Positions 1 to 64,000 of a stretch of 64,000 bases of DNA are shown here, piece after piece. The notes below the pieces were generated by a model. That model was not told the origin of the DNA, did not search any database, and was given only the letters and a program-made list of their open reading frames with translations. The DNA lies in NCBI RefSeq assembly GCF_004010195.1, contig NC_057755.1, positions 1,043,306 through 1,107,305 of the forward strand. The letters are read 5' to 3'. The number at the start of each line of letters is the position of its first letter. Positions within the stretch are counted from its first letter, which is position 1. Position numbers and translations under genes: made by a program. The stretch is from Chiloscyllium plagiosum (Eukaryota).

Positions 1-256
1 AATTGAATTGGTACTTCAGATCTGTGTTCACTGGGGAAGACACAAGAAATCTCCCTGAGGTAACAGCAGCTGAAGGACCTGAACTTAGGGGACTTTATAT
101 ATTCCAGGAATTGGTGTTGGAGAGACTGAATTGAATTGGTACTTCAGATCTGTGTTCACTGGGGAAGACACAAGAAATCTCCCTGAGGTAACAGCAGCTG
201 AAGGACCTGAACTTAGGGGACTTTATATATTCCAGGAATTGGTGTTGGAGAGACTG
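1..256. repeat. Perfect 128-bp tandem duplication inside a CR1 ORF2 (1-128 = 129-256)
   Basis: aattgaattggtacttcaga...ggagagactg occurs twice head-to-tail with no difference seen by eye. Confidence 0.95.
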
Positions 257-1837
257 TTAGGTCTGAAGGTTTCATAAGTCCCCGGGACCCGATGGTCTAC
301 ATCCCAGGGTACTGAAGGAGATGGCTCGAGAAATCGTAGATGCGTTGGTGATTATTTTCCAGAGTTCGATAGATTCGGGATCAGTTCCTGCGGATTGGAG
401 GGTAGCTAATGTTGTACCGCTTTTTAAGAAAGGTGGGAAAGAGAAAGCAGGAAATTATAGACCAGTTAGTTTGACCTCAGTGGTGGGAAAGATGCTGGAG
501 TCTATTCTAAAGGATGAAATTACGACACATCTGGATAGGTCAGAGTCAGCATGGAAGAATGAAGGGGAAATCATGCTTGACTAATCTTCTGGATTTTTTT
601 GAGGATGTAACTCTGAAGATGGATGAAGGAGATCCAGTTGATGTAGTGTACCTTGACTTTCAGAAAGCTTTTGATAAAGTCCCAAATCGGGGGTAAGTGA
701 CCAAAATTAGGGCGCATGATATTGGGGGCAAGGTACTAACTTGGATTGAAAGTTAGGTGGCTGACAGGAAGCAAAGTTTAGTGATAAACGGCTCTATTTC
801 GGAATGGCAGGCAGTAACCAGTGGGGTACCGCATGGATCAGTGCTGGGATCGCAGCTTTTTACAATATATATTAATGATATAGAAGATGGTATTAGTAAT
901 AACATTAGCAAATTAGCTGATGATACTAAGCTGGGTGGCAGGGTGAAATGTGAGGAGAATGTTAGGAGATTACAGGGTGACCTGGACAGGTTAGGAGAGT
1001 GGCCAGATGCATGGCAGATGCAGTTTAGTGTGGATAAATGTATGGTTATCCACGCTGGTGGCAAGAACAGGAAGGCAGATGACTGACTAAATAGAATCAA
1101 TTTAGGTAAAGGGGTAGTACAAAGAGATCGGGGTGTTCTTGTACACCAATCCATCAATGTAAGCATACAGGTACAGCAGGTAGAGAAGAAGGCTAATAGC
1201 ATGCTGGCCTTCATAACAAGAGGGATTGAGTATAGGAGCAAAGAGGTTCTTCTGCAGCTGTACAGGCTCCTGGGTGAGACCACACCTGGAGTATTGTGTG
1301 CAGTTCCGGTCTCCAAATTTGAGGAAAGACATTCTGGCTATTGAGGGAGTGTAGCGCATGTTCACGAGGTCAATTCCTGGAATGGCGAGACTACCTTATG
1401 CTGAAAGACTGGAGCAATTGGGCTTGTATATCTTGATTTTAGAAGACTGAGAGGGGATCTGATTGAGACATATAAGATTATTAAAGGATTGGACACTCTG
1501 GAGGCAGGAAACATGTTTCCACTGATGGGTGAGTGTCGAACCAGAGAACACAGCTTACAAATACGGGGTAGACCATTTAGGAGAGAGATGAAGAGAAGCT
1601 TCTTCACAGAGTGGTGGTTGTGTGGAACGCACTGCACCAGAAGTCATTGGAGGCCCAGTCTCTGGATTCATTTAAGAAAGATTTGGAAAGAGCTCTCAAG
1701 GATAGTGGAATCAAGGGTTACGGAGATAAGGCAGGAACAGGATACTGATAAAGGATGATCCTCCATGATCATATTGAATGGTGGTGCAGGCTCGAAGGGC
1801 AGAATGGCCTACTCCTGCACCTATTGTCTATTGTCTA
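1..1837 (+). mobile_element. CR1-clade LINE, ORF2 RT region and 3' end, relatively young but frameshifted
   Basis: ORFs 321-584, 514-696, 757-1086 and 1489-1758 give DWRVANVVPLFKKG, NYRPVSLTS, YLDFQKAFDKV, GVPHGSVLG and LADDTK; ends in a ctattgtctattgtcta tail; sits inside the older CR1 that resumes at 1838. Confidence 0.95.
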
Positions 1838-4680
1838 AAAAGGGTAAGATTCTGAAGGGAGAATATAGGAAGTTAGGCAGGATATTAAAAGGAGGACCTT
1901 GAGGGTCGTCGTATCTGGATTATCCTTGTTGACAAGAACTAGTGAGTCTAGGAAGAGGAGGATAGAGCAGATGAATGCGCGGCTGAATAGTTGGTGCAGG
2001 GTAGATGGGTTCACATTTTTGGATCATTGGAATATTTCTTGGGGGAGAATCTGAATAACGAGGACAGGTTCCACCTAAATTGGAAGAAAACGTATTTACT
2101 TGCAGGAAAATTTGGTCAAGATGCTCAGAAATACTGAAACTAGTAAGGTTGGAGTGTGGGTGCAGGGATGATGGGGAGTGTGGGTGCTGGTGTGGTGTGG
2201 CCAGGGAAATGGTGAGGAAAGAAATCAGTCTGAGACTGATACAGTTGTGAAAAGGAGTACGTGCAATCGCCAGGGCAAGCAGTTTCAAAGCAGAGAATGA
2301 GACAGAACTGACAAACTAAATTATATTTATTCTGCCACAAGATGCCTAACAGGGAAGGCAGGTGATCTGAGGTCATCGTTAGGAACATGGGATTGTGATA
2401 TCATTCGTAATAACAAATATGTGGTTCAGTGATAGACAAGACTGGCAGCTTAAAGTTGCAGGACAGAAATGCTGTAGGAAAGAAATGCAGATGACAAGGG
2501 AAGAGGGGAGTTGCTTTTTGACAAGGGTTAATATGACGGCTGAACGTAGGGATGATATTACCCGGAAAACATCCAGGGAGGTTATTTGGTGGAATTGAGA
2601 ATTATGAACGGGCGGATTTCTTTGTTGGGATTGCACTGGAGAGACCCACTAGTCAGTGGGAAATTGAGAAAAAGATTTGCAAGGGGATCTCAGTTATTTG
2701 TCAGAATGATAGTGTGATGATTGTAGGGGATTGTTAAATTTCCTAACATTGACTGGGTCTGCAACGTTATTAAGTGTAGGGATGAAAGTAATGAAAGGGT
2801 ACCTGAAGAGAGAAGTAGACCCCTCAAAGATCAGCAAGGCAGCCTGTGTGTTAAAGTGCTGAAGATGGCGGAGATAATAAACGAGTATTGTTTATCATTG
2901 TTCACTGTGGAGAAAGAACTGGTATATATACAATGTGAGGAAATAAAAGGTGCCATTTTGAAAAATGTCCATATTACAGAGCAAAATGTGCTCGCTGTCA
3001 AATAATGCATCAAGTTTGATAAATCTCAAGGATCTTATCTGTGGGAAGCTAGGGATATGATTTCTGGACCCTTGTTGAGATACTTGTATCACTAACCATC
3101 GCAGGTGAGGTGTCAGAAGACTGAAGGTTGTCACATGTGTGCCGCTATTTAAGAAAGGTGGTGAGGAAACTCTCCGAACTATAGACAGGTGAGTCTGACA
3201 TTGGTGGTGGGCGAGGTGATGGAGGGAGGTCCTGATCGACAGGATTTACATGTACCCTGTGTTTGGATAGGCAAGGACTAATTAGTGATTGTCAACATAG
3301 CTTTGCATGTGCGAAATCATGTCTCAGGAACTAGATTGGGCTACTTAAAGAAGTAACGAAGAGGTTTGATGAGGGCAGAGTGTTGGATGTGATCCAAGTG
3401 GTCTTCAGCAAGGAGTTTGACAAGATTCCTCATAATAGACTGTCAGCAAGGTTATACCAAATGCAATAGAGGGAGAAGTAGCTATTTGGACGCAGAACTC
3501 GCTCGAAAGTAGAAGATAGAGCATGGTTAGAGTGGGTTGCTTTTCAGACTGGAGGCCTGTGAGCAGTATTGTCTCACAAGGATGGGCACTTAATCGCTGC
3601 TTTGTGTCGTTTATGTAAATGATTTCGATGTGAAAATGGGAAGTATGGTTACTAAGTTTGCAAATGTCACGAAAATTGGAAGTGTAGTAGTCATGATTTG
3701 GAGATGCCGGTGTTGGACTGGGGTGTACAAAGTTAAAAATCACACAACACCAGGTTATAGTCCTACATGTTTAATTGGAAGCACACTAACTTTCGGAGAG
3801 ACGCTCCTTCAGTAGATAGCGAAGAAAGTTACCTCAGTGTACAACTGGATATTGATCAGATCGGCCAATGAGCCGAGCAGTTGCAGATGGAATTTATAAA
3901 TGGCTGATGCTGCATTTTCGAACTGCAAATCAGGGGAGGACCTTTTAACTTAACGGCAAGATCCTGTGGAGTGTTACTGAACAAAGAGACTTTGGATTGC
4001 AGTTTCATAGTTCCTTGAAAGTGGAGTCTTCGGTAGATAGGATAGTGAAGAAGGTATTTGCTATGTGCTCTATTATTGTTCAGAGCCTTGATTATAGGAA
4101 TTGTGAGGTCATGTTGTGGGCAGACAGGACATTGGACAGTCCACTTTTGGAAAAAGTGCGTGCAATTCTGGTCGCCCTCCTGTCAGACGGATGCTGTGAA
4201 TCATGAATGGGTTCATAAGAAATATAGAAGGTTGTTGCCAGGTTCGGAGGGTTTGAGTGACAGGGAAAGGCTGAATAGTCTGGGTATGTTTTTAATGGAG
4301 CATTGGAGGCTGAGGGGTGATATTATACAAGTTTGTAAAATCATGAGGAGTATGGAAAGAATAAATAGACAAACACATTTCCCTATGAGTTTGGTGAGTC
4401 CAGAGATAGAGAGCATAGGTTCTGGGTCACAGAATGTAAAAGGTACCGAATGGAAAATCTTTCTCATGCAAAGAGTGGTGCATGTATAGAATGAACTGCC
4501 AGAGGAAGTGGTGGTGACTGGTACAATTGCAACATTTCAAAGTTAACAGAATGGGTTAATTATTGGAAAGGATTAAAGGGATATGTGAGCAAATGGGATG
4601 ATATTATTACAGAATATCTGGTCAACCATGACGATTTGGACCAATGGGTCTCTTTCCTTGATCTACATTTCTTTGACACG
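1838..4680 (+). mobile_element. Old degenerate CR1 LINE (end of ORF1 plus ORF2 with deletions), intronic in GPCR unit A
   Basis: Colinear with 15365-18060 and 49880-53315; decayed RT and C-terminal peptides (CVQFWSP, RLRGDII); CR1-like 3' end near 4640-4680. Confidence 0.88.
3691..3810 (-). mobile_element. 120-bp Penelope-like terminal-repeat fragment (second family) with a truncated hammerhead core
   Basis: Absent from paralogous CR1 copies (about 17195 and 52440); flanked by AGTAG (3686-3690 and 3811-3815); minus strand reads GA-AGGAGCGTCTCTCC-GAAA-GTTA with the 5' part of CUGANGA lost. Confidence 0.6.
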
Positions 4681-4934
4681 ATCTCCGCCCAGCATGCTAA
4701 CAGCAGTCAAACAAATATTTCATCGTAGATGAATACCAACACTATAAATCTCAATTCCATTTTGGAAATCAATCCCCGTCGTTTGTTTTCAATGACAGGG
4801 ACTTGTGCGAGGAGAATACCGAGTTGATGTTTTGAATTCCTTGAGAAATGTTCAGAGGAAGGTGTTCTGATGAAGAATAATTGCATTAACTCTAATTCTC
4901 TCTCCACTGATGCTGCCACACCTGTTGAGTTTCA

Positions 4935-5386
4935 AGTCAAATTATTCTACTAATCCCAGGTGGTTGGGTTTTAAGTGGTTTGATATAATTTTAACCCCTT
5001 TCATCCCATTCGTGTTAATTCCATTAATGAACATTCTGATGGTCAGGTACATTTTAACGGCCAGTCGAGGCCACAAGAGCCTGAGGAGTCAAAGAAAGGG
5101 AGAGAGTCAAAAATACACAGATATGTAGAGCCGGAAAAAGTCGGTAATTTCCCGCCTCGCCATATCCATCAGCCTCATATTTCTGTGGGTAGTGTACGGT
5201 GCCAACATCCTCTACTTTAGCATTAAAGAAGCACATCATTGGTGGAACTGGCATCTGATCAATTTCACCTGGTCCGGAGAATTGCTGAAGGATTTAAGCT
5301 GCAGCATGAGCACATTATTTTGGGCAGCGACTCTGCCCAAGTTCAGAGCGAAGTTCAAGAATGCGGTGCAGCAATTGGTCACATAA
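4935..5386 (+). pseudogene. GPR139-like GPCR pseudogene copy A (ECL2 to C-terminus only)
   Basis: Colinear with 19185-19636; about 870 bp (acceptor through ECL2) deleted at 4934/4935; in-frame TAG at 5126-5128 where copy B has GAG. Confidence 0.92.
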
Positions 5387-5781
5387 ATAATTCACTTAGG
5401 ATGGAAAGATGATAGAAAGAGGCTGGAGGAATAATTTTAAATGATTGACTGGCTGTGAGTGATGTGTTCAACTCGAACATTGGGTCTTCACAGATTGCCC
5501 TTTGGATAAGTGTTAAAAGCCAGCAGGATGTGTCTCTGCGTTTTCCCTGCAGGGGAGGAGGGGGAAGGAAAGAAACAGCCGTTCCTGCACCATGATGATT
5601 GTCAGACTCTCTCCGTTCGGTTCGCAATAAACACTTTATTACAGTAAGGAAAGGCTCCAGGTGCTGTTGATCCATCATCACATCTTCCGCTGTCAGTCTG
5701 TCTGTACTTGTGAGCGTGCGTCTGTGTGTGTGAAAGCGCGCATGCATGTGTGTGTAGATTTGTTCATGTCTCTCAGTATGA

Positions 5782-6100
5782 GAGTGGGCGGCACGGTGGC
5801 ACAGTGGTTAGCACTGCTGCCTCGCAGCGCCAGAGACCCGGGTTCAATTCCCGACTCAGGCGACTGACTGTGTGGAGTTTGCACGTTCTCCCCGTGTCTG
5901 CGTGGGTTTCCTCCGGGGGCTCCGGTTTCCTCCCACAGTCCAAAGATGTGCAAGTCAGGTGAATTGGCCATGCTAAATAGCCGGTAGTGTTAGGTAAAGG
6001 GGTAAATGTAGGGGTATGGGTGGGTTACGCTTCGGCGGGTCGGTGTGGACTTGTTGGGCCGAAGGGCCTGTTTCCACACTGTAAGTAATCTAATCTAATC
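5782..6100 (+). mobile_element. HE1-type tRNA-derived V-SINE, full length
   Basis: A box TGGCACAGTGG at 5797-5807 and B box GGTTCAATTCC at 5841-5851; V-domain (gtggagtttgcacgttctcccc...ggtttcctcccaca); CR1-like 3' end; (TAATC)n tail; TSD TATGA at 5777-5781 and 6101-6105; site empty in paralogs near 20970 and 56365. Confidence 0.93.
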
Positions 6101-6105
6101 TATGA

Positions 6106-6500
6106 CTGTATTCTTGTGTCTGTGGATGTGTGTGCAATCTGTCCGTGCATCGGCGTGCTCCTTTGTGTCACATTATGTCTGTTTTTCTGGCTCTCTGAGA
6201 GCACGTGTACATGTGTGAGGGGTGTACCCCCTTCTGTATTCCTGCGTGTGTTGCGAGGGTGTGGTAATGTTATTGTGTCTTTGTATAGGTGTGTTATGAC
6301 ATTTCAATTTGACTGTCTTATTGTGCGAATGTGCACTTGCGTGAGTTGCATGTGTGTGAGTGTGTTTTTGTTTATCAGTATGTTCCTATATCTCACTTTG
6401 ACTGTATTTCTGTGTGTGAGTGTGTTTTTGTGTGCATGTGTGTGTGTGATGGTGTGGGCGTGCTTTTGTGTCCCTTTGGGTGTGTTTTTGCCTCTGTCTG
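6106..6500. repeat. GT-rich low-complexity tract downstream of GPCR copy A
   Basis: Degenerate (GT)n, paralogous to 20975-21345 and 56370-56760. Confidence 0.85.
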
Positions 6501-9264
6501 ATCATAAGACTCCGTCTCCTGAAAAATGACAAGTGAACTCTACAGCAGGTCATGATGCACAGAGTTCTGTCAATGGCATATTTCTGGCAACCTGGGAAAT
6601 ATCTGAATATCAATATCAGTACCTCCTGCACTCTAAGAGCTGAACTGTTACTTCAGTTCAAGGACCTAAGTTTAATGAACGAATCAAGACAGAGTAATAT
6701 TCAGTGAAAGGCAGGATGCCAATTCTTTTGTCCAGATTGAACCAAGGATGCAATTTATAAATATTGTTTTCTTGTTGAAGGTGTTTGCGTCCCTCTATAA
6801 ATAAAGTTACATATTGGATCATGAGGCTATACATTGCAGGAGCGGATTAGTCCATTCAGCCCGTCGACTGTGCTCTGCCATTTGATCATGGAGGATCTGT
6901 TTTTCAATTCTACTCTTCTGCCTTCTGCCCATAACTTTTTATTCTCTTCACAATCAGGAACCCATATATCAGTATTGTTAATACATTTGTTAAGGAGCAG
7001 ATTAGACCCTCTCAAAACATGTCAGGATGGTAGCCCAGACCCTAACTCTTCTACTTGCTTTGAGCAGGTGTGGAATGGATATTCCTGGAGTGATGGAGCT
7101 GATTAGGATTCCTCGGTTTTAAATAAAACAGGATATATTTACAGTTTACCGAGTAGAACACAAACAATGGAGAACATAACACAGAATGCATTAACCTAAC
7201 TGAAAACCAACAGATGATGCCAAATTAATGAAATCTCCAAATTCCTGCAACAATCCTGCTCAGCACCACATGTCAAAACAGGTAAAATTAAACACCGGAT
7301 CTTACATGGGAGATGTCAGGGAGAGGTTCAGCATCAAACAATTTCTTCCCTGTCGCTGTTCCTTTTACCATCAATCTAAAAAACTGACTGCTTGCTAACA
7401 CGCAAACCAAACTAAACCATATCAGAGAAAAGCTGAGCTGGGAGAATTCGCCACTCCACTTCCATTGCCTTTTTTGGCTGTAAGAAGCATTTTGCTGAGG
7501 CAGTCTCTGTTAGGTATCATGAAATTCGCCCGACAACACGACCAAACTTGAAACCCCAGAACCGTTGCATTTGCAAACAATGTAAGAAAAAAAAGGTATC
7601 ACAACCTTGGTAGAGGAACAGCACCATCACATATTCAATATCCCGATCTCCACAGCCATCTGCGGCAATGATTTCCATCAATCAACCACGCTGTGGCTGA
7701 CTAAATTCATTCTCAACTCAGTTCTAAAGGTGGTCGCTTCACACTGAGGCCGTGGCTTCCGGTCCTAGTTTCTCCTACATGTCAATAGAGATGTTCACGC
7801 TTTTTCATAAATATTTTTGTGTCTTGGAACCTTTACAGGTGATATACAAGCATTGCCATGCATTGCAGCTGTACACGTTAATAGATGAAATATCGTTCTT
7901 TGGAAGTGTTTATGAGTGCATAAATATTGTCATGTATTGGAACTGTTCCTGTTTATGTATACTGCGCTGTAATGGAACTGTTCATGTTTGTAAATAAATA
8001 TTGTTCTGTATTGGAGCTGTTCCTGTTTATCGATAAACATCAGTGTGTGTTGAAGCTGTGCCTGTCTCCTAATCGTCAGCAACACTGTGTCTGACGATAT
8101 GGTGTGAATGCTGAGCTCCACCTGTGCTTTGGGATGGATCTGCCGTCCCAGTGTCTCCAGGAGGGGTAGCTGCACACAGCAGCATCTGGCACATATTAGC
8201 GGTTTTCAGCAATAAATAGGCAGGGTCATCTGATTTCAAATTATATATTCGGGGAATAATGACTGAAGAGCACCGGGGAACAGTGAGAGTTAAAAAGAGA
8301 CAGAGTAGGCGTTAAAGATTGTAATAGACAGACAATTCACGAGCGAATAATTTGGAAAGTATTAAACTAACAGTATTAAGGAGAAGATTAAATAGAAAGT
8401 AATAGGACATGGATTTTTAAAATTGAACAAGGATAGGATTAAATACAGAAGAAGAGCATATAATTTAAAATAAAGTAATGGAGAGAGGGGTAAATGGAGA
8501 GGTATGGAAAGAAGATGGAGTAGAGTGGAGCAGGCAAAGGGTAAAAGAAAGGGGAAAGGGAGAGGATTGAATTCAAAGTAATAGGAGGAGAGATATACAC
8601 AGATATATACAGTAGAATGAAGTATGTTGATTTCGCGGGGTGCAGGTGAGAGGGTTAATGCAGGAAACGCTGTAGTGATTATAATAAGATCAGTCAGGTG
8701 GATCTCAAGGGCCCCCTTACACCCCACCCGGTCCCCACAAAAGCCCTTTGTTCTTCAGCTTTCTGCAGTTGTTTTACATTGAAAAAAGTAGTCAGTTCTT
8801 GTCCTCTGCTGCACTGCTTCGATGCCAAGTGTACTCTTCCTCAGATGAAGAGACCCAAACTGGGCTACTCCATCAGGAGTGGGTATGTCCAGTCTCCATG
8901 GAATTGCAGACCTGTACCATTCCCTCCTGAGCTCAAGTCCATTATCTCCAAAGTAGCATTTGCCTTTCTCATAGCCTGCTGCACCTACACGTTGGCTTCC
9001 AATGACTCAGGAACAAGGACAGAAAGCGATCCCTTTTGGTGTTCAAAACATCTCAATCCCTATAATTTATCAAAAATTCTTTCAGATTATTTCTCCTCTA
9101 ACAAAATCGCTAACATCACATTTATTTATGTTTCATCTGTCATGTTATTTCTCAGACACTCCATACTCTCCACACTCAGAAAACAACTATGCACACCACA
9201 ATGCAATCATCGATCTCTGCAATATTACATCTGCAGTGATCTACAGTAAGCAGGTTAGCAGATT

Positions 9265-9428
9265 GAATCTGACCCAATCATGGAGCATTGTTTGAAATAT
9301 AAAGACGAATTTCCGGAATATTGAGATGCTGAATACCTGAATCAATGAGAGACTGCTGTCAAAGGCAATGAATTTGTAAATAAAGGGTGATTCATGACAG
9401 GATTCCGGCATCTGAAGAGTGATTTCGC
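9265..9428 (+). mobile_element. Probable degenerate solo LTR, 3' part, upstream of the GPCR promoter
   Basis: CCAAT at 9274-9278, TATAAA at 9298-9303 and AATAAA at 9379-9384 in LTR order; more complete homologs at 24480-24700 and 62066-62280; paralog at 43495-43658. Confidence 0.5.
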
Positions 9429-10564
9429 AACCAGACATTGTTGGTGTAAACGTGCATCAGGACCACGGGCTCTTCACTTCCAGACTTTCCTATTCAAGCT
9501 CCTGTCGAAATCCAGAAAATCCCAGATCCCAAGTTACACTGAAATTATTCTGTGACATTCTCATCGCTTGTCATTGTTGAGAAAATATACAATCCTGGAT
9601 TCTAAACTGAAACGAATGAACGCTGCCTCCCATTTCTCTACATTATATTGCTCAGACTATTTTCTGCTCACTCACTCACTGCAAATGTCTTTCCCCTGTT
9701 CAGCGTTCCTACCTACTACTTTCCTTTTACAGACCCAAATAACACTGTACTATCAACAAATTTCACACATGATCCCATCCTGTCAGTCATTAATAGTGAT
9801 TATAAATGGCTGTAGCTGGACAAATTATCCTTGTGGCACTCACTAATACCAGAGCGACAACATGAAAATGACACATTTATTCCTGCTCTGTGGTTTCTGT
9901 CCATTATCAGCCCTCACACCAAGTCCCACTTCACTATCACTACAGGTCTCATGGTCAACAGTGATACCTACTCAAATATTGCCAGAATTTGACATTTCTG
10001 CATCTTTGTGTGTGCAAATCCCTCCCTGGCCTCACTCCGCCAACTCGCTTGAACCTTTTCCATTCCATGATCTGTACATGTGCAATACACTGTAGTGAAC
10101 AGAGAATACCACATCCCCATATACTGCTGCACAGATCGTGTGTGCCTCAGAGACAGCTCTGAAACATGTCGAGGGCACTATTATTCTGGTAGAAGGAACT
10201 GTATTGATTTAAACTTATGTAACATTTAAGGTGACATATTTTAGCTGTTTCAATTATTGCCTGAATTGGAGAAGTTATATTTTATTCAGCACCTATATCC
10301 GCGCAGAGTGAGGAATTCTATCACGATGTGGGATTTATTAAAAACTACAATGTGTCGTTGATATTAACCATCTATCATCCCGTCAGAGAACACCCGCTTA
10401 TAAGCAGGGAAGTCACATTCCAGAGTTGAGGAGAACATTTCTCACAGAGACATTCAACAACAGGAATTTAAATTCCAAATGATCAAAGTCAGGAGAAGGA
10501 CGATCCTGATTAAATTGAGATTTCAGTGTTGGTTAGATGGTGTTGGGATTTCAAAGCTGATACA

Positions 10565-10705
10565 CAGGGTAGCACAGTGGTTCAGTTATTAGCCCTGCTG
10601 CCTCACAGAGCGAGCGAGATGTTCTGGGTGGGATACACTTTGAGGTTCGGTGTGGACATGATGGGCCGAATGGCCTGATTCCACATTGTAAAGATTCTAT
10701 GATTT
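10565..10705 (+). mobile_element. Old internally deleted HE1-type SINE (head fused to tail)
   Basis: ggtagcacagtggttcagttattagccctgctgcctcacag head joined to a gggccgaatggcctgattccacattgta tail; paralogs at 44822-44960 and 63786-63927. Confidence 0.75.
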
Positions 10706-10889
10706 TATTCGAAATTCATTTTTCAAAGTTTGCTATTTACTGATTGAGATTTGTATCATCTAGTAAATGTCAGTTCCAATAATACCCGATGGCCACTGGG
10801 AGTTAAGTCCCTACCGTCACCTGATTGTTCAAATAATAATTGAATTCAACCACATTGTGATGTAACATCCCCCAGACATTGTCATCGGG

Positions 10890-10896
10890 TATAAAT
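10890..10896 (+). promoter_or_regulatory. Candidate TATA box of GPCR copy B
   Basis: TATAAAT about 75 nt upstream of the exon 1 ATG; conserved at 45152-45158 in copy D. Confidence 0.6.
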
Positions 10897-10970
10897 GAAA
10901 GGCTTTGAGATTGTATCTCCTCGGTATTGAGTACAGAGAGATCGCCTGCACAAAGAGATTCAGACAGAAA

Positions 10971-11037
10971 ATGCCGTTCTCATTTGGTCATTTACGGTCA
11001 ATATTTTACACGACCTTTCCGTTTGTAACAATTCCTA
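10971..11037 (+). CDS. GPR139-like GPCR copy B, coding exon 1 (MPFSFGHLRSIFYTTFPFVTIP plus 1 nt)
   Basis: ATG with A at -3; 67-nt open frame ending at a GTAAGT donor (11038); phase 1 matches the acceptor at 18761; supplies the missing first half of TM1; conserved at 45233-45299. Confidence 0.8.
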
Positions 11038-11334
11038 GTAAGTGCCTTGCAACATTGAATTTATGTGAAACTGGCTGAGGATTATCTGCGGGTTCACTCT
11101 GCCACTGACAAGTATAAATGTGCATGTTGTTCCCAAAAGTCACACAGTGGCAGAAGATCAGTAATTTAGTCTCAGATTACGGACACTCCTTAGAATCCCC
11201 AACATCGCAGATTCCGAAGGAACTGCCTGGGAAATTATTCATCTCTTCTGGGAACTGCCAGAATTCATTTCCACTTAAATCCGACACCACGGAGAATGTC
11301 GAAGAATGAAGAAAATGAATCATTTTGGAAATTA

Positions 11335-12315
11335 TATGCGGTAGTATTTTTATGTAGAAAGTACAAAATCTTTTAGTTTGTGTTTGCTTCTAATTCTTTT
11401 GAGTGAATAAGCAATCGGATTCTGTGACCATCTGAATTTAATGGTTACCTTGAAATTATTGGTTTTATTGAATTTAATGGTTACCTTGTAATCACAGAAA
11501 TTTGTTTTAAAAATCACGTTTGGGATTTGACTATAGGCTGAATGGGTTTGTGCACGAGTGAACCTTTGTTTACTTTTGATGCTTGCAATCGAACATAATA
11601 TTAATGGAGTCTGAAAGATATGGAGTTTGGGATTATAGAAGAAAGCCGTAACTGAGGAAGCATAACTTTCACTTCTTTCATTTCATCACTTTCTTTGATC
11701 CCTGTAAGAGCCTGAGTGGACGAAAAGATCAGCGCTCAGGTGAAGGAAAGGAAAGATTTGGTAAATTCCATTGCCTTGGATTGAAAATCTTGTGCTGGTC
11801 CCAGGCAGAAGTGCTATCACAAAAAAAAAGTTCTGAAGAGATTGTTTAAAGCTGATTACGTTGACATTCAGGTATGTCGGAGCTCCAGGTAGAAATTTAC
11901 TGCAGTTCCAGTTTAAAAATGGCAGTCACAAGTCATTTAACCAAATCACAGATACTGGGAGCCGGGTGTGAGTATTATGTGAGGGTTTTTTTTTGGAACG
12001 GCACTGGGAGTCGTGTTTTGTATGATATAAAGACGTTGTATCTTTTTATGCTTTGAGGTTAATGGGAATTATACATTTATTCTGTGTTCATTGCCTTTGA
12101 ATCTGCATTTTCAGTACGTAGTTTAGTTTATTCCATTTTGTCGTCATTTTGTTTGTAAGAAACTTCTGTTATGTTGTGGAGGCAATATTTGTAGCATTGT
12201 GTGTTTACGATTCAGCAAGAGATCACTTTGTAAAATTAATACAAATGAGGTTGAAATTCATTAAGCTGGGTTTCTATCGATGATCTGGCTTGTTCTTTAA
12301 TAGGTATCAGAATAT
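11335..12315. mobile_element. Possible old solo LTR or other ~1-kb interspersed repeat in intron 1
   Basis: Discrete AT-rich block, paralogous to about 45595-46597, which ends ...cagctggtatcagaaca like an LTR end; termini decayed. Confidence 0.35.
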
Positions 12316-12403
12316 CAGTGAGGCGATTAAATACTTAGACACACTCCTGAAGAACTGATTATCTAATCCCACACATCAAGGAGGTTGTGCTGCAACCATG
12401 AGA

Positions 12404-12576
12404 CAGTGAGGTCTGCAGATGCTGGAGATCAGAGTTGAGAGTTTATTGCTGGAAAAGTACAACAGGTCAGGCAGCATTCGTGGAGCAGGAAAATCGACGT
12501 TTCAAGCCAAAGTCGATTTTCCTGCTCCTTGCATGTTGCCTGACCTGCTTTGCTTTTCCAGCAATGCACTCTCAAC
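12404..12576. mobile_element. Fold-back Penelope-like terminal-repeat element (inverted arms 12434-12498 and 12512-12576)
   Basis: Family head gtgaggtctgcagatgctggagatcagag; ~65-bp imperfect inverted repeat; central hammerhead region collapsed. Confidence 0.75.
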
Positions 12577-12810
12577 AGTGCCCCGACAATATCCTTCTGG
12601 ATCCATTATGTGCTCTAGACCCTGATCAGACACCCACGTTCAGATGTAATTCCATAATATCCATCACAAATTTACTACTCTCACTCTGAGCCACAGCCTA
12701 CACAAAATAAATTCCCTCACCCCCTGCTAGACCTGAAACACTGAAACTAAATGAGACACTGGGTGGCTCACACATATGCGGTTTAGTGCACAGTTTTGGT
12801 CATCTCCGAG

Positions 12811-12968
12811 AAGAAAGTGAGTACTGCAAATGCTGGAGTTCAGAGTCGAGAGTGTGTTGCTGGAAAAACACAGCAGGTCATGTAGCATCTGAAGCAAGAG
12901 ATTCGATATTTCTGGCAAGAGCCCTTCATCAGGGCTTATTTCCTGCTCCTCGGATGCAGCCTGAACTT
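12811..12968 (-). mobile_element. Penelope-like terminal-repeat element with a degenerate hammerhead core
   Basis: Same family head; minus strand 12933-12904 reads CCTGATGA-AGGGC-TCTT-GCCA-GAAA-TATC; short inverted arm follows. Confidence 0.7.
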
Positions 12969-14399
12969 TTTGTCACCACCAAGCAGTGAGGACAGAATTG
13001 CTGTAAGGAGAGTACAGACGAGATTGACAACAATGGTGTTAGTATGTGGAAATTACTGCATCATTGAGGAAAGATGCCTAAGGTAGTGTCATGTTCCATG
13101 AATAGAGGTGCATGACATTTATCATGATTGGGATGCACAAAATCATCAGTCTGTGGATTGGGAACATATCTCCCCGAACGCAGAACCATTTACCAGGAAA
13201 CACAGAGTGAACAGAATTGATGGGAGGATTATGAAGGACATGAGGACTACCATTTTATTGAGAAGATGATGGTGCGACTGGAATTCACTGCCTAGTTTTA
13301 ATGGTGGCTTGAGGTGACAAACCTTAACTCATTTAAATGAAACTTTCAACGTCAGCTGAAATATTCAATGCTGTAGAACAGGTGCTGGAAAGTGGGATCA
13401 GCACAGGGAGTTAATTTATCAATTGAAGCAGACTTGAATGACCTGTTTCAGTGCATAACTTTCATACATTTCCATGGGATTGTAGAAAAACTGAGGAGTG
13501 CTAAAGTGAATTTGCTTGCGTGGTAGAGTGCGGTTAAATGGCCTGTTTCTATATTGTCCATTTCAAGCATTAGAACACTGTGGATTGTTAAAGTAGATTC
13601 CAGAGGGTGTGGCTACCTTCCAGTCGGTCGCTGTAGAAGTGTTTGTGGGTTCATACTTCTTCTAATGTAAATAGCAACTTTACATGGGGAGGAAGAATAT
13701 TAACTGAAGTTCGAACATAAGAATGTATTAATTCATTAGTTTAATATTCATTACGTTGTTTAGTTGTCTCATTAAAATGGAAAGTTCTTATAAAAGAAGT
13801 GTTATGAAATCCTGTATTGTCGATGAACTGCTGAGTACTCAGCTTATCAATTTAAACGTTAATTACCCCGACATGATTAGAACAGAATAGAGTGTCAGAG
13901 AGAACTGATTTTATCAGGCTATATTTTATTATATAATGATTTGGAGCTGCCACATTCTATACATGCAGTAGTGAACTGTCTGCTCGCATGTGCATTGTGT
14001 AGTTTATTCATAAAATATCAATAAGCACATTCCAAAACGATTTGATTCAGATAATGCAGGAAATGCAATATAAATTTCAAAGCTCCCCATTTGCATTTTG
14101 CATTATTTGCTGATTGAATGTACAAGCCAAATTAGAACATTTCCGAAACTTGACAAGGAATTGTTCACTTTCCAATACAAACTATGAGGGATTCCGTGTG
14201 TTAACAGATCTTCAGTTTATCGTCTCAAAGAAGAGTCAGATCGTGGTTTGCACCTTTGATAATGAAGCAAACCTTTTCAGCTCTGTTGTTATTGCCCGTC
14301 AAACAATCACATCTGCTCAAGTGCAACAACTCATGCTTTTGTAATAAAAATGACCAGACGATTCCAGGTAATCCCAAATAGAGAAAGGGAAAAGATTGT

Positions 14400-17300
14400 G
14401 GCTGTGAGAGCTAATCCTTGTTTAAGGTATTTCAGGTGTCGGTGCTGAAGTACACAAAATCATCGAATATAAATTATCGTTTTATGAGTTATTGCATTGC
14501 TTTGGAAATTTGGGGAAACGAAAGATCAAAGCAACATAACTTAAAAATGGAGGGACTTTTGTGGGAGTGTTCACAGCACAAGAGCAGTTAAGTGCATGGT
14601 TTGTAAGCGTAATCTGTTTTTGTGTACATTGTATGATGTTGAGTGAGTTGTTTATGATCTGTCACTTCATTAAAAAATACAAATATAAAGCACAAGCACG
14701 ATATCAACCTTGAGCTGTGTCTTTTGAACCAGTAAGACTATGGCATTTTCTGGCCTGTAGATAATCGAGGTGCACAAATCGCCTTCAGTACAGTGATGTA
14801 CTCTTCCTGTCGGATGTGGGAGATTTGGGAGACTTTCCATGTTACTGATGATTCTGTCTACAGTAAATATGTTTGGTTGTGATTTCTATCAGATTGCATG
14901 GATCGGTTGGAGCAGTAGTTGGAGGCAATGAGGAATTTTCAGGAGCTCGGGAGTCTGATGGATGGCAGCTACAGGAAGAGAGAACAAAAGCAGACACCAT
15001 CTAGTAGATGGGTTATCTTAAGGAAAGGCAGGAGAGAGTGCAGGAGTCTCTGGTGTCTATACCCATTTTAAACAGTTATGCTGTTTTGGAAAATGCCAGG
15101 GGTGATGGACTCTTAGGGAATACAGCACGAATAGCCAAGTTTTTGGGACCAAGACTGGCTCAAATGTAATGAGGATTATGTCAGTTTCCGAGCGATAAAT
15201 TGTGAAAGGGGATTCTCTCGTCAGTGGCACAGACAGACGTTTCTGCGGCCAAGAGTGCTTATTACCTCTTGGTGCCAGGATCAAGGATATCGTGAAGAGC
15301 GTGCAAAATATTCTTAATTGAAGTGGAACCATCAGGAGGTCATTGTGTGCATTGGAACTAAAAGCATAGAAAGGAAAAAGGATTAAATTGTGAAGGGAGA
15401 ATATAAGAAGTTAGATAGGAATTAAAAAGGAGGTCCTTGAGGGTCGTCATATCTGGATTAACCTTCTTGACAAGGGCTAGTGAGTTCAGGAATAGGAGGA
15501 TAAAGCAGATGAATGCGTGGCTGAGGAGCTGGTGCAGGGTAGATAGGTTCACATTTTTTGGATCATTGGAATATATTTGGGGGAAGAAGTGACCTGAATA
15601 ACGAGGAAAGGTTGCAGCTGAATTGGAACAAAACTCATTTACTGGAAGGGAAATTTGCTCGAGATGTTCAGGAATATTGAATCTAGTAAGGTTAGAGTCG
15701 GGGGTGCAGGGTTGGGGGGTGGGGGGTGGTATGCGTGGTGTGGTGTGGCCAGGGAGATAATGAGTAAAGAAATCAGTCTGAGACTGATACGGTTGTGAAA
15801 AGGAGTTTTTCCAATCATCAGGGCAGGCAGGTTCAAAGCAGAGAATGAGCCAGGACTGACAAACTAATTTATATTTATTTCTGCACAAGATGCCCAACAG
15901 GGAAGGCAGGTGATCTGAGGGCATCGTTACAAACATGGGACTGTGATGTCATTGCAATAACACAATTGTGGTTCAGTGATAGACAGACTGGTAGCTTAAA
16001 GTTGCAGGACAGAAATGCTGTAGGAAATAAATACCGAGGCAGGCATCCTTGCAAGAGGATTCGCAGTAGGGGACAAGCGAAGACGGGAGTCCAGAAAGTG
16101 TATGTTCCTGTTGATTTAAAAGGTGAGTCTGGGAGGTCTAGGTTTTGGTTAAGAAAAAGAAGGAAGCATTCGTCAGGTATAAACAGCAGAGGTCGAGCCA
16201 ATCCTGAGGAGAGTATAAAGGCAGTAGGAGTATGCTTAAGAGGGAAGTCAAGAGGACATATGGCCGCTTTGGCAAAAAAGGATTATGGAGAATCCAAGGG
16301 GATTTCATAAATGCATCAGGATGAAAGGGTACCTGAGGAGAGAAAAAGACCCCTCAAAGATCAGCATGGCAGCCTGGGTGTGGAGCTGCTGAAGATTGCG
16401 GAGGTACTAATCAAGTATTGTATATTATTGTTCACTGTGGAGAAAGACCTGGAATATATGGAATGTGGGGAAATATATGGCACTATCTTGAAAAATATCC
16501 ATATTGCAGAGCAGGATGTGCTGGCTGTCAAATAATACCTCAAATTTGATAAACCTCCAGGATCTAATCTGTGGGAATCTAGGGATGTGATTGCTGCACT
16601 CTTGTTGAGATACTTGGATAACCAATCATCACAGGTGAGGTATCGGAAGACGGGATTTTGTCTCATGTGTGCCGCTGTTTAAGAAAGATTGTAAGGAAAA
16701 TTCAGCGAACTATAGACTGGTGAGCCTGACATTGGTGGTGGGCGAGGTGGTGTAGGGAGATCCTGATAGACAGGCTTGACATGTACCCTGTATTTGGACA
16801 GGCAAAGACTAATTAGTGTTTGTCCACATGGCTTTGCATGTGGGAAATCATGAGCTTTTTAAAGAAGTCACGAAGAGGATTGATGAGGGCAGAATGGTGG
16901 ATGTGATCTATGTGGACTTCAGCAAGGAGTTTGATATGGATTATCATGGTCAACTGTTAGCAAGGTTATACCAAATGCAATTGAGGGAGAACTAGCTATT
17001 CGGATACAAAACTCGCTCGAAAGTAAAAGACAGAGTGTGGTTAGAGTGGGTTGCTTTTCAGACTGGAGGCCTGTGACTAGTGGGGTCCCACAAGGATGGA
17101 TGCTTATTCGGTGCTTTGTCTCGTTTATGTAAATGACATCGTTGTAAATATGGGAGGTATGGTTACTAAGTTTGCAAATGTCACTAAAATTGGAAGTGTG
17201 GTAGACAGCGAAGAAAGTTGCCTCAGTGTACAACGAGATATTGAACAGATAGGTCAAAGGGGCGAGGAGGTGCAGGTGGAGTTTAATTTCGATAAATGGG

Positions 17301-18062
17301 AGATGCAGCATTTTGGAATGGCAAACCTGTACACATAATGGCAAGATCCTGGGGAGTGTTGCTGAACAAAGAGACCTTGAAGTGCAGTTTCATAGTTCCT
17401 TGAAAGTGGAGTCAATGGTAGATCGGATAGTGAAGAAAGTGTTTGTTATGTGCTCCATTATTTTTCAGAGCATGGATTGTACGAGTTGTGAGGTCATGTT
17501 GCGGTCAGACAGGACATTGGTTAGTCCACCTTTGGAAAAAGTGTTTGTAATTCTGGTCGCCCTCCTGTCAGAAGGATGGTGTGAAACATGAAGGGGTTCA
17601 TAAGAAATTTAGAAAGATGTTGCCAGATTGGGACGGTTTGAGCGACAGAGGAAGTCTGAATAGGCTGGGTCTGTTTTTAATGGAGCGTTGGAGGCTGAGT
17701 GGTGATCTTATAGAACTTTGTAAAATCATGAGTGGTATGGAAAGGATAAATAGACAAACAATTTTACTCTGGGGTGGGAGGGTCCAAAGGTAGAGAGCAT
17801 AAGTTCAGGGTCACAGGATGTTAAAGGTACAGAATGGAAAATCTTTCTCATGCAACGGGCGGAGCATGTATAGAATGAACTGCCAGAGAAAGTGGTGGAG
17901 ACTGGAACAATTGCAACATTTCAAAATTAAACAGATGGGTAAATTATGAGAAAGGTTTAGAGGCATATGGGGGCAAATGGGATGATATTATTATAGAATA
18001 TCTGGTCAACCATGACGATTTGGACCAATGGGTCTGTTTCCTTGCTCTACACTTCTTTGACA
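14400..18062 (+). mobile_element. Near full-length old CR1 LINE in intron 1 of GPCR copy B (5'UTR, ORF1 with GDSL/SGNH esterase remnants, decayed ORF2)
   Basis: ORF1 remnants SSCRMWE (about 14800), KGDSLVSGTDRRFCG (15205-15250), GARIKD and VIVCIG; ORF2 RT remnants 16650-17900; CR1 3' end about 18020-18060; 5' boundary approximate. Confidence 0.85.
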
Positions 18063-18761
18063 CGATCTCCGTCTAGCATGCTAACAGCAGTTAAACAAAT
18101 ATTTCATCGTAAATGAATACCAACAATATGAATCTCAATTCCATTGTGGAAATCAATCCCCGTCATTTGTTTTCAATGATAGGTCCTTGTGCAAGGAGTA
18201 AACCGAGTTGATGTTTTGAATTCCTTGAGAAATATTCAGAGGAAGATGTTACAATGTAGAAAAATTGTATTAATTCTAATTCTCTCTCCATAGCTACCAC
18301 ACCTGTTGCGTTTCACCAGCTACATCTGTTTTATTTTCATATTTCTGGTATCCATAGTTCTTTTATTTATTTTATTAAAAAATTTCACTTCTCAGAAGTA
18401 ATTCTTAGAATTGTGGAATCTGACTGTACCAAAGAGGTCTGTTAGTCCATCAAGTCTGTGCTATCAATGCTGGACTATATATGGTCTCGTCCCAGATGAC
18501 TGTCAAAGTTTGAAACGTTTCCAACATCTGAAACCCTCCCAAGCACTGAATTATTAGAACCCGCACCATTACCTGGGTGAAAGTCTTTTTCACAAATGTC
18601 CTCCAATCTGTCTATGAGTCACCTTAAATATTATGCCCTTTTGCCACCTGCCAATTCCTTGTTCAACTTAGATTTGAAGATATTCTATTGCTCTCTTGGC
18701 AGACATGGACAATGATTGATCAGTGACTTCCGATTTGTATTTTAAATTCTGTCTCTTTCAG

Positions 18762-19636
18762 TTAATTTCCTGCTGATTTTGGTTCTCTCACGGGGAAAGT
18801 GTGGCCTCTCTAACTGCACAACCCGCTGCCTATTGGCTATGGCAATGTCGGATCTACTGTTCATTCTCACGAAGGTCATGCTATGGCATTGGAAAGAACT
18901 TTACTGCCAAGGCTGTTTCCTCACCATCACCCCTGTGTGCAGAACTGTCTTTTTCCTGATGCGTGTTGCCACAGACTGTTCTGTCTGGTTCACTCTTCTT
19001 TTCTCCTTTGATCGTTATGTGGCCATTTGCTGCCTGAAACTGAAGAGAAAATATTGGGTAGAAAAAGCCCAGGCTGTGGCTCTGGCTGCAACCAGCATTC
19101 TGGTCTGTTCAAAAAACATTCCCTTCTATTTTCGGAATAAACCTGCGTCAATAGTTGACAATGTTCCGAGGTATTGCCAGATAAAGTCAAGTTATTTTAC
19201 TGATCCCAGGTGGCTGGGCTTTAAGTGGTTTGATATAGTTTTCACCCCTTTCATCCCATTCGTGTTAATTCTGTTGATGAACATTCTGATGGTCAGGTAC
19301 ATTTTAATGGCTATTCGAGTCCGGAAGAGACTGAGGGGTCAGACGAAGGGAGAGAGTCACAAAGACACAGATATGGAGAACCGGAGGAATTCGGTGATTT
19401 CCCTCCTCGCCATATCCATCAGCCTCATACTTCTCTGGGTAGTGTACGGTGCCAACATCCTCTACTTTCGTATTAAAGCAGCACATCGTTGGTGGAACTG
19501 GCGTCTGATCAATTTCACGTGGGTCGGAGAATTGCTGAAGGATTTAAGCTGCAGCACGAACACATTATTTTATGCAGCGACTCTGCCCAAGTTCAGAGAC
19601 AAGTTCAGGAATGCGGTGCAGCAATTGGTCACATAA
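18762..19636 (+). CDS. GPR139/GPR142-like class A orphan GPCR copy B, coding exon 2 (313 aa with exon 1)
   Basis: Pyrimidine tract and acceptor tctgtctctttcag at 18761; uninterrupted frame NFLLILVLSRGKCGLS, TM2 LAMAMSDLL, TM3 FSFDRYVAICC, TM5 PFVLILLMNIL, TM6 RRNSVISLLAISISLILLW, TM7 SCSTNTLFYAATLPKFR; TAA at 19634-19636. Family-level call, not an orthology claim. Confidence 0.9.
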
Positions 19637-19874
19637 ATTCTTCACTTACAATGGAAAGATGATGGAAAAAGGCTGGAGGAATGATTCTAAATGATTGACT
19701 GGCTGTGAGTGATGTGTTCCGCTGGAACATTGGGTCTTCGCAGACTACCCTTTGGATGAGTGTTAAAGGCTGGCAAGAGGGGTCTCTGCTTTTCTCCTGC
19801 AGGGGAGGAGGGGTGGGACAGAAACAGCCGTTCCAGCACCATGACAATTGCCAGACTCTCTCTGTTCAGCTCGC

Positions 19875-19880
19875 AATAAA
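19875..19880 (+). terminator. Candidate polyadenylation signal of GPCR copy B
   Basis: AATAAA about 240 nt after the stop; also present in A (5626-5631) and D (54875-54880); reads AATAAT in C. Confidence 0.5.
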
Positions 19881-19999
19881 CATTTTATAACAGCAAGGAA
19901 AGGCTCCAGGTGTTGGTGATTCCCCTCATCTGAATTGGCTATTGGAGATTGAGAGAGGTTTGTGAGTCCACCTCCTGTCAACATCCTTCACAAGGATAT

Positions 20000-21350
20000 T
20001 GCTTTCTCTCTCTCTGCCTCGTTCCGTCTTTCTTTGTTCCTCTCCTCCTCTATCGTACTGTGCCTAATCTCTCAGCTTCTTGTTCAGCTTCTCGCTGTCT
20101 CTCTGTTTCTCTCACTCTTCGTGACCCTCCCTGTCTGTATCTTTTTCTCTCTCTCTCTCTGCCTGTTTTTCTGGCTGGCTGTCTGTCACCCTCTCTGCCT
20201 ATCCTTCTTTGTCTCTCTATCCCTCTCACTCTCTGTCTCTCCTTCGCGCTCTCTGTGTATTTTTTTCACATTGACCACGTCAGTCACAGATACAGCCAGA
20301 AATCCTTTGGCACATTACTGTTAGTAAGTCTGCTGAACTTTGATCATTTCCATTTCCTCTCCCTGTGGCTGTGAGGGAGGTGTGTTCATGTGTCTTCCGT
20401 TCAGTTTGTGAGGGTCTCTGTGTGTCTCTGTGTTGGGGAGGGGACCTCATTGCATTTATGGGGATCTCAGACTGTGTGTGTGTCTTTCGGTTTTTGTCGT
20501 CCCTGAGTGTGACACATTATGACTGTGTTTACGCATCTGAGAGTGGGTTTCCCTTTGTGCGTATTGGGAAGTATTTCTGTGATTTCGCATTCATGTCTTT
20601 ATGTGTTTGGGAATCTTATTCAGGCTGTATGAGAGTGTTTCCCTGAAGGTGAGTGTTTTATGTGGCTGTATTTAACTGCCTGTGTTTGAATGTGTGCATG
20701 TGTATGTTTCAGAAGTTTCTATAAGTTTTTGAAGGCTGGTGTCGGATGTCTCTTACTCTGAGTTCGTTTGTCGATGTGTGTAGGGGTGTGGCTGTGATTC
20801 TGTGTCTGTGTGGGGATGTGTTCCTATATCTAAGTATGAATGCATTTCTGTGAGTACGGGTATGTGTGCATTAGGTATGCACATGGGTGTGTTCCTTCTT
20901 CTGTCAGTCTGTCTGTACTTGTTATGGGCGTCTGTGTGTGTGTGTGTGTGGATTTGTTCCTTTCTCTCAGTATGACTGTATTTCGGTGTCTGTGGATGTG
21001 TGTGCATTCTGTCCGTACATAGGCGTGTTCCTTTGTGGTACATCATGTCTGTTTTTTTTCTGGCTGTCTGTGAGCACATGCACGTATGTGAGGGGTGTAC
21101 CTCCTTCTGTATTCCTGCGTGTGTTGTGAGGGTGTGAAATTTTATTGAATCTTCGTATAGGTGTGTTCTCACATTTCAATTTGACTGTGTTATTTTGCGA
21201 ATATTCATGTGTTTTTGTTTATCAATATGTTCCTATATCTCACTTTGACTGTATTTCTTTGTGTGGGTGTGTTTTTGTGTGCATGTGTGTGTGATGGTGT
21301 GGGTGTGTTTTTGTGTCCTTCTGGGTGTGGTTTTGCCACTGCCTGATCGT
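20000..21350. repeat. CT-rich then GT-rich low-complexity region
   Basis: Degenerate (CT)n at about 20000-20270 and degenerate (GT)n at about 20370-21350. Confidence 0.9.
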
Positions 21351-22609
21351 GAGACTGCCTCTCCTGAAAAAGGACCAGTGACCCCCTACATCACGTCATG
21401 GTGCACAGATTGCTCTCAATGGCCTATTTGTGGCAACCTGGGAAATATCTAAATATCAGTATCGGTACCTCCTGCACCCTAAGAGCTGAACTGTTGGTTC
21501 AGTTCCAGTACCTAAGTTTAATGAACGAATCAAGACGAAGAAAAAAACAGTGAAAGGCAGGATGCCCGTTCATTTGTCCACGTTTGAACCAAGGATGCAA
21601 TTTACAAATATTGTTTTCTTGTTGAAGGTGGTTGCGTTACTCTATAAATAATGTTACATATTGGATCATTAAGCCCATCGAGTCAGCTCTGTCATTTCAT
21701 CATGGAGGATATGTTTTTCCATTCTGCTCTTCTGCCTTCTCCCCAAAACTTTTGATTCTCTTCACAATCTGGAACACATATATCTCTATTTTTATACACT
21801 TGTTAAGGACCAGATTGGACCCTCTTAAAACATGTCAGAATGGTAGCCCAGACCCTAACTTTTCTACTTGCTTTGAACAAGTGTAGAGTGGATATTCCAT
21901 GAGTGACGGAGCTGATCAGCATTCCTCGGTTTTAAATAAAACGGGATTTATTTACAGATTACTGAATAGAACACAAACAATGGAGAACATAAAAAGAACA
22001 CATTAACCTAACTGAAAACCCAACAGATGATGCCAAATTAATGATATCTCCAAATTCCTGCAATAATCCTGTTCAGCGCCACATGTCAAAACGGGTCAAA
22101 TCAAACACAGGATCTTACAGGAGAGATGTCAGGGAGAGACTCAGCATGAAACAACTTCTTCCCTGTAGCTGTTTCTTTGACCATCAACCCAAAACAAAAA
22201 AAAAACTGACTGCTTGCTAACACCCAAACCAAACCAAACTAAATCAAATCAGAGGAAAGCTGAGCTGGAACAATTTGTCACTCCACTTCCATTGTATTTT
22301 CTGACTCGAAGAAGCGTTTTGCTGAGGCAGTGTCTGTTAGGTATCATGAAATTGGCCAGACAACACGTCCAAACTAGAAACCCCGGAACTGCTGCATTTG
22401 CAAACACTGTAAGAGCAAAAACAACAAGGATAACATAACCTTGTTAGAGGAACAGCACCATCATCACATCCAATATCCGGATCTCCACAGCCATCAGCAG
22501 CAATGATTCCCATGAATTAACCATCCTTTGGCTGAAGACATTTATCCTCAACTCACTTCCGAAGGTGGTCACTTCACTCTGAGGCTGTGCCCTCAGGTCT
22601 CCTATATGT

Positions 22610-23405
22610 CAAAAGAGCTTACAAGCAGAAGCTGAAGTGGGAGGACACGTCACCGAAGGCAGGCCAACGTTGATCTGAGGCTGTGAATGACAGTCTCTGG
22701 GACTGTTTGGAATTGGTGGACTGGACCGTGTTCAATTAATCAGCAGTAACCCTGCCTGAGTAACCACCACCGTCACGGACATCTTTAAAAAATGTATGGA
22801 AAACTGTATTGAAGTCGTCAATCCGAGAGTTCCCCAAGCATAGACCATCGGTGAACTACGTTATCCACTCTAAACTGAATACGAGACGAGCAATATTCAT
22901 GTGGGAAGAGCCAGACCTGTGCAGGGAATTCAGATCTAATCTCCACAGGGCCATAGCGAACGCTGATAGAGTAGTAGACCACATGAGAGGTCCGTACCTA
23001 TCAAACAGATTCCTGCCACCTATGGCAAGGACTAAATAATATTACAAGATGCAAAATGAAGCACAGCAAGATAGCAGACAAAGACAGTTCGCTCCCTGAG
23101 GCGTTCAATGCTTTCTCTGCTCGGGTTGAGCAGATACCAGTGGCACACTGACGCATTGCCCAACAGCCCCAGACATATCTGTTGCCTCGTTCGCTACTGC
23201 ACATGTCAGAGTGGTCTTCCTTAGGGTCAACCCAAGGAAAGCAACAGGCCTGGATGGATTCCCTGGCCGTACCCTTTTATCCTGTAGGGACCAACTGGCG
23301 GAGGTATTCACTAATATCTTCAATCTCTCCATCCAACAAGGTGAAGACCCCATCTTCTTCAAGAAGACAACCACCATCCCCATACCCAAGAAAGCACATG
23401 TGATG
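22610..23405 (+). mobile_element. Rex1/Babar-clade LINE fragment
   Basis: VNPRKATGLDGFPGRTLLSCRDQLAEVFTNIFNLS...FKKTTTIPIPKK fits the Rex1-type pre-RT region; paralog at 58315-59100. Confidence 0.8.
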
Positions 23406-23789
23406 TGTCAACTGGTCTTCCCACCTATTTTTGTGTTATCTGCGAATTTGGCAAAAGGACATTTACTTTCTTTCTGCAAGTCATTCATATATGCATTATT
23501 TCATATTTTAGGTGTATAATATATATTATGAATTGGTAAGTGTTGGAGCTGTTTGTGTTGCACAAATATTTTTTTGCATCAGAGCTGATTGTGTTTTCGT
23601 TATTTGTATTATTTTAATAAAAAGTGCTTCGAGCTTTGAACTGGAAACTGTTTGCTGAGAATAACGTGTGGCCTTTGAGACACCTTGTGATTAAAGAAAC
23701 AGACCAAACAACCTTTCTTTCTTTGTGAAGCCAGGCCTTGGGGATAATTGTCAGATGAATCTGGATTAAACGGGGCGCCCACGGGGAGA

Positions 23790-24455
23790 ATCGCCCTGAG
23801 GATGAGCAAATACTTTTATGCCAGTCTCAATGACACAATGTGCACAGACAGTGCGACCTCCCAGTTGTTCCTCTCTTCTATCATGGAGGTATGAGACGAC
23901 AGCAGATGGGAGAGGCTGTGTCAGCATTTGCCTCTGGAACAGCTGCCCAAGGCCGACAGACCCTTAGAAAAGAGTGCAATTTTCAGAAGTGATGGGTTAC
24001 ATCTGAGTTGTTTTCATCTCTGTGGAACTTGATTGGCCTGGACCTGCTGGAAGTAGACAATATTATGCTTCGATAATGTAGCCGTTGTGAATCCTACAGG
24101 AAAGTTACCATCCCTCTCATTTAAAATTAGAAGCAAGACAGGGAGGGACTGAAGACCGGTCTCACTGCTAAATGTATTTTACAGAATCCTGCCTGTGATT
24201 ATTTCCAACTAGTTCAGGTCTGCTCTGGGGTCAATGTTTCACCCCAACAAAATTTGTTCTGTACATTGCAGGATGATCTCTGAGAGCCTCATGCTCCTCA
24301 GTGATGTAATTGTGTACATGTGGAATAGTGAGTTGAGAAACCTGTCTTATCAGCATGAACCAGAAGGCCTTTGAAAGGAAATTGCACACCAACACCTGGG
24401 GCATGATCTCCAAAATTGGCTTTGGGGACGAGACCTGCACTGATCTGCACCAATA
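23790..24455 (+). mobile_element. Tx1/L1-clade LINE fragment, decayed
   Basis: Paralog of 59490-60165, which translates SDGLPAELFPSLWHLIGWDLLEV...RKGIIPLIY. Confidence 0.7.
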
Positions 24456-24479
24456 GCATTTCCTATACACTGGTAATGA

Positions 24480-24700
24480 TTGTCATCAGATCGGGCAGCT
24501 GGACCATAGTGGATTTGAAATCCCTGACTGGAGCTGTTAATCTCTGCCAGTCAGTGAGACCTGGCTGATTCTAAAGGATGGAGAACGGCGATACTGAGAT
24601 GTTGAAAACCTATCTCAGTGAGAGGCTTCTGCCAAAGGCTCTGCATTTGTAAATAAATGCTGATTAATGGCCGTATGCCATACTCTGAAGTGTTGGTGCC
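24480..24700 (+). mobile_element. Probable degenerate solo LTR
   Basis: Starts TGTCAT; contains ccctgactggagctgttaa...ccagtcagtgagacctggctga and tgtaaataaa; homologous to 62066-62280 and 9265-9428. Confidence 0.5.
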
Positions 24701-25671
24701 AATGTGGACCAGGACCAAGGGCTCCTCACTTTCCACACTTTCCCGCTCTCACCTCTGTTCCATCCACAGTCCATCCCTCCCCAAAAGTGTCCTGAAAATT
24801 TTCTATGACGTTCACGACCCTGAGTCTGAGATGAGTAACGTTTTCAAGAGAATAATGGAAACTACTGACAGTAAATGGATGGAAAGGCTTCTTGTTGCCG
24901 CTTAACTTGGAACGAGGATGAGCATCTAAATGTTTGTCAATGTTTGGAAGTTTTTCCAAGACTGAAATGAATTGACAATGCCTCGCATTTCTCGACATGA
25001 TATTGCACAGAGCATTTGTGTTCATTCACGCATGAACCTGTCCTTCCCCTTCTCAGCGATCCTATGTCCTCTTTGTCTTTTACTGTCCCACCTGACATTG
25101 TGCTATCAACAAACGTCAGACATGATTCGATCATCTCAGTCATTGATAGAGATCATAAATGGCTGTGTGTGGAGAAATTATCCTTGTCTCACTCACTGGT
25201 ACCAGACCGACAACATGAAAATGACATATTTATTCCTGCCCTCTGTTTCCTGCCCTTTATCATGCTTCACGCCAAGTCCCATTTTCCCATCACCACAGGC
25301 CTCATTGACAACAGTGACTCCCGCTAAAATAATTCCAGAGTTTGATATTTCTGCATATTTGTGTGCGCAAATCCCTCACTAGCTTTACTCCATCATTTCA
25401 CTTGAAGCTGGTAAAAACCATCATCAGTCAGGTGTTTTCGGTTTCTTCTCTATACATGAGCAGTACAGTTCAGGGACCAGAGAAAAACTCATCCGCATGT
25501 GCTGTTGCACAGATCGTACGTGTCTTAGAGTCAGCTCTGAAACATGTCCAGGACACTCATATCCTGATAGGAGGATCCGTATTGATTGAAGCTTATGTAA
25601 CCACTGAGGGTATTTTTCAGTGAATCCTTTTACTTGTTTCAATTATTGCCTGAATTGGCGAAGATATAAAG

Positions 25672-27030
25672 TCAGAGAGTCATAGAGATGTACAGCATGG
25701 AAACAGACCCTTCGGTCCAACCCGTCCATGCCAACCAGATATCCCAGCACAATCTAGTCCCACCTGCCAGCACCCGGCCCATATTCCTCCAAACCCTTCC
25801 TATTCCTATACCCATCCAAATGTCTCTTAAATGTTGTAATTGTACCAGCCTCCACCACATCCTCTGGCAGCTCATTCCATACACGTACCACCCTCTGCGT
25901 GAAAAAGTTGCCCTTCCGTCTCTTTTATATCTTTCCCCTCTCACCTTAAACCTATGACCTCTAGTTTTGGACTCCTCAACCCCAGGGAAAAGACTTTGCC
26001 TATTTATCCTATTCATGCCCCTCATAATTTTGTAAACCTCTATAAGGTCACCCCTCAGCCTCCTACGCTCCAGGGAAAACAGACCCAGCCTGTTCAGCCT
26101 CTCCCTGTAGCTCAGATCCTCCAACTCTGGCAACATCCTTGTCAATCTTTTCTGAACCCTTTCAAGTTTCATAACATTTTTCCGATAGGAAGGAGACCAG
26201 AATTGCACGCAATATTCCACAGTAAATACTGATGCAAAATATTAATTTAGTAACTCCCCCATTTTCTGTGGCTCCACACGAAGGCCGCCTTGCTGATGTT
26301 TAAGGGGCCCTATTCTCTCCCTAGTTACGCTTTTGTCCTTCATATATTTTTAAAACCCCTTTGGATTCTCCTTAATTCTATTTGCCAAAGCTATCTCACG
26401 TCCCCAGTTTGCCCTCCAGATTTCCCTCTAATTATACTCCTACTTTGTTTATACTCTTCTAAGGATTCACTCGATCTATCCTGTCTTTACCTGACATGTG
26501 CTTCCTCCTTTTTCTTAACCAAACCCTCAATTTCTTTCGTCATCCAGCATTCTCTACACCTACCAGCCTTCCCTTTCACCTTGAGAGGAATATACTTTCT
26601 CTGGACTCTCGTTATCTTATTTCTGAAGACTTCCCATTTTCCAGCTCTCCCTTTACCTGCGAACATCTGCCTCCAATCTGCTTTCGAAAGTTCTTGCCTA
26701 ATAATGGCCTTTCTCAAATTTAGAACTTCAACTTTTAGATCTGGTCTATCCTTTTCCATCACTATTTTAAAACGAATAGAATTATGGTCGCTGGCCCCAA
26801 AGTGCTCCCCCACTGACACCTCAGTCACCTGCCCTACTTTATTTCCCAAGAGTAGGTCAAGTTTTGCACCTTCTCTAGTAGGTACATCCACATACTGAAT
26901 CAGAAAATTGTCTTGTACACACTTAAGAAATTCCTCTCCATCTAACCCTTTAACACTATGGCAGACCCAGTCGATGTTTGGAAAGTTAAAATTCCCTACC
27001 ATAACTACCCTATTATTCTTACAGATAGCT
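25672..27030 (-). mobile_element. CR1/HER1-type LINE, endonuclease region fused to the C-terminus and 3' end (RT deleted at about 26220)
   Basis: ORF 26487-27002 has APE motifs GNFNFPNIDW, PTREGAKLDLLL and SDHN; ORF 25672-26220 has EYCVQFWSP and RRLRGDLIEVYKI; 3' end at about 25675. Confidence 0.93.
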
Positions 27031-29446
27031 TCCAGTTGCTGGAAAGTCTGATCAGAACAGGAGTTAGTTTATTCAAATGATGGAGACATGAATAACCGCT
27101 TTCAGTTCCCTAACTTTCCTGCAAGTATACGGGATTGCAGAAAGACTGAGGAGTGTTAAAGTGAATTCACTTGGTGGGCTGAATGGCCTATTTGTGTGCT
27201 GTACGTTTCTATAAATTCTGAAGTCTCATTGGAACACTGTGCAGTGATAAAGTGAATTCCAGAGGGCTGTGACTACCATCCAGTTATTCCCTGAAGAAAA
27301 GTCTGTAGCTTCGTAATTTTTGCAATTTTTAAATGCACAAAGTATTTGTTCACAGGAATAAATAATTGTAATGAAGATTAGAGCACAGGAATTTTTGAAT
27401 TCGATCATTAGTTTAGTATTGTTTCCTTGTTTAGTCCCTTTCATCATAAAATGAAGAGATTTTCTTTTAAAGAGGGAAGTGATGTCTTTTCCTATCTATG
27501 AACTGCTGTGTAATTGGATGATCAGTTCCAATATTAGTTGCCCCGACATGATCAGAACACAACAGAGAGTTTTACATGGATTGCAGCAGCCGAGCTCAAT
27601 AATTGTGGTGTTGACCTCTTCAGTTTTGAAATATGTAGTTTATTCACAGAATATCAATAAGCACATTTTTATAAAAACTATTTTAGTCAGACAAAGTAGT
27701 GAGTGCAGTAGAAATGTCACATTTCCCTATTTGAATTTTGCATTCTTTGCTGATGCAATGTACAAGTAAAATTAGAACATTCGCGATACATGACAAGGAA
27801 TTTTTGATTTTCCAAACCAAGATATAAGACACTCATTGAGTTAAGACCTTAGCTAGTGGGTTGTGACTTTACCGATGAACCAAAAAATTTTCAGCTCATA
27901 TACCATTCTCCTTTGAATAATTACATCTGCTCAAACGCAACAACTCTTATTTTTGTAATATGATGATTGTGGGTACTACGAGATGGAGGACAGGAAGTAG
28001 CTGTGGCTGCATCAAGTTCTCCTTTTCTGAACGATTTTAGGTGTTTGGACTGATTTCTTTGAATTCTGGGAACAATTATTACTATTTTACCAGCTGTTGC
28101 ATTGTTGTGGTTCTTTGGGGGAAAGACATCAGATCAACAGCTCTTTGGAAAGGAGGAAGAGACACAAAGGAAGTGACCACATGGTCAGGGGCAGAGATGG
28201 AAAGAAACGTATACTGCTGCCTGACACAGCATTGAATCTGCACAGCTTCAGCCTTTACTGTTTGAGCTCATGTATTTCTGGGCATTAGAGTGCACCTGAG
28301 CAATATGAACAAACAGCAAACCTCACAGTTGACCTTAAAGAAACCTGCGTGGGAGAGCTCACAGCACGGGAGCACATAAGAGCACGTTTTTAAGTCTAAT
28401 CTTACTGATTTTTTTTATAAATCTACAGTAGTAAGTAGGGTGGGCTTTCTTTGGTTGTATATTTCTTTTTTACGTCTCTTGATTCAAATTTGAAAACATA
28501 AAATAGTAGGCACTAAGTAAGCATGGAAGACTGTGGTTCAAAGCAGTAATACTTCGTTATTTCCTGATTCCAGAAATTATTCCGATGCAAAGATCACCTT
28601 TGTAGACTTATGAACTCTTCCTGTCACATGTCGGAGATTCGGGAGAGTTTCCAAATGACTGATAATTAAGTGTGTTTGCCTTTGAATCATGTCAAATTAC
28701 ATCGATCGATTGGAGCAGAGGGTTAGAGACAATGAGGAATTTATAGCAGCTGGAGTGTGTGATGAATAGCAGCTCCAGGACGAGAGAAATGTCGCATATA
28801 CAGTTAGGTTGCCGCCAGGAAAGGTAGGAGAGGAAGGCAGGTAGTGCAGGAGTCTGCTGTAGATATCCCCGTCTCAAACAAATATGTTGCTTTTTGAAAA
28901 TGGAGGAGATAGACACTCAAGGGAAAGTGGTACAAAAACAACTAGGTTTCTGGTACGGAGTCAGTCTCCAATGTAACGACGGGTATGTCAGGTTCCAAAC
29001 GATCTGTTATGTTCGGGGACTCTCTAGTCAGAGACACAGACAGATCTTTCTGCGGCCAACAACGATAAATCAGAATGTAGTTTCTCTCCATGGTGCAGGG
29101 GGCAGGGATATTTCAGAGAGCGCGGAGAATATTCTCAGAAGGGAGTGGGATGAAGTGATGAACTGAGGGCATTGTTCTGAGCATGGGACTGGGATGTCAT
29201 AGCAATGACACAGAAGTATTTCAGGCATTGACAGGATTGGAAGCTTAAAGTTGCACGATAGAAATGCTGTAGGAAGGAAAGAAAGGTCGACAAGAGAAGA
29301 GGGGGAGTTATGTTTTTGGTAAGGGATAACATAAGGGCTGTACTTAGGGAGAGTGTTCCTGGGAATGCATTATTTGGGGGGGAACTGAGAATGAAGGGAG
29401 GGATGATCACTTATTGATATTGTACTATAGAGCCACCACCACCTCT

Positions 29447-29466
29447 CCCCCCCCCCCCCCCCCCCC
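29447..29466. repeat. Poly-C homopolymer (C20)
   Basis: 20 consecutive C. Confidence 0.95.
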
Positions 29467-29485
29467 ACCTAATAGTCAGTGGGAA

Positions 29486-29888
29486 GTGTCCCAAAGAAGA
29501 TAGAGCGGTCTGGGTGTTCGGATGAAAGACGAATATCTGCTGAAAACAATCGTCTTCTCCAAGCTCAAGAGATTCAAAGACGTTTTAAAAGCCAACATGA
29601 AAAAATGTAAAATCGACATTAACAACTGGAAAACCAATGCCAAGTACAGGATACTTTGGCAAACCATCATCCGAGAAGGAGCAGCAACATTTGGAGCAAC
29701 AAATGGACAGAATTAGAAGAAAAGAGGGGAACACGGAAAGCGTGGCAGCAACAACTAAAGCCCGGCCCGCCATCTGGAACGACAGTCAAAGCCATGATTG
29801 GACTCAGAAGCCAATTGAGTGCCCATAAATAAATCAACAGAACGAAGACCAGCATCCCCGACCTCTAGAGATAGCCACGACGACGATG
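29486..29888 (+). mobile_element. RTE-clade (BovB-like) LINE, 5'-truncated 3' end with 12-bp TSD
   Basis: KRFKDVLKANMKKCKIDINNWKTNAKYRILWQTIIREG resembles an RTE C-terminus; (ACG)n tail; TSD AGTCAGTGGGAA at 29474-29485 and 29889-29900. Confidence 0.8.
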
Positions 29889-30080
29889 AGTCAGTGGGAA
29901 ATTGAGAAACGTATTTGTCAGGAGGTCTCAGTTATTTGTAAGAATAATAGCTTCGTAATGACAGGTGATTGCCTCAGAGTTAAATTTTGAATGTAGAGGA
30001 ATTTTAACGTCAGTATATGAACATTTTTTCATTCAGTCTGTGGAGATACCGACTAGAGAACGTGACTTCTTGGATTTATG

Positions 30081-31750
30081 GAGTCATAGAGATACACAGC
30101 ACGGAAACAAACCCTTCGGTCCAACTTGTCAATGCCAATCAGGTATCCCAACCCAATCTAGTCTCACCTGCCATCAACCGTCCCCAAATCCTCCAAATCC
30201 TTTCTATCCACATACCTATCCAGATGCCTTTTAAATGTTGCAATTATACTAGACTCGAACACTTCCTATGGCAGCTCATTCCACACACGTGCCACCCTCC
30301 GTGTGAAAAAGTTGCCAGTTAGGTCTCTTTTATATCTTTCCCCTCTCACCCTAAACCTATGCCCTCTAGTTCTGGACTCTCCCATTTCAGTGAAAGGACT
30401 TTGTCTATTTCTCCTATCCATGCTCCTTGTAACATCACCGCTCAGCCTCTGACGCTCCAGGTAAAACAGCCCGAGCCTATTCAAACTCTCCCTGTCGCTC
30501 AAATTCTCCAAAGCTGGCAACATCCTTGTAAATTTTGTCTGAACCCTTTCAAGTTTGACAACATCTTTCCCAAAGAAAGGAGACCAGAGTTGCACACAAT
30601 ATTCCAACAGTGGCCTATCCAATATCCTGCAGAGCCGCAAACTGCCCTCTCAACTCCTGTACTCAATACGCTGACAAATAAAGGAAAACATATTAAACGC
30701 CTTCTTCATTACCTTATTTACCTGCGACTCCACTTTCAAGGAGTTATAAACCTGCACTCCAAGGCCTGTTTGTTCATCAACACTCCCTAGGACCTTACCA
30801 TTAAGTGTACAAGTCCTGCTAAGATTTCTTTTCCCAAAATGCAGCACCTCACATTTATCTAAATTAAACTCCATCTGCCACTTCTCCGCCTATTGACCCA
30901 TCTGATCGAGATCCCATTATAATCTGAGGTAACCTTCTTTGCTAACCACTATACCTCCAGTTTTGGTGTTATCTGGGAACTTAGTAACTTTACGTTTTAT
31001 GCTCTCATACAAATCATTTATGCAAATGATGAAAAGTAGCGGCCCCAGTACTGATCCTTGTGGCACTCCACTTGTCACAGGCCTCCAGTCTGAAAAACAA
31101 TCCTCCATTACCACTCTCTGTGTTCTACCTTTGAGCCAGCTCTGCATCCAAATGTCTAGTTCACCCTATATCCAATGAGGTCTAACCTTGTTAACCAGTC
31201 TACCATGGGGAATATTGTCGAGCACCTGACTGAAGTCCATGTAGATCTCTACCCTCATCAATTCTATTTGTGATTTCTTCAAAAACCTCGATCAAGTTTA
31301 TCAGACATGATTTCCCACTCACAAAGCTATATTGACTCTCCCTAATCAGTCCTTCTCTTTCCAAATATATGTACATCCTGTCCCTCAGGATTTACTCCAA
31401 CACCTTGACCACCACTGACGTCAGGCTCACTAATCTGCCACCTTTCTAAAACAGTGATTCCAGGTTAGCCAATCTCCAGACTTCCAGGGTCTGACTTGTG
31501 ACTATACATGATTCAAATAATTCAACAAAAGGTCCAGCAATCACTTCCCTAGCATCCCACAGAGTTCGAATGCACACCTGATCGTTTTAATGAGTTTCAA
31601 GACTTCCCCCTCTGTACTATGGACATTTTTCAAGATGTCACCATCTATTTCCCACATTCTATATCTCAATGTCCTTTTACAGAGTAAATACTGGTGCAAA
31701 ATACTCGTTTAGTATCGCCCCCTTCTCCTGCAGCTGCATACAAAGGTCGC
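30081..31750 (-). mobile_element. CR1/HER1-type LINE, RT and 3' end, antisense and nested
   Basis: Minus ORFs give GVPQGSVLGPLLFIICIND, EFNLDKCEVLHFG and EYCVQLWSP; 3' end at about 30083. Confidence 0.92.
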
Positions 31751-32760
31751 ATGAAGAAATTGAGGGTTTGGTTTAGAAAAAGAAGGAAGCATATGTCACG
31801 GAGATACAGGATAGGTTGAGTGAATCCTTAGGAAGTAAAAAGACAGTAGGAGTATACTCAAGAGCGAAATCAGGAGGGCAAATAGGGAATCTGAGATAGC
31901 TTTGGCAGATATCAAAGGAGAATTCAAAGGGATAACATAAATACATTAAGGACAAAAGTGTAACTAAGGAGTGAATGGGAGTCCTCAAAGATCAGCAATG
32001 CAGCCAATGTGTGGAACGGCAGGAGGTGGTTGAAATACCACACAGGTTTTGTTTCATTTTTACTATGGAGAACGACATACAAAATACAGAATCTGGGGAA
32101 ACTGATGGTGACATATTGAAGAATGTCCATATTACAGAGTAGGAGGTGTCGGATGTCTTAAAATGCATACAGGTGGATAAATCCGCAGGACATGATCAGG
32201 TGTGTCGTCGAATTCAATGGGAAGTGAGCAAAGTGACTGGTGGGATCCTTGCTGAAATATTTGTCTCATTGACAGTCACAGGTGAGATGCTGGAAGACTG
32301 GAGGTTGTCTAACGTGGTGTCATTATTTAAGAAAGCTGGTAAATTAAATCCAGGGGACTACAGACTGGTGAGCTTAACATCTGTGGTGGGCAAATTGTTG
32401 GTGGGATTCCTGATGGATAGGATTTACATAAATTTGGAAAGGCAACGACTGTTTAAGGATATTCAGCGAGGCTTTGTGCATGATTTAGTTTTTTGAATAA
32501 GTAACAAAGAGGATTGATGAGGGCGGAATGGTGGACATGATCTATATACATTTCAGTAAGGCGGTCAATAAGTTTCCGCATGGAAGAGTGGTTAGCAAAG
32601 TTCGACCTCGTTGAATATAGGGTGAACTAGCCACTTGGATACAGAACGGGTTTGAAGGTCGAAGACAGAGTTTGGTGGCAGCGGATTGCTTTCCAGCCTG
32701 GAGGCTTGTGGTGTGCCAAAACGATCGGTGCTGGGTCCACTGTTTCTCTTTGTTCTTAAT
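31751..32760 (+). mobile_element. Old CR1 ORF2, middle fragment (host element continued)
   Basis: EDWRLSNVVSLFKK, GDYRLVSLTSVVGK and GVPKRSVLGPLF. Confidence 0.85.
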
Positions 32761-32807
32761 GATTTGTGGGACTTGGGCGTCGCTGACTGGCCAGTATTGA
32801 TATCACA

Positions 32808-33016
32808 GGAGAAAGTGAGGTCTGCAGATGCTGGAGATCAGAGCTGGAAATGTGTTGCTGGAAAAGCGCAGCAGGTCAGGCAGCATCCAGGGAACAGGAG
32901 AACCGACGTTTCGGGCATAAGCCCTTCCTGAAGAAGGGCTTATGCACGAAACGTCGATTCTCCTGTTCCCTGGATGCTGCCTGACCTGCTGCGTTTTTCC
33001 AGCAACACATTTCCAG
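32808..33016. mobile_element. Young fold-back Penelope-like element with TSD and hammerhead core
   Basis: 84-bp inverted arms 32844-32927 and 32933-33016 (3 mismatches counted by eye), 5-nt loop; direct repeat CCAGTATTGATATCACA at 32791-32807 and 33013-33029. Confidence 0.85.
32928..32958 (+). ncRNA. Minimal hammerhead ribozyme core (one stem II mismatch)
   Basis: CTGAAGA-A-GGGC-TTAT-GCAC-GAAA-CGTC; predicted cleavage after C32955. Confidence 0.55.
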
Positions 33017-33706
33017 TATTGATATCACATCCCAACTTGTCCTTGAGAAGGTGGTGGTGAGCTGCCTTTTTGAATCGATACAGTCCACTTGCTGTGTGTT
33101 TATCCAGGCAAATAGGGTTGTTCCACCATACTCCTGACTTGTGCCTTGTGGTAAGAATTTGTTCGGTCTGGAGGTGACTTGTTCACCACAGTCTCACTAG
33201 TCTCTGACTTGCTCTTGTCGCCACTGTGTTTATGCGGTGAGTCGAGTTGAGCTTCTGGTCAATGGCAACCCCAAGGATGTTGACAGTGGGAGATTCAGTG
33301 ATGGCAATACCGTTGAATGTCAAGGGGCAGTGGTTACAATGTCTCATACTGACGATGGTCATTTTATTGCATGTGTGTGGTGCGAGTGTTACTTGCCACT
33401 TGACAGCGCAAACCTGGATATTGTACAGATCGGTTGCATTTGAGCACGAACTGCTTCAATGTCTCAGGAGTCGCTAACGGTTCGGAAAACGGTGCAATCA
33501 TCGGCCAACAGCCTCTCTTCTGACCTTGTGATAGAGAGAAAGACATTGATGAAGCAGATGAAGATTGTTGGGCCGAGGACGCTACCCTGAGGGACTCCTG
33601 CAGAGATCTCCTGGAACTGAGATGACTGACCCACAATCATCTTTCATCATTCATATAAATGACTTGGATTTGAACACAGGAGGTACAGTTAGCTTTCAGG
33701 TGACAC

Positions 33707-35572
33707 CATAGAACATAAAACATAGAACAATACAGCACAGAACAGGCCCTTCGGCCCACGATGTTGTGCCGAACATTTGTCCGAGCTTAAGCACTCATTC
33801 AGGTACCTATCCAATTGCCGCTTCAAGGTCACCAATGATTCTGACTCTGCCACACCCACAGGCAGCGCATTCCACGCCCGCACCACTGTCTGGGTAAAGA
33901 ACCTACCCCTGACGTTCCCTCTATACCTTCCACTCTTCACCTTAAATTTATGTCCCCTTGTAACACTCTGTTGTACCCTGGGAAAACGTTTCTGACTGTC
34001 TACTCTATCTATTCCTCTGATCATCTTATAAACCTCTATCAAGTCACCCCTCATCCTTCACCGTTCCAATGAGAAAAGGCCTAGCACGCTCAACCTATCT
34101 TCGTACGACCTATTCTCCATTCCAGGCAACATCCTGGTAAATCTTCTCTGCACCCTCTCCAAAGCTTCCACATCTTTCCGAAAGTGAGGCGACCAGAACT
34201 GCACACAGTACTCCAAATGTGGCCTAACCAAGGTCCTGTACAGCTGCAACATCACTTCATGACTCTTGAATTCAATCCCTCTGCTAATGAACGCTAATAC
34301 ACCATGGGCCTTCTTACAAGCTCTATCCACCTGAGTGGTAACTTTCAAAGATCTATCAACATAGACCCCAAGATCTCTCTGCTCCTCCACCTTACTAAGA
34401 ACCCTACCGTTAACCCTGTATTCCGCATTCTTATTTGTCCTTCCAAAATGGACAATCTCACACTTGACAGGGTTGAACTCCATCTGCCACTCCTCAGCCA
34501 AGCTCTGCATCATATCTAAATCCCTTTGCAGCCGACAATAGCCCTCCTCACTATCCACACCTCGACCAATCTTCGTATCATCTGTAAATTTACTGACCCA
34601 CCCTTCGACTCCCCCTTCCAAGTCATTAATAAAAATTACAAACAGCAGAGGACCAAGAACTGATCCCTGCAGAACTCCACTTGTAACTGGGCTCCAGGCT
34701 GAATATTTACCATCTACCACCACTATCTGACTTCGACCGGTTAGCCAGTTTTCTATCCAACTGGCCAAATTTCCCACTATCCCCTGCCTCCTGACTTTCC
34801 ACATAAGCCTACCATGGGGAACCTTATCAAATGCCTTACTAAAATCCATGTACACTACATCCACTGCTCTACCCTCATCCACATGCTTGGTCACCTCCTC
34901 AAAGAATTCAATAAGACTTGTAAGGCAAAACCTACCCCTCACAAATCCGTGCTGGCTGTACCTAATCAAACAGTGCCCTTCCAGATACTCATAAATCCTA
35001 TCCCTCGGTACCCTTTCCATTACTTTGCCTACCACCGAACTAAGACTAACTGGCCTGTAATTCCCGGAGTTATCCCTATTCCCTTTTTTGAACAGGGGCA
35101 CAACATTCGCAACTCTCCAATCCCCTGGTACCACCGCCGTTGACAGTGAAGATGAAAAGATCATTGCCAACGGCTCTGCAATTTCCTCTCTTGCTTCCCA
35201 CATAATCCTAGGATATATATTTCCCGTCAGGCCCGGGGAACTTGTCTAACCTCAAGTTTTTCAAAATGCCCAACACATCTTCCTTCCTAACAAGTATCTC
35301 TTCTACCTTACCAGTCCGTTTCACACTCTCCTCTTCAACAATACGGTCCCTCTCATTTGTAAATACTGAAGAAAACTACTCATTCAAGACCTCTCCTATC
35401 TCTTCCGACTCAATACACAGTCTCCCACAACTGTCCTTGATCGGACCTAGCCTTGTTCTCGTCATTTTCATGTTTCTCACATACGCATATAATGCCTTGG
35501 GGTTATCCTTGATCCTACCCGCCAAAGAGTTTTCATGCCCTCTCTTAGCTCTCCTAATCCCTTTCTTCAGCT
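33707..35572 (-). mobile_element. Young 5'-truncated CR1 LINE with a long intact RT frame
   Basis: ORF 34058-35203 (381 aa) has QHGFVRGR, YMDFSKAFDKVPH, GVLQGSVLGP and KFTDDTK; frameshift into 33689-34054; (GTTCTAT)n-type tail at 33707-33730; splits the host CR1 between gacac and caaaatt. Confidence 0.96.
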
Positions 35573-36470
35573 CCAAAATTGTAGTTGCAGTGGACAGTGA
35601 AGAATTTTCCCTCAGTGTGCAATTGGATTTTGATCATGTGGTCCAATGGGCTGAGGAGTGTCAGATGGAGTTAAATTTACTTAAATGTGCGGTGCTGCAA
35701 TTTGGAAAGGCAAATCAGGGCAGGACGCACACAATTAATGGTAAGGTCCTGGGGAATGTTGCTGGACATAGAGAACTTGGAGTGCAGGTTTATAGTTCCT
35801 TGAAAGTGGTGTCTTAGATGGATAGCATAGTGAAGAAGGCATTCGGTATGCTCTCCTGTATTGGTAAGAGCATTGAGTATAAGAGCTGGGAGGACATGAT
35901 GTGGCTGTCCAGGATATTGTTCAGGCCACTTTTGAAATATCGTGTGCATTTCTATTTTTCCTCCAAAAGGGAGGGCGTTGTGAGACTTGAGAAAAGATTC
36001 CAAAAATACTTACAAAGATGTTGCCAGTGTTTGAGGTTTTGAGCCACAGGGAGACGCTGAATAGCCAGATGATACTTTTCCCGGAGATCTGAGGACCCAG
36101 AGGTGACCTTATGAAAGTTACAATCTCATGAGGGGCATCGACAGTGAAAATAGACAAAGTTTGTTCCCTAGAGTGAGGGTGTCCAGAACTAGAGGACATA
36201 GGTTTCGGGTCAGAGGGGAAAATTTTAAAAGGACTGAAGGGCAACTTTTACGCGCAGAGCGTGGTACATGTCTTTAGTACACTGTCAGAGGGATTATGGA
36301 GGCTGGTGCAATTACAATGTGTAAAATATATTCAATTGAATGTTCAATTGAATAAAAACTGTTGAGAGGGAAATGGGAGCAAAGGAGACTAAACTAATTT
36401 AGGATATCTGGTCAGCATGGATGATACGGGCAAAAGGATCCGTTTCCATGCTGTGTATCTGTATGACTCC
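35573..36470 (+). mobile_element. Old CR1 ORF2, 3' fragment and 3' end (host resumed)
   Basis: QWAEECQMELN and VKKAFGMLSCIGKSIEYKS; CR1 3' end at about 36410-36470. Confidence 0.88.
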
Positions 36471-37329
36471 ACCTATTCCTTGTCTGCAAAGATGAGTTCA
36501 ACAAATATTCCATGTTAGATGAATATCAACACTTTAAATCTCAATTGCTGTTTTGAAATGAATCCCTGTTTTTTGCTTGCAATGATAGAGTCTTATGTGG
36601 GGAGGTACCTGAGGTGATGTTTTGAGTTCAGTGACCCATATTCTGATGAACAGTGATTCTATTCACTCTGTTTCTCTCCACACAAATGCTGACATACCTG
36701 TTGGGTTTTGCCAGATATATCTGATTCGGTTTCACGTTTATAGTATTCAAATTCCTTTCATTTATTTCACTAAAATGATTTACTTCCCAACCTGCCTCCC
36801 AGAAGGAATTTTAAGAATCAGAGAATCGGACTGTGCAGAAGAGATTCTCTGTTCCATCCAGTTTGTGCTGTCAAAGTGACACGAAATCTACACTCGTCCC
36901 AGCTTCCAGCACTAAACTCATGCTCTCGAATAATATGACACTTGAAGTGGTCACCCAGGGAGGTTTATTAAAACTTTGTGAGGTTTCCTGATTCCATGAC
37001 GCTCCCAGGCACTGAATTACCAGACCGCCATCATTCTCTGGGTGAAAACCCCTTCCTCAGATCCCCTCTAATCCTCTTCCTTTTCACCTTGAAAGATATG
37101 CGCCCACCTATCACAACCATCTGTCGAATTCCTACCTACACTTGGAAAAATGGAGGACTGAGCAGCTTCGAAATGGGACAGGCCACTGGAGCTGTCCTCG
37201 TCAAACTTGACATCTGAACACTCCCAGCTGACCCAGTTAGGTGCTAAGATCTTCCATTGCTCTCTAGTCAGAACGGGCAATGTTTGATCAGTAATTTCCA
37301 ATTTCCATTTTGCATTCTGTCTCTTTCAA

Positions 37330-38188
37330 TTAAGTTCCTGGTGATTTTGGTCCTCCACATGCAAGGTGCGATCTCTAACTGGACAACGCACTGCCCAGTG
37401 GCTGTGGCAACGTCGGATCTACTGTTCATTTTCACGAAGAACATATTGTGGCAACTCGAATTCTTTTAATTCCCAAGGTGTTTCCTGGACCTTACCCCTG
37501 TGTACAGTTCTGTCTTTGTCCTGGTCAGTCAACCACAGACTGTTCCACCTGATTCACTGTCCTTTTCTACATTGATCGTTTTGTGGCCAATTGCTGCCTG
37601 AAAATGAAGAGAAAATATTGGACAGAAAAAACCTTCACTGTGACTCTCGTGACAACTGGAATTCTGCTCTGTTCAAAAAATACTCGCTTCCATTTTTGGT
37701 GTAAACCTATGAAGATAATTGACAATGTTCCCTGGTTGTGCCGAACAATGTCAAGTTATTTTACTGATCCCAGATGGCTGGGATTTACGTGTTTTAATAT
37801 CATTTTAACCACATTCATCCCATTCGTGTTAATTCTGTTGATGAATAAACTGAAGGTCAGGTACATTTTAGTGACGAGTCTAGTCCTCAAGGGCCTAAGG
37901 GGTCAGAGGAACGGATGGAGTCGCAAAGACACAGAGATTGAGTGCCGGAGGACGTCAGTGATTTACCTCCTCACTATACCCATCAGATTCATACTTGTGT
38001 GGTTAGTATATGGTGGAGGTATCTTATACTTTGGCATCAAAGGAACGAATGTAGTAAAGTACAAATATCTAGTTGATTTTAAGTCTATCGGAGAAATGCT
38101 GAAGGATTTCAGCCGCAGCACGAACATATTATTTTATGCAGTGACTCGGCCCAAGTTCAGAGCGAAGTTCAGGAATGTGGTCACGTAA
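37330..38188 (+). pseudogene. GPR139-like GPCR pseudogene copy C (divergent subtype)
   Basis: Acceptor mutated (ctttcaa instead of ctttcag); frameshifts and a stop in TM1-TM3; the 3' frame 37583-38188 still reads FTDPRWLGF, PFVLILLMN and STNILFYAVTRPKFR; no exon 1 found upstream. Confidence 0.9.
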
Positions 38189-38928
38189 ATTCTTCACTTA
38201 ATGACTCAGCAAAACAATTGAGAGAGCTCCAGAGGCAGCAGCAGTATTCCCAGTGCAGGAATTGCAAACGCACGGCCAGGATTCCATCAGCACAATCACA
38301 TGGATCTGAGTATAACACCCAGTGGTGAATGGGAAGGAGGGGTAACAGGATGGATCACCACTCAACGCGCTCACGAACACGCTGCTATCCATGATTGACT
38401 GACAGATTGTCACATACGGGGACACACAGGCCATGAGCAGCAGGCGGCCATTCAGCCCTTCGAGTCTGGTCCTACTGACATACCAGAAGATCGCGGCTCC
38501 TTGAGTACCATTCACATACACCCCACGCACCCACCACCAAAAACCTGAAAAAGAATGTAACCACCTCCGCCTTCAACAATACTGAAAGATGTAACAAAGG
38601 GACATCAGGTCAGGGAGCAAGAGGGACTGCCAGTGGCAGAGCAGGATGGAACGGGGCTGCAGGCGTGATTAGAAATGTCGGACTGGCTGTGAGTGATGGG
38701 TTTCGCTGGAACATTGGGTCTTCATGGACTGCCCTGTGGATGAGTGTTAAAGACTGGAAAGATAGGTCTCCACATTTCCCCTGCAGAGGAGGAGGAGGAG
38801 ATCAGAAACTGTCCCTCCTGCACCATGATGTTTGTCAGACTCTCTCTGTTCAGCTCACAATAATCACTTCATTCCAACAAGAGAAAGCTTGTGATCCCCT
38901 CACCTGAATTGGTTATTATTTTATTCAG

Positions 38929-39235
38929 AGAGAAAGTGAAGACTGCAGATGCTGGAGATCAGAGCTGAAAATGTGTTGCTGGAAAAGCGCAACAGGTCAG
39001 GCAGCATTCAATGAGCTGGAGAATCGACGTTTCGGGCATGAGCCCTTCTTCAGGGATGAGGAAAATGTGCCAAGCAGGCTAAGATAAAAGGTCGGGAGGA
39101 GGGACTTGGGGGAGGGGCGTTGGAAATGCGATAGGTGGAAGGAGGTTAAGGTGGGGGTGGGGGCGGAGAGGTCAGGAAGAAGATTGCAGGTTATGAAGAT
39201 GGTGCTGAGTTCGAGGGTTGGGACTGAGACAAGGT
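38929..39235 (-). mobile_element. Penelope-like element terminal repeat plus adjacent body
   Basis: Same family head as 32808; not folded back, continues into a purine-rich (+ strand) body; contains the best hammerhead core. Confidence 0.75.
39020..39058 (-). ncRNA. Minimal type I hammerhead ribozyme, core intact
   Basis: Minus strand CUGAAGA-A-GGGC-UCAU-GCCC-GAAA-CGUC with a perfect stem II, palindromic ACGU stem III and GUC site (C at 39026); stem I pairing is weak. Confidence 0.7.
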
Positions 39236-39289
39236 ATGATTTCAGTTTTTTTTATGTGTGAGGATCTGGGTGTGATTCTGGGTCGATGT

Positions 39290-39725
39290 GTAAATGTGTT
39301 CCTGTTTTGGAGGATGACTGTTTATTTTTATGTGTGTGTGTGTTCCTGGTCTGTATGTCCATCGGTTCCACTATCTCTGTATAACTGTATTTGTTTGTGT
39401 GAGAGTGAAGATGTGGGTGTGTTAATGTGCCTGTGTGTCAGTGTTTTCGCATTCTGCAGTATGATTGTACTCCTCTGTGCGTCTGTGGGAGTGTGGATGT
39501 GTGCTGTGTTAGTGTGTTCTCATATCTGTCTGTATGAGTGTGTGTGTGTATACGTGTGTGTGTCTGTGTGTCTGTGTCTGTGTCTGTGTGCGTGTGTGCA
39601 AGTGGGGGAGGCGGGTATTGGTGCCTTCCTCTTTCATGTTATATTCCTGTGTCTCAGTTTTAGTGCATTTCTCTGTGTGGCTGTGTTTCTGTATCCTTCA
39701 GGGTGTGGCTATGTCTCTGTCTGAT
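39290..39725. repeat. GT-rich low-complexity tract
   Basis: Degenerate (GT)n and (GTGTCT)n. Confidence 0.85.
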
Positions 39726-39929
39726 AATTACACTTCCTTTACTGAAAATAGCTGAGTGAACCCGATAGCATTTCACGGTGCACAGATTGCCTTTAATAGA
39801 GTATTTCTGAGAAGCTGGAAAAGATCAAAATATCAGTATATCTATCCCAGAAATCCTGAAAGTTGAACTGTTACCTCGGTTCAACGACCCAAGAAACACG
39901 TCAAGGAAACATTGAATGAAAATCAGGCC

Positions 39930-40145
39930 CCTAGGAAACTCAGAGGAACGGAGGGATCTTGGGATGCTTGTCCACAAATCCCTGAAGGTGGCATGACAAG
40001 TTACTAGATTAGTTCAAAAGGAACATGGTACGCATACTTATATCAGTCGTGGTGCTGATTGTAGGAGGTCATGCTGAAAATTTCCAGGACTTTGGTGAGG
40101 AGACAGCTGGGGTACTATGTGCAGTTCTGGTCAACACATGATGGG
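39930..40145 (+). mobile_element. Short decayed CR1 ORF2 fragment
   Basis: RDLG...SLKV and RTLVR..L.YYVQFW-like sequence. Confidence 0.7.
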
Positions 40146-40249
40146 AATGTATACACTCACATAGGCACATCAAATCTCAGAATGCTGCTGAGACGTGGGA
40201 ACAGTGGCAGAGTTTAATGTGGGAAGCAGGTGAATGTCGTATTTTTGTA

Positions 40250-42225
40250 AAATTCCCCTGGACCACCTCCAAAGCCAGCACATACTTCCTTCGATATAGG
40301 GTACGAAACTGTTCACAATCTCCCAAACAAGGTCAGACCAGAGCCTTATACTGCCTCAGCAGTGAGTTTCTACTCTGGTATTCTAGCTATCTTTAAATGA
40401 ATGCAAACATTGTGCTTTCAGCCTATTATGAAGTTGTATAGAGTACTCGTAAAGTGGAAGAAGGAAGCTAGAATTTGTTTTTAAAAATAGCAGGAGGAAA
40501 GAGTGTGCAGTCATGTTAAGAGGTAACGAGTTTTTTCTAAGCTTATATATTTATCCAGAAAAATGTCTCTGTAAGCAGCTGCAGATTATAGACAGTTTTG
40601 ACATTGAAACATATATCAATTGTCTGTCACTGGAACTTTAGGCTTGTCTTGAAACTCAAGCAATCAGCATGAATAGTAATTTAAAGCAGGTCCGAGATAC
40701 CAAACCCCAATTAAATTTAAATCTGATGGATTAACTACCTCAAACCAATCCAATTGTAAAAAAAAAATTGAATAGGTTATCAAAGATATAAGAGAAGAGG
40801 GCATTTGAAACATTTGAGATAGCCAACTGCCATCTGAAGAGGTAAGAAGTTTCAGCGCTCAGAGAAAGCACCAACAATCCATAAAAGTACCATGGCATGT
40901 TTAGTTTATATTCCAGAGAGCAGAAATTGCAAACAAAACATCCCTGAGAGCACGATCAGCGGAAAAAAAAGCATTTGTGACTTGAGATCAGAAGAGATAC
41001 TGAGAGACAGTGGAGAAGGCAGAACATTCCTAAAGACACATTCTGTGTGTATTTTGCGAGTCTAAGTTTAATTTTTTTTATGACCTAGATTTAGACAGAT
41101 AGGACTTGTATTTATTGGAACAGCATACCAGTAGAATTTCATTAGTTCAGGAATATTTAGGAGTTAGGGGGTATTATTTGGTTTGTTTTTAAGTCTGTTA
41201 ATTTGTTCATTGTCAGTATTAAGTAAATAAATTGTTACTTTTTATTTATAAAATAACTGTAAGGAGGTTTTTAACCACACTTTTAACAGGTTACGAGAGG
41301 CAAGGTGAGCTTCTCTGGAGAATTTATATATAATTTCGGGAAGAAATCTTTACTTCCATCAAAGCAGATTGGGAATTGTGGTTTAGTTTTTTATCACAGG
41401 GGGTGATCGACCTGTTCCCCTTTGTAACACTACCTAACTGCCAGCTGAACGTGCACATTAACCTGAAGAGAATCCTACTCAAGTAGTCCTAAGTCGCTTG
41501 CGTGCTTCAGGTTTCGAAAGACTTTGCATTACAAGAAAATAGTCTGCATCTCTTCTTCTGACCCACGTTCATAAACTCTCAGTTCCAACATTGTCTTCCA
41601 TTTCCCAGTTGTTTGCCCACTTCCCTCGTCTGTCCGAATGCTTTTTCGGCTGCTGTGCTACCTCAACACTACCTGTTACTCCACCAATCTTTGCATCATG
41701 TGCACACTTTGCAAAAATGACCTTCATCTTCCAGATGATTAATGTGTAGCATGAATATTTGTGGTCCTAAACCATTCTCTGCGGAACTCCACGAGCAGCC
41801 AGTTGCCAAACTGAAATAGACCCTTTTCTTGCCTTCTGCCAGTCAGCCAACCTCTGTCCATTATAGTACCTTCCTGTTAATACAAAAGGCTTTTATCTGA
41901 TTTAGCAGCCTCCTGTAAGGGCCTCCTTGATTGCCTGTGTCTTACGATTTCTCTGTTTTGTGCACGATTACTACAAGTCGCTTGTGATGCAGCTTTCTTC
42001 AGCTTTTCCCTGTTTAAATAATACTCTGCTCTTTTATCCTATCTTCCAAAATGAATAACTTCATGTTTTCCCAAGTTAAATTGACAATGTTTTGCTCACT
42101 TACTTAACCAATCAAATTCTCTCTGTAAACTGTCTGTATCCTTCTCCCAACTTGCCATCCCACCTATTTTTGTCCCATCTGCATAATCTGGCTACAGTAC
42201 GTTCGCTTCATTAATCAGTCATTCA
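40250..42225 (-). mobile_element. Decayed antisense CR1 fragments, split by a ~1-kb insertion at about 40425-41429
   Basis: Reverse-complement CR1 RT and C-terminal sequence at 40250-40415, resuming at 41430-41920; further piece at 42010-42225. Confidence 0.65.
40425..41429 (+). mobile_element. Probable solo LTR (about 1 kb)
   Basis: Interrupts a CR1; TATA-like gatataag at about 40785, AATAAA at 41226-41231, ends TGTAACA; 5' TG and TSD not resolved. Confidence 0.45.
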
Positions 42226-45151
42226 AATGCACATTTTTGCACGTTTCATACAGTATATATAATATATACAACTCATTCTTGTTTCGACCTGTTTGTGTAT
42301 AAATATTGTTTTGCATCGGAACTGATCCTGTTTACATGTAAATATTCATTTGCATTGGAACCATTTATGTTTATTAATACATATTGATTTGTACAGGAAC
42401 TCTTTATTTATAAATATAAATATTGTTGTATTTGTGAACTGTTCGTATTTATATTTAAATCCTGTTTTGTTTTCGAGCTGTTCACGCTCTTTCATAAACA
42501 TTTTTGTGTCTTGGAACCTTTACAGATGATATGCAAACATTGCCATGCACTGCAGCTGTACAAGTTAATAGATGAAATATCACGCTTTGCAAGTGTTTAT
42601 GTGTGCATAGGTATTGTCATGTATTGGAACTGTTCGTGTTTATGTGTACTGTTCTGTAATGGAACTGTTCATGTTTGTGAATAAATATTGTTGTGTATTG
42701 GAGCTGTTCCTTTTGTCTATAAATATCAGTGTATGTTGAGGCTGTGCCTGTCTCCGAACTCATCAGCAACACTGTCACTGACAATGCAGTGTGAATGCTG
42801 AGTTCCTCCTGTGCTTTGGAATGGATCTGCAGTCCCATTGTCTGCTGGAGGGGCAGCTGCACAGAGCAGCATCCGTCACATTTTAGCGGTTATGGGAAAT
42901 AAATAGGCAGGGACATCTGATTTCTCATTATGTTCGGGGAACAATAACTGAAGAGCCCCGGGGAAGAGAGAGAGTTAAATAGAGATAGAGTAGGCGTTAA
43001 AGATTGTAATAGACAGAGTAGTCAGTTCTTTTGTCTTCTGCTGCACTGCTTCGATGCAAAGTGTACCCTTCTTCAGATGAGATGACCAAAACTGGACCTC
43101 CTGCCCCAGGAGTGGGTATGTCCAATCTCCACAGAATTGCAGACCTGCGCCATTCCCTCCTGAGCTCAAGTCAATGATCTCCAAAGTAGCATTTGCCTGT
43201 CCCATCTCCTGCTGAACCTTCATGTTGGATTCCCGTGACTCAGGAACAAGGACAGAGAGAGCCACTTTGGTGTTCAAAACTTCTCAATCCCTATAATGCA
43301 TCAAAAATTCTTTCAGTTTATTTCTCCTCTAACAAAATCGCTAACATCTCATTTATTTATGTTTCATCTGTCATGTTATTGCTCAGACACTCCATACTCT
43401 CCACACTCAGAAAACAACTATGCACACCACAATGCAATCATCGATCTCTGCAATATTACATCTGCAGTGATCTACAGTAAGCAGGTTAGCAGATTGAATC
43501 TGACCCAATCATGGAGCATTGTTTGAAATATAAAGACGAATTTCTGGAATATTGAGATGCTGAATACCTGAATCAATGAGAGACTGCTGTCAAAGGCAAT
43601 GAATTTGTAAATAAAGGGTGATTAATGACAGGATGCCGGCCTCTGAAGAGTGATTTCGCAAAGAGACATTGTTGGTTTAAATATGCACTAGGACTACGGG
43701 CTCTTCACTTCCAAACTTTCCCATTCCTGCTCCTACCCAACCCCAGAAAATTCCACACCCCAAGTTATGCTGAAATTATTCTGTGACATTCTCATCACTC
43801 GGCATTGTTGAGAAAATGTACAATCCTGGATTCTGAACTGAAATGAAAGAACAATGCCTCCCATTTCTCTACATTATATTGGTCAGACTATTTTCTGCTC
43901 ACTCACTCACTGAGACTACCTTTCCCCTGTTCTGCGTTCCTATGTACTCCTTGCCTTTTACAGTCCCAAATAACATTATGCTATCAACAAATGTCACACA
44001 TGATTCCATCCTCTCAGCCATCAATAGTGATTATAAACGGCTGTGTCAGGACAAATGATCCTTTTTCCATTCACTAATACCAGCGCGACAACATGAAGAT
44101 GACACATTATTCTTGATCTCTGGTTTCTGTCTATTATCAGTCCTCACACCAAGTCCCATTTCCCTATCACGACAGGTCTCAAGGACAACAATCACACCTG
44201 CTCAGATATTGCCAAACGTTGACATTTCTGCATCTTTGTGTATGCAAATCCCTCATTGATCTCACTCCACCATCTCGCTTGAAGCTGTTCCATTCCATGA
44301 TCAGTCAGATCTTTTAGGTTTCTTCTCTGTATATGTGCAGTACAATGTAGTGAACAGAGAATACCACATCCCCATACACTGCTGCACAGATCGTGTGTGT
44401 CTAAGAGACAGCTCTGAAACATGTCCAGGGCACTGTTATCCTGGGAGGAGGATCTGTATTGATCGGAACTTATGTAACCTCCGAGGTGACTTTTTTTACC
44501 TGTTTCAATTTTTGCCTGAATTGGAGAAGTTTTATTTGATTCAGAAGCTATATCAGCACAGAGTGAGGAATTCAATCGTGATGTGGGATTTATTAAAACC
44601 TACAATATGTCGTTGATATTAACTAACTATCATCCCGTCAGAGAACAGGCGCTGATAACCAGGGAAGACACAAACCAGTGTTGAGGAGAACATTTCTCAC
44701 AGACATATTCAACAACTGGAATTTCAATTCCAAATGATCAAAGTCAGGAGAAGGACGACCCTGTATTTAATTGAGATTTCATCGTTGGTTAGATGGTGTT
44801 GGGTTTACAAAGCTGGTACACAGGAGGGCACAGTAGTTCAGTGATTAGCCCTGCTGCCTCACAGAGCCAGCAGGTTGTTCTGGGTGGGATACTCTTTGAG
44901 GATCGGTGTGTACTCGATGGGCTGAATGGCCTGATTCCACATTGTAAAGATTCTATTATTTTATTCAACGTGCATTTTCCAATGTTTGCTATTGACCGAT
45001 TGAGATTTGTATCATCCAATAAATGTCAGTTCTAATAATACACTATGACAACTGGGAGTTTAGTCACTACTGTCACCTGTTTGTTCAAATTCTTAAATAA
45101 TTGAATTGAACCACATTGTAATGTAACATTCTCCCAGGCAACGTCAGCAGG

Positions 45152-45158
45152 TATAAAT
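45152..45158 (+). promoter_or_regulatory. Candidate TATA box of GPCR copy D
   Basis: TATAAAT at the same spacing from the ATG as in copy B. Confidence 0.5.
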
Positions 45159-45232
45159 GAAAGGCTTTGAGATTGTGTCACCTCGGTATTGAGTACAGAA
45201 AGATCACCTGCACAGAAGTATTCAGGCAGAAA

Positions 45233-45299
45233 ATGCCGTTCTCATTTGGCCATTTGCGGGCAATATTTTACACGACCATTCCGTTTGTAACAAGTCCTG
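45233..45299 (+). pseudogene. GPCR copy D exon 1 (MPFSFGHLRAIFYTTIPFVTSP plus G), itself intact
   Basis: 67 nt, donor G|GTAAGT at 45300; the partner exon 2 is disabled. Confidence 0.8.
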
Positions 45300-46687
45300 G
45301 TAAGTGCCTTGCAACATTGAATTTATGTGAAACTGGCTGAGGATTCTCTGCAGATTCACTCTGTTACTGATAATGATGCATGGGCATATTGTGCCCCAAA
45401 GTCACACAGTGGCAGAAGATCAGTAATTTAGTCTCAGATTACAGACACCCCTTGGAATCCCCATCATCGCAGATTCCGCAGGAACTGTCTGCGAATTTAT
45501 TCATCTCTTCTGGGAAATTCCAGAATCATCTCCATTTCAATTGGAGACTACAGAGAATTTCGATGGAATTGAGAAAATGAATCACTTTGGAAATTATACG
45601 CGGTAGTATTTTTAAGTAGAGAGTACAAAATCATTCAGTTTGTTTGTTTGTTTGTTTCTGTTTTTTGTTTTGAGTGAATAAGCAAGGGGCTTCTCTGATG
45701 ATCTGAAGTTAATAGCTAACTTGAAGTTATTTCTGTAATCACAGAAAGTTGTTTTAAAAATTACGTTTGGGATTTGACTATATGCTGAATGGTTTTGTGC
45801 ATGAGTGAACCTTTGTTACTTTTGATGCTTGCAACCCAGCATGATATTAATGGAGCCTGAAAGGTATGTTGGAGCGTTCTGGAATTTGTGATTATGGAAG
45901 AAAGCCGTAACTGAGGAAGCATAACTTTCACTTCTTTCATTTCATCATTTTCTCTAGTTCCTGTAAGACCCTGATTGGATGTGTAGATCAGCGCTCATGC
46001 GAAGGAAATGAAAGCTTTAGTCAATTCCATTGCCTTGGAATGAAGATCTTGTTTTGGTCCCAGACAGAAGTGTTGACACAAAAAAAAAGTTATGGAGAGA
46101 TTGTTTATAGCTGAGTACGTTGACATTCAGGTATGTGGAAGCTCCAAGAAGAAATTTACTGCAGTTCCAGTTTAGAAGTGGCTGTCACAAGTCATTCAAC
46201 CAAGTGATAGATACAGGGAGTCCGGTGTGAGTATCACGTATGGATTGTTTTATTGGGAACGGCACTGGGATTCGTGTTTTATATGATATATAGATGTTAT
46301 GTCCTTTTATGCCATTTATGCATTGTTTTGAGGTTAAAGGGAATTATACATTTATTCTGTGTTCATTGCCTTTGAATCTGCATTATAAGTACGTAGTTTT
46401 GTTTATTCTATTTTGTCGTCAGTTCTTTTGTGAGAAATTTCTGTTTTGTTGTGGAAGCAATATTTGCAGCATTGTGTGTTTACGATTCAACAAGACATCC
46501 CTTTGTTAAATCAATACAAAAGAGGTTGAAATCCATCAAGCTGGGTTTCTATCGATGATCTGGCTAGTTCTGTAATTAATCAGCTGGTATCAGAACAGAA
46601 GCGAGGCGATTAAATACTTAGACACACTCCTGAGGAACGAATAAACTAATCCCACATTTCAAGTAGGTTGTGCCGCAACTATGAGGC

Positions 46688-46886
46688 AATGAGTCTGCAG
46701 ATACTGAAGATCAGAGTTGAGAGTGTATTGCTGGAAAAGTACAGCAGGTCAGGGAGCATTCGAGGCGCAGGAATATCGACGTTTCAGCCCACAGTCCTCT
46801 TTAAGGGCTCCGGCCCAAAAAGTCGATTTTACTGTTCCTTACATGCTGCCTGACCTTCTGTGCTTTTCTAGCAATGCACTCTCAAC
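46688..46886. mobile_element. Fold-back Penelope-like element (paralog of 12404-12576)
   Basis: Inverted arms about 46716-46780 and 46822-46886; longer centre than in the paralog. Confidence 0.72.
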
Positions 46887-47119
46887 TGTGCCCCAACTAT
46901 ATCCTTCTAGATCCATTATATGCTCTAGATCCTGATCAGACATCCACGCTGAGATGTAATTCCATATTATTACTCACAATTGTACTACTCTCACTCTGAG
47001 CCACAGCCAACGCAAAATAAATTTTCTCACCACCTGCCAGACCTGTAACTCTGGAACTAAATGAGACACTGGGTTGCTCATACATATGCAGTTTAGTGCA
47101 CAGTTCTGGTCATCTCCGA

Positions 47120-47560
47120 GAAGAAAGTGAGTACTGCAGATGCTGGAGTTCAGAGTCGAGAGTGTGTTGCTGGAAAAACATAGTCAGAAACTTTTTCCCC
47201 GGGTACAAGAGAGTGTTACAAGGGGACATAAATTTAAGGTGAAGGGTGGAAGGTATAGGGGAGATGTCAGGGGTGGGTTCTTTACCCAGGGAGTGGTGGG
47301 AGCATGGAATGCGCTGCCTGTGGGAGTGGTAGAGTCAGAATCTTTGGTGACCTTTAAGCGGCAATTGGATAGGTACATGGATGGGTGCTTAAGCTAGGAC
47401 AAATGTTCGGCACAACATCGTGGGCCGAAGGGCCTGTTCTGTGCTGTATTGTTCTATGTTCTATGTTCTATGTTCTATGTCATGTGGCATTCGAAGCAGG
47501 CGATTCAACATTTCGGGCAAAAGGTCTTATTCTCCTGCTCCTCGGATGCAGCCTGACCTT
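47120..47560. mobile_element. Penelope-like element (paralog of 12811-12968) interrupted by a CR1 3' end
   Basis: Head at 47120-47179; remainder at 47479-47560. Confidence 0.7.
47180..47478 (+). mobile_element. Young CR1 3' end with (GTTCTAT)4 tail
   Basis: Highly similar to the reverse complement of 33707-34000; absent from the paralog at about 12870. Confidence 0.93.
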
Positions 47561-48959
47561 TTTGTCATCATCCAGCAGTGAGGACAGAATTGCTGTACTG
47601 AGAGTACAGACGAGATTTACAACAATGGTCTTCCTATGTGGAAATTACTGCAATATTGAGGAAAGATGCATAAGGTAGTATCATTTTCCCTGAACAGAGG
47701 TGCATGAGATTTGACATGATTTGGATGTACAAAATCATCAGGGTGTGAATTGGAAACATGTCTCCCCGAACGCAGAACCATTTACCAGGAGACACAGCCT
47801 GAACAGAATTGATGGAAGGATTATCAAGGACATGAGGTCTACCATTTCATTGAGAATATGATGGTGCAACTGGAATTCACTGTCGAGTTTTAATGGTGGC
47901 TTGAGGTGACCAAACTTAACTAATTAAAATGAAATTTGCAACTGCAAGTAAAGTGTAGAAATCTTCAACGCTGTGTACCAGGTGCTGGAAAGTGAGATCA
48001 GCACAGGTCGTTAGTTTATCAATTGATGCAGACTTGAATGGCCTGTTTCAGTGCATCACTTTCATACATTTTTGTGGGATTTGTAGAAAGACTGAGGAGT
48101 GCTAAAGTGAATTTGCTTGGGGGGTTTGGGGGAAGTTAAATGGCCTGTTTCTGAATTGTCCATTTCAACCACTGGAACACTGTGGATTGTTAAAGTGAAT
48201 TCCAGTGGGCTGTGGCTACTTTCCAGTTGTACGTTATAGAAGTGTTTGTGGGTTCATATTCTTCTAATGTAAAAAGCAACTTGACATGGGGGGAAGAATA
48301 TTAACTGAGGGTCAAACGTAAGAATGTATCAATTCATTACTTTAATATTCATTACATTGTTTAGTTGTTTCATTATAATAGAATGATTTTATAAAAGAAG
48401 TTTATGAAATCTTGTACTATCGATGAACTGCTGAGTACTCGTATTATCAATTTAAACGTTAATTACCCCGACATGATTAGAACATAATAGAGAGTCAGAG
48501 AGAACTGATTTTTATCATACGATATTTTATTATTGGAGCTGCCACATTCAGTAAATGCAGTAGTGAACTGTCTGCTCTGTTTTGCATTGTGTAGTTCATT
48601 CATAAAATATCAATAAGCACATTCCAAAACGTTTTGATTCAGATAATGCAGGGAATGCAGTAAAAAGTTCACATCTCCCTCTTTGCATTTTACATTATTT
48701 GCTGACTGAAACCAAATTAGATCATTTCCGAAACTTGACAATGAATTGTTCACTTTCCAATACAAACTATTAGGGATTCAATGCATTAACAGATCTTCAG
48801 TTTATCATCACAGAGAAGATTCAGATCGTGGTTCGCACCTTTAATGATGAAACAAATCTTTTCAGATCTGTTAGCATTGGCCGTCAAATAATCACATCTT
48901 CTCAAGTGCAACAACTCATGCTTTTGTAATATAGTGCCCAGACGATTCCAGGTAATCCT

Positions 48960-51900
48960 ATGAGTTATTGCATTGCTTTGGAAATTTGGGGAAAAGAAAG
49001 ATCAAAGCAACATAATTTAAAAATGGAGGGACATGTGTGGGAGAGTTCACAGCTCAGGAGCAGCAAAGTGCATAGTTTGTAAGTGTACTCTTGCTGACTG
49101 TTTTTGTGTACATCGACAATATTAAGTAGTTGTTTATGGCTATAGGTTTTATTGAGATCTGTCTCTTCATTAAAAAATATAAATATAAAGCACAGGCACT
49201 GTGTTAGCCTTGAGCTGTGTCTTTTAAACCAGTAAGACTATGGTATTTTCTGGGCCTGTAGATTTTCAAGATGTAAAATCCGCATTTAGTAGAGTTATGT
49301 GCACTTCCTGTCGGATGGGGGAGATTTGGGAGAGTTTCCATGTTATTGATGATTCTGTCTCCAGTAAATATGTTTGGTTGTGAATTCTATCAGATCGCAT
49401 GGATCGGCTGGAACCGTAGTTGGAGAAAATTAGGAACTTTCAGGAGCTCGGGAGTCTGATAGATGGCAGCTACAGGAAAAGAGAACAAAAGCAGACACCA
49501 TCAGGTAAATGGGTTATCTTAAGGAAAGGCGGGAGAGGGAAGTGTGTAGTGCAGGATTCTCCTGTGGCTACACCCACCTCAAACAGGTATGCTGTTTTGG
49601 AAAATGTAGTGGGTGATAGATTCTGAGGGGAATGTAGCACGAACAGCCAAGCTTTTGGGACCAAGACAGGCTATAATTTAATGAGGGTGACGTCAGATTA
49701 CAAGCGATCAATTGTGAAAGTGGATTCTCTTGTCAGTGGCACAGACAGATGTTTCTGCAGCCAAGAGCGCTTATTGTTGCTCGGTGCCAGGATCAAGGAT
49801 ATCTTGGAGAACGTGCAAATTATTTTGAAAAGGACGTGAGACCAGCAGGAGGTGATTGTGCACATTGAAACTAACAACATAGGAAGGAAAAAGAATGAGA
49901 TTCTGAAGGGAGAATATCAGAAGTTAGGCAGGAATTTAAAAGGAGGTCCTTGAGGGTCGTTGTATCTGGATTTTCCTTGTTGCCAAGAGCTAGTGAGTCC
50001 TGGAATAGGAGCATAGAGCAGATGAATGCGTGGATGAGGAGCTGGTGCAGGGTCGATGGCTTCACATTTTTGGATCATTGGAAAATTTCTTAGTGGAGAT
50101 GTGACCTGAATAACGAGGGCAGGTTGCACCTGAATTTTAAGAACACTTATTTACTGGCAGGGAAATTTGCTCGAGATGTTCAGGAATATTGGAACTAGTA
50201 AAGTTGGAGTGGGGGGTACAGGGATGGTGAGGGTCTGGTTGCTAGTATGTGTGGCCAGCGAGATAGTGAGGAAAGAAATCCGTCTGAGACTGATACGGTT
50301 GTGAAAAGGAGTACGTCCAAACATCAGGGCAGACAGGTTGAAAGCAGAGAATGAGGCAGGACTGACTAACTAAACGATATTTATTTCGACACAAGATGCC
50401 TAACAGGGAAGGCAGGTCATCTGAGGGCATCGTTATAAACATGGGATTGTGGTGTTATCGCAATAACACATATGTGGTTTAGTGACAGACAGGACTGGCA
50501 GCTTAAAGTTGCAGGACAGAAACGGTGTAGGAAATAAATATAGAGGGACAAGGGAAGAGGGAAGTTGCTTTTTGATAAGGGTTAAAATGATGAATGGAAT
50601 TAGGGACGATATTCCTGGGAATACATCCAGGAATTGAGAATTAAAAATGCGCTGATTACTTTATTGGGATTGTACTGGAGAGTCTCCACTAATCAGTGGG
50701 AAATTGAGAAAAAATGTGTAAGGGGATCTCAGTTATTTGTCAGGATAATAGTGTGATGAGTGTCGGGGATTTTTATTTTCCTAATATAGACTGGAACCGC
50801 CAGATTTTTAAGGGTTGGCATTGAGAGGAATTTGTTAAGTGCGTGTCTCAACATTTTCTATTTCAGCATGTGAACATAACTACTGGAGAACCTGCAAAAC
50901 CTGAACTTCTCTTGTCAATGTAGTTTACTCAGTCACATTAGGGTGATTTAAACAATCATTTGAAGAGAACATGGATGATGATAGGACAGTGTAGGGGGAC
51001 GAGCTGAGAACAGTTCACGGATCAGAGCAACATCGATGGCTGAAGGTTCTGTTCTGCGCTGTATTGTTCTGTGTTCTATGTACTAAATAAGGCAGGTCAG
51101 GTGACTGAGGTGTAGTTGGGGGAAAACTTTGGGACCTGAGACTTGAATTCTATTCGTTTAAAATAGAGATGGCAAAGGATGGTACGGATCTAAACATTAA
51201 ACTGCTAAATTACAGAATGGACGTTAGGCAAGGTCTTTCCAAACTTGATTGGGGGTGGGTGTTCTCAGGTAAGGAGACAGCTGGAAAATGGGAAGCCTTC
51301 AGAAATGAGAAAATGAGATTCCAGAAAGAGTATGTTCTTGTTGCGCTGAAAGGCAAGTCTGGGAGTTCTAGGTTTTGGTTAAGAAAAAGAAGGAAGCATC
51401 CGTCAAGTATAAACAGCAGAGATCGAGTGAATTCTGAGGAGAGTGTACAGGCAGTAGGAGTATACTTAAGAGGAAAATCAAGAGGGCAAAAAAGAGACAT
51501 AAGGCAGTTTTAGCAAAAAACGGTGATGGAGAATCCAAGGGGATTTCATAAATACATCAGGACGAAATTGTACCTAAGGAGAGAAGAAGACCCCTCAAAG
51601 ATCAGCAAGCCAGCCTGTGTGTGGAACTGCTGAAGATGCCGAGAATTATGTATCATTATTTACTATGGAAAAAGACCTGGAATATATAGAATGTGGGGAA
51701 GCATATGGTAACATCTTGAAAAATGTCTATATTACAGAGCAAGATGTGTTGGCTTTTAAATAATGCATCAAGTGTGATAAATCTCCAGAATCTGATCTGT
51801 GCGAAGCTAGGGACGTGATTGCTGGACCCTTGCTGAGATACTTCGATAACTAATCGCCACAGATGAGGTGTCAGAAGACGGGAGGTTGTCTCATGTGTGC

Positions 51901-53315
51901 CGCTATTTAAGAAAGGTGGTAAGGAAAACTCCGCGAACTATAGACAGGTGAGCCTGACATTGATGGTGGGTGAGTTCTTGGAGGGAGATCCTGATCGACA
52001 GGATTTACATGTACCCTCTATTTGGATAGGCAAGTACTAATTAATGGTTGTCAACATGGCTTTGCATGTGGCAAATATGTCTAACGAACTTTATTAAGCT
52101 TTTTAAAGAAGTAACGAAGAGGATTGATGAGGTCAGAGTGGTGGATGTGATCTCAATAGACTTCAGCAAGGAGTTTGACAAGGTTCCTCATGGTAGACTG
52201 TCAGCATGATTATACCACATGCAATAGAGGGAGAACTAGCTATTTGGACGCAGAACCTTCTCGAAAATAGAATACAGACTGTGGTCAGAGAGGTTGCTAT
52301 TCAGACTGGAGGCCTGTGACCAGTGGTGTCTTACGAAAATGGGTGCTTAATCGCTTAGTTGTGTCGTTTATGTAAATGATTTCGATGTGAATATGGGAGG
52401 TATGGTTACTAAGTTTGCAAATGTCACTAAAATTGGAAGGGTAGCAGATAGCGAAGAAAGTTACCTCAGTGTACAACGGGATATTGATCAGATAGGCTAA
52501 TGGGCCGAGGATTTGCAAATGGAGTTTAATTTGGATAAATGGGAGAATCTGCATTTTGGAACGGCAAATCAGGGCATGTCCTGTACACTTAATGGCAAGA
52601 TCCTCGAGAGTGTTACTGAACAAAGAGACTTTGGAGTGCAATTTTATAGTTCCTTGAAAGTGGAGTCTTAGGTAGATAGGATAGTGAAGAAGGTGCTCGT
52701 TATGTTCTCTATTATTGTTCAGAGCATTGATTATAGGAGTTGTGTTGTCATGTTGTGGCCAGACAGTGCAATGGTTAGTCCACTTTTTGAAAATGTGTGT
52801 GCAATTCTGGTCTTCCCCCTGTTAGAAGGTTGGTGTGAAACATGAAAGGCTTCATAAGAAATTTAGATGAATGTTGCCAGGTTAGAAAGATTGAGTGACA
52901 GGGAAAGGCAGAATAGGCTGGCTTTGTTTCCAATGGAGCGCTGGAGACTGAGGGGTAATCTTATAGAAGTTTGTAAAATCAAGAGGCGTATGAAAAGGAT
53001 ATATAGACAAACACGTTTTCCTCAGGGGTGGAGGAGTCCATAGGTAGAGAGCATAGGTTCAGGGTCAGAAGAGGTAAAATGTACCGAATGGAAAACCTTT
53101 CTCATCAAAGTGTAGTCCACGTTTAGAATGAACTGCCAGAGGAATTGGTGGAGACTGGTAAAATTGCAACATTTCAACATTAAGTTGAGTAAATTATGGG
53201 AAAGGTTTAGAGAGGTATGGGGAACAAATGGGACGATGTTGTTATAGAATATCTGGTCAACCATGACGATTTGGACCAATGGGTCTGTTTCATTGTTCTA
53301 CGCTTCTTTGACTCT
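48960..53315 (+). mobile_element. Near full-length old CR1 in intron 1 of GPCR copy D
   Basis: Colinear with 14480-18060; CTSCRM at about 49300; retains an endonuclease segment deleted in copy B; small CR1 3'-end insertion at about 50918-51081. Confidence 0.85.
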
Positions 53316-54024
53316 AACTACGCCCAGCATGCTAACAGCAGTCAAACAAATATTTCATCGTAGATGAATACCAACACTATGAATCTCAATTCCATTTTGG
53401 AAATCAATCCCCATCTTATGTTTTCAATGGTAAGGCCTGGTGCGAGAAAACTGAGTTGATATTTTGAATTCCTTGAGAAATGTTCAGAGGAAGATGTTCT
53501 GATGAAGAATAATTGCATTAACTCTAATTGTCTCTCCACAGATGCTGCCACAGCTGGTGAGTTTCACCAGCTATTTCTGTTTTATTTTCATATTTCTAGT
53601 ATCCATAGCTCTTTTCTTTATTTTATAGAAATGTTTCACTTCCCAACCTACTTCCCAGAAGTAATTCTTAGAATTGTGGAATCTGACAGTACTGAAGAGG
53701 TCCGTCAGTCCATCAAGCTTGTGCTATTACGGTTAGACTATATCTCGTCTCGTCGCAGGTATCTGCCAAAGTTTGTGACGTTTCCAACCTCAACAACTCT
53801 CCCAAGCACTGAATTATTAGAACCCACACCACTATCTGGGTGAAAGTCTTTTTCTCAAATGTCTCCAAACCTTTTATGATTCACCTTAAAAAATTAAGAC
53901 CTTTTGCCATCTGTCAATTCCCTGTTCAAGTTAGATATGAAGATCTTCCATTGCTGTCTGGGCAGACATAGAATATGTTTGATCAATGACTTCCGATTCG
54001 TATCATACATTCGGTCTCTTTCAG

Positions 54025-54641
54025 TTAATTTCCTGCTGATTTTGGTTCTCTCATGAGGAAAGTGTGGCCTCTCGTTCTGCACACAGGCTGCCTGTTGGCT
54101 ATGGCAATGTCGGATCTACTGTTCATTCTCACCAAGATCATGCTGTGGCGATGGAATGCACTTTACTGCAAAGGTTGTTTACTCACCATCACCCCTGTGT
54201 GCAGAATTATCTTTGTCCTGATCCGTGTTGCCACAGACTGTTCCGTCTGGTTCACTGTCCTTTTCTCCTTTGATCGTTTTGTGACCATTTGCTGCCTGAA
54301 AATGAAGAGAAAATATTGGACAGAAAAAGCCTAACCTGAGGGGTCAGAGGAAGGGAAACAGTCACAAAGACACAGATATGGAGCGCCGGAGGAAGTCAGT
54401 CATTTCCCTCCTCGCCATATCCATCAGCCTCAAAATTCTGTGAGTAGTACACGGTGCAAACATCCTCTACTTTCGCAATGAATAGGTACATCGTTAGTGG
54501 AACTGGCGTCTGACCAAGTTCACGTGGTCTGGAGAAATGCTGACGGATTTTAGTTTCAGCACGAACACATTATTTTATGCAGCGACTCTGCCCAAGTTCA
54601 GAATGAATTTCAGGAATGCGGTTCAGCAACTGGTCACATAG
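54025..54641 (+). pseudogene. GPR139-like GPCR pseudogene copy D, exon 2
   Basis: Intact acceptor at 54024; TGA at 54054-54056 (R codon in copy B); ~260-bp deletion at about 54335 removes TM4-TM5; further stops; DRF motif retained. Confidence 0.93.
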
Positions 54642-55004
54642 AGTCTTCATTTATGATGGAAAGAGGTTGGAGGAATGATTCTAAATGATGGACTGGCTGT
54701 GAGTGATGTGTTCACTTGGAATATTTGGTCCTCACGGACTGTCCTTTGGATGAGTGTTAAAGGCCAGCAGGAGGGGGGTCACTGCATTTCCCCAGCAGTG
54801 TGTGGGGAGGAGAAGGGACAGAAACAGTCCCTCCTGCACCATGAGAATTGACAGACTCTCTCTGTTCAGCTCGCAATAAACACTTTATTACAGCAAGGAA
54901 AGGCTCCGGGTGCTGGTGATCCCCTCATCTGAATTGGCTATTGGAGTTGCACACTGAAAGAGATAATTGAGTCCACTTTCAGTCGATACTCTTCACAAGG
55001 ATAT

Positions 55005-56293
55005 TGCTTTCTCTCTCTCTGCCTCTTTCTGTCTCTCTTGTTCCTCTCCTCCTCTCTCGCACTATCCCCATCTCTCAGCTTCTTACTCAGTTTCTCTCTA
55101 TCTCTCTGCTTGTCTCACTCTATGTGACTCTGCCTATCTGTATCGTTTTCCCTCTCTCTGCCTGTTTGTCTGTCTGTCTCTCTGTCAGTCTCTGTGCCTA
55201 TCCTTCTTTGTCTCTCTTTCCCTCTCTCTCCCTCGCACTCTCTGTGTATTTTCCTCACATTGACCAGTCAGACACAGATACAGCTAGCAATCCTATGACA
55301 CATTACTGTTAGTAAGTCTGCTGAACTTTGATCCTTTCCATTTCCTCTTCCTGTGGCTGGGAGGGAGGCGTTTCCCGTTCAGTGTGTGAGGGTCTCTTTG
55401 TGTCTCTATGTTGTTGGGGGGGTAATTAATTGCCTTTGTTGGGATCGCACACTGTGTGTGTGTCTTTCGGTTTTGGTCGTCACTGAGTGTGTCACATTAT
55501 GACTCTGCTTATGCATCTGTGTGTGTTTCACTTTGCGTGTATTGCAAAGTATTGTATGTGACTTCAAATTCATGTGTTTATGTGTTTGGGTATGTTATTC
55601 AGTCTGTATGAGAGTGTTTCTGTGAAGGTGAGTGTTTTATGTGGGTGTATGTTACTGTGCCTGTGTGATTGTGTATCTGTGTGAGTTTTGGACATGCACA
55701 TCTGTTGTGTTGTGTCTGTGTGTGGGGTTACAGTCCTAAGACTGTCAGGTTGTGGATGTGTGAGAGTGTGTGTGGGTGTTGCTGTCAGCATTTCATGATA
55801 ATTCTGTGACTCCATGTGGGTGCGCCATTGAGTGTCCGTGTATTATTGTGGGAGTGCGGTGTGTGTCTTTGCCTGGATATGCTTGTGTTTAAGCAGGTGA
55901 ATGTGTTGTTCAGATTATGTTAGGCTATCTGTCCATGTGTTCCGATCTTTCTGTGTCCCCATCAGGATCTCTCTATGCCTCTCTGTGAGTTTGTCTTTAT
56001 TTGTCCCTGAGTGTCGCTCTCTGTCGATATCTCATTGTGTTATCTTTCAGTAACTGCGTTTTAATGTGTGCATGTGTATGTTTCAGAAGTTTCTGTCAGT
56101 TTTTGCAGGTTGGTGTGCGATGTCTCTTACTCTGAGATCTTTTATATATATGTGTAGGGGTGTGGCTGTGATACTGTGTCTGTGTGGGGATGTGTTGCTA
56201 TATCTCGGTATAAATGTATTTCTGTGTGTACAGATATGTGTGCATTTGGTATGCACGTGGGAGTGTTCCTTCCCCTGTCAGTATGTCTGCACG

Positions 56294-56348
<55 letters not shown>

Positions 56349-56765
56349 TTGTTCCTCTCTTTCAGTATGACTGTATTTCTGTGTCTGTGGATGTGTGTGC
56401 ATTCTGTCCGTACCTATGCGTGTTCCTTTGTGTCACATCATGTCTGTTTTTCTGACTGTCTCTGAGCACATGGACATCTGTGAGGGGTGTATCCCCTTCT
56501 GTATTCCTGCATGTGTTATGAGGGTGTGGTAATGTTAATGTATCTTCGTTAGGTGTGTTCTCACATTTCAATTTGACTGTTATTGTGCGAATGTGCATGT
56601 GGGTGAGTTGCAAGTGTGTGTGTTTTTTTTATCAGTATCTTCCTATATCTTACTTTGACTGTATTTTTGTGTGTGGGTATGTTTTTTGTGCATGTGTATG
56701 TGATGATGATGATGTGGGTGGGTTTTTGTGCCCCTATGGATGTGGTTCTGTCTTTGTCTGATCAT
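55005..56765. repeat. CT-rich then GT-rich low-complexity region including a (GT)n microsatellite at about 56293-56344
   Basis: Read directly; paralog of 20000-21350. Confidence 0.9.
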
Positions 56766-56959
56766 GAGACTCCCTCTCCTGAAAAAGGACAAGTGAACCC
56801 TACAGTAGGTCATGGTGCACATATGGCTCGCAATGGCATATTTATGGCAACCTGGGAAATGTCTAAATATCAGTATCGGTACCTCCTACACCCTGAGATA
56901 TGAACTGTTACTTCAGTTCAAGGACCTAAGTTTAATGGATGAATTAAGACAGTGTGTAA

Positions 56960-57248
56960 AGTGGTTAGCACTGACGCCTCACAATGCCAGAGACCCGGGT
57001 TCAATTCCCACCTCAGGCGACTGTCTGTGTGGAGTTTACACATTCCCCCTGTATCTGCGTGGGTTTCCTCCCACAGTCCAAAAGAAAAATATGCAGTTTA
57101 GCCGAATTGGCCATGCTAAATTGCCCGTAGTGTTAAGTGAAAGGTTAAATGTAAGGGAATGGGTCTGTTGGGTTGCTCTTCGGAGAGTCAGTGTGGACTT
57201 GTTGGCCCAAGCGCCTTTTTCCACACTGTAGGGAATCTAATCTGATCT
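56960..57248 (+). mobile_element. HE1-type V-SINE, slightly 5'-truncated
   Basis: B box GGTTCAATTCC at about 56998; V-domain with a short deletion; aatctaatctgatc tail; site empty in paralogs (about 6695 and 21540). Confidence 0.9.
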
Positions 57249-58314
57249 AATATTCAGAGAAAGGCAGGATGCCAGTTCTTTTGTCCATTTTTGAACCAAG
57301 GATACAATTTATAAATATTGTTTTCTTGCTGAAGGTGTTTGTGTTCCACTATAAATAATGTTACAAATTGGATCATTAGGATATACAATGCAGGACCGGA
57401 ATTAGTGCATTCATCCCATCGAGTCAGCTCTGCCATTTGATCATGGAGGATCTATTTTTCAATTCTATTCTTCTGCCTTCTCCCCATAAGTTTTGATTCT
57501 GTTCACAATCAGGAACACATATACGTCTATTTTTAATACGTTTGTAAAGGACCAGATTAGACCCTCTCATAACATGTCAGGATGGTAGCCCAGACCCATA
57601 CTTTTCTATTTGCTTTGAGCAGGTTTAGTGTGAAAACTCCACGAGTGATGGAACTGATCAGCATGCCTCGGTTTTAAATAAACAGGATATATTTACTGAT
57701 TACTGAAGAGAACATAAACAAAAGAGAACATAAGACAGAGTATATTAACCTAATTGAAAACTATTAATGATATCTCCAAATTCCTGCAACAGTCCTCCTT
57801 AGCACCCCATGGCGAAGCAGGCAAAATCAAACACAGGGATTTACAGGAGAGATGTCAGGGAGAGATTCAGCATGAATCAACTTCTTCCCTGTAGCTGTTC
57901 CTTTTACCAGCAATCTAAAAAAACTGACTGCTTGGTAACACCCAAACCAAACCAAACTAAACCAGACAAGAGAAAAGGTAAGTTGTGAGAATTCACCACT
58001 CCATTCTCATTATTTTATTTTACTCTAAAAAGCATTTTACTGAGGCAGTGTCTGTAAGGTATCATGAAATTGGCCCGACAACACGTCCAAACTAGAAACC
58101 CCAGCACATTTGCATTTGCAAACACTAAAAAAACCCACCACGATAACACAACCTTTTTAAAGGAACAGCATCATCACACATTCAATATCCTGATCTCCAC
58201 AGCCATCTGCGGCAATGATTTCCATCGATTGGCTGAAGAAATTCATACTCAACTCAGTTTGAAGGGTGTTCACTTCACTCTGAGGCTGTACCCTCAGTTC
58301 CTAGCCTCTCGTTC

Positions 58315-59100
58315 ATGTCGAAAGAGCTTACAAGCAGAAGCTGAAATGGGAGGACTCTTCACAAAAGGAAGGTCAACGGTGATCTGATGTTGTGAAAGAA
58401 AATCTCTGGGACTGCTTGGAATTCGCGGATTGGACATGATCAGATACTCAGCAGAAAACCTGTATGAGTAACCACCACCATCACGGACATCATTAACAAA
58501 TTATGGAATACTGTATTAAAGACGTTAATTTGAGTGCTCCCCAAGCGTAAACCATCGGTGAACCACGATATCCACTCCACACTGAAGACCAGAGAACAAC
58601 ATTCAAGTGGGAAGAGCCAGACCTAGACAGGGAATGCAGACCTAACCTCGACACGCCGATCAGGGATGCTGAGAGAGTACTATACCACATGAGAGACCCA
58701 TACCTCTCAAAGGGATTCTTGCCACCTGTGGCAAGGACTAAATAACATTACAGGATGCAAAATGCAGCAGAGCACGATAGCAGACAAAGACAGGTCACTC
58801 TCTGAGGCATTCAATGCTTTCACTGCTCGGCTTGAGCAGAATGCGAGTGGCGCAGTGATGCATGGCCCAACAACCCCAGACATATCTGTTCCCTCGTTCA
58901 CCACTGCAAATGTCAGGACTGTCTTGCTGAGGGTCAACACAAGGAATGCGATGGGCCTGAATGGATTCCCTGGCCGTGCACTTTGATCCTGTAAGGACCA
59001 ACTGGTGGAGATATTCACCATCTCCATCGAGTAAGGTGAAGGCCTCATATTCTTCAAGAAGACCACCATCATCCCCGTACCCAAGAAAGCACGTACGATG
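58315..59100 (+). mobile_element. Rex1/Babar LINE fragment (paralog of 22610-23405)
   Basis: SLSEAFNAFTARLEQ...RVNTRNAMGLNGFPGRAL. Confidence 0.8.
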
Positions 59101-59489
59101 TGCCAACTGGTCTTCCCACCTATTTTTGTGTTATCTACGAATTTGGCAAAAAGACACTCACTTTCTTTCTGCAAGTCATTTATATTCGTATTATTTCATG
59201 TTTTAGGTGTATAATATACATTATGAATTGGTAAGTGTTGGAGCTGTTTGAGTCACACAAATACTTTTGTGCATCGGAGCTGATTGTGTTTATGTTATTT
59301 GTATTATGTTAATAAAACGTGCTTCGAGCTTTGAACTGGGAACTGTTAGCTGAGAATATCTTGTGGCCTTTGAGACAGCTTGTGATAAAAGAAACAGACC
59401 AAACAACCTTTCTTTGTTTGTGAAGCCAGGCCTTGGGAAAAATTCTCGGATGAGTCTGGATTAAAGGGATTTCTACTGACAGAGCAACC

Positions 59490-60165
59490 ACCGGGAGGAA
59501 CGTCCTGAGAATCAGCAAATCCTTTTATGCCAGTCCATATGACACGAACTGCACAGACAGTACGGCTTCCCAGTAGTTCCTCTCTTCTACCACGGAGGTG
59601 TTAGATGATAGCAGACAAGAGAATCTGTATCAGCAGTTACCTCTGGAGGACCTGCCTAAGGCCCTCAAGACCCTAGAAAAGAGTACAATTTTCAAAAGCG
59701 ATGGCTTGCCAGCTGAGTTATTTCCATCTCTCTGGCACTTGATTGGCTGGGACCTGCTGGAAGTTCACAATAGTATACTTCGAACAGGTAGCCTGTGTGA
59801 ATCTAAAAGGAAAGGCATCATCCCTCTCATCTACAATTAGAAGGTGGACAGGGAGGACTGACGACTTGTTTCACTGCTAAATATACTTTACAGACTCCTG
59901 CCTGAGATTATTACCAACTTGGTCAGGTCTGCTGTGGGATCACCCCAACCAAATTTGTGCTGTACTTGGCAGTAATATCCGTGAGAGCTTTCAGCACTTC
60001 AGCGATATAATTGCTTACATTTGGAATAGTGAGTTTGCAACCCTGCCTTATTAGTCTGAACCATGAGAAGGTCTTAGACAGGAAATTGCACACCAACACG
60101 TGGTGTGGAATCTCCAAAATTAGCTTTGGAGACAAGATCTGCAATTGTATCCGACTGCTCTGCAC
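59490..60165 (+). mobile_element. Tx1/L1-clade LINE fragment
   Basis: ORF 59598-59840: LEDLPKALKTLEK...SDGLPAELFPSLWHLIGWDLLEV...RKGIIPLIY. Confidence 0.75.
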
Positions 60166-60532
60166 CAACAGCATTGCCTATCCACTGAGAACATAATCCA
60201 TTTTGCCAATTTATACATTAATTCCTTCTTGTTCTCTTTTTTAGATTGAAAGCTCTGAATTTCAAATGCAATTTCTTCATTCTCCGTCTTAATAAGCAAT
60301 TTGAGCATTTTATGTTTATTCCTCCCAAAAACAATAATGCTGTTACATACTGCTGTCTCATTTCTTGAAAAAAATATAATACATTGCTTTATGCTTGCAA
60401 CTGTGCTCTTGTGTCAATTCAATGCTGCAAGATAAAATAAATTAGCCCTTTCAGCAATATAATTGCTTACATGTGGAATAGTAAGTTTGGAATCCTGCCT
60501 TATCAGTCTTAACTATGAGAAAGCCTTTGTCA

Positions 60533-61385
60533 GGATGCAGATAGACTGGAGAGTTGGGCGGAAAAGGGGCGGATAGTTTTCAATCCACACAAACGTGAGG
60601 TGATGCATTTAGACAAGTCTAATTCTGGAGCAAATTATACAATGAACGAAGAGCCTTGGGAAAAGTTGATGGGCAGAGAGATCTGGGAGTGCAGGTTCAT
60701 TGTACCTTGAAGGTTGTTGCACAGGTGGGTAGAGTGGTCACGAAGGCATATAGTATGCTTGCCTTCATTGGACGGGGTATTGAGTATAAGAGAACGCATG
60801 TCGTGTTAACATTATACAAGACATTGGTTCGGCCGCATTTAGAATAATGTGTACAGTCCTCAACGCCACATTACCAAAAGAATGTGGACGCTTTGGAAAG
60901 GGTGCAGAGAAGGTTTACGAGGATGTTGCCTGGCATGGAAGGTGCTAGCTATGAAGAAAGCTTGAGTAGGTTAGGTTTATTATCATTAGAAAAAAGGAGA
61001 TGGGGGAAACCTGATGGAGGTTTACAAAATCATGAAGAGCATAGACAGAGTGGATAGAGACAAGTTTATTTTTCCAAGGGTGAAGGATTCAATAACGAGA
61101 TGTCATGCTTTCAAGGTGAGAGGTGGAAAGTTGAAGGGAGATACATGCGGCAAGTACTTCACACAGAGGGTTGTGGGCGTTTTGAACGCGTTGCCAGCAG
61201 AGGTGGCAGAGGCAGTCACTGTAGATTTATTTAAGATGCGTTAAAATAAATGCATGAGTAGGTGGGGAGCAGAGGGATACAGATGGATAGGAATTGACCG
61301 ACAGGTTTTGACAGTACATTTGGATTGGCTCAGGCTTGGAGGGCCGATTGGCCTGTTCCTGGGCTTTAAGTTTTCTTTGTTCTTT
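60533..61385 (+). mobile_element. CR1 LINE 3' fragment
   Basis: QRDLGVQVH, LYKTLVRPHLE and MEVYKIMK; CR1 3' end at about 61340-61385; absent from the paralogous block. Confidence 0.92.
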
Positions 61386-62065
61386 CAATGTGCACTGTGG
61401 CTTTAGGCCCTTGAACGGTTGTGAACAGTTCAACATATTGATGTATTGATTGAGTCTGTTTCTGACAAAATAGCTTGCATTTAGTTATAAAGTCAAAATA
61501 AGAAGAGTCAGGTTTCAACTGTAATTTAACGCAAAAGTTATTGAGGATGCCACGAAAATCAACAGGTAACACGCTGGAAATAACTTTGTCCCTAAATCTG
61601 TGAGGCATGGGAGGGAAGTGTTTGATCCTGAAGACTAGGATTCAAAAGCACACCATCATAAGAGATCCAGAATGTGGTTCTGCTGCTTTTCTTTTTCACT
61701 CACATATTGTCTACTTCCCATGGCCAGCTCCATTTCTCTCCTCACTGAGATTGATCCCAGATTCCCAAAACTCTGAAAATTCTGATTAAATATTCCCAAC
61801 AAGAGTCGCATGCCTCCTCAGCTGGCTTGCAATTCCCATCCAATTAAAACAAAACAAACACAATGTATTCAGATCGCTCCAGCCTGAAAAACATTTCCAA
61901 TAATTGAGACGTCCAAAGCCCTTCCACCTAGAACCAGTGTTTCCAACCACATGTTCTTCGGCCTAATAAACACGCAAAGTCACCCATTGATCAACTTTTG
62001 AATTTCTTGACTGATTTGCGAATTTCCCCTTTCACAAAATCAATCCTTTTTCTCCTGGTAATGAT

Positions 62066-62280
62066 TGTCATGAAGTTGGGGAGCTGGATCTGATTGGATA
62101 TGAAATCCCTGATTGGGGCTGTTAATTTGGGCCAGTCAGTGAGACCTGGCTGATTGTTAAAGGTGAATTTCAGGGATATTGAGATGCTGAATACCTAACT
62201 CAGTGACAGGCCACTGTCAACGGCGCTGCATTTGTAAATAAAAGGTGATTAATGGCAGGTCGCCAGACTCTGAAGGATTG
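62066..62280 (+). mobile_element. Probable degenerate solo LTR (paralog of 24480-24700)
   Basis: tgtcatga start, ccctgattggggctgttaa, tgtaaataaaaggtga. Confidence 0.5.
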
Positions 62281-63785
62281 GTGCCAATGTGGACCAGGAC
62301 CATGGGCTCTTCACTTTCCAACTCCCACCCCTTTCCAACCCACAGTCCACCTCTCCACAAAAATGTGCTGAGGTTTTTCTATGACGTTCTCGATCCTAGG
62401 CACTGAGACAAAATACCATTCTGGACTTCATCAAGTCAGGACTAATGGTTCTGGAAGAGTCAATCAGTCATTTTAGGTCTGTCCACTGCTGTCATTTGAT
62501 GTTAACACAGCACCAAACTGACTTTATAAATCTGGAAAAACAAAAAAAAGATGAGTTGGGAATCCATGTCTATTTGAGTGCAATATCGATTGACCAGAAT
62601 GATAGCTGGACAGCAAGGGTTCAATGATAAGGAAGTTAAATGACATAAACCCAGGGTTGAATTCCCCTATTTAGAACGGTCTTAGAAGAGTAGAATTTTC
62701 AAGAGAATATTGGAAACTACTGGCAGTGAATTGGCGGAAACGTTTCTTGTTGCTGCTTAACTTGGATCTAGGATGACCATCTAAATGATTTGCGATAGTC
62801 TGAAATCTTTCCAAGACTGCAATGAATGAAAAATGCCTCACATTTCTCCACATTATATTGCACAGAGTATTTTGTGTTCATTCACTCATTGAACCTGTCC
62901 TTCCCCTTCTCAGCGATCCTATGTCCTCCTTGCCTTTTACTGTATCACCTCACATTGTGTTATCCACAAACATCACACATGATCCCATCATTGATGGAGA
63001 TTATAAATGGCTGTGTCTGGAGAAGCGATCCTTGTGGTATTAACTAATATCAGCACGACAACATGAAAATGAAACATTTATTCCTATGCTCTGTTTGCTA
63101 TCCTTTATCATGTATCACACCAAGTCCCATTTCCCATCATCGCAGGCCTCATTGACAACATTGATTCCCACTCAAACATTTCCACAGTTCGCCATTTCTG
63201 CATTCTTGTAGGTGCACAACTCCCTCCCTAGCCTCACTCCACCATTTCGCTGGAAGCTGTTCCGTCCCATCAACAGTCAGATGTTTTCGGTTTCTTCTCT
63301 GTACATGTGCAGTACACTGCAGGGAACAGAGAATAGCTCATCCTGTGTGCTGCTACACAGATCGTGTGTGTCTCAGTGTCAGCTCTGAAACATGTACAGG
63401 ACACTTTAATCCTGAGTGGAGAATCTGTATTGATTGGAGCTTATGTAATTTTTGAGTGTATTTTTCAGTGTGTTAGTTTACTTGTTTCAATTATTGCCTG
63501 AATTGGTGAAGTTATATTCGATTCAGAAGTTTTATTCATATAGGGTGAGAAATTCTACTTGGATGTTTGATTTACTAAAACCTATAATGCGTTGTCTCCA
63601 TTAGTCAACTATCATCACTTTACCGAACAGCCACGGATACTACATCCCAGTGTTGAGGAGAACATTTCTCAGAGACACAATTAACAACCGAAATTTAATT
63701 TGCAAATGGACAAAAGCAAGGGAAGGAGGACACTGAAATAAAATGAGATTTTAATGTTGGATAGATGGTGTTAATGCTGGTATGT

Positions 63786-63927
63786 AGGGTGGCACAGTAG
63801 CTCAATGGCGAGCCTTGCCGCCTCACAGGGCCAGCGCATTGGTTTGGGTGGGATGCCATTTGCAGGGTCGCTATGGACTCGATGGGCTAATTGGCTTGCT
63901 TCCTACATTGGAAGTATTCTATGATTT
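63786..63927 (+). mobile_element. Old internally deleted HE1-type SINE (paralog of 10565-10705)
   Basis: ggtggcacagtagctcaatgg head joined to a CR1-like tail. Confidence 0.7.
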
Positions 63928-64000
63928 TATCCCACACGTATTTTCCAATGTTTGCTGTTGACCGATTGAGATTTGTGTCATCCAATAAATGTCAGTTCTA

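What the first reader, a model, noticed from the sequence alone, without database searches (positions are those of the whole stretch)
4935..54641. Birth-and-death tandem cluster of GPR139-like receptors, possibly an uncharacterised sensory or ligand-recognition repertoire
Seen: four same-strand paralogs, one intact and three disabled independently. A lost ~870 bp and has a TAG. C lost exon 1 and its acceptor and has frameshifts. D has a TGA and a ~260-bp deletion. Knowledge: mammalian GPR139 and GPR142 are single-copy aromatic amino-acid sensors, whereas tandem expansion with frequent pseudogenes is typical of chemosensory and immune receptor families. Inference: this may be a lineage-specific receptor repertoire whose function is not established.
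Basis: partly seen in the sequence, partly recalled or inferred. Interest (0 to 1): 0.75.

Follow-up and report, generated by a model that had tools for sequence, protein, structure and literature searches.

The report
Shark-expanded orphan receptor gene cluster
This is a tandem cluster (one working gene, three broken ones) of a large, apparently unstudied family of shark and ray cell-surface receptors whose ligand pockets have diversified the way smell-receptor pockets do, so it may be an overlooked chemical-sensing repertoire, though where it is expressed and what it binds are unknown.

Summary
Observation confirmed. The window (probably a carpet shark) holds four same-strand class A GPCR paralogs and the promoter-side flank of a fifth unit. 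B is an intact two-exon gene (313 aa). A, C and D carry private lesions. Introns differ by 13-27%, so they are not assembly duplicates. They are not GPR139 orthologs. B belongs to an elasmobranch multigene clade: 120 of 120 listed homologues are sharks or rays, 35 of them on one horn-shark contig. Its weakly supported sister is a conserved amphibian/sturgeon gene. Human GPR139 scores only 58.8 bits, and B keeps 1 of its 4 key Trp/Phe-binding residues. Across horn-shark paralogs, pocket positions vary more than other outer-helix positions (1.39 vs 0.77 bits, p=0.001). The pattern reverses in two single-copy ortholog clades, and the intracellular face is nearly fixed. This fits a ligand-diversified repertoire with a shared transducer. 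Expression and ligands are unknown, and B's dN/dS is inconclusive. Ten literature searches found no description of the family. Best reading: a chemosensory-type repertoire (0.45); immune sentinel is the main rival (0.22).

The parts
4935..5386 (+). Copy A, 3' remnant of exon 2 (pseudogene): 869-bp deletion removes the acceptor and TM1-TM4; TAG at 5126; AATAAA at 5626
7788..7790 (.). Junction where A-downstream sequence (like B-downstream 22617) meets B-upstream sequence (like D-upstream 42475); inferred loss of a C-type unit or unequal crossover
   Evidence: self-blast; inference
10890..10895 (+). TATA box of copy B (also at 45152 for D)
10971..11037 (+). Copy B coding exon 1: 22 codons + 1 nt, short N-terminus and first half of TM1, GTAAGT donor; 61 of 67 nt identical to D exon 1
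11038..18761 (+). Copy B intron, 7,724 bp, phase 1, rich in interspersed repeats
18762..19636 (+). Copy B exon 2, open frame, TM1 second half to helix 8; DRY, W6.48, N7.49/Y7.53 and the TM3-ECL2 cysteine pair are present
19875..19880 (+). Putative polyadenylation signal AATAAA of B (same context in A and D)
24470..27030 (+). Copy C upstream remnant (24470-25668) followed by a LINE fragment (25676-27030) where promoter and exon 1 should be
37330..38188 (+). Copy C exon 2 (pseudogene): acceptor AG to AA, several frameshifts, stops at 37467 and 37550; 78.6% identical to B
45233..45299 (+). Copy D exon 1, intact, with GTAAGT donor
54025..54641 (+). Copy D exon 2 (pseudogene): TGA 54054, 1-nt frameshift near 54083, about 257-bp deletion near 54332, stops 54441, 54483, 54495; 88.5% identical to B
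62055..64000 (+). Upstream flank of a probable fifth copy (E), closer to C's flank (p 0.17) than to B's or D's (0.21-0.22); its exon 1 would lie about 200 bp past the window end

Best explanation
B is a working member of an elasmobranch multigene family of class A GPCRs that acts as a chemosensory-type repertoire: many receptors with different ligand pockets feeding one conserved intracellular transducer. Shown: tandem duplication and independent decay; a conserved 7TM core; a nearly invariant intracellular face; hypervariable pocket positions among paralogs. Inferred: (1) the ancestor was a GPR139/142-like sensor of aromatic amino acids or peptides, because the sister amphibian clade keeps F3.33, W6.48 and the TM7 Asn; (2) the paralogs now bind different small molecules or short peptides, since the N-terminus is only about 8 residues; (3) signalling is probably Gq/Ca2+, by analogy to GPR139; (4) the ligands are external or luminal and are read by sensory or sentinel epithelial cells (nose, oral or gill epithelium, skin or gut). 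Step 4 is the least supported.
For: 796 homologues at E<=0.001; 120 of 120 listed are elasmobranch (12 species), 64 from Heterodontus francisci, 35 of them on one 74.5-Mb contig at 69-93% mutual identity. The family forms one clade (25 of 25 rows, 95/87) with ray, skate and shark members interleaved. Mean entropy among 64 horn-shark paralogs: pocket 1.39, other outer-helix 0.77, inner-helix 0.34 bits, p=0.0012. The pattern reverses in single-copy clade I (0.17 vs 0.39, n=20) and clade II (0.76 vs 1.12, n=119) (same result on the first alignment, where 17 of the 20 most variable TM positions are pocket positions). D2.50, C-ECL2, D3.49, R3.50, P5.50, W6.48, N7.49 and Y7.53 are present in 120 of 120. 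Under a simple neutral model B would stay fully intact with P about 0.003. The model is a 7TM fold (pLDDT 72; Z 22.6, rmsd 3.4 over 266 residues to galanin receptor 1, tied with many class A receptors). GPR139 couples mainly to Gq/11 (PMC7318219, passages).
Against: No expression shown for B or any family member. Syed et al. (PMC10116579, abstract) find the catshark nose dominated by V2R microvillous neurons. The catshark atlas found no GPCR among the top 50 brain-plus-olfactory-epithelium genes (PMC11979771, passage). No O/E-type motif lies within 400 nt of the B or D promoter (0 and 0; motif recalled). Pairwise dN/dS among copies is 0.65-1.12 with intervals mostly spanning 1, and B-branch counts are 8 synonymous: 14 non-synonymous in one test and 3:9 and 2:7 in others. 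B departs from the family consensus at 38 of 146 near-invariant sites, against 32-35 for its Chiloscyllium relatives. Entropy is not a test of positive selection.
Confidence: 0.45

Rival explanations
1. Immune or barrier sentinel repertoire: the same diversified pockets, but on leukocytes or mast-like cells, detecting microbial or damage-derived peptides and metabolites (in the manner of FPR or MRGPR families; analogy recalled).
For: The same clustering and pocket diversification fit immune receptors equally well. Cartilaginous fishes lack MAS1 and related receptors (PMC8455134, passage), which leaves such a role open (inference).
Against: The short N-terminus argues against chemokine-type protein ligands (inference). 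No immune expression data. The structural hits to chemokine receptors are tied with all class A receptors and carry no information.
Confidence: 0.22
2. The wider family is functional, but this carpet-shark sub-cluster is largely drifting: repeat-driven segmental duplication made copies that are all dying, and B is only the last to break.
For: 3 of 4 copies are dead; B-branch dN/dS is not distinguishable from the pseudogene branches; B sits on a long subfamily branch with many departures from consensus; the spacers are LINE-rich.
Against: An open 942-nt frame, ATG, both splice sites, TATA and AATAAA all survive about 7% branch divergence (joint neutral P about 0.003, about 0.008 as best of three B-type copies). 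Open-frame relatives exist in Chiloscyllium and Hemiscyllium.
Confidence: 0.15
3. Receptors for a varied set of endogenous peptides or metabolites (neuroendocrine, gut or reproductive), expanded by subfunctionalisation.
For: The wider clade is related to MIP/proctolin/FMRFamide peptide receptors (PMC12208981 section 8; atlas neighbours). GPR139 is brain-expressed and GPR142 pancreas/gut-expressed.
Against: Receptors for endogenous ligands normally keep the pocket fixed, as the two single-copy control clades do. Dozens of paralogs with turnover are not expected for such ligands (inference).
Confidence: 0.13
4. These are multiplied true GPR139/GPR142 orthologs that still sense Trp/Phe.
For: Human GPR139 is the best PDB sequence match of the family profile (E 4.2e-15); NCBI names most members 'probable GPR139'; both have two exons; W6.48 is kept.
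Against: About 28% identity of P0008 to human GPR139 (my count on the alignment) against 70% for human-zebrafish orthologs. The profile scores human GPR139 58.8 bits but amphibian and coelacanth relatives 167-170 and invertebrate receptors 96-111. F109, H187 and N271 (PMC5430874, abstract) align to R90, D180 and E279 in B.
Confidence: 0.04
5. Assembly artefact (duplicated haplotypes).
For: A perfect 128-nt tandem duplication at window 1-256 shows that local artefacts are possible.
Against: Copies differ by 13-27% in introns; contigs of two public runs match B-specific stretches with 0-1 differences (19256-19562, 19569-19881; these runs may be the assembly's own source).
Confidence: 0.01

Closest known systems
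GPR139 / GPR142 (mammalian aromatic amino-acid receptors)
   Same: Nearest solved relative by sequence; two-exon gene (PMC7318219); W6.48 and a TM7 motif without P7.50. An intron position in TM1 like B's is recalled for GPR139, not tested.
   Different: About 28% identity; 3 of 4 mutagenesis-defined ligand residues differ in B; P6.50 is absent in the family (not among the six commonest residues, 116 of 120 rows); multi-copy and fast-evolving instead of highly conserved.
Non-mammalian GPR139/142 relatives (clade I: amphibians and sturgeon; clade II: sharks to squamates). Possibly the GPR210A/B subtypes of PMC6504862; correspondence not tested.
   Same: Closest non-family proteins (E 8e-45 and 7e-44). 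Clade I is the sister group in the tree, weakly (80/63), and shares the basic ICL3 motif.
   Different: They appear as one conserved gene per species with conserved pockets. Sharks have their own clade II ortholog (P0326, P0329, P0333), separate from the expanded family.
Vertebrate chemoreceptor repertoires (OR, TAAR, V1R/ORA, T2R, V2R)
   Same: Tandem clusters, birth-and-death, pseudogenes, variable pocket with conserved intracellular face, short N-terminus (general features recalled). TAARs are a precedent for a brain receptor turned olfactory family (title of PMC8890504, listing only).
   Different: Not a member of any of them by sequence (best hits); coding intron in TM1; no sensory expression shown; not among the receptor families named in the abstracts of the shark chemoreceptor surveys (PMC6368271, PMC10116579).
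MRGPR and FPR families (recalled)
   Same: Lineage-specific tandem expansions of class A receptors with variable pockets, serving sensory neurons or immune cells.
   Different: Different branch of class A; no expression or ligand data here. Resemblance only.

Membership tests
Class A (rhodopsin-like) GPCR | 7tm_1 domain above the curated cut-off | tested here: met
   64.3 bits vs cut-off 30.5 for B exon 2
Class A (rhodopsin-like) GPCR | Seven-helix fold with N1.50, D2.50, DRY, P5.50, W6.48, N7.49/Y7.53 and the C3.25-ECL2 pair | tested here: met
   P6.50 and P7.50 are absent, the latter also in human GPR139
GPR139 orthologs | High conservation (70% human-zebrafish) | tested here: not met
   B has no hit to PDB GPR139 at E<=0.001; P0008 about 28%; reference value
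GPR139 orthologs | Trp/Phe site F109, H187, W241, N271 | tested here: not met
   B has R90, D180, W248, E279. Family of 120: F at 3.33 in 9, H at the H187 column in 6, W in 120, N not among the nine commonest residues at the N271 column
GPR139 orthologs | Phylogenetic placement with GPR139 to the exclusion of other paralogs | tested here: inconclusive
   No GPR139 or GPR142 sequence was available for the tree; profile scores rank GPR139 far below clades I and II
GPR139/142 superclade (broad) | Best solved-structure match is GPR139; two-exon gene | tested here: met
Elasmobranch expanded 'probable GPR139' family | Falls inside the elasmobranch-only clade | tested here: met
   B groups with P0001 (99/97) and P0004 (100/100) inside the family clade (95/87)
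Chemosensory receptor repertoire | Multigene tandem clusters with pseudogenes | tested here: met
Chemosensory receptor repertoire | Diversified ligand pocket among paralogs | tested here: met
   (entropy, with two ortholog controls)
Chemosensory receptor repertoire | Positive selection at pocket codons | not testable with these tools
   no coding DNA for family members outside the window; no genome held
Chemosensory receptor repertoire | Sparse expression in sensory cells | tested here: inconclusive
   no RNA holder listed; one single-cell run sampled at about 2% gave no exon reads; catshark atlas supplement unreadable
Chemosensory receptor repertoire | Activation by exogenous chemicals | not testable with these tools
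   needs a ligand screen

The most novel reading that the evidence does not exclude
Sharks and rays have an additional, undescribed chemoreceptor family. It was recruited from the GPR139/142 branch independently of OR, TAAR, V1R, V2R and taste receptors, is at least tens of genes strong (64 horn-shark proteins among only the top 120 hits), and has been missed because surveys mined only the canonical families and automatic annotation labels its members 'probable GPR139'. This would revise the view that elasmobranchs have very small chemoreceptor repertoires.
Probability: 0.3. Interest if true: 0.88.

Novelty: new variant of a known kind. Interest (0 to 1): 0.66.

Why it matters
Shark chemoreceptor surveys report very few OR, TAAR and V1R genes and a modest V2R set despite a keen chemical sense (PMC6368271 and PMC10116579, abstracts), and a genome paper notes a relative paucity of GPCRs in cartilaginous fishes (PMC8455134, passage). 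A family with at least 64 distinct proteins in one shark and a diversified pocket is a concrete candidate for missing chemical-detection capacity, sensory or immune. It can be tested at once with existing catshark and bamboo-shark tissue RNA-seq. The locus in this window is only a small, mostly decayed outpost of that family; the interest lies in the family.

Tried and rejected
(1) Genome-wide count: no genome is held for this window, so the family size in this organism is unknown. Summed contig depth over B exon 2 is far above flanking low-copy bins (349-666 vs about 5-15 in X1; 878-1456 vs about 6-23 in X2). The tool states this is no copy number, so it is only a hint of many related copies.

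(2) Expression: no RNA holder listed. In X5 (single-cell, about 2 in 100 of the run read, tissue not given) 666 reads were laid, mainly on repeats, with zero depth in the bins of exon 1 and exon 2. X6 laid 0 reads (no test). X1 and X2 behave as DNA runs. No exon 1-exon 2 joint is among the 15 joints shown (162 more not shown). None of this is evidence either way.

(3) Single-exon reading: Chiloscyllium models P0001-P0003 start in the sequence upstream of the acceptor, and B has a lost ATG and two stops in that frame, which would make B a pseudogene. Rejected after finding a true exon 1 with TATA, ATG, the family's 22-codon length and a GTAAGT donor, conserved in B and D. A family exon-1 HMM missed it because the subfamily's exon 1 is diverged. 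Its best hit (minus strand, 45802, 5.8 bits) was rejected as noise against 19-48 bits for 64 true exon 1s, most of which were in the training set.

(4) dN/dS: uninformative with only pseudogenes as partners.

(5) Fold search: all class A receptors tie; GPR139 is not among the 50 rows shown, which excludes nothing.

(6) Promoter motifs (recalled patterns): no O/E site; one TAATTG in each of B and D against 0.38 expected per 400 nt, which is weak.

(7) Rfam: 0 matches. Earlier findings by sequence: none.

(8) No chimaera member appeared among 120 listed hits or 30 representatives looked up; 119 of the 149 newly listed representatives were not looked up, so absence is not shown.

(9) Literature: ten searches and supplement searches of PMC8455134 (12 of 24 files), PMC13188829 (8 files) and PMC10115646 (file 1 unreadable) found no description of the family. 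Subscription papers and the PMC11979771 supplement could not be seen and may bear on both novelty and expression.
Full report
Setting. The window is 39-47% GC per 2 kb, repeat-rich animal DNA. The best homologues of copy B are from Chiloscyllium punctatum (70-74%) and Hemiscyllium ocellatum (62-67%), so it is probably a carpet shark (inference). No genome is held.

Anatomy. tblastn with 120 homologues found four receptor-coding regions, all on the + strand (output partly cut, read together). B is a two-exon gene: TATAAA at 10890, exon 1 at 10971-11037, a phase-1 intron of 7,724 bp, exon 2 at 18762-19636 and AATAAA at 19875, giving 313 residues. Exon 1 was not obvious. A family HMM missed it, and database models of the closest relatives read through the intron end instead, a frame in which B has two stops. 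It was found by listing ATG-to-donor candidates and confirmed by its conservation in D, 61 of 67 nt with the same TATA and donor.

Lesions. A lost 869 bp and has a TAG at 5126. C lost about 3.1 kb including promoter and exon 1, has AA for AG at the acceptor, several frameshifts and two stops. D has four stops, a 1-nt frameshift and a deletion of about 257 bp. No lesion is shared. A fifth unit begins near 62055.

History of the locus. Intron p-distances are 0.13-0.14 among A, B and D and 0.27 for C against B or D; C's upstream flank is closest to E's (0.17). The simplest account is an old B-type/C-type pair repeated as a unit of about 35 kb, with the C-type partner between A and B lost at the junction near 7789 (inference). 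These distances exclude haplotype duplicates. Contigs of two public runs match B-specific stretches with 0-1 differences, though these runs may be the assembly's source.

Is B under selection? Pairwise dN/dS is 0.65-1.12 with wide intervals. Branch counts are 8 synonymous: 14 non-synonymous for B against 6: 24 plus 5 stop-associated changes for D, and 3:9 for B against 8:18 for A; I ran no significance test and the counts are small. The better argument is survival: with half of the B-D intron divergence on B's branch (0.072 substitutions per site, 3 non-triplet gaps per kb), a neutral copy keeps ATG, frame and splice sites with P about 0.003 (simple model, indel rate taken from repeat-rich intron). 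So B has probably been kept by selection for most of that time, but present function is not shown.

What family? B exon 2 has 796 homologues at E<=0.001; 120 of 120 listed are from 12 shark and ray species, nearly all auto-named 'probable GPR139'. By my tally of that table 64 are Heterodontus francisci and 35 share one 74.5-Mb contig, at 69-93% mutual identity. A profile of 78 members finds 132 representatives at E<=1e-30 in the 50%-clustered library. Of 20 looked up from the family range or its edge, 18 are elasmobranch, 1 is unnamed and 1 (E 7e-27) is amphioxus. Below the family come a salamander protein (169.6 bits), a coelacanth protein (166.6) and a teleost protein (149.6). Human GPR139 scores 58.8 bits, although it is the best PDB match, and B alone does not hit it at E<=0.001.

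Relatives and tree. The salamander protein's relatives are 20 amphibian clusters and one sturgeon protein, then family members at 32-33% (25 hits). The coelacanth protein's relatives span sharks, ray-finned fishes, amphibians, turtles and squamates, mostly one cluster per species, with no mammal named among 120 listed of 145. In a 46-row IQ-TREE tree the 25 family rows form one group (95/87), sister to the amphibian/sturgeon clade with weak support (80/63); shark members of clade II lie elsewhere (midpoint root, long outgroup branches, no GPR139 or GPR142 sequence available). PMC6504862 (passage) names extra GPR139/142 subtypes, GPR210A/B, in coelacanth, gar and fishes and has no occurrence of 'shark'; whether clades I and II are these was not tested.

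Ligand pocket. GPR139 needs F109, H187, W241 and N271 for Trp/Phe and surrogate agonists (PMC5430874, abstract). Read off the alignment, B has R90, D180, W248 and E279. Clade I has F, Q, W and N in 20 of 20, so the likely ancestor had a GPR139-like pocket (inference). I then compared column entropy at 37 generic class A pocket positions with other helix positions. The list is recalled, I had seen the per-column entropies before applying it, and the TM4 and TM6 numbering is approximate because the usual anchor residues are missing. Among 64 horn-shark paralogs the means are 1.39 (pocket), 0.77 (other outer half) and 0.34 (inner half), p=0.0012. In clade I they are 0.17, 0.39, 0.49 and in clade II 0.76, 1.12, 0.90, with the pocket lower than the outer half (p=0.017 and 0.012). 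On the first alignment the 35 same-contig paralogs alone give 1.26, 0.63, 0.28, and extracellular loops 1.06 against intracellular loops 0.24. Paralog-specific pockets on a fixed signalling face are what a repertoire for many ligands should show; general relaxation would not favour the pocket over the other outer-helix positions. It is not a codon-level test, and the sample is the top 120 hits to B only.

Mechanism. Shown: duplication and decay, 7TM fold, conserved activation motifs, diversified pocket. Inferred: small-molecule or short-peptide ligands (N-terminus about 8 residues, no N-terminal sequon); Gq/Ca2+ output by analogy to GPR139 (PMC7318219, passages); a sensory or sentinel cell type. 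The tissue is open. The only RNA test was uninformative, the catshark atlas supplement could not be read, and published work points to V2R dominance in the shark nose (PMC10116579, abstract; PMC11979771, passages). If the family is chemosensory it may act outside the nose.

Literature. Ten searches gave no paper describing this expansion. 'GPR139-like' had 0 papers, 'coupled receptor 139' with 'shark' had 1 (a snail genome), and none of the 40 listed rows contains GPR139 (3,279 and 775 papers matched; only 40 each were listed). Seen: PMC6504862, PMC11979771, PMC8455134, PMC7318219 (passages); PMC12208981 (passages and section 8); PMC5430874, PMC6368271, PMC10116579 (abstracts); supplements of PMC8455134 (12 of 24 files), PMC13188829 and PMC10115646 (term search, no hits). 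Subscription journals are not covered, so a prior description cannot be excluded. The proteins themselves are in NCBI under automatic names.

Verdict. A real birth-and-death cluster belonging to an elasmobranch-wide receptor expansion that is not GPR139 and shows the signature of a ligand-diversified repertoire. Known kind of system, apparently undescribed variant. Interest 0.66; it would rise sharply with sensory expression data.

Noticed in passing
window 1-256: Perfect 128-nt tandem duplication (2.0 copies, 100% match) inside a LINE-like stretch at the window start; may be an assembly artefact.
   Followed up: no
window 34058-35245 (-), 33689-34057 (-): LINE reverse-transcriptase fragment with a 395-aa open frame (RVT_1, E 2.3e-28); the adjoining stretch 33707-33997 is 92% identical to an inverted copy at 47182-47472, suggesting a younger insertion family.
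   Followed up: partly
window 12400-12560, 12810-12940, 32806-33016, 38930-39055, 46690-46890: Short high-copy SINE-like repeat; draws most of the single-cell reads and very high contig depth; no Rfam match.
   Followed up: no
P0001-P0003 and many of P0001-P0120: Database gene models often miss the short exon 1: 57 of 111 anchored proteins did not match the canonical exon-1 ending pattern, so annotated lengths and names in this family are unreliable.
   Followed up: partly
P0231, P0288-P0307: Conserved amphibian/sturgeon receptor that keeps 3 of 4 GPR139 ligand residues (F, W, N in 20 of 20 amphibian rows); no amniote among its 25 hits. Candidate additional aromatic amino-acid sensor.
   Followed up: partly
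P0234, P0326-P0443: Second conserved non-mammalian GPR139/142 relative, from sharks to squamates, with S/C in place of W at the 6.48 column (TM6 alignment there is less sure).
   Followed up: partly
window 18762-19636: The family lacks the TM6 proline P6.50 and has T at 7.50 in 119 of 120, yet keeps W6.48 in 120 of 120; B's subfamily also has a shortened C-terminus shared with Chiloscyllium and Hemiscyllium relatives.
   Followed up: no
window 10837 and 45098: A TAATTG homeodomain-type motif about 53 nt upstream of the TATA box is kept in both B and D promoters; weak against chance.
   Followed up: partly

Follow-up and report, generated by a model that had tools for sequence, protein, structure and literature searches.

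Gene structure of the locus

The window analyzed here is the whole 64,000-nucleotide stretch of Chiloscyllium plagiosum contig NC_057755.1 from position 1,043,306 to 1,107,305. All coordinates count from its first letter, and all features lie on the forward (+) strand. Of the four copies of a receptor gene found in it (A to D), copy B is the one intact copy. Its two coding exons, at 10971-11037 and 18762-19636, very probably make up an unbroken gene for a class A receptor belonging to the shark 'probable GPR139' expansion, in which the predicted removal of a 7,724-nt phase-1 intron would give a product of 313 residues. A TATAAAT motif in the sequence at 10890..10896, about 75 nt 5' of the ATG, is the putative TATA box of the promoter. 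It lies within a module of promoter, 5'UTR, exon 1 and intron start (10801..11203), which was delimited by an nhmmer profile and by paralogue conservation. The 67-nt coding part of exon 1 (10971..11037) opens with the ATG at 10971-10973 and spans 22 full codons (MPFSFGHLRSIFYTTFPFVTIP), its last base being the first of codon 23; the donor GTAAGT (11038-11043) follows right after its end at 11037. The predicted intron (11038..18761) is repeat-rich throughout and closes with a polypyrimidine tract and the AG at 18760-18761 (...tctgtctctttcag, 18748-18761). Exon 2 (coding part 18762..19636) completes codon 23 with two bases, continues for 290 codons (Asn1.50 to Thr313) and terminates at the stop TAA at 19634-19636. 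Across the junction the split codon 23 reads A+TT (Ile), and the joined coding sequence has 942 nt and 313 codons with a single terminal stop. The predicted 3'UTR (19637..19880) would end at the AATAAA at 19875-19880; an AATAAA or ATTAAA occurs no more than 500 nt past the stop in five of the 12 loci examined, copy B (L001) included. The initial annotation had placed the TATAAAT, the ATG, the exon at 10971-11037, its GTAAGT and the acceptor at 18761, and each was verified in the sequence.

The two exons share TM1: its outer half, like the N-terminus, is encoded by exon 1, and exon 2 encodes the rest of the receptor, from the inner half of that helix through TM2-TM7 to helix 8. DRY lies at residues 106-108 of the joined product. 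Exon 2 had been described beforehand as an open frame with no real ATG behind a strong acceptor. This description agrees with what we observed, as the frame upstream of exon 2 has no ATG and is closed by a TAA six codons 5' of Asn24. In the output of ORF finders, copy B appears as a headless 290-codon frame.

The other three copies carry stops, a frameshift or deletions. Copy A (4934..5383) is a pseudogene reduced to the final ~150 codons of exon 2 and interrupted by an in-frame stop. It is 89% identical at the nucleotide level to copy B 19184-19633, and the counterpart of copy B 18315-19184 is deleted. Copy C (37332..38182) is a pseudogene with a diverged exon 2 that contains a frameshift and several stops, and it has no exon-1 module. 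Copy D was said to retain the same first exon as copy B, and indeed it has an intact 67-nt exon 1 at 45233..45299, followed by GTAAGT and with its own TATA box at 45152. Its exon 2 (54025..54638) is a pseudogene: a stop interrupts ICL1, 262 nt are deleted, and there are other stops besides. Since copy D keeps exon 1 despite a dead exon 2, an intact exon 1 says nothing on function. Copy B had been called the one functional receptor here; it is the sole intact copy of the four, and its functionality is presumptive.

Conservation of the two-exon layout among paralogues

The structure given for copy B is based on comparison with its paralogues, and the splicing is predicted. All 19 paralogues examined share the acceptor, which falls at the identical codon in the 11 close and the eight distant ones (52-54% identity) and always has the form of a y-tract followed by cag|TT AAT. 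At the 5' end, every one of 12 aligned promoter/exon-1 modules has TATAAA, an ATG, exactly 67 nt without stop or indel, and a GT donor (GTAAGT in 11, GTGAGT in one), and a GGTATAAATGAAAGG-type TATA motif is kept in all 12. Gapped columns numbered zero in exon 1 versus 2-25 in the flanks, and mean pairwise identity stays at 0.81-0.84 up to position +60 of the intron and is 0.67 thereafter. When the window was searched with an nhmmer profile of the 12 modules, matches were found at 10801-11203 (E 5.6e-128) and 45057-45466 only.

The same arrangement recurs elsewhere in the genome. Exon-1 DNA gave 40 scored matches (115 first-look candidates) at 80-92% identity, and those that were paired lie on the same strand, 5.4-9.2 kb upstream of paralogue ORFs. 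Introns of paralogues measure 1.4-9.6 kb. Three of three distant paralogues have a 67-nt exon 1 of their own, 1.4-9.6 kb upstream, and in one of them it is identical at 21 of 22 positions to the N-terminus of the NCBI bamboo-shark model P0050. At the protein level, at least 49 of the best 120 database relatives start 22-23 residues before Asn1.50, and copy B has 23 residues ahead of it and the ICL1 motif SRGKCGLSNCTT. The exon-1 peptide matches annotated relatives in length and pattern, and in the family profile it lines up with TM1 of GPR139. A 67-nt first exon followed by a phase-1 intron just before Asn1.50 is the architecture common to the whole family in this genome, and because this layout is the family norm, copy B is an ordinary, likely working member. 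Paralogue conservation and the start positions of those relatives back the initial annotation, in which a 67-nt exon 7.7 kb upstream was joined in phase 1 to yield a 313-aa protein with a short N-terminus. The exon had also been called hidden, which is apt insofar as ORF finders miss it; otherwise it is the standard first exon of the family.

Sequencing runs were considered as well, and a search with exon 2 listed no RNA run containing it. Runs X1-X4, of unspecified kind, behave like genomic DNA, in that their contigs extend over the intron and pass through the acceptor without splicing; the 11037/18762 joint was not among the joints shown for them (20 and 39 more were unshown). X5 (single-cell RNA, ~2% read) and X7 (RNA-like) returned only intronic-repeat matches with zero exon depth, X6 (single-cell RNA) returned 0 reads, and X14 gave nothing; none of these runs has a bearing on expression.

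Receptor identity and family membership

Exon 2 matched the Pfam family 7tm_1 (PF00001) with 64.2 bits (cutoff 30.5; E 1.7e-17), its residues 1-250 covering profile positions 2-244 of 260. Class A hallmarks are present at N24, D53, C82 with C161, D106-R107-Y108 and W249 (numbering from motifs), and the TM7 motif is a Pro-less NTLFY. A Kyte-Doolittle profile of the joined product revealed six clear hydrophobic segments, among which TM1 (10-34) needs exon 1, and a weak TM7 below threshold. AlphaFold, run on alignment A1 (the exon-2 product and 40 relatives), returned a model of low confidence (pLDDT 50, pTM 0.34), of which the helix count alone was used: DSSP assigned one half helix of nine residues, six long ones and helix 8.

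A total of 796 database proteins matched copy B at E<=1e-3. The best 120 of these are all from elasmobranchs, with 51-74% identity, 91-100% query coverage and E down to 6e-140, and their source names are 'probable GPR139', as are the names of the nearest Atlas clusters. Neither copy B itself nor any protein more than 74% identical to it was present among the matches listed. Within the genome the family has at least 135 near-full-length loci, besides 7,317 unscored first-look candidates, and in-frame stops were counted by hand in 22 of the 135 scored loci. The elasmobranch 'probable GPR139' models include P0001 of Chiloscyllium punctatum (317 aa), P0050 (326 aa) and P0004 of Hemiscyllium, and further ones come from Heterodontus, Scyliorhinus, Cetorhinus, Mustelus, Pristiophorus, Rhincodon and rays. 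Copy B and these models have in common 51-74% identity over all 290 exon-2 residues, ICL1 RGKCGLSxCTT, DRY/DRF and NTxxY, and the 67-nt first exon is shared where it is checkable in the bamboo-shark genome. The exon-1 peptide in the subfamily of copy B is MTFS..H.R.IFYTTLPFVTIP, in place of M....x...KIYYxILAxIGVP. Similarity, gene architecture, N-terminus and ICL1 all fit, and on this sequence evidence copy B belongs to the elasmobranch 'probable GPR139' expansion. Our literature search found no description of this family, which is known but unstudied, and copy B is one more ordinary member of it.

Against solved structures, the family profile ranked GPR139 first (58.7 bits, E 4.8e-15; next match 1.9e-9). 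The single copy B sequence ranked the CCK-B receptor first (E 8e-7), with GPR139 not within E 1e-5. The likeness to human GPR139 (PDB 7VUG and related) extends to TM1, which aligns through the part encoded by exon 1 (yy..l...g.p.N), to the D-R-Y/F motif and to a Pro-less NxxxY in TM7 (NFFLY in GPR139). GPR139 and its paralogue GPR142 are class A orphans with L-Trp and L-Phe as activators (PMC7318219); the same review reports a two-exon GPR139 gene and 70% identity between its human and zebrafish orthologues. Set against that 70%, a match of only 58.7 bits indicates that copy B is no GPR139 orthologue. GPR139 is a single conserved gene, in contrast to the at least 135 loci of the shark family in one genome. 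Judging from the solved-structure profile search and the Atlas cluster names, the nearest known receptor would be GPR139, as distant kin. The earlier assignment to GPR139-like receptors expanded in cartilaginous fish is consistent with this ranking and with the exclusively elasmobranch best 120 matches, the link to GPR139 being a distant one.

Orphans related to GPR139/142 have been named 'GPR210A/B' in gar, coelacanth and ray-finned fishes (PMC6504862). Like the shark family, they are non-mammalian orphans grouped beside GPR139/GPR142; they differ in forming small gene sets without expansion, in a survey that does not include sharks. In PMC12294341, GPR139 occurs solely in a reference.

Constraint on copy B

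Although the anatomy proposed for copy B may be right, the gene could be silent or recently released, that is, a young and as yet unhit pseudogene in a fast-dying array. We consider this rather unlikely. Dead copies outnumber it by three to one in the window, in-frame stops affect 22 of the 135 scored genome loci, and copy B was picked post hoc as the intact one of four, a choice that also applies to the intactness test below. Changes on its own branch are also compatible with release: N:S was 14:6 (versus copy D) and 9:3 (versus copy A), near the neutral expectation of ~3:1 and indistinguishable from it, with counts too small to decide. Likewise, pN/pS of exon 1 was 0.87, and copy B alone has an A at donor position -1, where all others have G. 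Against silence, a simulation of neutral decay since the B/D split gave a chance of ~0.007 that 870 nt would stay free of stops and indels, or ~0.02 with in-frame indels allowed. Moreover, the branch of copy B accumulated about half the changes of its siblings (20 vs 34; 12 vs 27). Copy B is no outlier at conserved columns either: it deviates at nine of 141 subfamily-conserved protein columns (other members 0-13), and in the promoter it departs from 14 of 129 conserved columns, where the range is 6-19. Exon 2 gave pairwise dN/dS values of 0.45-0.57 between copy B and nine paralogues.

Alternative first exons

A second possibility is that exon 2 has a different start, either an in-frame ATG upstream, reached by reading through the acceptor, or another first exon. 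Both forms are used by automatic models of the closest annotated relatives. Unlike copy B, the three nearest models (P0001-P0003, NCBI models of bamboo sharks) read through the acceptor rather than using exon 1, and P0004 has an unrelated, repeat-derived first exon. However, the sequence read through in P0001-P0003 corresponds to the conserved polypyrimidine/AG acceptor, the upstream frame of copy B is closed and without ATG as described above, and in each of the 11 close paralogues a stop lies 8-12 codons 5' of exon 2. We also enumerated 185 ATG...GT phase-1 mini-ORFs between 5700 and 18761. A crude filter for donor match and hydrophobic tail was passed by copy B exon 1 and by three others in a TG-rich low-complexity stretch, and none of the mini-ORFs besides copy B exon 1 was homologous to the family first exon. 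With no alternative first exon in this interval that is homologous or a plausible phase-1 partner, a different start is very improbable, and we reject it in favor of the exon at 10971-11037.

The candidates for additional first exons in a cluster of the protocadherin type would include copy D exon 1 and a module 10 kb before the window. Such a cluster, in which several promoter/exon-1 modules would splice to one body, would accommodate an intact exon-1 module beside a dead body (copy D) and a dead body without exon 1 (copy C), but we reject it as the least credible reading of all, given that paired modules stand one to one, on the same strand, 1.4-9.6 kb 5' of their own bodies, that the copy D module lies downstream of the copy B body, and that decay of whole-unit duplicates would yield the same pattern.

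Proposed function and evolution of the array

Under the two-exon reading of copy B, transcription would start ~25-30 nt past the TATA box and end after the AATAAA at 19875-19880. Exon 1 would provide about ten extracellular residues and the outer half of TM1; as this half comes from exon 1, exon 2 alone would be unable to make a 7TM protein. With nearly no ectodomain, the receptor may bind a small ligand in a pocket that the outer halves of TM2-TM7 make up together with ECL2, and this presumed ligand-binding region is the part that varies among paralogues. Specifically, across 98 sequences mean entropy was 1.43 on the outer side vs 0.63 bits, and 28 of the 30 most variable positions were on the outer side. 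Signalling would proceed through the conserved cytoplasmic face, namely DRY, ICL1 RGKCGLSxCTT, the base of TM6/TM7 and helix 8; entropy in the ICL1 columns was near zero. Copy B appears to be one unit of an array arranged head to tail and subject to birth-and-death evolution.

The tandem chemosensory GPCR arrays of vertebrates (OR, TAAR, ORA/V1R) also follow birth-and-death evolution, and their members mostly have a single coding exon. The shark family resembles them in its head-to-tail order, many pseudogenes, relaxed dN/dS of ~0.45 and very short N-terminus, and in that variation concentrates on the outer half, which faces the ligand, and the signalling face is constant. On the other hand, its coding region is split within TM1. 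Copy B could be a working unit of a chemoreceptor repertoire specific to cartilaginous fish, with hundreds of genes or more, derived from a GPR139-like amino-acid sensor and combining hypervariable pockets with a constant signalling face. This would be a large family of small-molecule receptors, which sharks otherwise appear to be without, and we offer it tentatively, as a possibility that is on balance doubtful. The four classical olfactory families of sharks are reported to be tiny or V2R-dominated (PMC6368271, PMC10116579). In a catshark sensory atlas (PMC11979771), no GPCR is among the 50 genes most specific to 'brain & olfactory epithelium'.

The present analysis provides a corrected gene model for the copy B locus. 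In its nearest relatives (P0001-P0004), automatic annotation mis-modelled the first exon. A simple annotation rule for the whole family can be built on the conserved exon of 67 nt, a phase-1 intron directly ahead of Asn1.50 and the promoter module; to this family copy B adds an intact, clonable member with defined, if predicted, exon boundaries. The shark family is more interesting than copy B alone, as its pattern of variation resembles that of odorant receptors. If the family turned out to be sensory, it would bear on how sharks smell or taste with so few classical receptors.

Gene structure of copy B

The signals that the initial annotation had proposed for the receptor gene copy B were all found at their positions on the forward strand. 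A TATA box (TATAAAT, 10890-10896) precedes an ATG at 10971, from which 67 nt remain open (exon 1, 10971-11037) up to a GTAAGT donor, and a pyrimidine tract leads to the acceptor AG at 18760-18761. The exon 2 frame then runs from 18762 to a TAA at 19634-19636, with a polyadenylation signal (AATAAA) at 19875-19880. As had also been claimed, exon 2 has no start of its own behind this acceptor: its frame is shut six codons ahead of the first conserved Asn, and no in-frame ATG was found upstream of exon 2. Since the Pfam 7tm_1 match of exon 2 alone begins at profile position 2, exon 2 is predicted to start midway through TM1. When 11037 is joined to 18762, the reading frame continues through a split codon (A+TT, Ile), and the anticipated phase-1 product of 313 codons was obtained as a 942-nt coding sequence with a single terminal stop and DRY at residues 106-108. 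Among the 185 phase-1 ATG...GT mini-ORFs possible in 5700-18761, four passed a crude filter: the candidate exon 1 and three others, which are artefacts of TG-rich sequence.

Hydropathy analysis of the joined product placed TM1 at about residues 10-34, across the exon junction, and revealed five more clear segments, TM7 being only weakly hydrophobic. The low-confidence AlphaFold model of the exon 2 product (pLDDT 50, pTM 0.34) contains six long helices in addition to a half helix of 9 residues and helix 8, a pattern that, with exon 1 supplied, is weakly consistent with seven transmembrane helices. About 10 residues of the N-terminus would be extracellular.

Three bins of the predicted intron (12330-12941, 16002-16307 and 16920-17531) reached k-mer depths that sum to 1e4-3e5 in DNA-like runs and were its sole parts matched by RNA runs; these are high-copy interspersed repeats transcribed somewhere in the genome.

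Conservation of the acceptor and the first exon

Exon 2 yielded at least 135 scored matches in the 3.56 Gb C. plagiosum genome (all E <= 1.8e-84, from 7,317 first-look candidates; the window lies at C46:1043306-1107305), of which 22 had in-frame stops by hand count. The frame of each of the 11 closest paralogues, which are 70-74% identical, is shut 8-12 codons 5' of Asn1.50, the conserved TM1 Asn, and the acceptor ...ttctgat..(y)n..cag|TT AAT is kept; it recurs in all eight of the distant paralogues examined (52-54% identity). A 131-nt probe spanning exon 1 gave at least 40 scored matches (115 candidates; 80-92% identity), and those paired with a receptor body preceded it on the same strand by 5.4-9.2 kb. 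The promoter/exon 1 module was recovered from ten of 12 paralogue upstream stretches, making 12 aligned modules with those of copies B and D. In none of the 12 is the TATA box or the ATG lost; the exon measures exactly 67 nt in each, uninterrupted by stops or indels, and is followed by a GT donor, which reads GTAAGT in 11 modules and GTGAGT in one. The final exon 1 base is G (Val) in 11 and A (Ile) in B alone. Within 10 kb upstream of two close paralogues with intact bodies, L013 (G000:C46:175900-185899) and L018 (G000:C46:242380-252379), no module was found; their first exon is either farther off or lost.

Distant paralogues have their own 67-nt ATG...G|GT exon (three of three, 1.4-9.6 kb upstream, with 10-20 kb scanned), and one of the encoded peptides is identical at 21 of 22 residues to the N-terminus of the annotated bamboo-shark protein P0050. 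Among the best 120 database relatives, exactly 23 residues precede Asn1.50 in at least 41 and 22 in at least eight; a further 24 escaped the anchoring pattern, several of which have the 22-23-residue form by eye. Given the conserved acceptor and exon 1 of the paralogues and the N-terminal lengths of annotated relatives, a 67-nt exon and a phase-1 intron before Asn1.50 are the norm of this shark family. The assignment of exon 1 to copy B through the predicted splice is secure at the sequence level, and the two-exon structure very probably holds. The observation of the initial annotation was thus confirmed and its interpretation supported.

Among the NCBI models of the nearest relatives, P0001-3 (Chiloscyllium punctatum) extend across the conserved polypyrimidine/AG acceptor to an upstream ATG (compare window 18700-18763), and the opening peptide of P0004 (Hemiscyllium) bears a reverse-transcriptase-like KFADDTRI motif. 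The first exons of these four models seem wrong.

A tandem array of receptor units

Searches with tblastn and blastn identified four receptor bodies in tandem: copy A (4934-5383; the last ~150 codons only, with a stop), the intact copy B (18764-19633), copy C (37332-38182; a frameshift and stops) and copy D (54025-54638; interrupted by stops and a 262-nt deletion). Units B and D align for roughly 11 kb, with identities of 83-86%. Searching the window with a module profile detected two promoter/exon 1 modules, at 10801-11203 (B) and 45057-45466 (D), the latter with an intact exon 1 (45233-45299), which bears out its proposed retention in copy D. Unit C (24591-38917) is the most diverged, at 68-77% to B; its module is lost, and a retrotransposon-like insertion occupies the expected site (about 25672-27068). 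The upstream region of a fifth unit begins at the window end (62816-63998).

Other recurrent frames were also observed. A Cys/Val/Leu/Ser-rich low-complexity open frame (6089-6529, 19934-20374, 39209-39724 and 56054-56455, all +) repeats about 300-1000 nt 3' of all four bodies and belongs to the duplicated unit; it is probably a degenerate microsatellite and not a gene. A 395-codon frame with reverse-transcriptase-like motifs (34058-35245, -) and shorter ones (25672-26241, 30266-30649 and 33689-34057, all -, and 4049-4489, +), several sharing the tail '...LEYCVQFWSP...RLGLFSLE.RRLRGD.IEVYK', resemble, on visual inspection of the ORF list, pieces of a non-LTR retrotransposon family.

Maintenance of copy B

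Copy B had been proposed as the one functional receptor here; it is the sole intact body among the four, and is more likely than not to be functional. On the one hand, its conserved columns are within the range of its relatives, with deviations at 9 of 141 subfamily columns (range 0-13), 14 of 129 in the promoter (6-19) and 3 of 54 in exon 1 (1-5), none an outlier. Pairwise exon 2 dN/dS against nine paralogues was 0.45-0.57. With the neutral rate set by how far B and D differ in non-coding sequence (K 0.13, with 6.25 gaps opened per kb), the chance of 870 nt free of stops and indels is low, about 0.007, or about 0.02 with in-frame indels tolerated, for a copy picked post hoc from four. On the other hand, this post hoc choice, the near-neutral N:S of polarised changes on the B branch (14:6 and 9:3), an exon 1 pN/pS of 0.87 and the donor -1 A unique to B all disfavour function. 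Changes on the B branch number roughly half those on pseudogene branches.

Relationship to GPR139

The initial annotation's placement among GPR139-like receptors expanded in cartilaginous fish stood, as kinship and not orthology. The best 120 database matches, all elasmobranch and 51-74% identical to B, are mostly named 'probable G-protein coupled receptor 139' at the source, as are the closest Atlas clusters. Among solved structures, B alone matched the CCK-B receptor best (E 8e-7), and GPR139 did not reach E 1e-5; a 41-sequence family profile placed GPR139 (7VUG, 9M42) first (E 4.8e-15) and the PrRP receptor second (E 1.9e-9), the GPR139-family alignment extending across the exon 1-encoded half of TM1. 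In the profile alignment, GPR139 and the shark family share a TM7 motif without the usual proline, whereas the two-cysteine ICL1 motif SRGKCGLSxCTT is absent from GPR139. This motif is near-invariant in 98 family sequences (copy B, 18791-18826). Published accounts describe GPR139 as a two-exon gene with 70% identity between its human and zebrafish forms (PMC7318219), and mention further orphans resembling GPR139/142, named 'GPR210A/B', from gar, coelacanth and fishes (PMC6504862). A literature search for a GPR139-type expansion in sharks or cartilaginous fishes found no description, and in a catshark sensory atlas none of the 50 genes most specific to 'brain & olfactory epithelium' is a GPCR (PMC11979771).

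Outer loops are more variable in many GPCR families, so the variability observed here is suggestive only. Across the 98 sequences it gathers on the outer side, at the tops of TM2, TM3 (85-90), TM4 and TM6-TM7 and in ECL2 near Cys161. With sides assigned from motif anchors and a low-confidence model, mean entropy was 1.43 bits outside and 0.63 bits for cytoplasmic positions (p 2e-15, Mann-Whitney), and among the 30 positions that vary most, 28 are on the outer side. Judged by its predicted gene model, which we consider correct, copy B is an ordinary intact member of a large shark receptor family that is auto-annotated and apparently unstudied. Given the near-absent ectodomain, a small ligand in the transmembrane pocket would be the most likely mode of recognition, and signalling would pass through a cytoplasmic face that is constant across the family.

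Follow-up and report, generated by a model that had tools for sequence, protein, structure and literature searches.

A hammerhead-bearing palindrome in Chiloscyllium plagiosum as a likely by-product of Penelope-like insertion

How does a palindrome of about 200 bp, with a hammerhead ribozyme motif at its apex, come to lie between direct repeats in the genome of a cartilaginous fish? A preliminary description of this locus proposed either an inversion formed during Penelope-type insertion or a non-autonomous hairpin element, and these answers predict different things about related copies. Here, we examine the insert within its window (the whole analysed stretch of 64,000 nucleotides from Chiloscyllium plagiosum) and survey the repeat family to which its arms belong. 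The insert consists of two head-to-head truncated copies of the hammerhead end of a high-copy repeat, likely left by a single aborted insertion of a Penelope-like element (PLE).

The palindromic insert and the identical 17-bp repeats that flank it are real (Table 1). The insert comprises 205 bp (32808-33012), the two direct repeats agree at 17 of 17 positions, and none of 300 random windows gave an equally good pair in the same search. The arms pair over 84 nt, as initially described, and the roughly three mismatches noted at that time are exactly three (32914/32946, 32903/32957 and 32866/32994; 81/84 positions complementary), while the 5-nt loop at 32928-32932 reads CTGAA. Overlooked at first was a left arm that is longer by 36 nucleotides of family sequence, which find no partner in the right arm. 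The tetranucleotide CCAG forms both the last four nucleotides of the right arm and the first four of the right repeat, and the target-site duplication (TSD) is therefore given as 13-17 bp; the same range was stated originally and is explained by this overlap. At the apex, TTC pairs with GAA at 32933-32935; sequences of the family, both reads and contigs, begin to match the right arm at 32925 and have body sequence ahead of it. Read directly, the loop is sense sequence and continuous with the tail-less arm. Both arms run past the predicted hammerhead cut site.

Table 1. Features of the insert, its host repeat and the comparison copies (window coordinates)
Feature	Position	Strand	Remark
Left TSD copy, 17 bp, part of the host repeat	32791-32807	+	Identical to 33013-33029
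Tail of 36 nt without partner (40 nt when CCAG counts as TSD); outer end is the family's distal terminus	32808-32843	-	
Left arm, inverted copy of the family terminal repeat; 5 nt too short for a complete hammerhead core	32844-32927	-	
TTC, 3-nt overlap at the inversion joint; readable as left-arm end or right-arm start	32925-32927	+	
Minimal type I hammerhead motif	32928-32955	+	Read in the sequence; features as in PMC4209133
Right arm, tail-less sense copy of the terminal repeat; last 4 nt also in the right TSD	32933-33016	+	
Right TSD copy	33013-33029	+	17/17 to the left copy
Host: decayed RT-bearing (LINE-like) repeat; insert seemingly near its 3' end	33030-33643	-	
Copy D, single orientation, intact helix II, runs upstream into the body (upstream end approximate)	38929-39240	-	
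Copy B, an older insertion, head-to-head, 204 bp, tailed, TSD of 14 bp	46683-46886	.	
Copy C, older head-to-head insertion, 28-nt right arm, loop on the tail-bearing arm	12808-12966	.	

The surrounding host repeat has a frame broken by stops and frameshifts; its match to RVT_1 (33467-33643, E 3.5e-6, 27.3 bits) falls under the Pfam cut-off of 29.6, and the repeat is presumably a LINE. Many other copies of it match the segment 33030-33095, and copies elsewhere show the uninterrupted state with a single copy of the duplicated 17-mer. The loose-end consensuses of runs X9 and X10 (340/427 records) traverse a single 17-mer that by eye is 12/17 alike to the duplicated one. Passage of the host repeat through one 17-mer copy in other genomic copies, together with the identical TSD, upholds the view that the unit arrived in a single event. 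In run X2 one contig skips the interval between 32785 and 33019 and has 12 letters in its place, a net difference of 221 bases against the 222 expected for the insert plus one repeat; it was considered as an orthologous empty site and rejected, since it represents another, diverged host-repeat copy. No orthologous empty site occurs among the 15 joints listed of 612. Another RT-bearing frame lies nearby at 34061-35245. Of the three proteins scanned from the window, the other match was to a rhodopsin-family receptor frame at 18746-19633, and the third protein gave none.

The loop was proposed to be the CUGAA of a ribozyme core whose remainder lies on the right arm, and this reading stands. The core comprises CUGAAGA (32928-32934), the first five nucleotides of which make up the hairpin loop, an extra A at 32935, helix II (32936-32947), GAAA (32948-32951) and CGUC (32952-32955), with a palindromic ACGU and a predicted cut after C32955. 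The features given for the minimal metazoan PLE hammerheads are present, namely the CUGANGA and GAAA boxes, the extra base 9/10.1, G10.1-C11.1, the palindromic 15.2-16.2 and a helix III without a loop (PMC4209133). The focal motif differs from those hammerheads in a 4-bp helix II that carries a private mismatch (G32937-A32946), in a helix I of ~2 bp and in its confinement within a long hairpin. Neither CUGANGA nor a complete core was found when the unit was read on its minus strand. Neighbouring hammerheads on opposite strands were already noted in PMC4209133. Rfam returned nothing at gathering score over the whole window, and none of the 11 weak matches over the unit is to a hammerhead family; the assignment as a ribozyme thus comes from the motif itself. 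Eight of these 11 are microRNA models below their own thresholds and were set aside as generic hairpin matches.

At 32946 the family has C, with 95-97% of the depth in each of the four runs, and the helix II mismatch is thus private to the focal copy. The mismatches at 32903 and 32946 deviate from family letters held by 95-98% of the depth, and at the third, 32994, the left-arm letter is carried by six of the seven other arms in the window; for these reasons, the arms were probably identical at insertion. Since the change at 32946 breaks helix II, the hammerhead of this copy is predicted to be inactive, and it is probably a passenger in a probably inert insert. The RNA fold of the insert strand, computed as the initial description had proposed, is a stable hairpin (-188.5 kcal/mol, z = -25.9; 0/200 shuffles as stable). 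Pair probabilities of helix II are predicted at <1e-11 in the full unit and <=0.34 in the right arm alone, compared to 0.95-0.99 in copy D, and enforcing the ribozyme fold is predicted to cost 26 kcal/mol. The hairpin and the ribozyme fold had been called mutually exclusive, which prediction bears out; yet this exclusiveness implies no switch, as a private mutation damages the ribozyme. A hairpin/ribozyme switch was accordingly ruled out by the broken helix II and the cost of the ribozyme fold.

The window contains four independent insertions of the family once paralogues are merged. Three of them are head-to-head, their centres and right-arm lengths differ, and all four end within ~2 nt of the family's shared tail terminus. 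The focal arms are 88-91% like copy D (left arm, 91%, 108/119) and 75-84% like the arms of B and C; B and C are old, and their lower likeness is thus partly decay. By eye, the body of copy D resembles the loose-end consensus of the family; it ends within ~190 nt of the hammerhead. Copy B has a TSD of 13/14 (0/300 random windows as good) and a tail of ~33-34 nt, and its segmental paralogue at 12400-12576 is without 28 nt of the centre. Copy C, whose paralogue at 47119-47558 is split by a later insertion, has a weak TSD (11/14; 25/300 random windows as good), a tail much longer than 30-40 nt and, by eye, an apex with a 4-bp stem and a 5-nt loop that belongs to the arm with the tail. No TSD better than chance was found for copy C, copy D or the B paralogue at 12400. 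The exact focal apex occurs once in the 64-kb window, <=3 mismatches allowed.

Reads and contigs with 85% likeness to 32550-33300 were collected from runs X2, X9 and X10 (three organisms) and from the RNA run X21. Matching contigs numbered 68,247, 77,300 and 86,091 in the three organisms, to which 3,093 RNA reads are added; these figures are not copy numbers. The tail end proved to be a sharp terminus common to the family: loose ends before 32807/32808 amount to 1230+506 (X2), 1470+666 (X10) and 610+180 (X21), with 673 at 32807 in X9, and the flanks are unrelated and AT-rich-looking (flank agreement 0.33-0.45). A faint consensus before 32807 raises the possibility that a minority of copies extends past the tail end into the element, like partial tandems. 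At the other side, contigs continue into body sequence before the hammerhead (405 in X2, 339 in X9), and this body resembles the one seen in copy D. Among the RNA reads, 292 likewise extend upstream of 32925 into the body, while the depth at 32946 is 531.

Inversion joints within the family number 612 in all, and among the 15 listed, 13 link left-arm ends at 32830-32889 to 32925-32932; several of the 15 have unknown letters at the join, and with a palindromic reference some joints may be artefacts. A contig that reads straight through the exact focal apex gives no joint and hence stands outside this count. Fixed or variable inversion points had been named as the check that separates a mobile unit from an insertion by-product, and they vary, both among the 15 joints listed of 612 and in the centres of the window copies. 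Variable joints and differing centres therefore favour an insertion by-product over a fixed mobile hairpin. As separate observations, 13 contigs each in X2 and X10 carry a joint 32807/32840 on opposite strands, in which the tail end is fused to a tail-less end; such joints suggest that units can be nested or chained and that a proximal end recurs around the equivalents of 33016-33021. One contig of X10 (organism C) joins 32959 to 32925 with 13 letters between, possibly a close tandem pair of hammerheads.

These features fit published PLE structure. Typical PLE copies combine an inverted, 5'-truncated copy with a one-sided tail of 30-40 bp and a TSD (PMC3846280, PMC8557442, PMC8969392), and the EN+ PLE units with inverted pLTR and tail share with the focal insert the head-to-head copy, the one-sided extension, the overlap at the joint and a TSD around the whole unit (PMC3846280; PMC8557442). 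The focal insert differs from those units in measuring only 205 bp and in lacking coding sequence, with the parent frame not seen, and its TSD of 13-17 bp exceeds the 8-10 bp of rotifer PLEs (PMC3846280). Five of six features of PLE insertion are found here, i.e., a head-to-head truncated copy, a one-sided tail, a hammerhead, a TSD and a fixed 3' end with variable 5' truncation; the sixth is a link to RT and GIY-YIG coding sequence. A six-frame scan of the window with PLE protein motifs gave no match to an RT/GIY-YIG frame, and the missing link between such a frame and the family counts against the preferred reading. The insert is most likely one more instance of an already described product of PLE insertion, and the originally suggested inversion during Penelope-type insertion finds support in these structures and in biochemical work (PMC3846280, PMC8557442, PMC11167929).

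In that work, both strands of the target were cut and extended by a purified PLE protein, which accepted uncleaved RNA and began synthesis at two internal sites, one at each boundary of the tail (PMC11167929). The element concerned, PAc (Poseidon) of Anolis carolinensis, studied in vitro, likewise has two termini about one tail apart downstream of the hammerhead; further points of likeness are arms from uncleaved RNA and AT-rich-looking flanks at the ends of the focal family. PAc starts without target homology and prefers ATT, whereas the focal proximal end has a 4-nt match and the inferred nicks are not at ATT (PMC11167929). The accessible part of that source does not itself show how palindromes form.

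We hold with considerable confidence that the insert is a by-product of PLE insertion, whichever route was taken, and we lean, with less assurance, towards a route with two primers. The element's endonuclease would nick the two target strands 17 nt apart. The 3' end of the top strand would then prime reverse transcription at the distal start site, the tail end, and that of the bottom strand ~36 nt further in, aided by the CCAG match, although this match at the proximal end may be incidental. Both cDNAs would halt near the 5' edge of the uncleaved hammerhead and join via the 3-nt TTC/GAA overlap, and fill-in would yield the palindrome, the one-sided tail and the TSD; three private substitutions would have been gained after insertion. 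The polarity of the loop, taken together with the tail, suggests that both nicked strands primed reverse transcription. In LINE-1 twin priming, both nicked strands prime and leave an inversion inside a TSD, as we propose here. Twin priming joins different stretches of the RNA, whereas both focal arms copy the same 84 nt.

The mirror arm might instead have arisen within the same PLE by-product by self-priming, with the target-primed cDNA folding back on a micro-palindrome at the 5' edge of the hammerhead, and the tail traceable to a brief second priming event, to template switching or to an inversion of the loop at a later stage. Self-priming has been proposed for palindromic inverted joints (PMC3846280), the focal apex provides a ready 3-bp stem and 5-nt loop, as does copy C with a 4-bp stem and a 5-nt loop, and the loop of copy C has the opposite polarity. 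We regard this route as a serious rival, yet as the less likely one for the focal unit, where the loop belongs to the tail-less arm and a single fold-back cannot give both loop and tail without an extra step: folding back of one tail-bearing cDNA fails because the loop is continuous with the tail-less arm, and folding back of a tail-less cDNA fails because the tail cannot come from it. The minority letters common to both arms (32890/32970, 32894/32966 and 32847/33013) fit one arm copied from the other and in this respect count against two-strand priming, but they are also expected from two RNAs of one source copy. G32847 faces the first TSD base, where the family letter is A in 77% (X2), 98% (X9) and 96% (X10) of the depth. 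The minority letter at 32847/33013 could be a subfamily letter or have been copied from the target; since non-A letters make up 23% of the depth in the window's own organism, a subfamily letter suffices.

A discrete non-autonomous hairpin element, i.e., a palindromic source whose transcript is inserted whole by PLE proteins acting in trans, is disfavoured, and we regard it as improbable. It would account for the close match of copy B, which at 204 bp is almost as long as the focal unit (205 bp) and has its apex and arm ends within a few nt of the focal ones. Mobilisation in trans is known for PLE terminal repeats (PMC3846280), and there are reports of short PLE derivatives that are non-autonomous (bioRxiv 10.64898/2026.07.22.740005). 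Against it, joints vary among the 15 listed of 612, centres and arm ends differ among the window copies, copy C being centred elsewhere, many reads run into body sequence, and the focal arms are nearer to the single-orientation copy D than to the other palindromes. Moreover, the left end is the exact family terminus, which the 5' end of a transcript need not reproduce, and an 84-bp duplex would presumably bury protein-binding sites. We read the resemblance of copy B as shared hot spots, because the sequence at the 5' edge of the hammerhead is a small palindrome, while a conserved unit would also give it. Bolder, and in our view quite unlikely, is the idea that this edge is a programmed stop-and-join site, where same-apex hairpins of ~205 bp arise in distinct subfamilies (the focal unit, B) and a part of them moves again as a palindromic, non-autonomous element in its own right. 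If it were true, a genome with thousands of them would be an in vivo record of PLE two-strand priming and a standing source of dsRNA. Animal non-LTR retrozymes resemble the focal insert as short, non-coding, hammerhead-bearing kin of PLE terminal repeats, but they consist of tandem units, whereas the insert is a single head-to-head unit with one complete core (bioRxiv 10.64898/2026.07.22.740005); no tandem hammerhead-bearing neighbour was found in 32300-33600.

Long inverted arms with a direct repeat on either side also recall a MITE or foldback DNA transposon, which we deem the least credible origin of all. The pattern originally named as diagnostic of DNA transposons, a short TSD with terminal inverted repeats, is absent: the TSD measures 17 bp, and the inverted repeats are not terminal, as 36-40 nt at the left end are unpaired. 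Single-orientation copies with one defined end exist (copy D and family reads), and a hammerhead core occupies the apex. The TSDs of cut-and-paste elements are usually shorter than 17 bp, which likewise counts against such an origin. Only marginally less implausible is a palindrome produced by rearrangement after insertion or by an assembly error. Palindromes are hard to assemble, and no contig among those listed spans the unit; still, the arms differ at three private positions, the TSD is exact, and the layout is common to B and C. In addition, contig 9 of X2 follows 32550-32830 with two differences and thus reaches 23 nt into the insert, fewer than the 31 letters that the bridging rule demands, and the source of the assembly may itself be related to X2.

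The long hairpin was also suggested as a substrate for Dicer or ADAR. This is plausible for any transcribed 84-bp duplex, but the RNA run ties neither a transcript nor an edit to the locus. A search of sequencing runs listed no RNA run that contains the sequence. The sample covered ~2% of run X21; 97% of its reads extend into other loci, 74 of 3,093 are >=99% alike, and the depth over 32550-32705 is 0-1. This sample (~2% of the run) held no sign of a transcript of the focal locus, by which silence is not implied. Places with A>G and T>C changes number 13 and 22 in the RNA run compared to 6-9 and 9 in the DNA runs. This excess was rejected as evidence of A-to-I editing at the focal locus, given that 97% of the RNA reads go to other loci, and the strongest case, T>C at 32994, was discounted because C is the family letter there. 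The RNA excess of A>G and T>C across the family could reflect editing of transcripts elsewhere or a bias in assigning reads to arms.

Beyond the window and the runs, a pattern scan for the tail motif in metagenome and viral contigs and one for the core motif in viral and prokaryote genome contigs each found 0 copies, and 14 metagenome loci were dropped, all being chance matches of 20-26 nt. A literature search, with subscription journals, repeat databases and preprint supplements outside its scope, found no published description of the family or of such stubs in cartilaginous fish. As a single locus, a probably inert stub within an older repeat carries little weight. It is a clean example, with a legible tail and TSD as well as readable junction overlaps and loop polarity, and such stubs bear on the origin of inverted PLE copies by two-strand priming or self-priming, a choice that the available portions of PMC3846280 and PMC11167929 leave open. 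For genome annotation, they are mistakable for MITEs or microRNA hairpins, as the sub-threshold Rfam matches to microRNA models illustrate.

The wider window has a duplicated architecture. A segmental duplication of ~15 kb (8787-24472 vs 43017-60187, 80-86% identity) contains the paralogues of copies B and C, and further partial copies of the block lie at 1837-7790 and 35575-38917. The insertion that splits the paralogue of copy C is a younger repeat fragment at 47182-47472, 92% identical to 33707-33997. Frames of rhodopsin-family receptors are clustered at 18746-19636, 37553-38188, ~53929-54942 and 4934-5679. The piece at 37553-38188 gave no Pfam match and other members of the cluster look broken, while the frame from 18746 matches 7tm_1 with an E value of 1.6e-17.

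Follow-up and report, generated by a model that had tools for sequence, protein, structure and literature searches.

A minimal hammerhead ribozyme motif in an abundant, 5'-truncated shark repeat that is likely of Penelope-like origin

We consider it very probable that the motif found about 39 kb into a 64,000-nt stretch of Chiloscyllium plagiosum DNA (hereafter the window) is a minimal hammerhead ribozyme within a 5'-truncated, very abundant shark repeat, likely the terminal repeat of a Penelope-like element (PLE), and that this copy (the 39-kb copy) is probably a dead insertion. As the preliminary description had it, the minus strand reads from 39053 to 39026 with all core nucleotides, a perfect 4-bp stem II and a GUC triplet: CUGAAGA (39053-39047), a single A (39046), GGGC (39045-39042), a UCAU loop, GCCC (39037-39034), GAAA (39033-39030) and CGUC (39029-39026), with the predicted cut between 39026 and 39025. 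Its account of the other two stems was equally accurate: stem III was confined to the palindrome ACGU, and stem I was weak, with pairs 1 and 4 formed and pairs 2 and 3 unpaired, leaving a single contiguous pair. The motif and the repeat around it comprised the following features:

39026 to 39053, minus strand: minimal hammerhead core, with CUGAAGA, an extra A, a 4-bp stem II, a UCAU loop, GAAA, palindromic ACGU and C17 at 39026
39054 to 39057, minus strand: 5' arm of stem I, where 39055 is C in this copy but U in about 99% of the family; many copies of the family start near this point
39022 to 39025, minus strand: 3' arm of stem I, directly after the predicted cut
38930 to 39241, minus strand: 5'-truncated repeat copy, read as a PLE 3' terminal repeat (pLTR) plus tail, delimited by its depth profile
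38930 to 38967, minus strand: tail of 38 nt, present in some copies only, which separates the two 3' ends of the family and was placed from loose alignment ends

Hammerhead positions are numbered by the usual convention, the same as in the papers cited below. The 39-kb copy possessed the core of minimal hammerheads (CUGANGA ... GAAA ... UH), the extra base between A9 and G10.1 (the A at 39046), the G10.1-C11.1 pair and a helix II of GGGC and GCCC, and the palindromic ACGU at 39030-39027 replaced helix III (the 15.1-16.1 segment); helix I fell short of the at least two contiguous pairs of that class. A strict minimal-hammerhead descriptor, with stem II of at least 4 bp and a palindromic stem III, matched the window once, at the 39-kb motif, and matched none of 60 dinucleotide shuffles. 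When at least one stem I pair was additionally demanded a match occurred in 1 of 60 shuffles, and a loose descriptor with a 3-bp stem II and no need for the palindrome matched in 13 of 60. The bare CUGANGA..GAAA pattern was found 12 times in the window against 7.6 +/- 2.9 expected, no excess over chance. An Rfam search returned no hammerhead family at E values up to 5. The Rfam matches obtained were rejected as chance hairpins, and no folding signal beyond stem II was detected at the motif region (z -0.3 to -1.5).

Four public sequencing runs (X1, X15, X21 and X22) were aligned to 38780-39380 at 80% likeness. Depth, in the hundreds or thousands outside the repeat, jumped to millions at 38927-38947 and dropped back past a right limit of about 39241, close to the span of 38929-39235 first given for the repeat. 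In the DNA run X1, 45,117 contigs matched the repeat with a summed depth in the millions, compared with a depth of about 14 for the sole contig identical to the unique flank. This excess, together with four independent insertions in 64 kb, suggests a family of well over ten thousand copies, contig counts and depth being no copy number in themselves. Loose ends marked two 3' ends, one before 38930 (1198 contigs in X1, 754 reads in X21, 216 contigs in X15) and one before 38968 (279 contigs in X1, 163 reads in X21), and there was no simple-repeat or poly(A) end at 38930. Within 39026-39053 the loop base 39040 was the sole variable position among the differences listed, and among these the family-majority stem I had two pairs, a U-U mismatch and one further pair. 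The C at 39055 of the 39-kb copy was private: this position was U in 327 of 332 reads in X21 and in 2.51 of 2.53 million depth in X1, and the change abolished the second stem I pair present in about 99% of family sequences.

No tandem array was present at the 39-kb site, and go-back joints were rare (3 and 1 contigs among those listed); opposite-strand joints, such as 39046/39054, occurred in 5 contigs and 13 reads. A clean empty site for the 39-kb copy was not found, as the left flank aligned to three paralogues up to 38917 and the right flank stayed unaligned. Family reads numbered 2,996 in the RNA run X21, where both orientations occurred but just 12 reads reached 99% likeness; X22 had none. 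RNA starts or ends did not pile up in X21, a fragmented poly(A) single-cell library that is poorly suited to this purpose and cannot test cleavage. The shark repeat was not detected by pattern scans of viral contigs, metagenome contigs or prokaryote genomes or by blastn against phages, and no copy of it turned up in motif searches of the supplement of PMC8557442, of 12 of the 24 supplementary files of PMC8455134 or of the portions of full texts covered.

Further copies within the window were arranged as palindromes, representing three independent insertions with the tail confined to one arm each (strand not assigned):

32809 to 33016: head-to-head palindromic insertion, joined inside the ribozyme, with a tail on the left arm and none on the right
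12400 to 12577: second palindromic insertion, core lost, copied to 46686-46887 by a segmental duplication
46686 to 46887: paralogue of the 12.4-kb palindrome, with a 14-nt flanking repeat containing 1 mismatch
12810 to 12966: third palindromic insertion, whose left arm kept CUGAUGA but not the first stem II pair and reads AUAU where the 39-kb copy has ACGU
47120 to 47558: paralogue of the 12.9-kb palindrome, with a LINE 3' end inserted at about 47182-47472

Left arms ended at the equivalent of about 38930 and right arms at about 38960-38991. The 32.8-kb palindrome lay between exact 17-nt flanking repeats (32791-32807 and 33013-33029), 4 nt of which are common to the element end. Two of six sites in the window carried target-site duplications (TSDs) above chance, with flanking-repeat scores of 17 and 11, where 60 random flank pairs reached 10 at most; at the other four, including the 39-kb copy, no flanking repeat exceeded chance. 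The LINE 3' end at 47182-47472, which has a (TGTTCTA)n tail and is 92% identical to 33707-33997, entered its palindrome after the segmental duplication. The palindromes at 32809-33016, 12400-12577 and 46686-46887 were predicted to fold into long, near-perfect hairpins (-181, -110 and -115 kcal/mol) that bury the ribozyme, and two of these three gave weak microRNA-like Rfam matches; on these modelled folds, the palindromic insertions are possible sources of double-stranded RNA.

The loop variants listed in the preliminary description, UCAU (39053, minus strand), UUAU (32928, plus strand) and UCUU (12932, minus strand), were all real, but the copy at 32928 had a stem II mismatch and the one at 12932 lacked its first stem II pair and had AUC as its cut-site triplet. 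Two further arms (32927, minus strand, and 46803, plus strand) lacked CUGA. Stem II was 90% paired across five aligned window copies, and among these no compensatory change was found in stem I or in stem II, where covariation had been put forward as a check. Since the loops differ by single substitutions without stem II covariation, their variation is not evidence of selection. Stem III showed one double change from CG to UA that kept the palindrome (AUAU in the 12.9-kb copy), a result reached by 362 of 500 shuffles, and the change may reflect CpG decay.

Depth fell 3.3-fold (X1), 3.9-fold (X21) and 4.2-fold (X15) between the bins 39032-39052 and 39053-39073, and loose ends behind 39054 were among the top entries in all three runs, with an agreement of 0.34-0.40 after three family bases. 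Because this step in depth coincides with heterogeneous loose ends, the front edge of stem I (about 39054-39057) appears to be where many copies start; the predicted cut at 39025 was not among the six loose-end positions listed per run for X1, X21 and X15. Inversion joints likewise gathered at family position 39054-39057 and not at the cut site. A 1,996-nt contig (X15 record 16) carried the upstream part of the repeat (39056-39231) followed, at the ribozyme start, by about 1.8 kb of other sequence, and, judging by this single contig, foreign sequence may adjoin the stem I edge on either side. The minus strand at 39079-39105, about 25 nt upstream of the core, has a pyrimidine tract followed by AG and resembles a splice acceptor; introns can occur in PLE pLTRs. 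We rejected a splice acceptor as the cause of the 5' pile-up, like that at helix I of D. virilis, because no AG immediately precedes 39057 and the sequences upstream of the loose ends have nothing in common.

It is possible, if rather doubtful, that the front edge of the ribozyme and not its cut site sets the 5' end of most new copies, with an uncut RNA template on which reverse transcription starts or stalls at this point, and that the same spot seeds head-to-head inversions. Should this be so, the motif would be a structural signal in the copying cycle, the genome would be strewn with ribozyme-headed mini-elements of about 125 nt, and the function of PLE hammerheads would become testable from genome data. 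An alternative is that the mobile unit is itself a non-autonomous RNA of about 125 nt, headed by the ribozyme and running from the stem I front edge to the tail, with its own start site and moved in trans by a PLE protein, in which case the 312-bp copy here would represent a longer and less common version. The depth step and loose ends in three runs agree with such a unit, as do the palindrome arms, none of which (0 of 10) extends upstream of 39055, and the D. virilis Penelope pLTR contains an internal promoter according to the available portion of PMC2377424. However, copies like the 39-kb one reach about 190 nt past the front edge, the depth declines step by step towards 39241 as expected from ordinary 5' truncation, an identical step would arise from reverse transcriptase stopping at a folded ribozyme or from subfamilies with differing upstream sequence, and RNA starts and ends showed no pile-up in a library poorly suited to reveal one. 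We regard this alternative as improbable and retain a 5'-truncated PLE terminal repeat as the preferred reading.

Segmental duplications of 13-19 kb follow one another along the window, which also has LINE fragments (RVT_1, Exo_endo_phos_2) and four tandemly duplicated GPR139-like receptor gene copies:

4913 to 5383: GPR139-like receptor gene copy
18674 to 19633: GPR139-like receptor gene copy
37266 to 38182: GPR139-like receptor gene copy
53937 to 54638: GPR139-like receptor gene copy

All four have stops or frameshifts relative to their best relative, the 18.7-kb copy retaining a 296-aa open frame, and their best protein relatives come from bamboo and epaulette sharks at 67-75% identity. At positions 1-256 of the window a 128-nt unit occurs in two exact copies, possibly an assembly artefact. 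Relative to a frameshifted receptor copy the motif is antisense and about 750-870 nt downstream, and the 39-kb insert is missing from the three paralogous units of the cluster.

Since only pair 1 and the isolated pair 4 of stem I form, we classed the 39-kb copy as a damaged and not an intact ribozyme. For a dimer of this copy, the fold needed for one active site was predicted at -12.8 kcal/mol against -24.1 kcal/mol for the best dimer fold, and the nearest other CUGA-bearing copy lies about 6 kb away on the opposite strand, so that no partner ribozyme exists within 6 kb. With the active dimer fold about 11 kcal/mol worse and no partner at hand, the modelled copy is probably inert, a dead insertion. 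In its functional sense, the term "intact" used in the preliminary description was thus too strong, because the private base at 39055 leaves one contiguous stem I pair, a dimer partner is lacking nearby and stem II does not covary.

Alternatively, the 39-kb copy could still function, or have been co-opted, as a ribozyme cleaving a host transcript near the receptor gene. This reading draws on its unbroken core and stem II, on published PLE hammerheads with a helix I of just 2 bp (PMC4209133, in the part available) and on one PLE hammerhead that is assisted by protein (PMC11167929, likewise). Against it stand the single contiguous stem I pair without a partner, the antisense position about 750 nt downstream of a receptor copy that is itself frameshifted, the absence of the insert from the three paralogous units, the lack of a folding signal and the failure of selected retrozyme dimers to cleave in 8 of 9 tests described in the accessible literature. 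We judge a functional ribozyme at this site to be very unlikely, and return to a damaged, probably inert copy.

The suggestion that the repeat is a ribozyme-bearing Penelope derivative held for the minimal type I motif and for the repeat, which is very likely a PLE terminal piece; a direct link to an open reading frame (ORF) with reverse transcriptase (RT) or GIY-YIG endonuclease did not emerge for the shark family. The two 3' ends of the family, 38 nt apart, correspond to the 30-40-bp tail feature of PLEs, and an inverted 5'-truncated copy at the 5' end is present in the window palindromes, not in the 39-kb copy itself. It is because of this tail, the inverted copies and the TSDs in the family, combined with ORF linkage of the same motif type elsewhere, that we assign the repeat to PLEs. 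Consistent with the statement that no Penelope protein is visible, the window contained no RT/GIY-YIG ORF: none of its 190 stop-free segments of at least 75 aa contained a GIY-YIG domain and the best tblastn match of a PLE protein had an E value of 0.19. Two translations of the repeat, used as protein queries, had no real relative; the sole phmmer match, P0003, was rejected as a repetitive chitin-binding insect protein. On the minus strand at 38930-39007, a frame of about 26 codons begins with ATG and runs without a stop to the 3' end of the element, here and in the 32.8-kb arm. By analogy with the anole element, this frame after the ribozyme could be a candidate PLE ORF start; a search with its 32.8-kb version found no relative.

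Linkage elsewhere came from a motif scan of 16 of 64 parts of metagenome contigs, which reported 121 stretches; the 120 loci analysed gave 127 matches, 95 of them distinct and 93 with enough flanking sequence. A PLE ORF remnant lay upstream on the same strand in 35 of the 127 matches, within 180 nt in 34 of these and spanning 16 stem I types. These loci belong to organisms other than the shark and resemble its repeat in little more than the 28-nt motif, so the ORF linkage applies at the level of the motif class. In the 93 distinct motifs, the free stem I formed a mean of 3.5 pairs compared with 1.6 for shuffled partners (0 of 2000 shuffles as high, kinship inflating the contrast), with many compensatory types, and the unconstrained fourth stem II pair formed in 68 against 39.5 expected, a count inflated by related sequences. 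The family-majority stem I of the shark repeat (two pairs, the U-U mismatch and one pair, among the differences listed) is shorter than this 3.5-pair mean. One locus (L003:1060-3609) held a nearly full-length PLE, with RT, a CxxC linker, GIY-YIG and one frameshift, between inverted and direct copies of the motif; its RT and GIY-YIG scores were under the curated Pfam cut-offs, and its Atlas neighbours carry RT and GIY-YIG. This element is inserted next to polymerase-like ORF remnants. A GC-rich match without stem I (L048, 1615-1643, minus strand) was unlike the other loci and may be another hammerhead type from a non-animal source.

That the repeat is instead a SINE or another non-PLE element with an incidental hammerhead look, for which one could cite the missing ORF link in the shark family, the lack of an Rfam hammerhead match and the weak stem I, is scarcely credible given a strict descriptor match in none of 60 shuffles, the PLE-type tail, palindromes and TSDs, a motif type that is ORF-linked and covarying in other animals, and a 38930 end free of simple repeat or poly(A).

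We infer, then, that the shark family is a PLE, that its parent element was capable of cleavage and that the 39-kb copy is inactive. The mechanism we propose is taken from published PLE work and set beside what was directly observed here, namely the motif, its boundaries, the abundance, the two 3' ends, the palindromes and the private stem I change. In a tandem transcript of the parent, two motifs would pair through their ACGU palindromes to make stem III and cut after GUC; this cleavage would be weak and probably aided by the element's protein. Minimal hammerheads are described as cleaving weakly and as dimers (Cervera and de la Peña 2014, PMC4209133, available in part), dimer cleavage being also credited to Lünse et al. 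in the accessible part of PMC6765202. The GIY-YIG endonuclease of the element would then nick DNA, and RT would start within the RNA at one of two sites (the equivalents of 38930 and 38968) and copy upstream through the uncut ribozyme. In the anole PLE, as far as the available text goes, reverse transcription by the PLE protein starts at two internal sites that define the tail, uncut RNA is the main template, and the protein is required for ribozyme cleavage in vitro while cleavage itself is dispensable in vitro (Frangieh et al. 2024, PMC11167929). The shark copies, which start at the tail sites and cross the GUC, fit with uncut RNA as template. RT would usually stop near the front edge of the ribozyme and, in the 39-kb copy, about 190 nt beyond it; this copy would thus be a longer stump than usual, with the stem I change gained later.

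On its own, the 39-kb copy matters little, being one damaged relic among very many; what it adds is cartilaginous fish to the range of minimal PLE hammerheads. Non-LTR retrozymes, on which Cervera and de la Peña reportedly worked in 2020, form tandem arrays with a ribozyme in each unit according to the sources available in part, whereas the 39-kb copy is solo and the other window copies are inverted pairs. They share with the shark repeat a non-coding character, a type I hammerhead and an origin in PLE pLTRs, and are reported from one chondrichthyan genome, in the accessible portion of a preprint (bioRxiv 10.64898/2026.07.22.740005). Penelope is listed among whale-shark repeats in the part of PMC8455134 available. 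We found no shark PLE hammerheads in the literature, and the supplements of bioRxiv preprints and the whale-shark repeat library may contain one.

Endonuclease-bearing PLEs (Penelope/Poseidon and Neptune), as portrayed in the available parts of Arkhipova et al. 2013 (PMC3846280), Craig et al. 2021 (PMC8557442) and Frangieh et al. 2024 (PMC11167929), share with the shark family 5' truncation, a tail of 30-40 bp that may be absent and stems from two RT start sites, inverted pLTRs placed head to head with the tail on one arm, and TSDs, in the shark family at two of six sites. Compared with these elements, the shark inserts are stumps without any ORF, and their TSDs are 13-17 bp long in the window, compared with 8-10 bp in the rotifer. 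A clustering of 5' ends at the ribozyme front edge, as in the shark, was not found in the portions of these sources that describe endonuclease-bearing PLEs. A CxxC linker between RT and endonuclease is a mark of the Neptune clade; the metagenomic element L003, with the same motif type, has such a linker, which for the shark family is a lead only.

The closest known counterparts are the minimal hammerheads in the pLTRs of metazoan PLEs, whose class, features and occurrence in fish, coelacanth, Xenopus and reptiles were already described in 2014 (PMC4209133, here and below as far as the available parts extend). Both have the type I layout, CUGANGA with an extra base, G10.1-C11.1, GAAA and an ACGU palindrome without loop 3, and the 39-kb motif has every core feature given there (an extra base at 9/10.1, G10.1-C11.1 and a palindromic 15.2-16.2). 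In both, copies are mainly solo in truncated elements, and some form pairs on opposite strands. Among the motifs of Fig. S3, those of Acropora, which Table S1 gives as a Neptune element, and Nematostella(2) have nearly the layout of the shark motif (PMC4209133), and no cartilaginous fish appears among the Fig. S3 rows or Table S1 entries. Relative to the published class, the shark stem II, at 4 bp, is on the short side, stem I is reduced to a single contiguous pair in the 39-kb copy and about 2+1 in the family majority, and the copy number is apparently well above the 4,000-9,000 motifs of coelacanth and Xenopus (PMC4209133). A large shark family whose copies cross the cut site and stop at the front edge of the ribozyme offers good material for testing the role of hammerheads in PLE movement.
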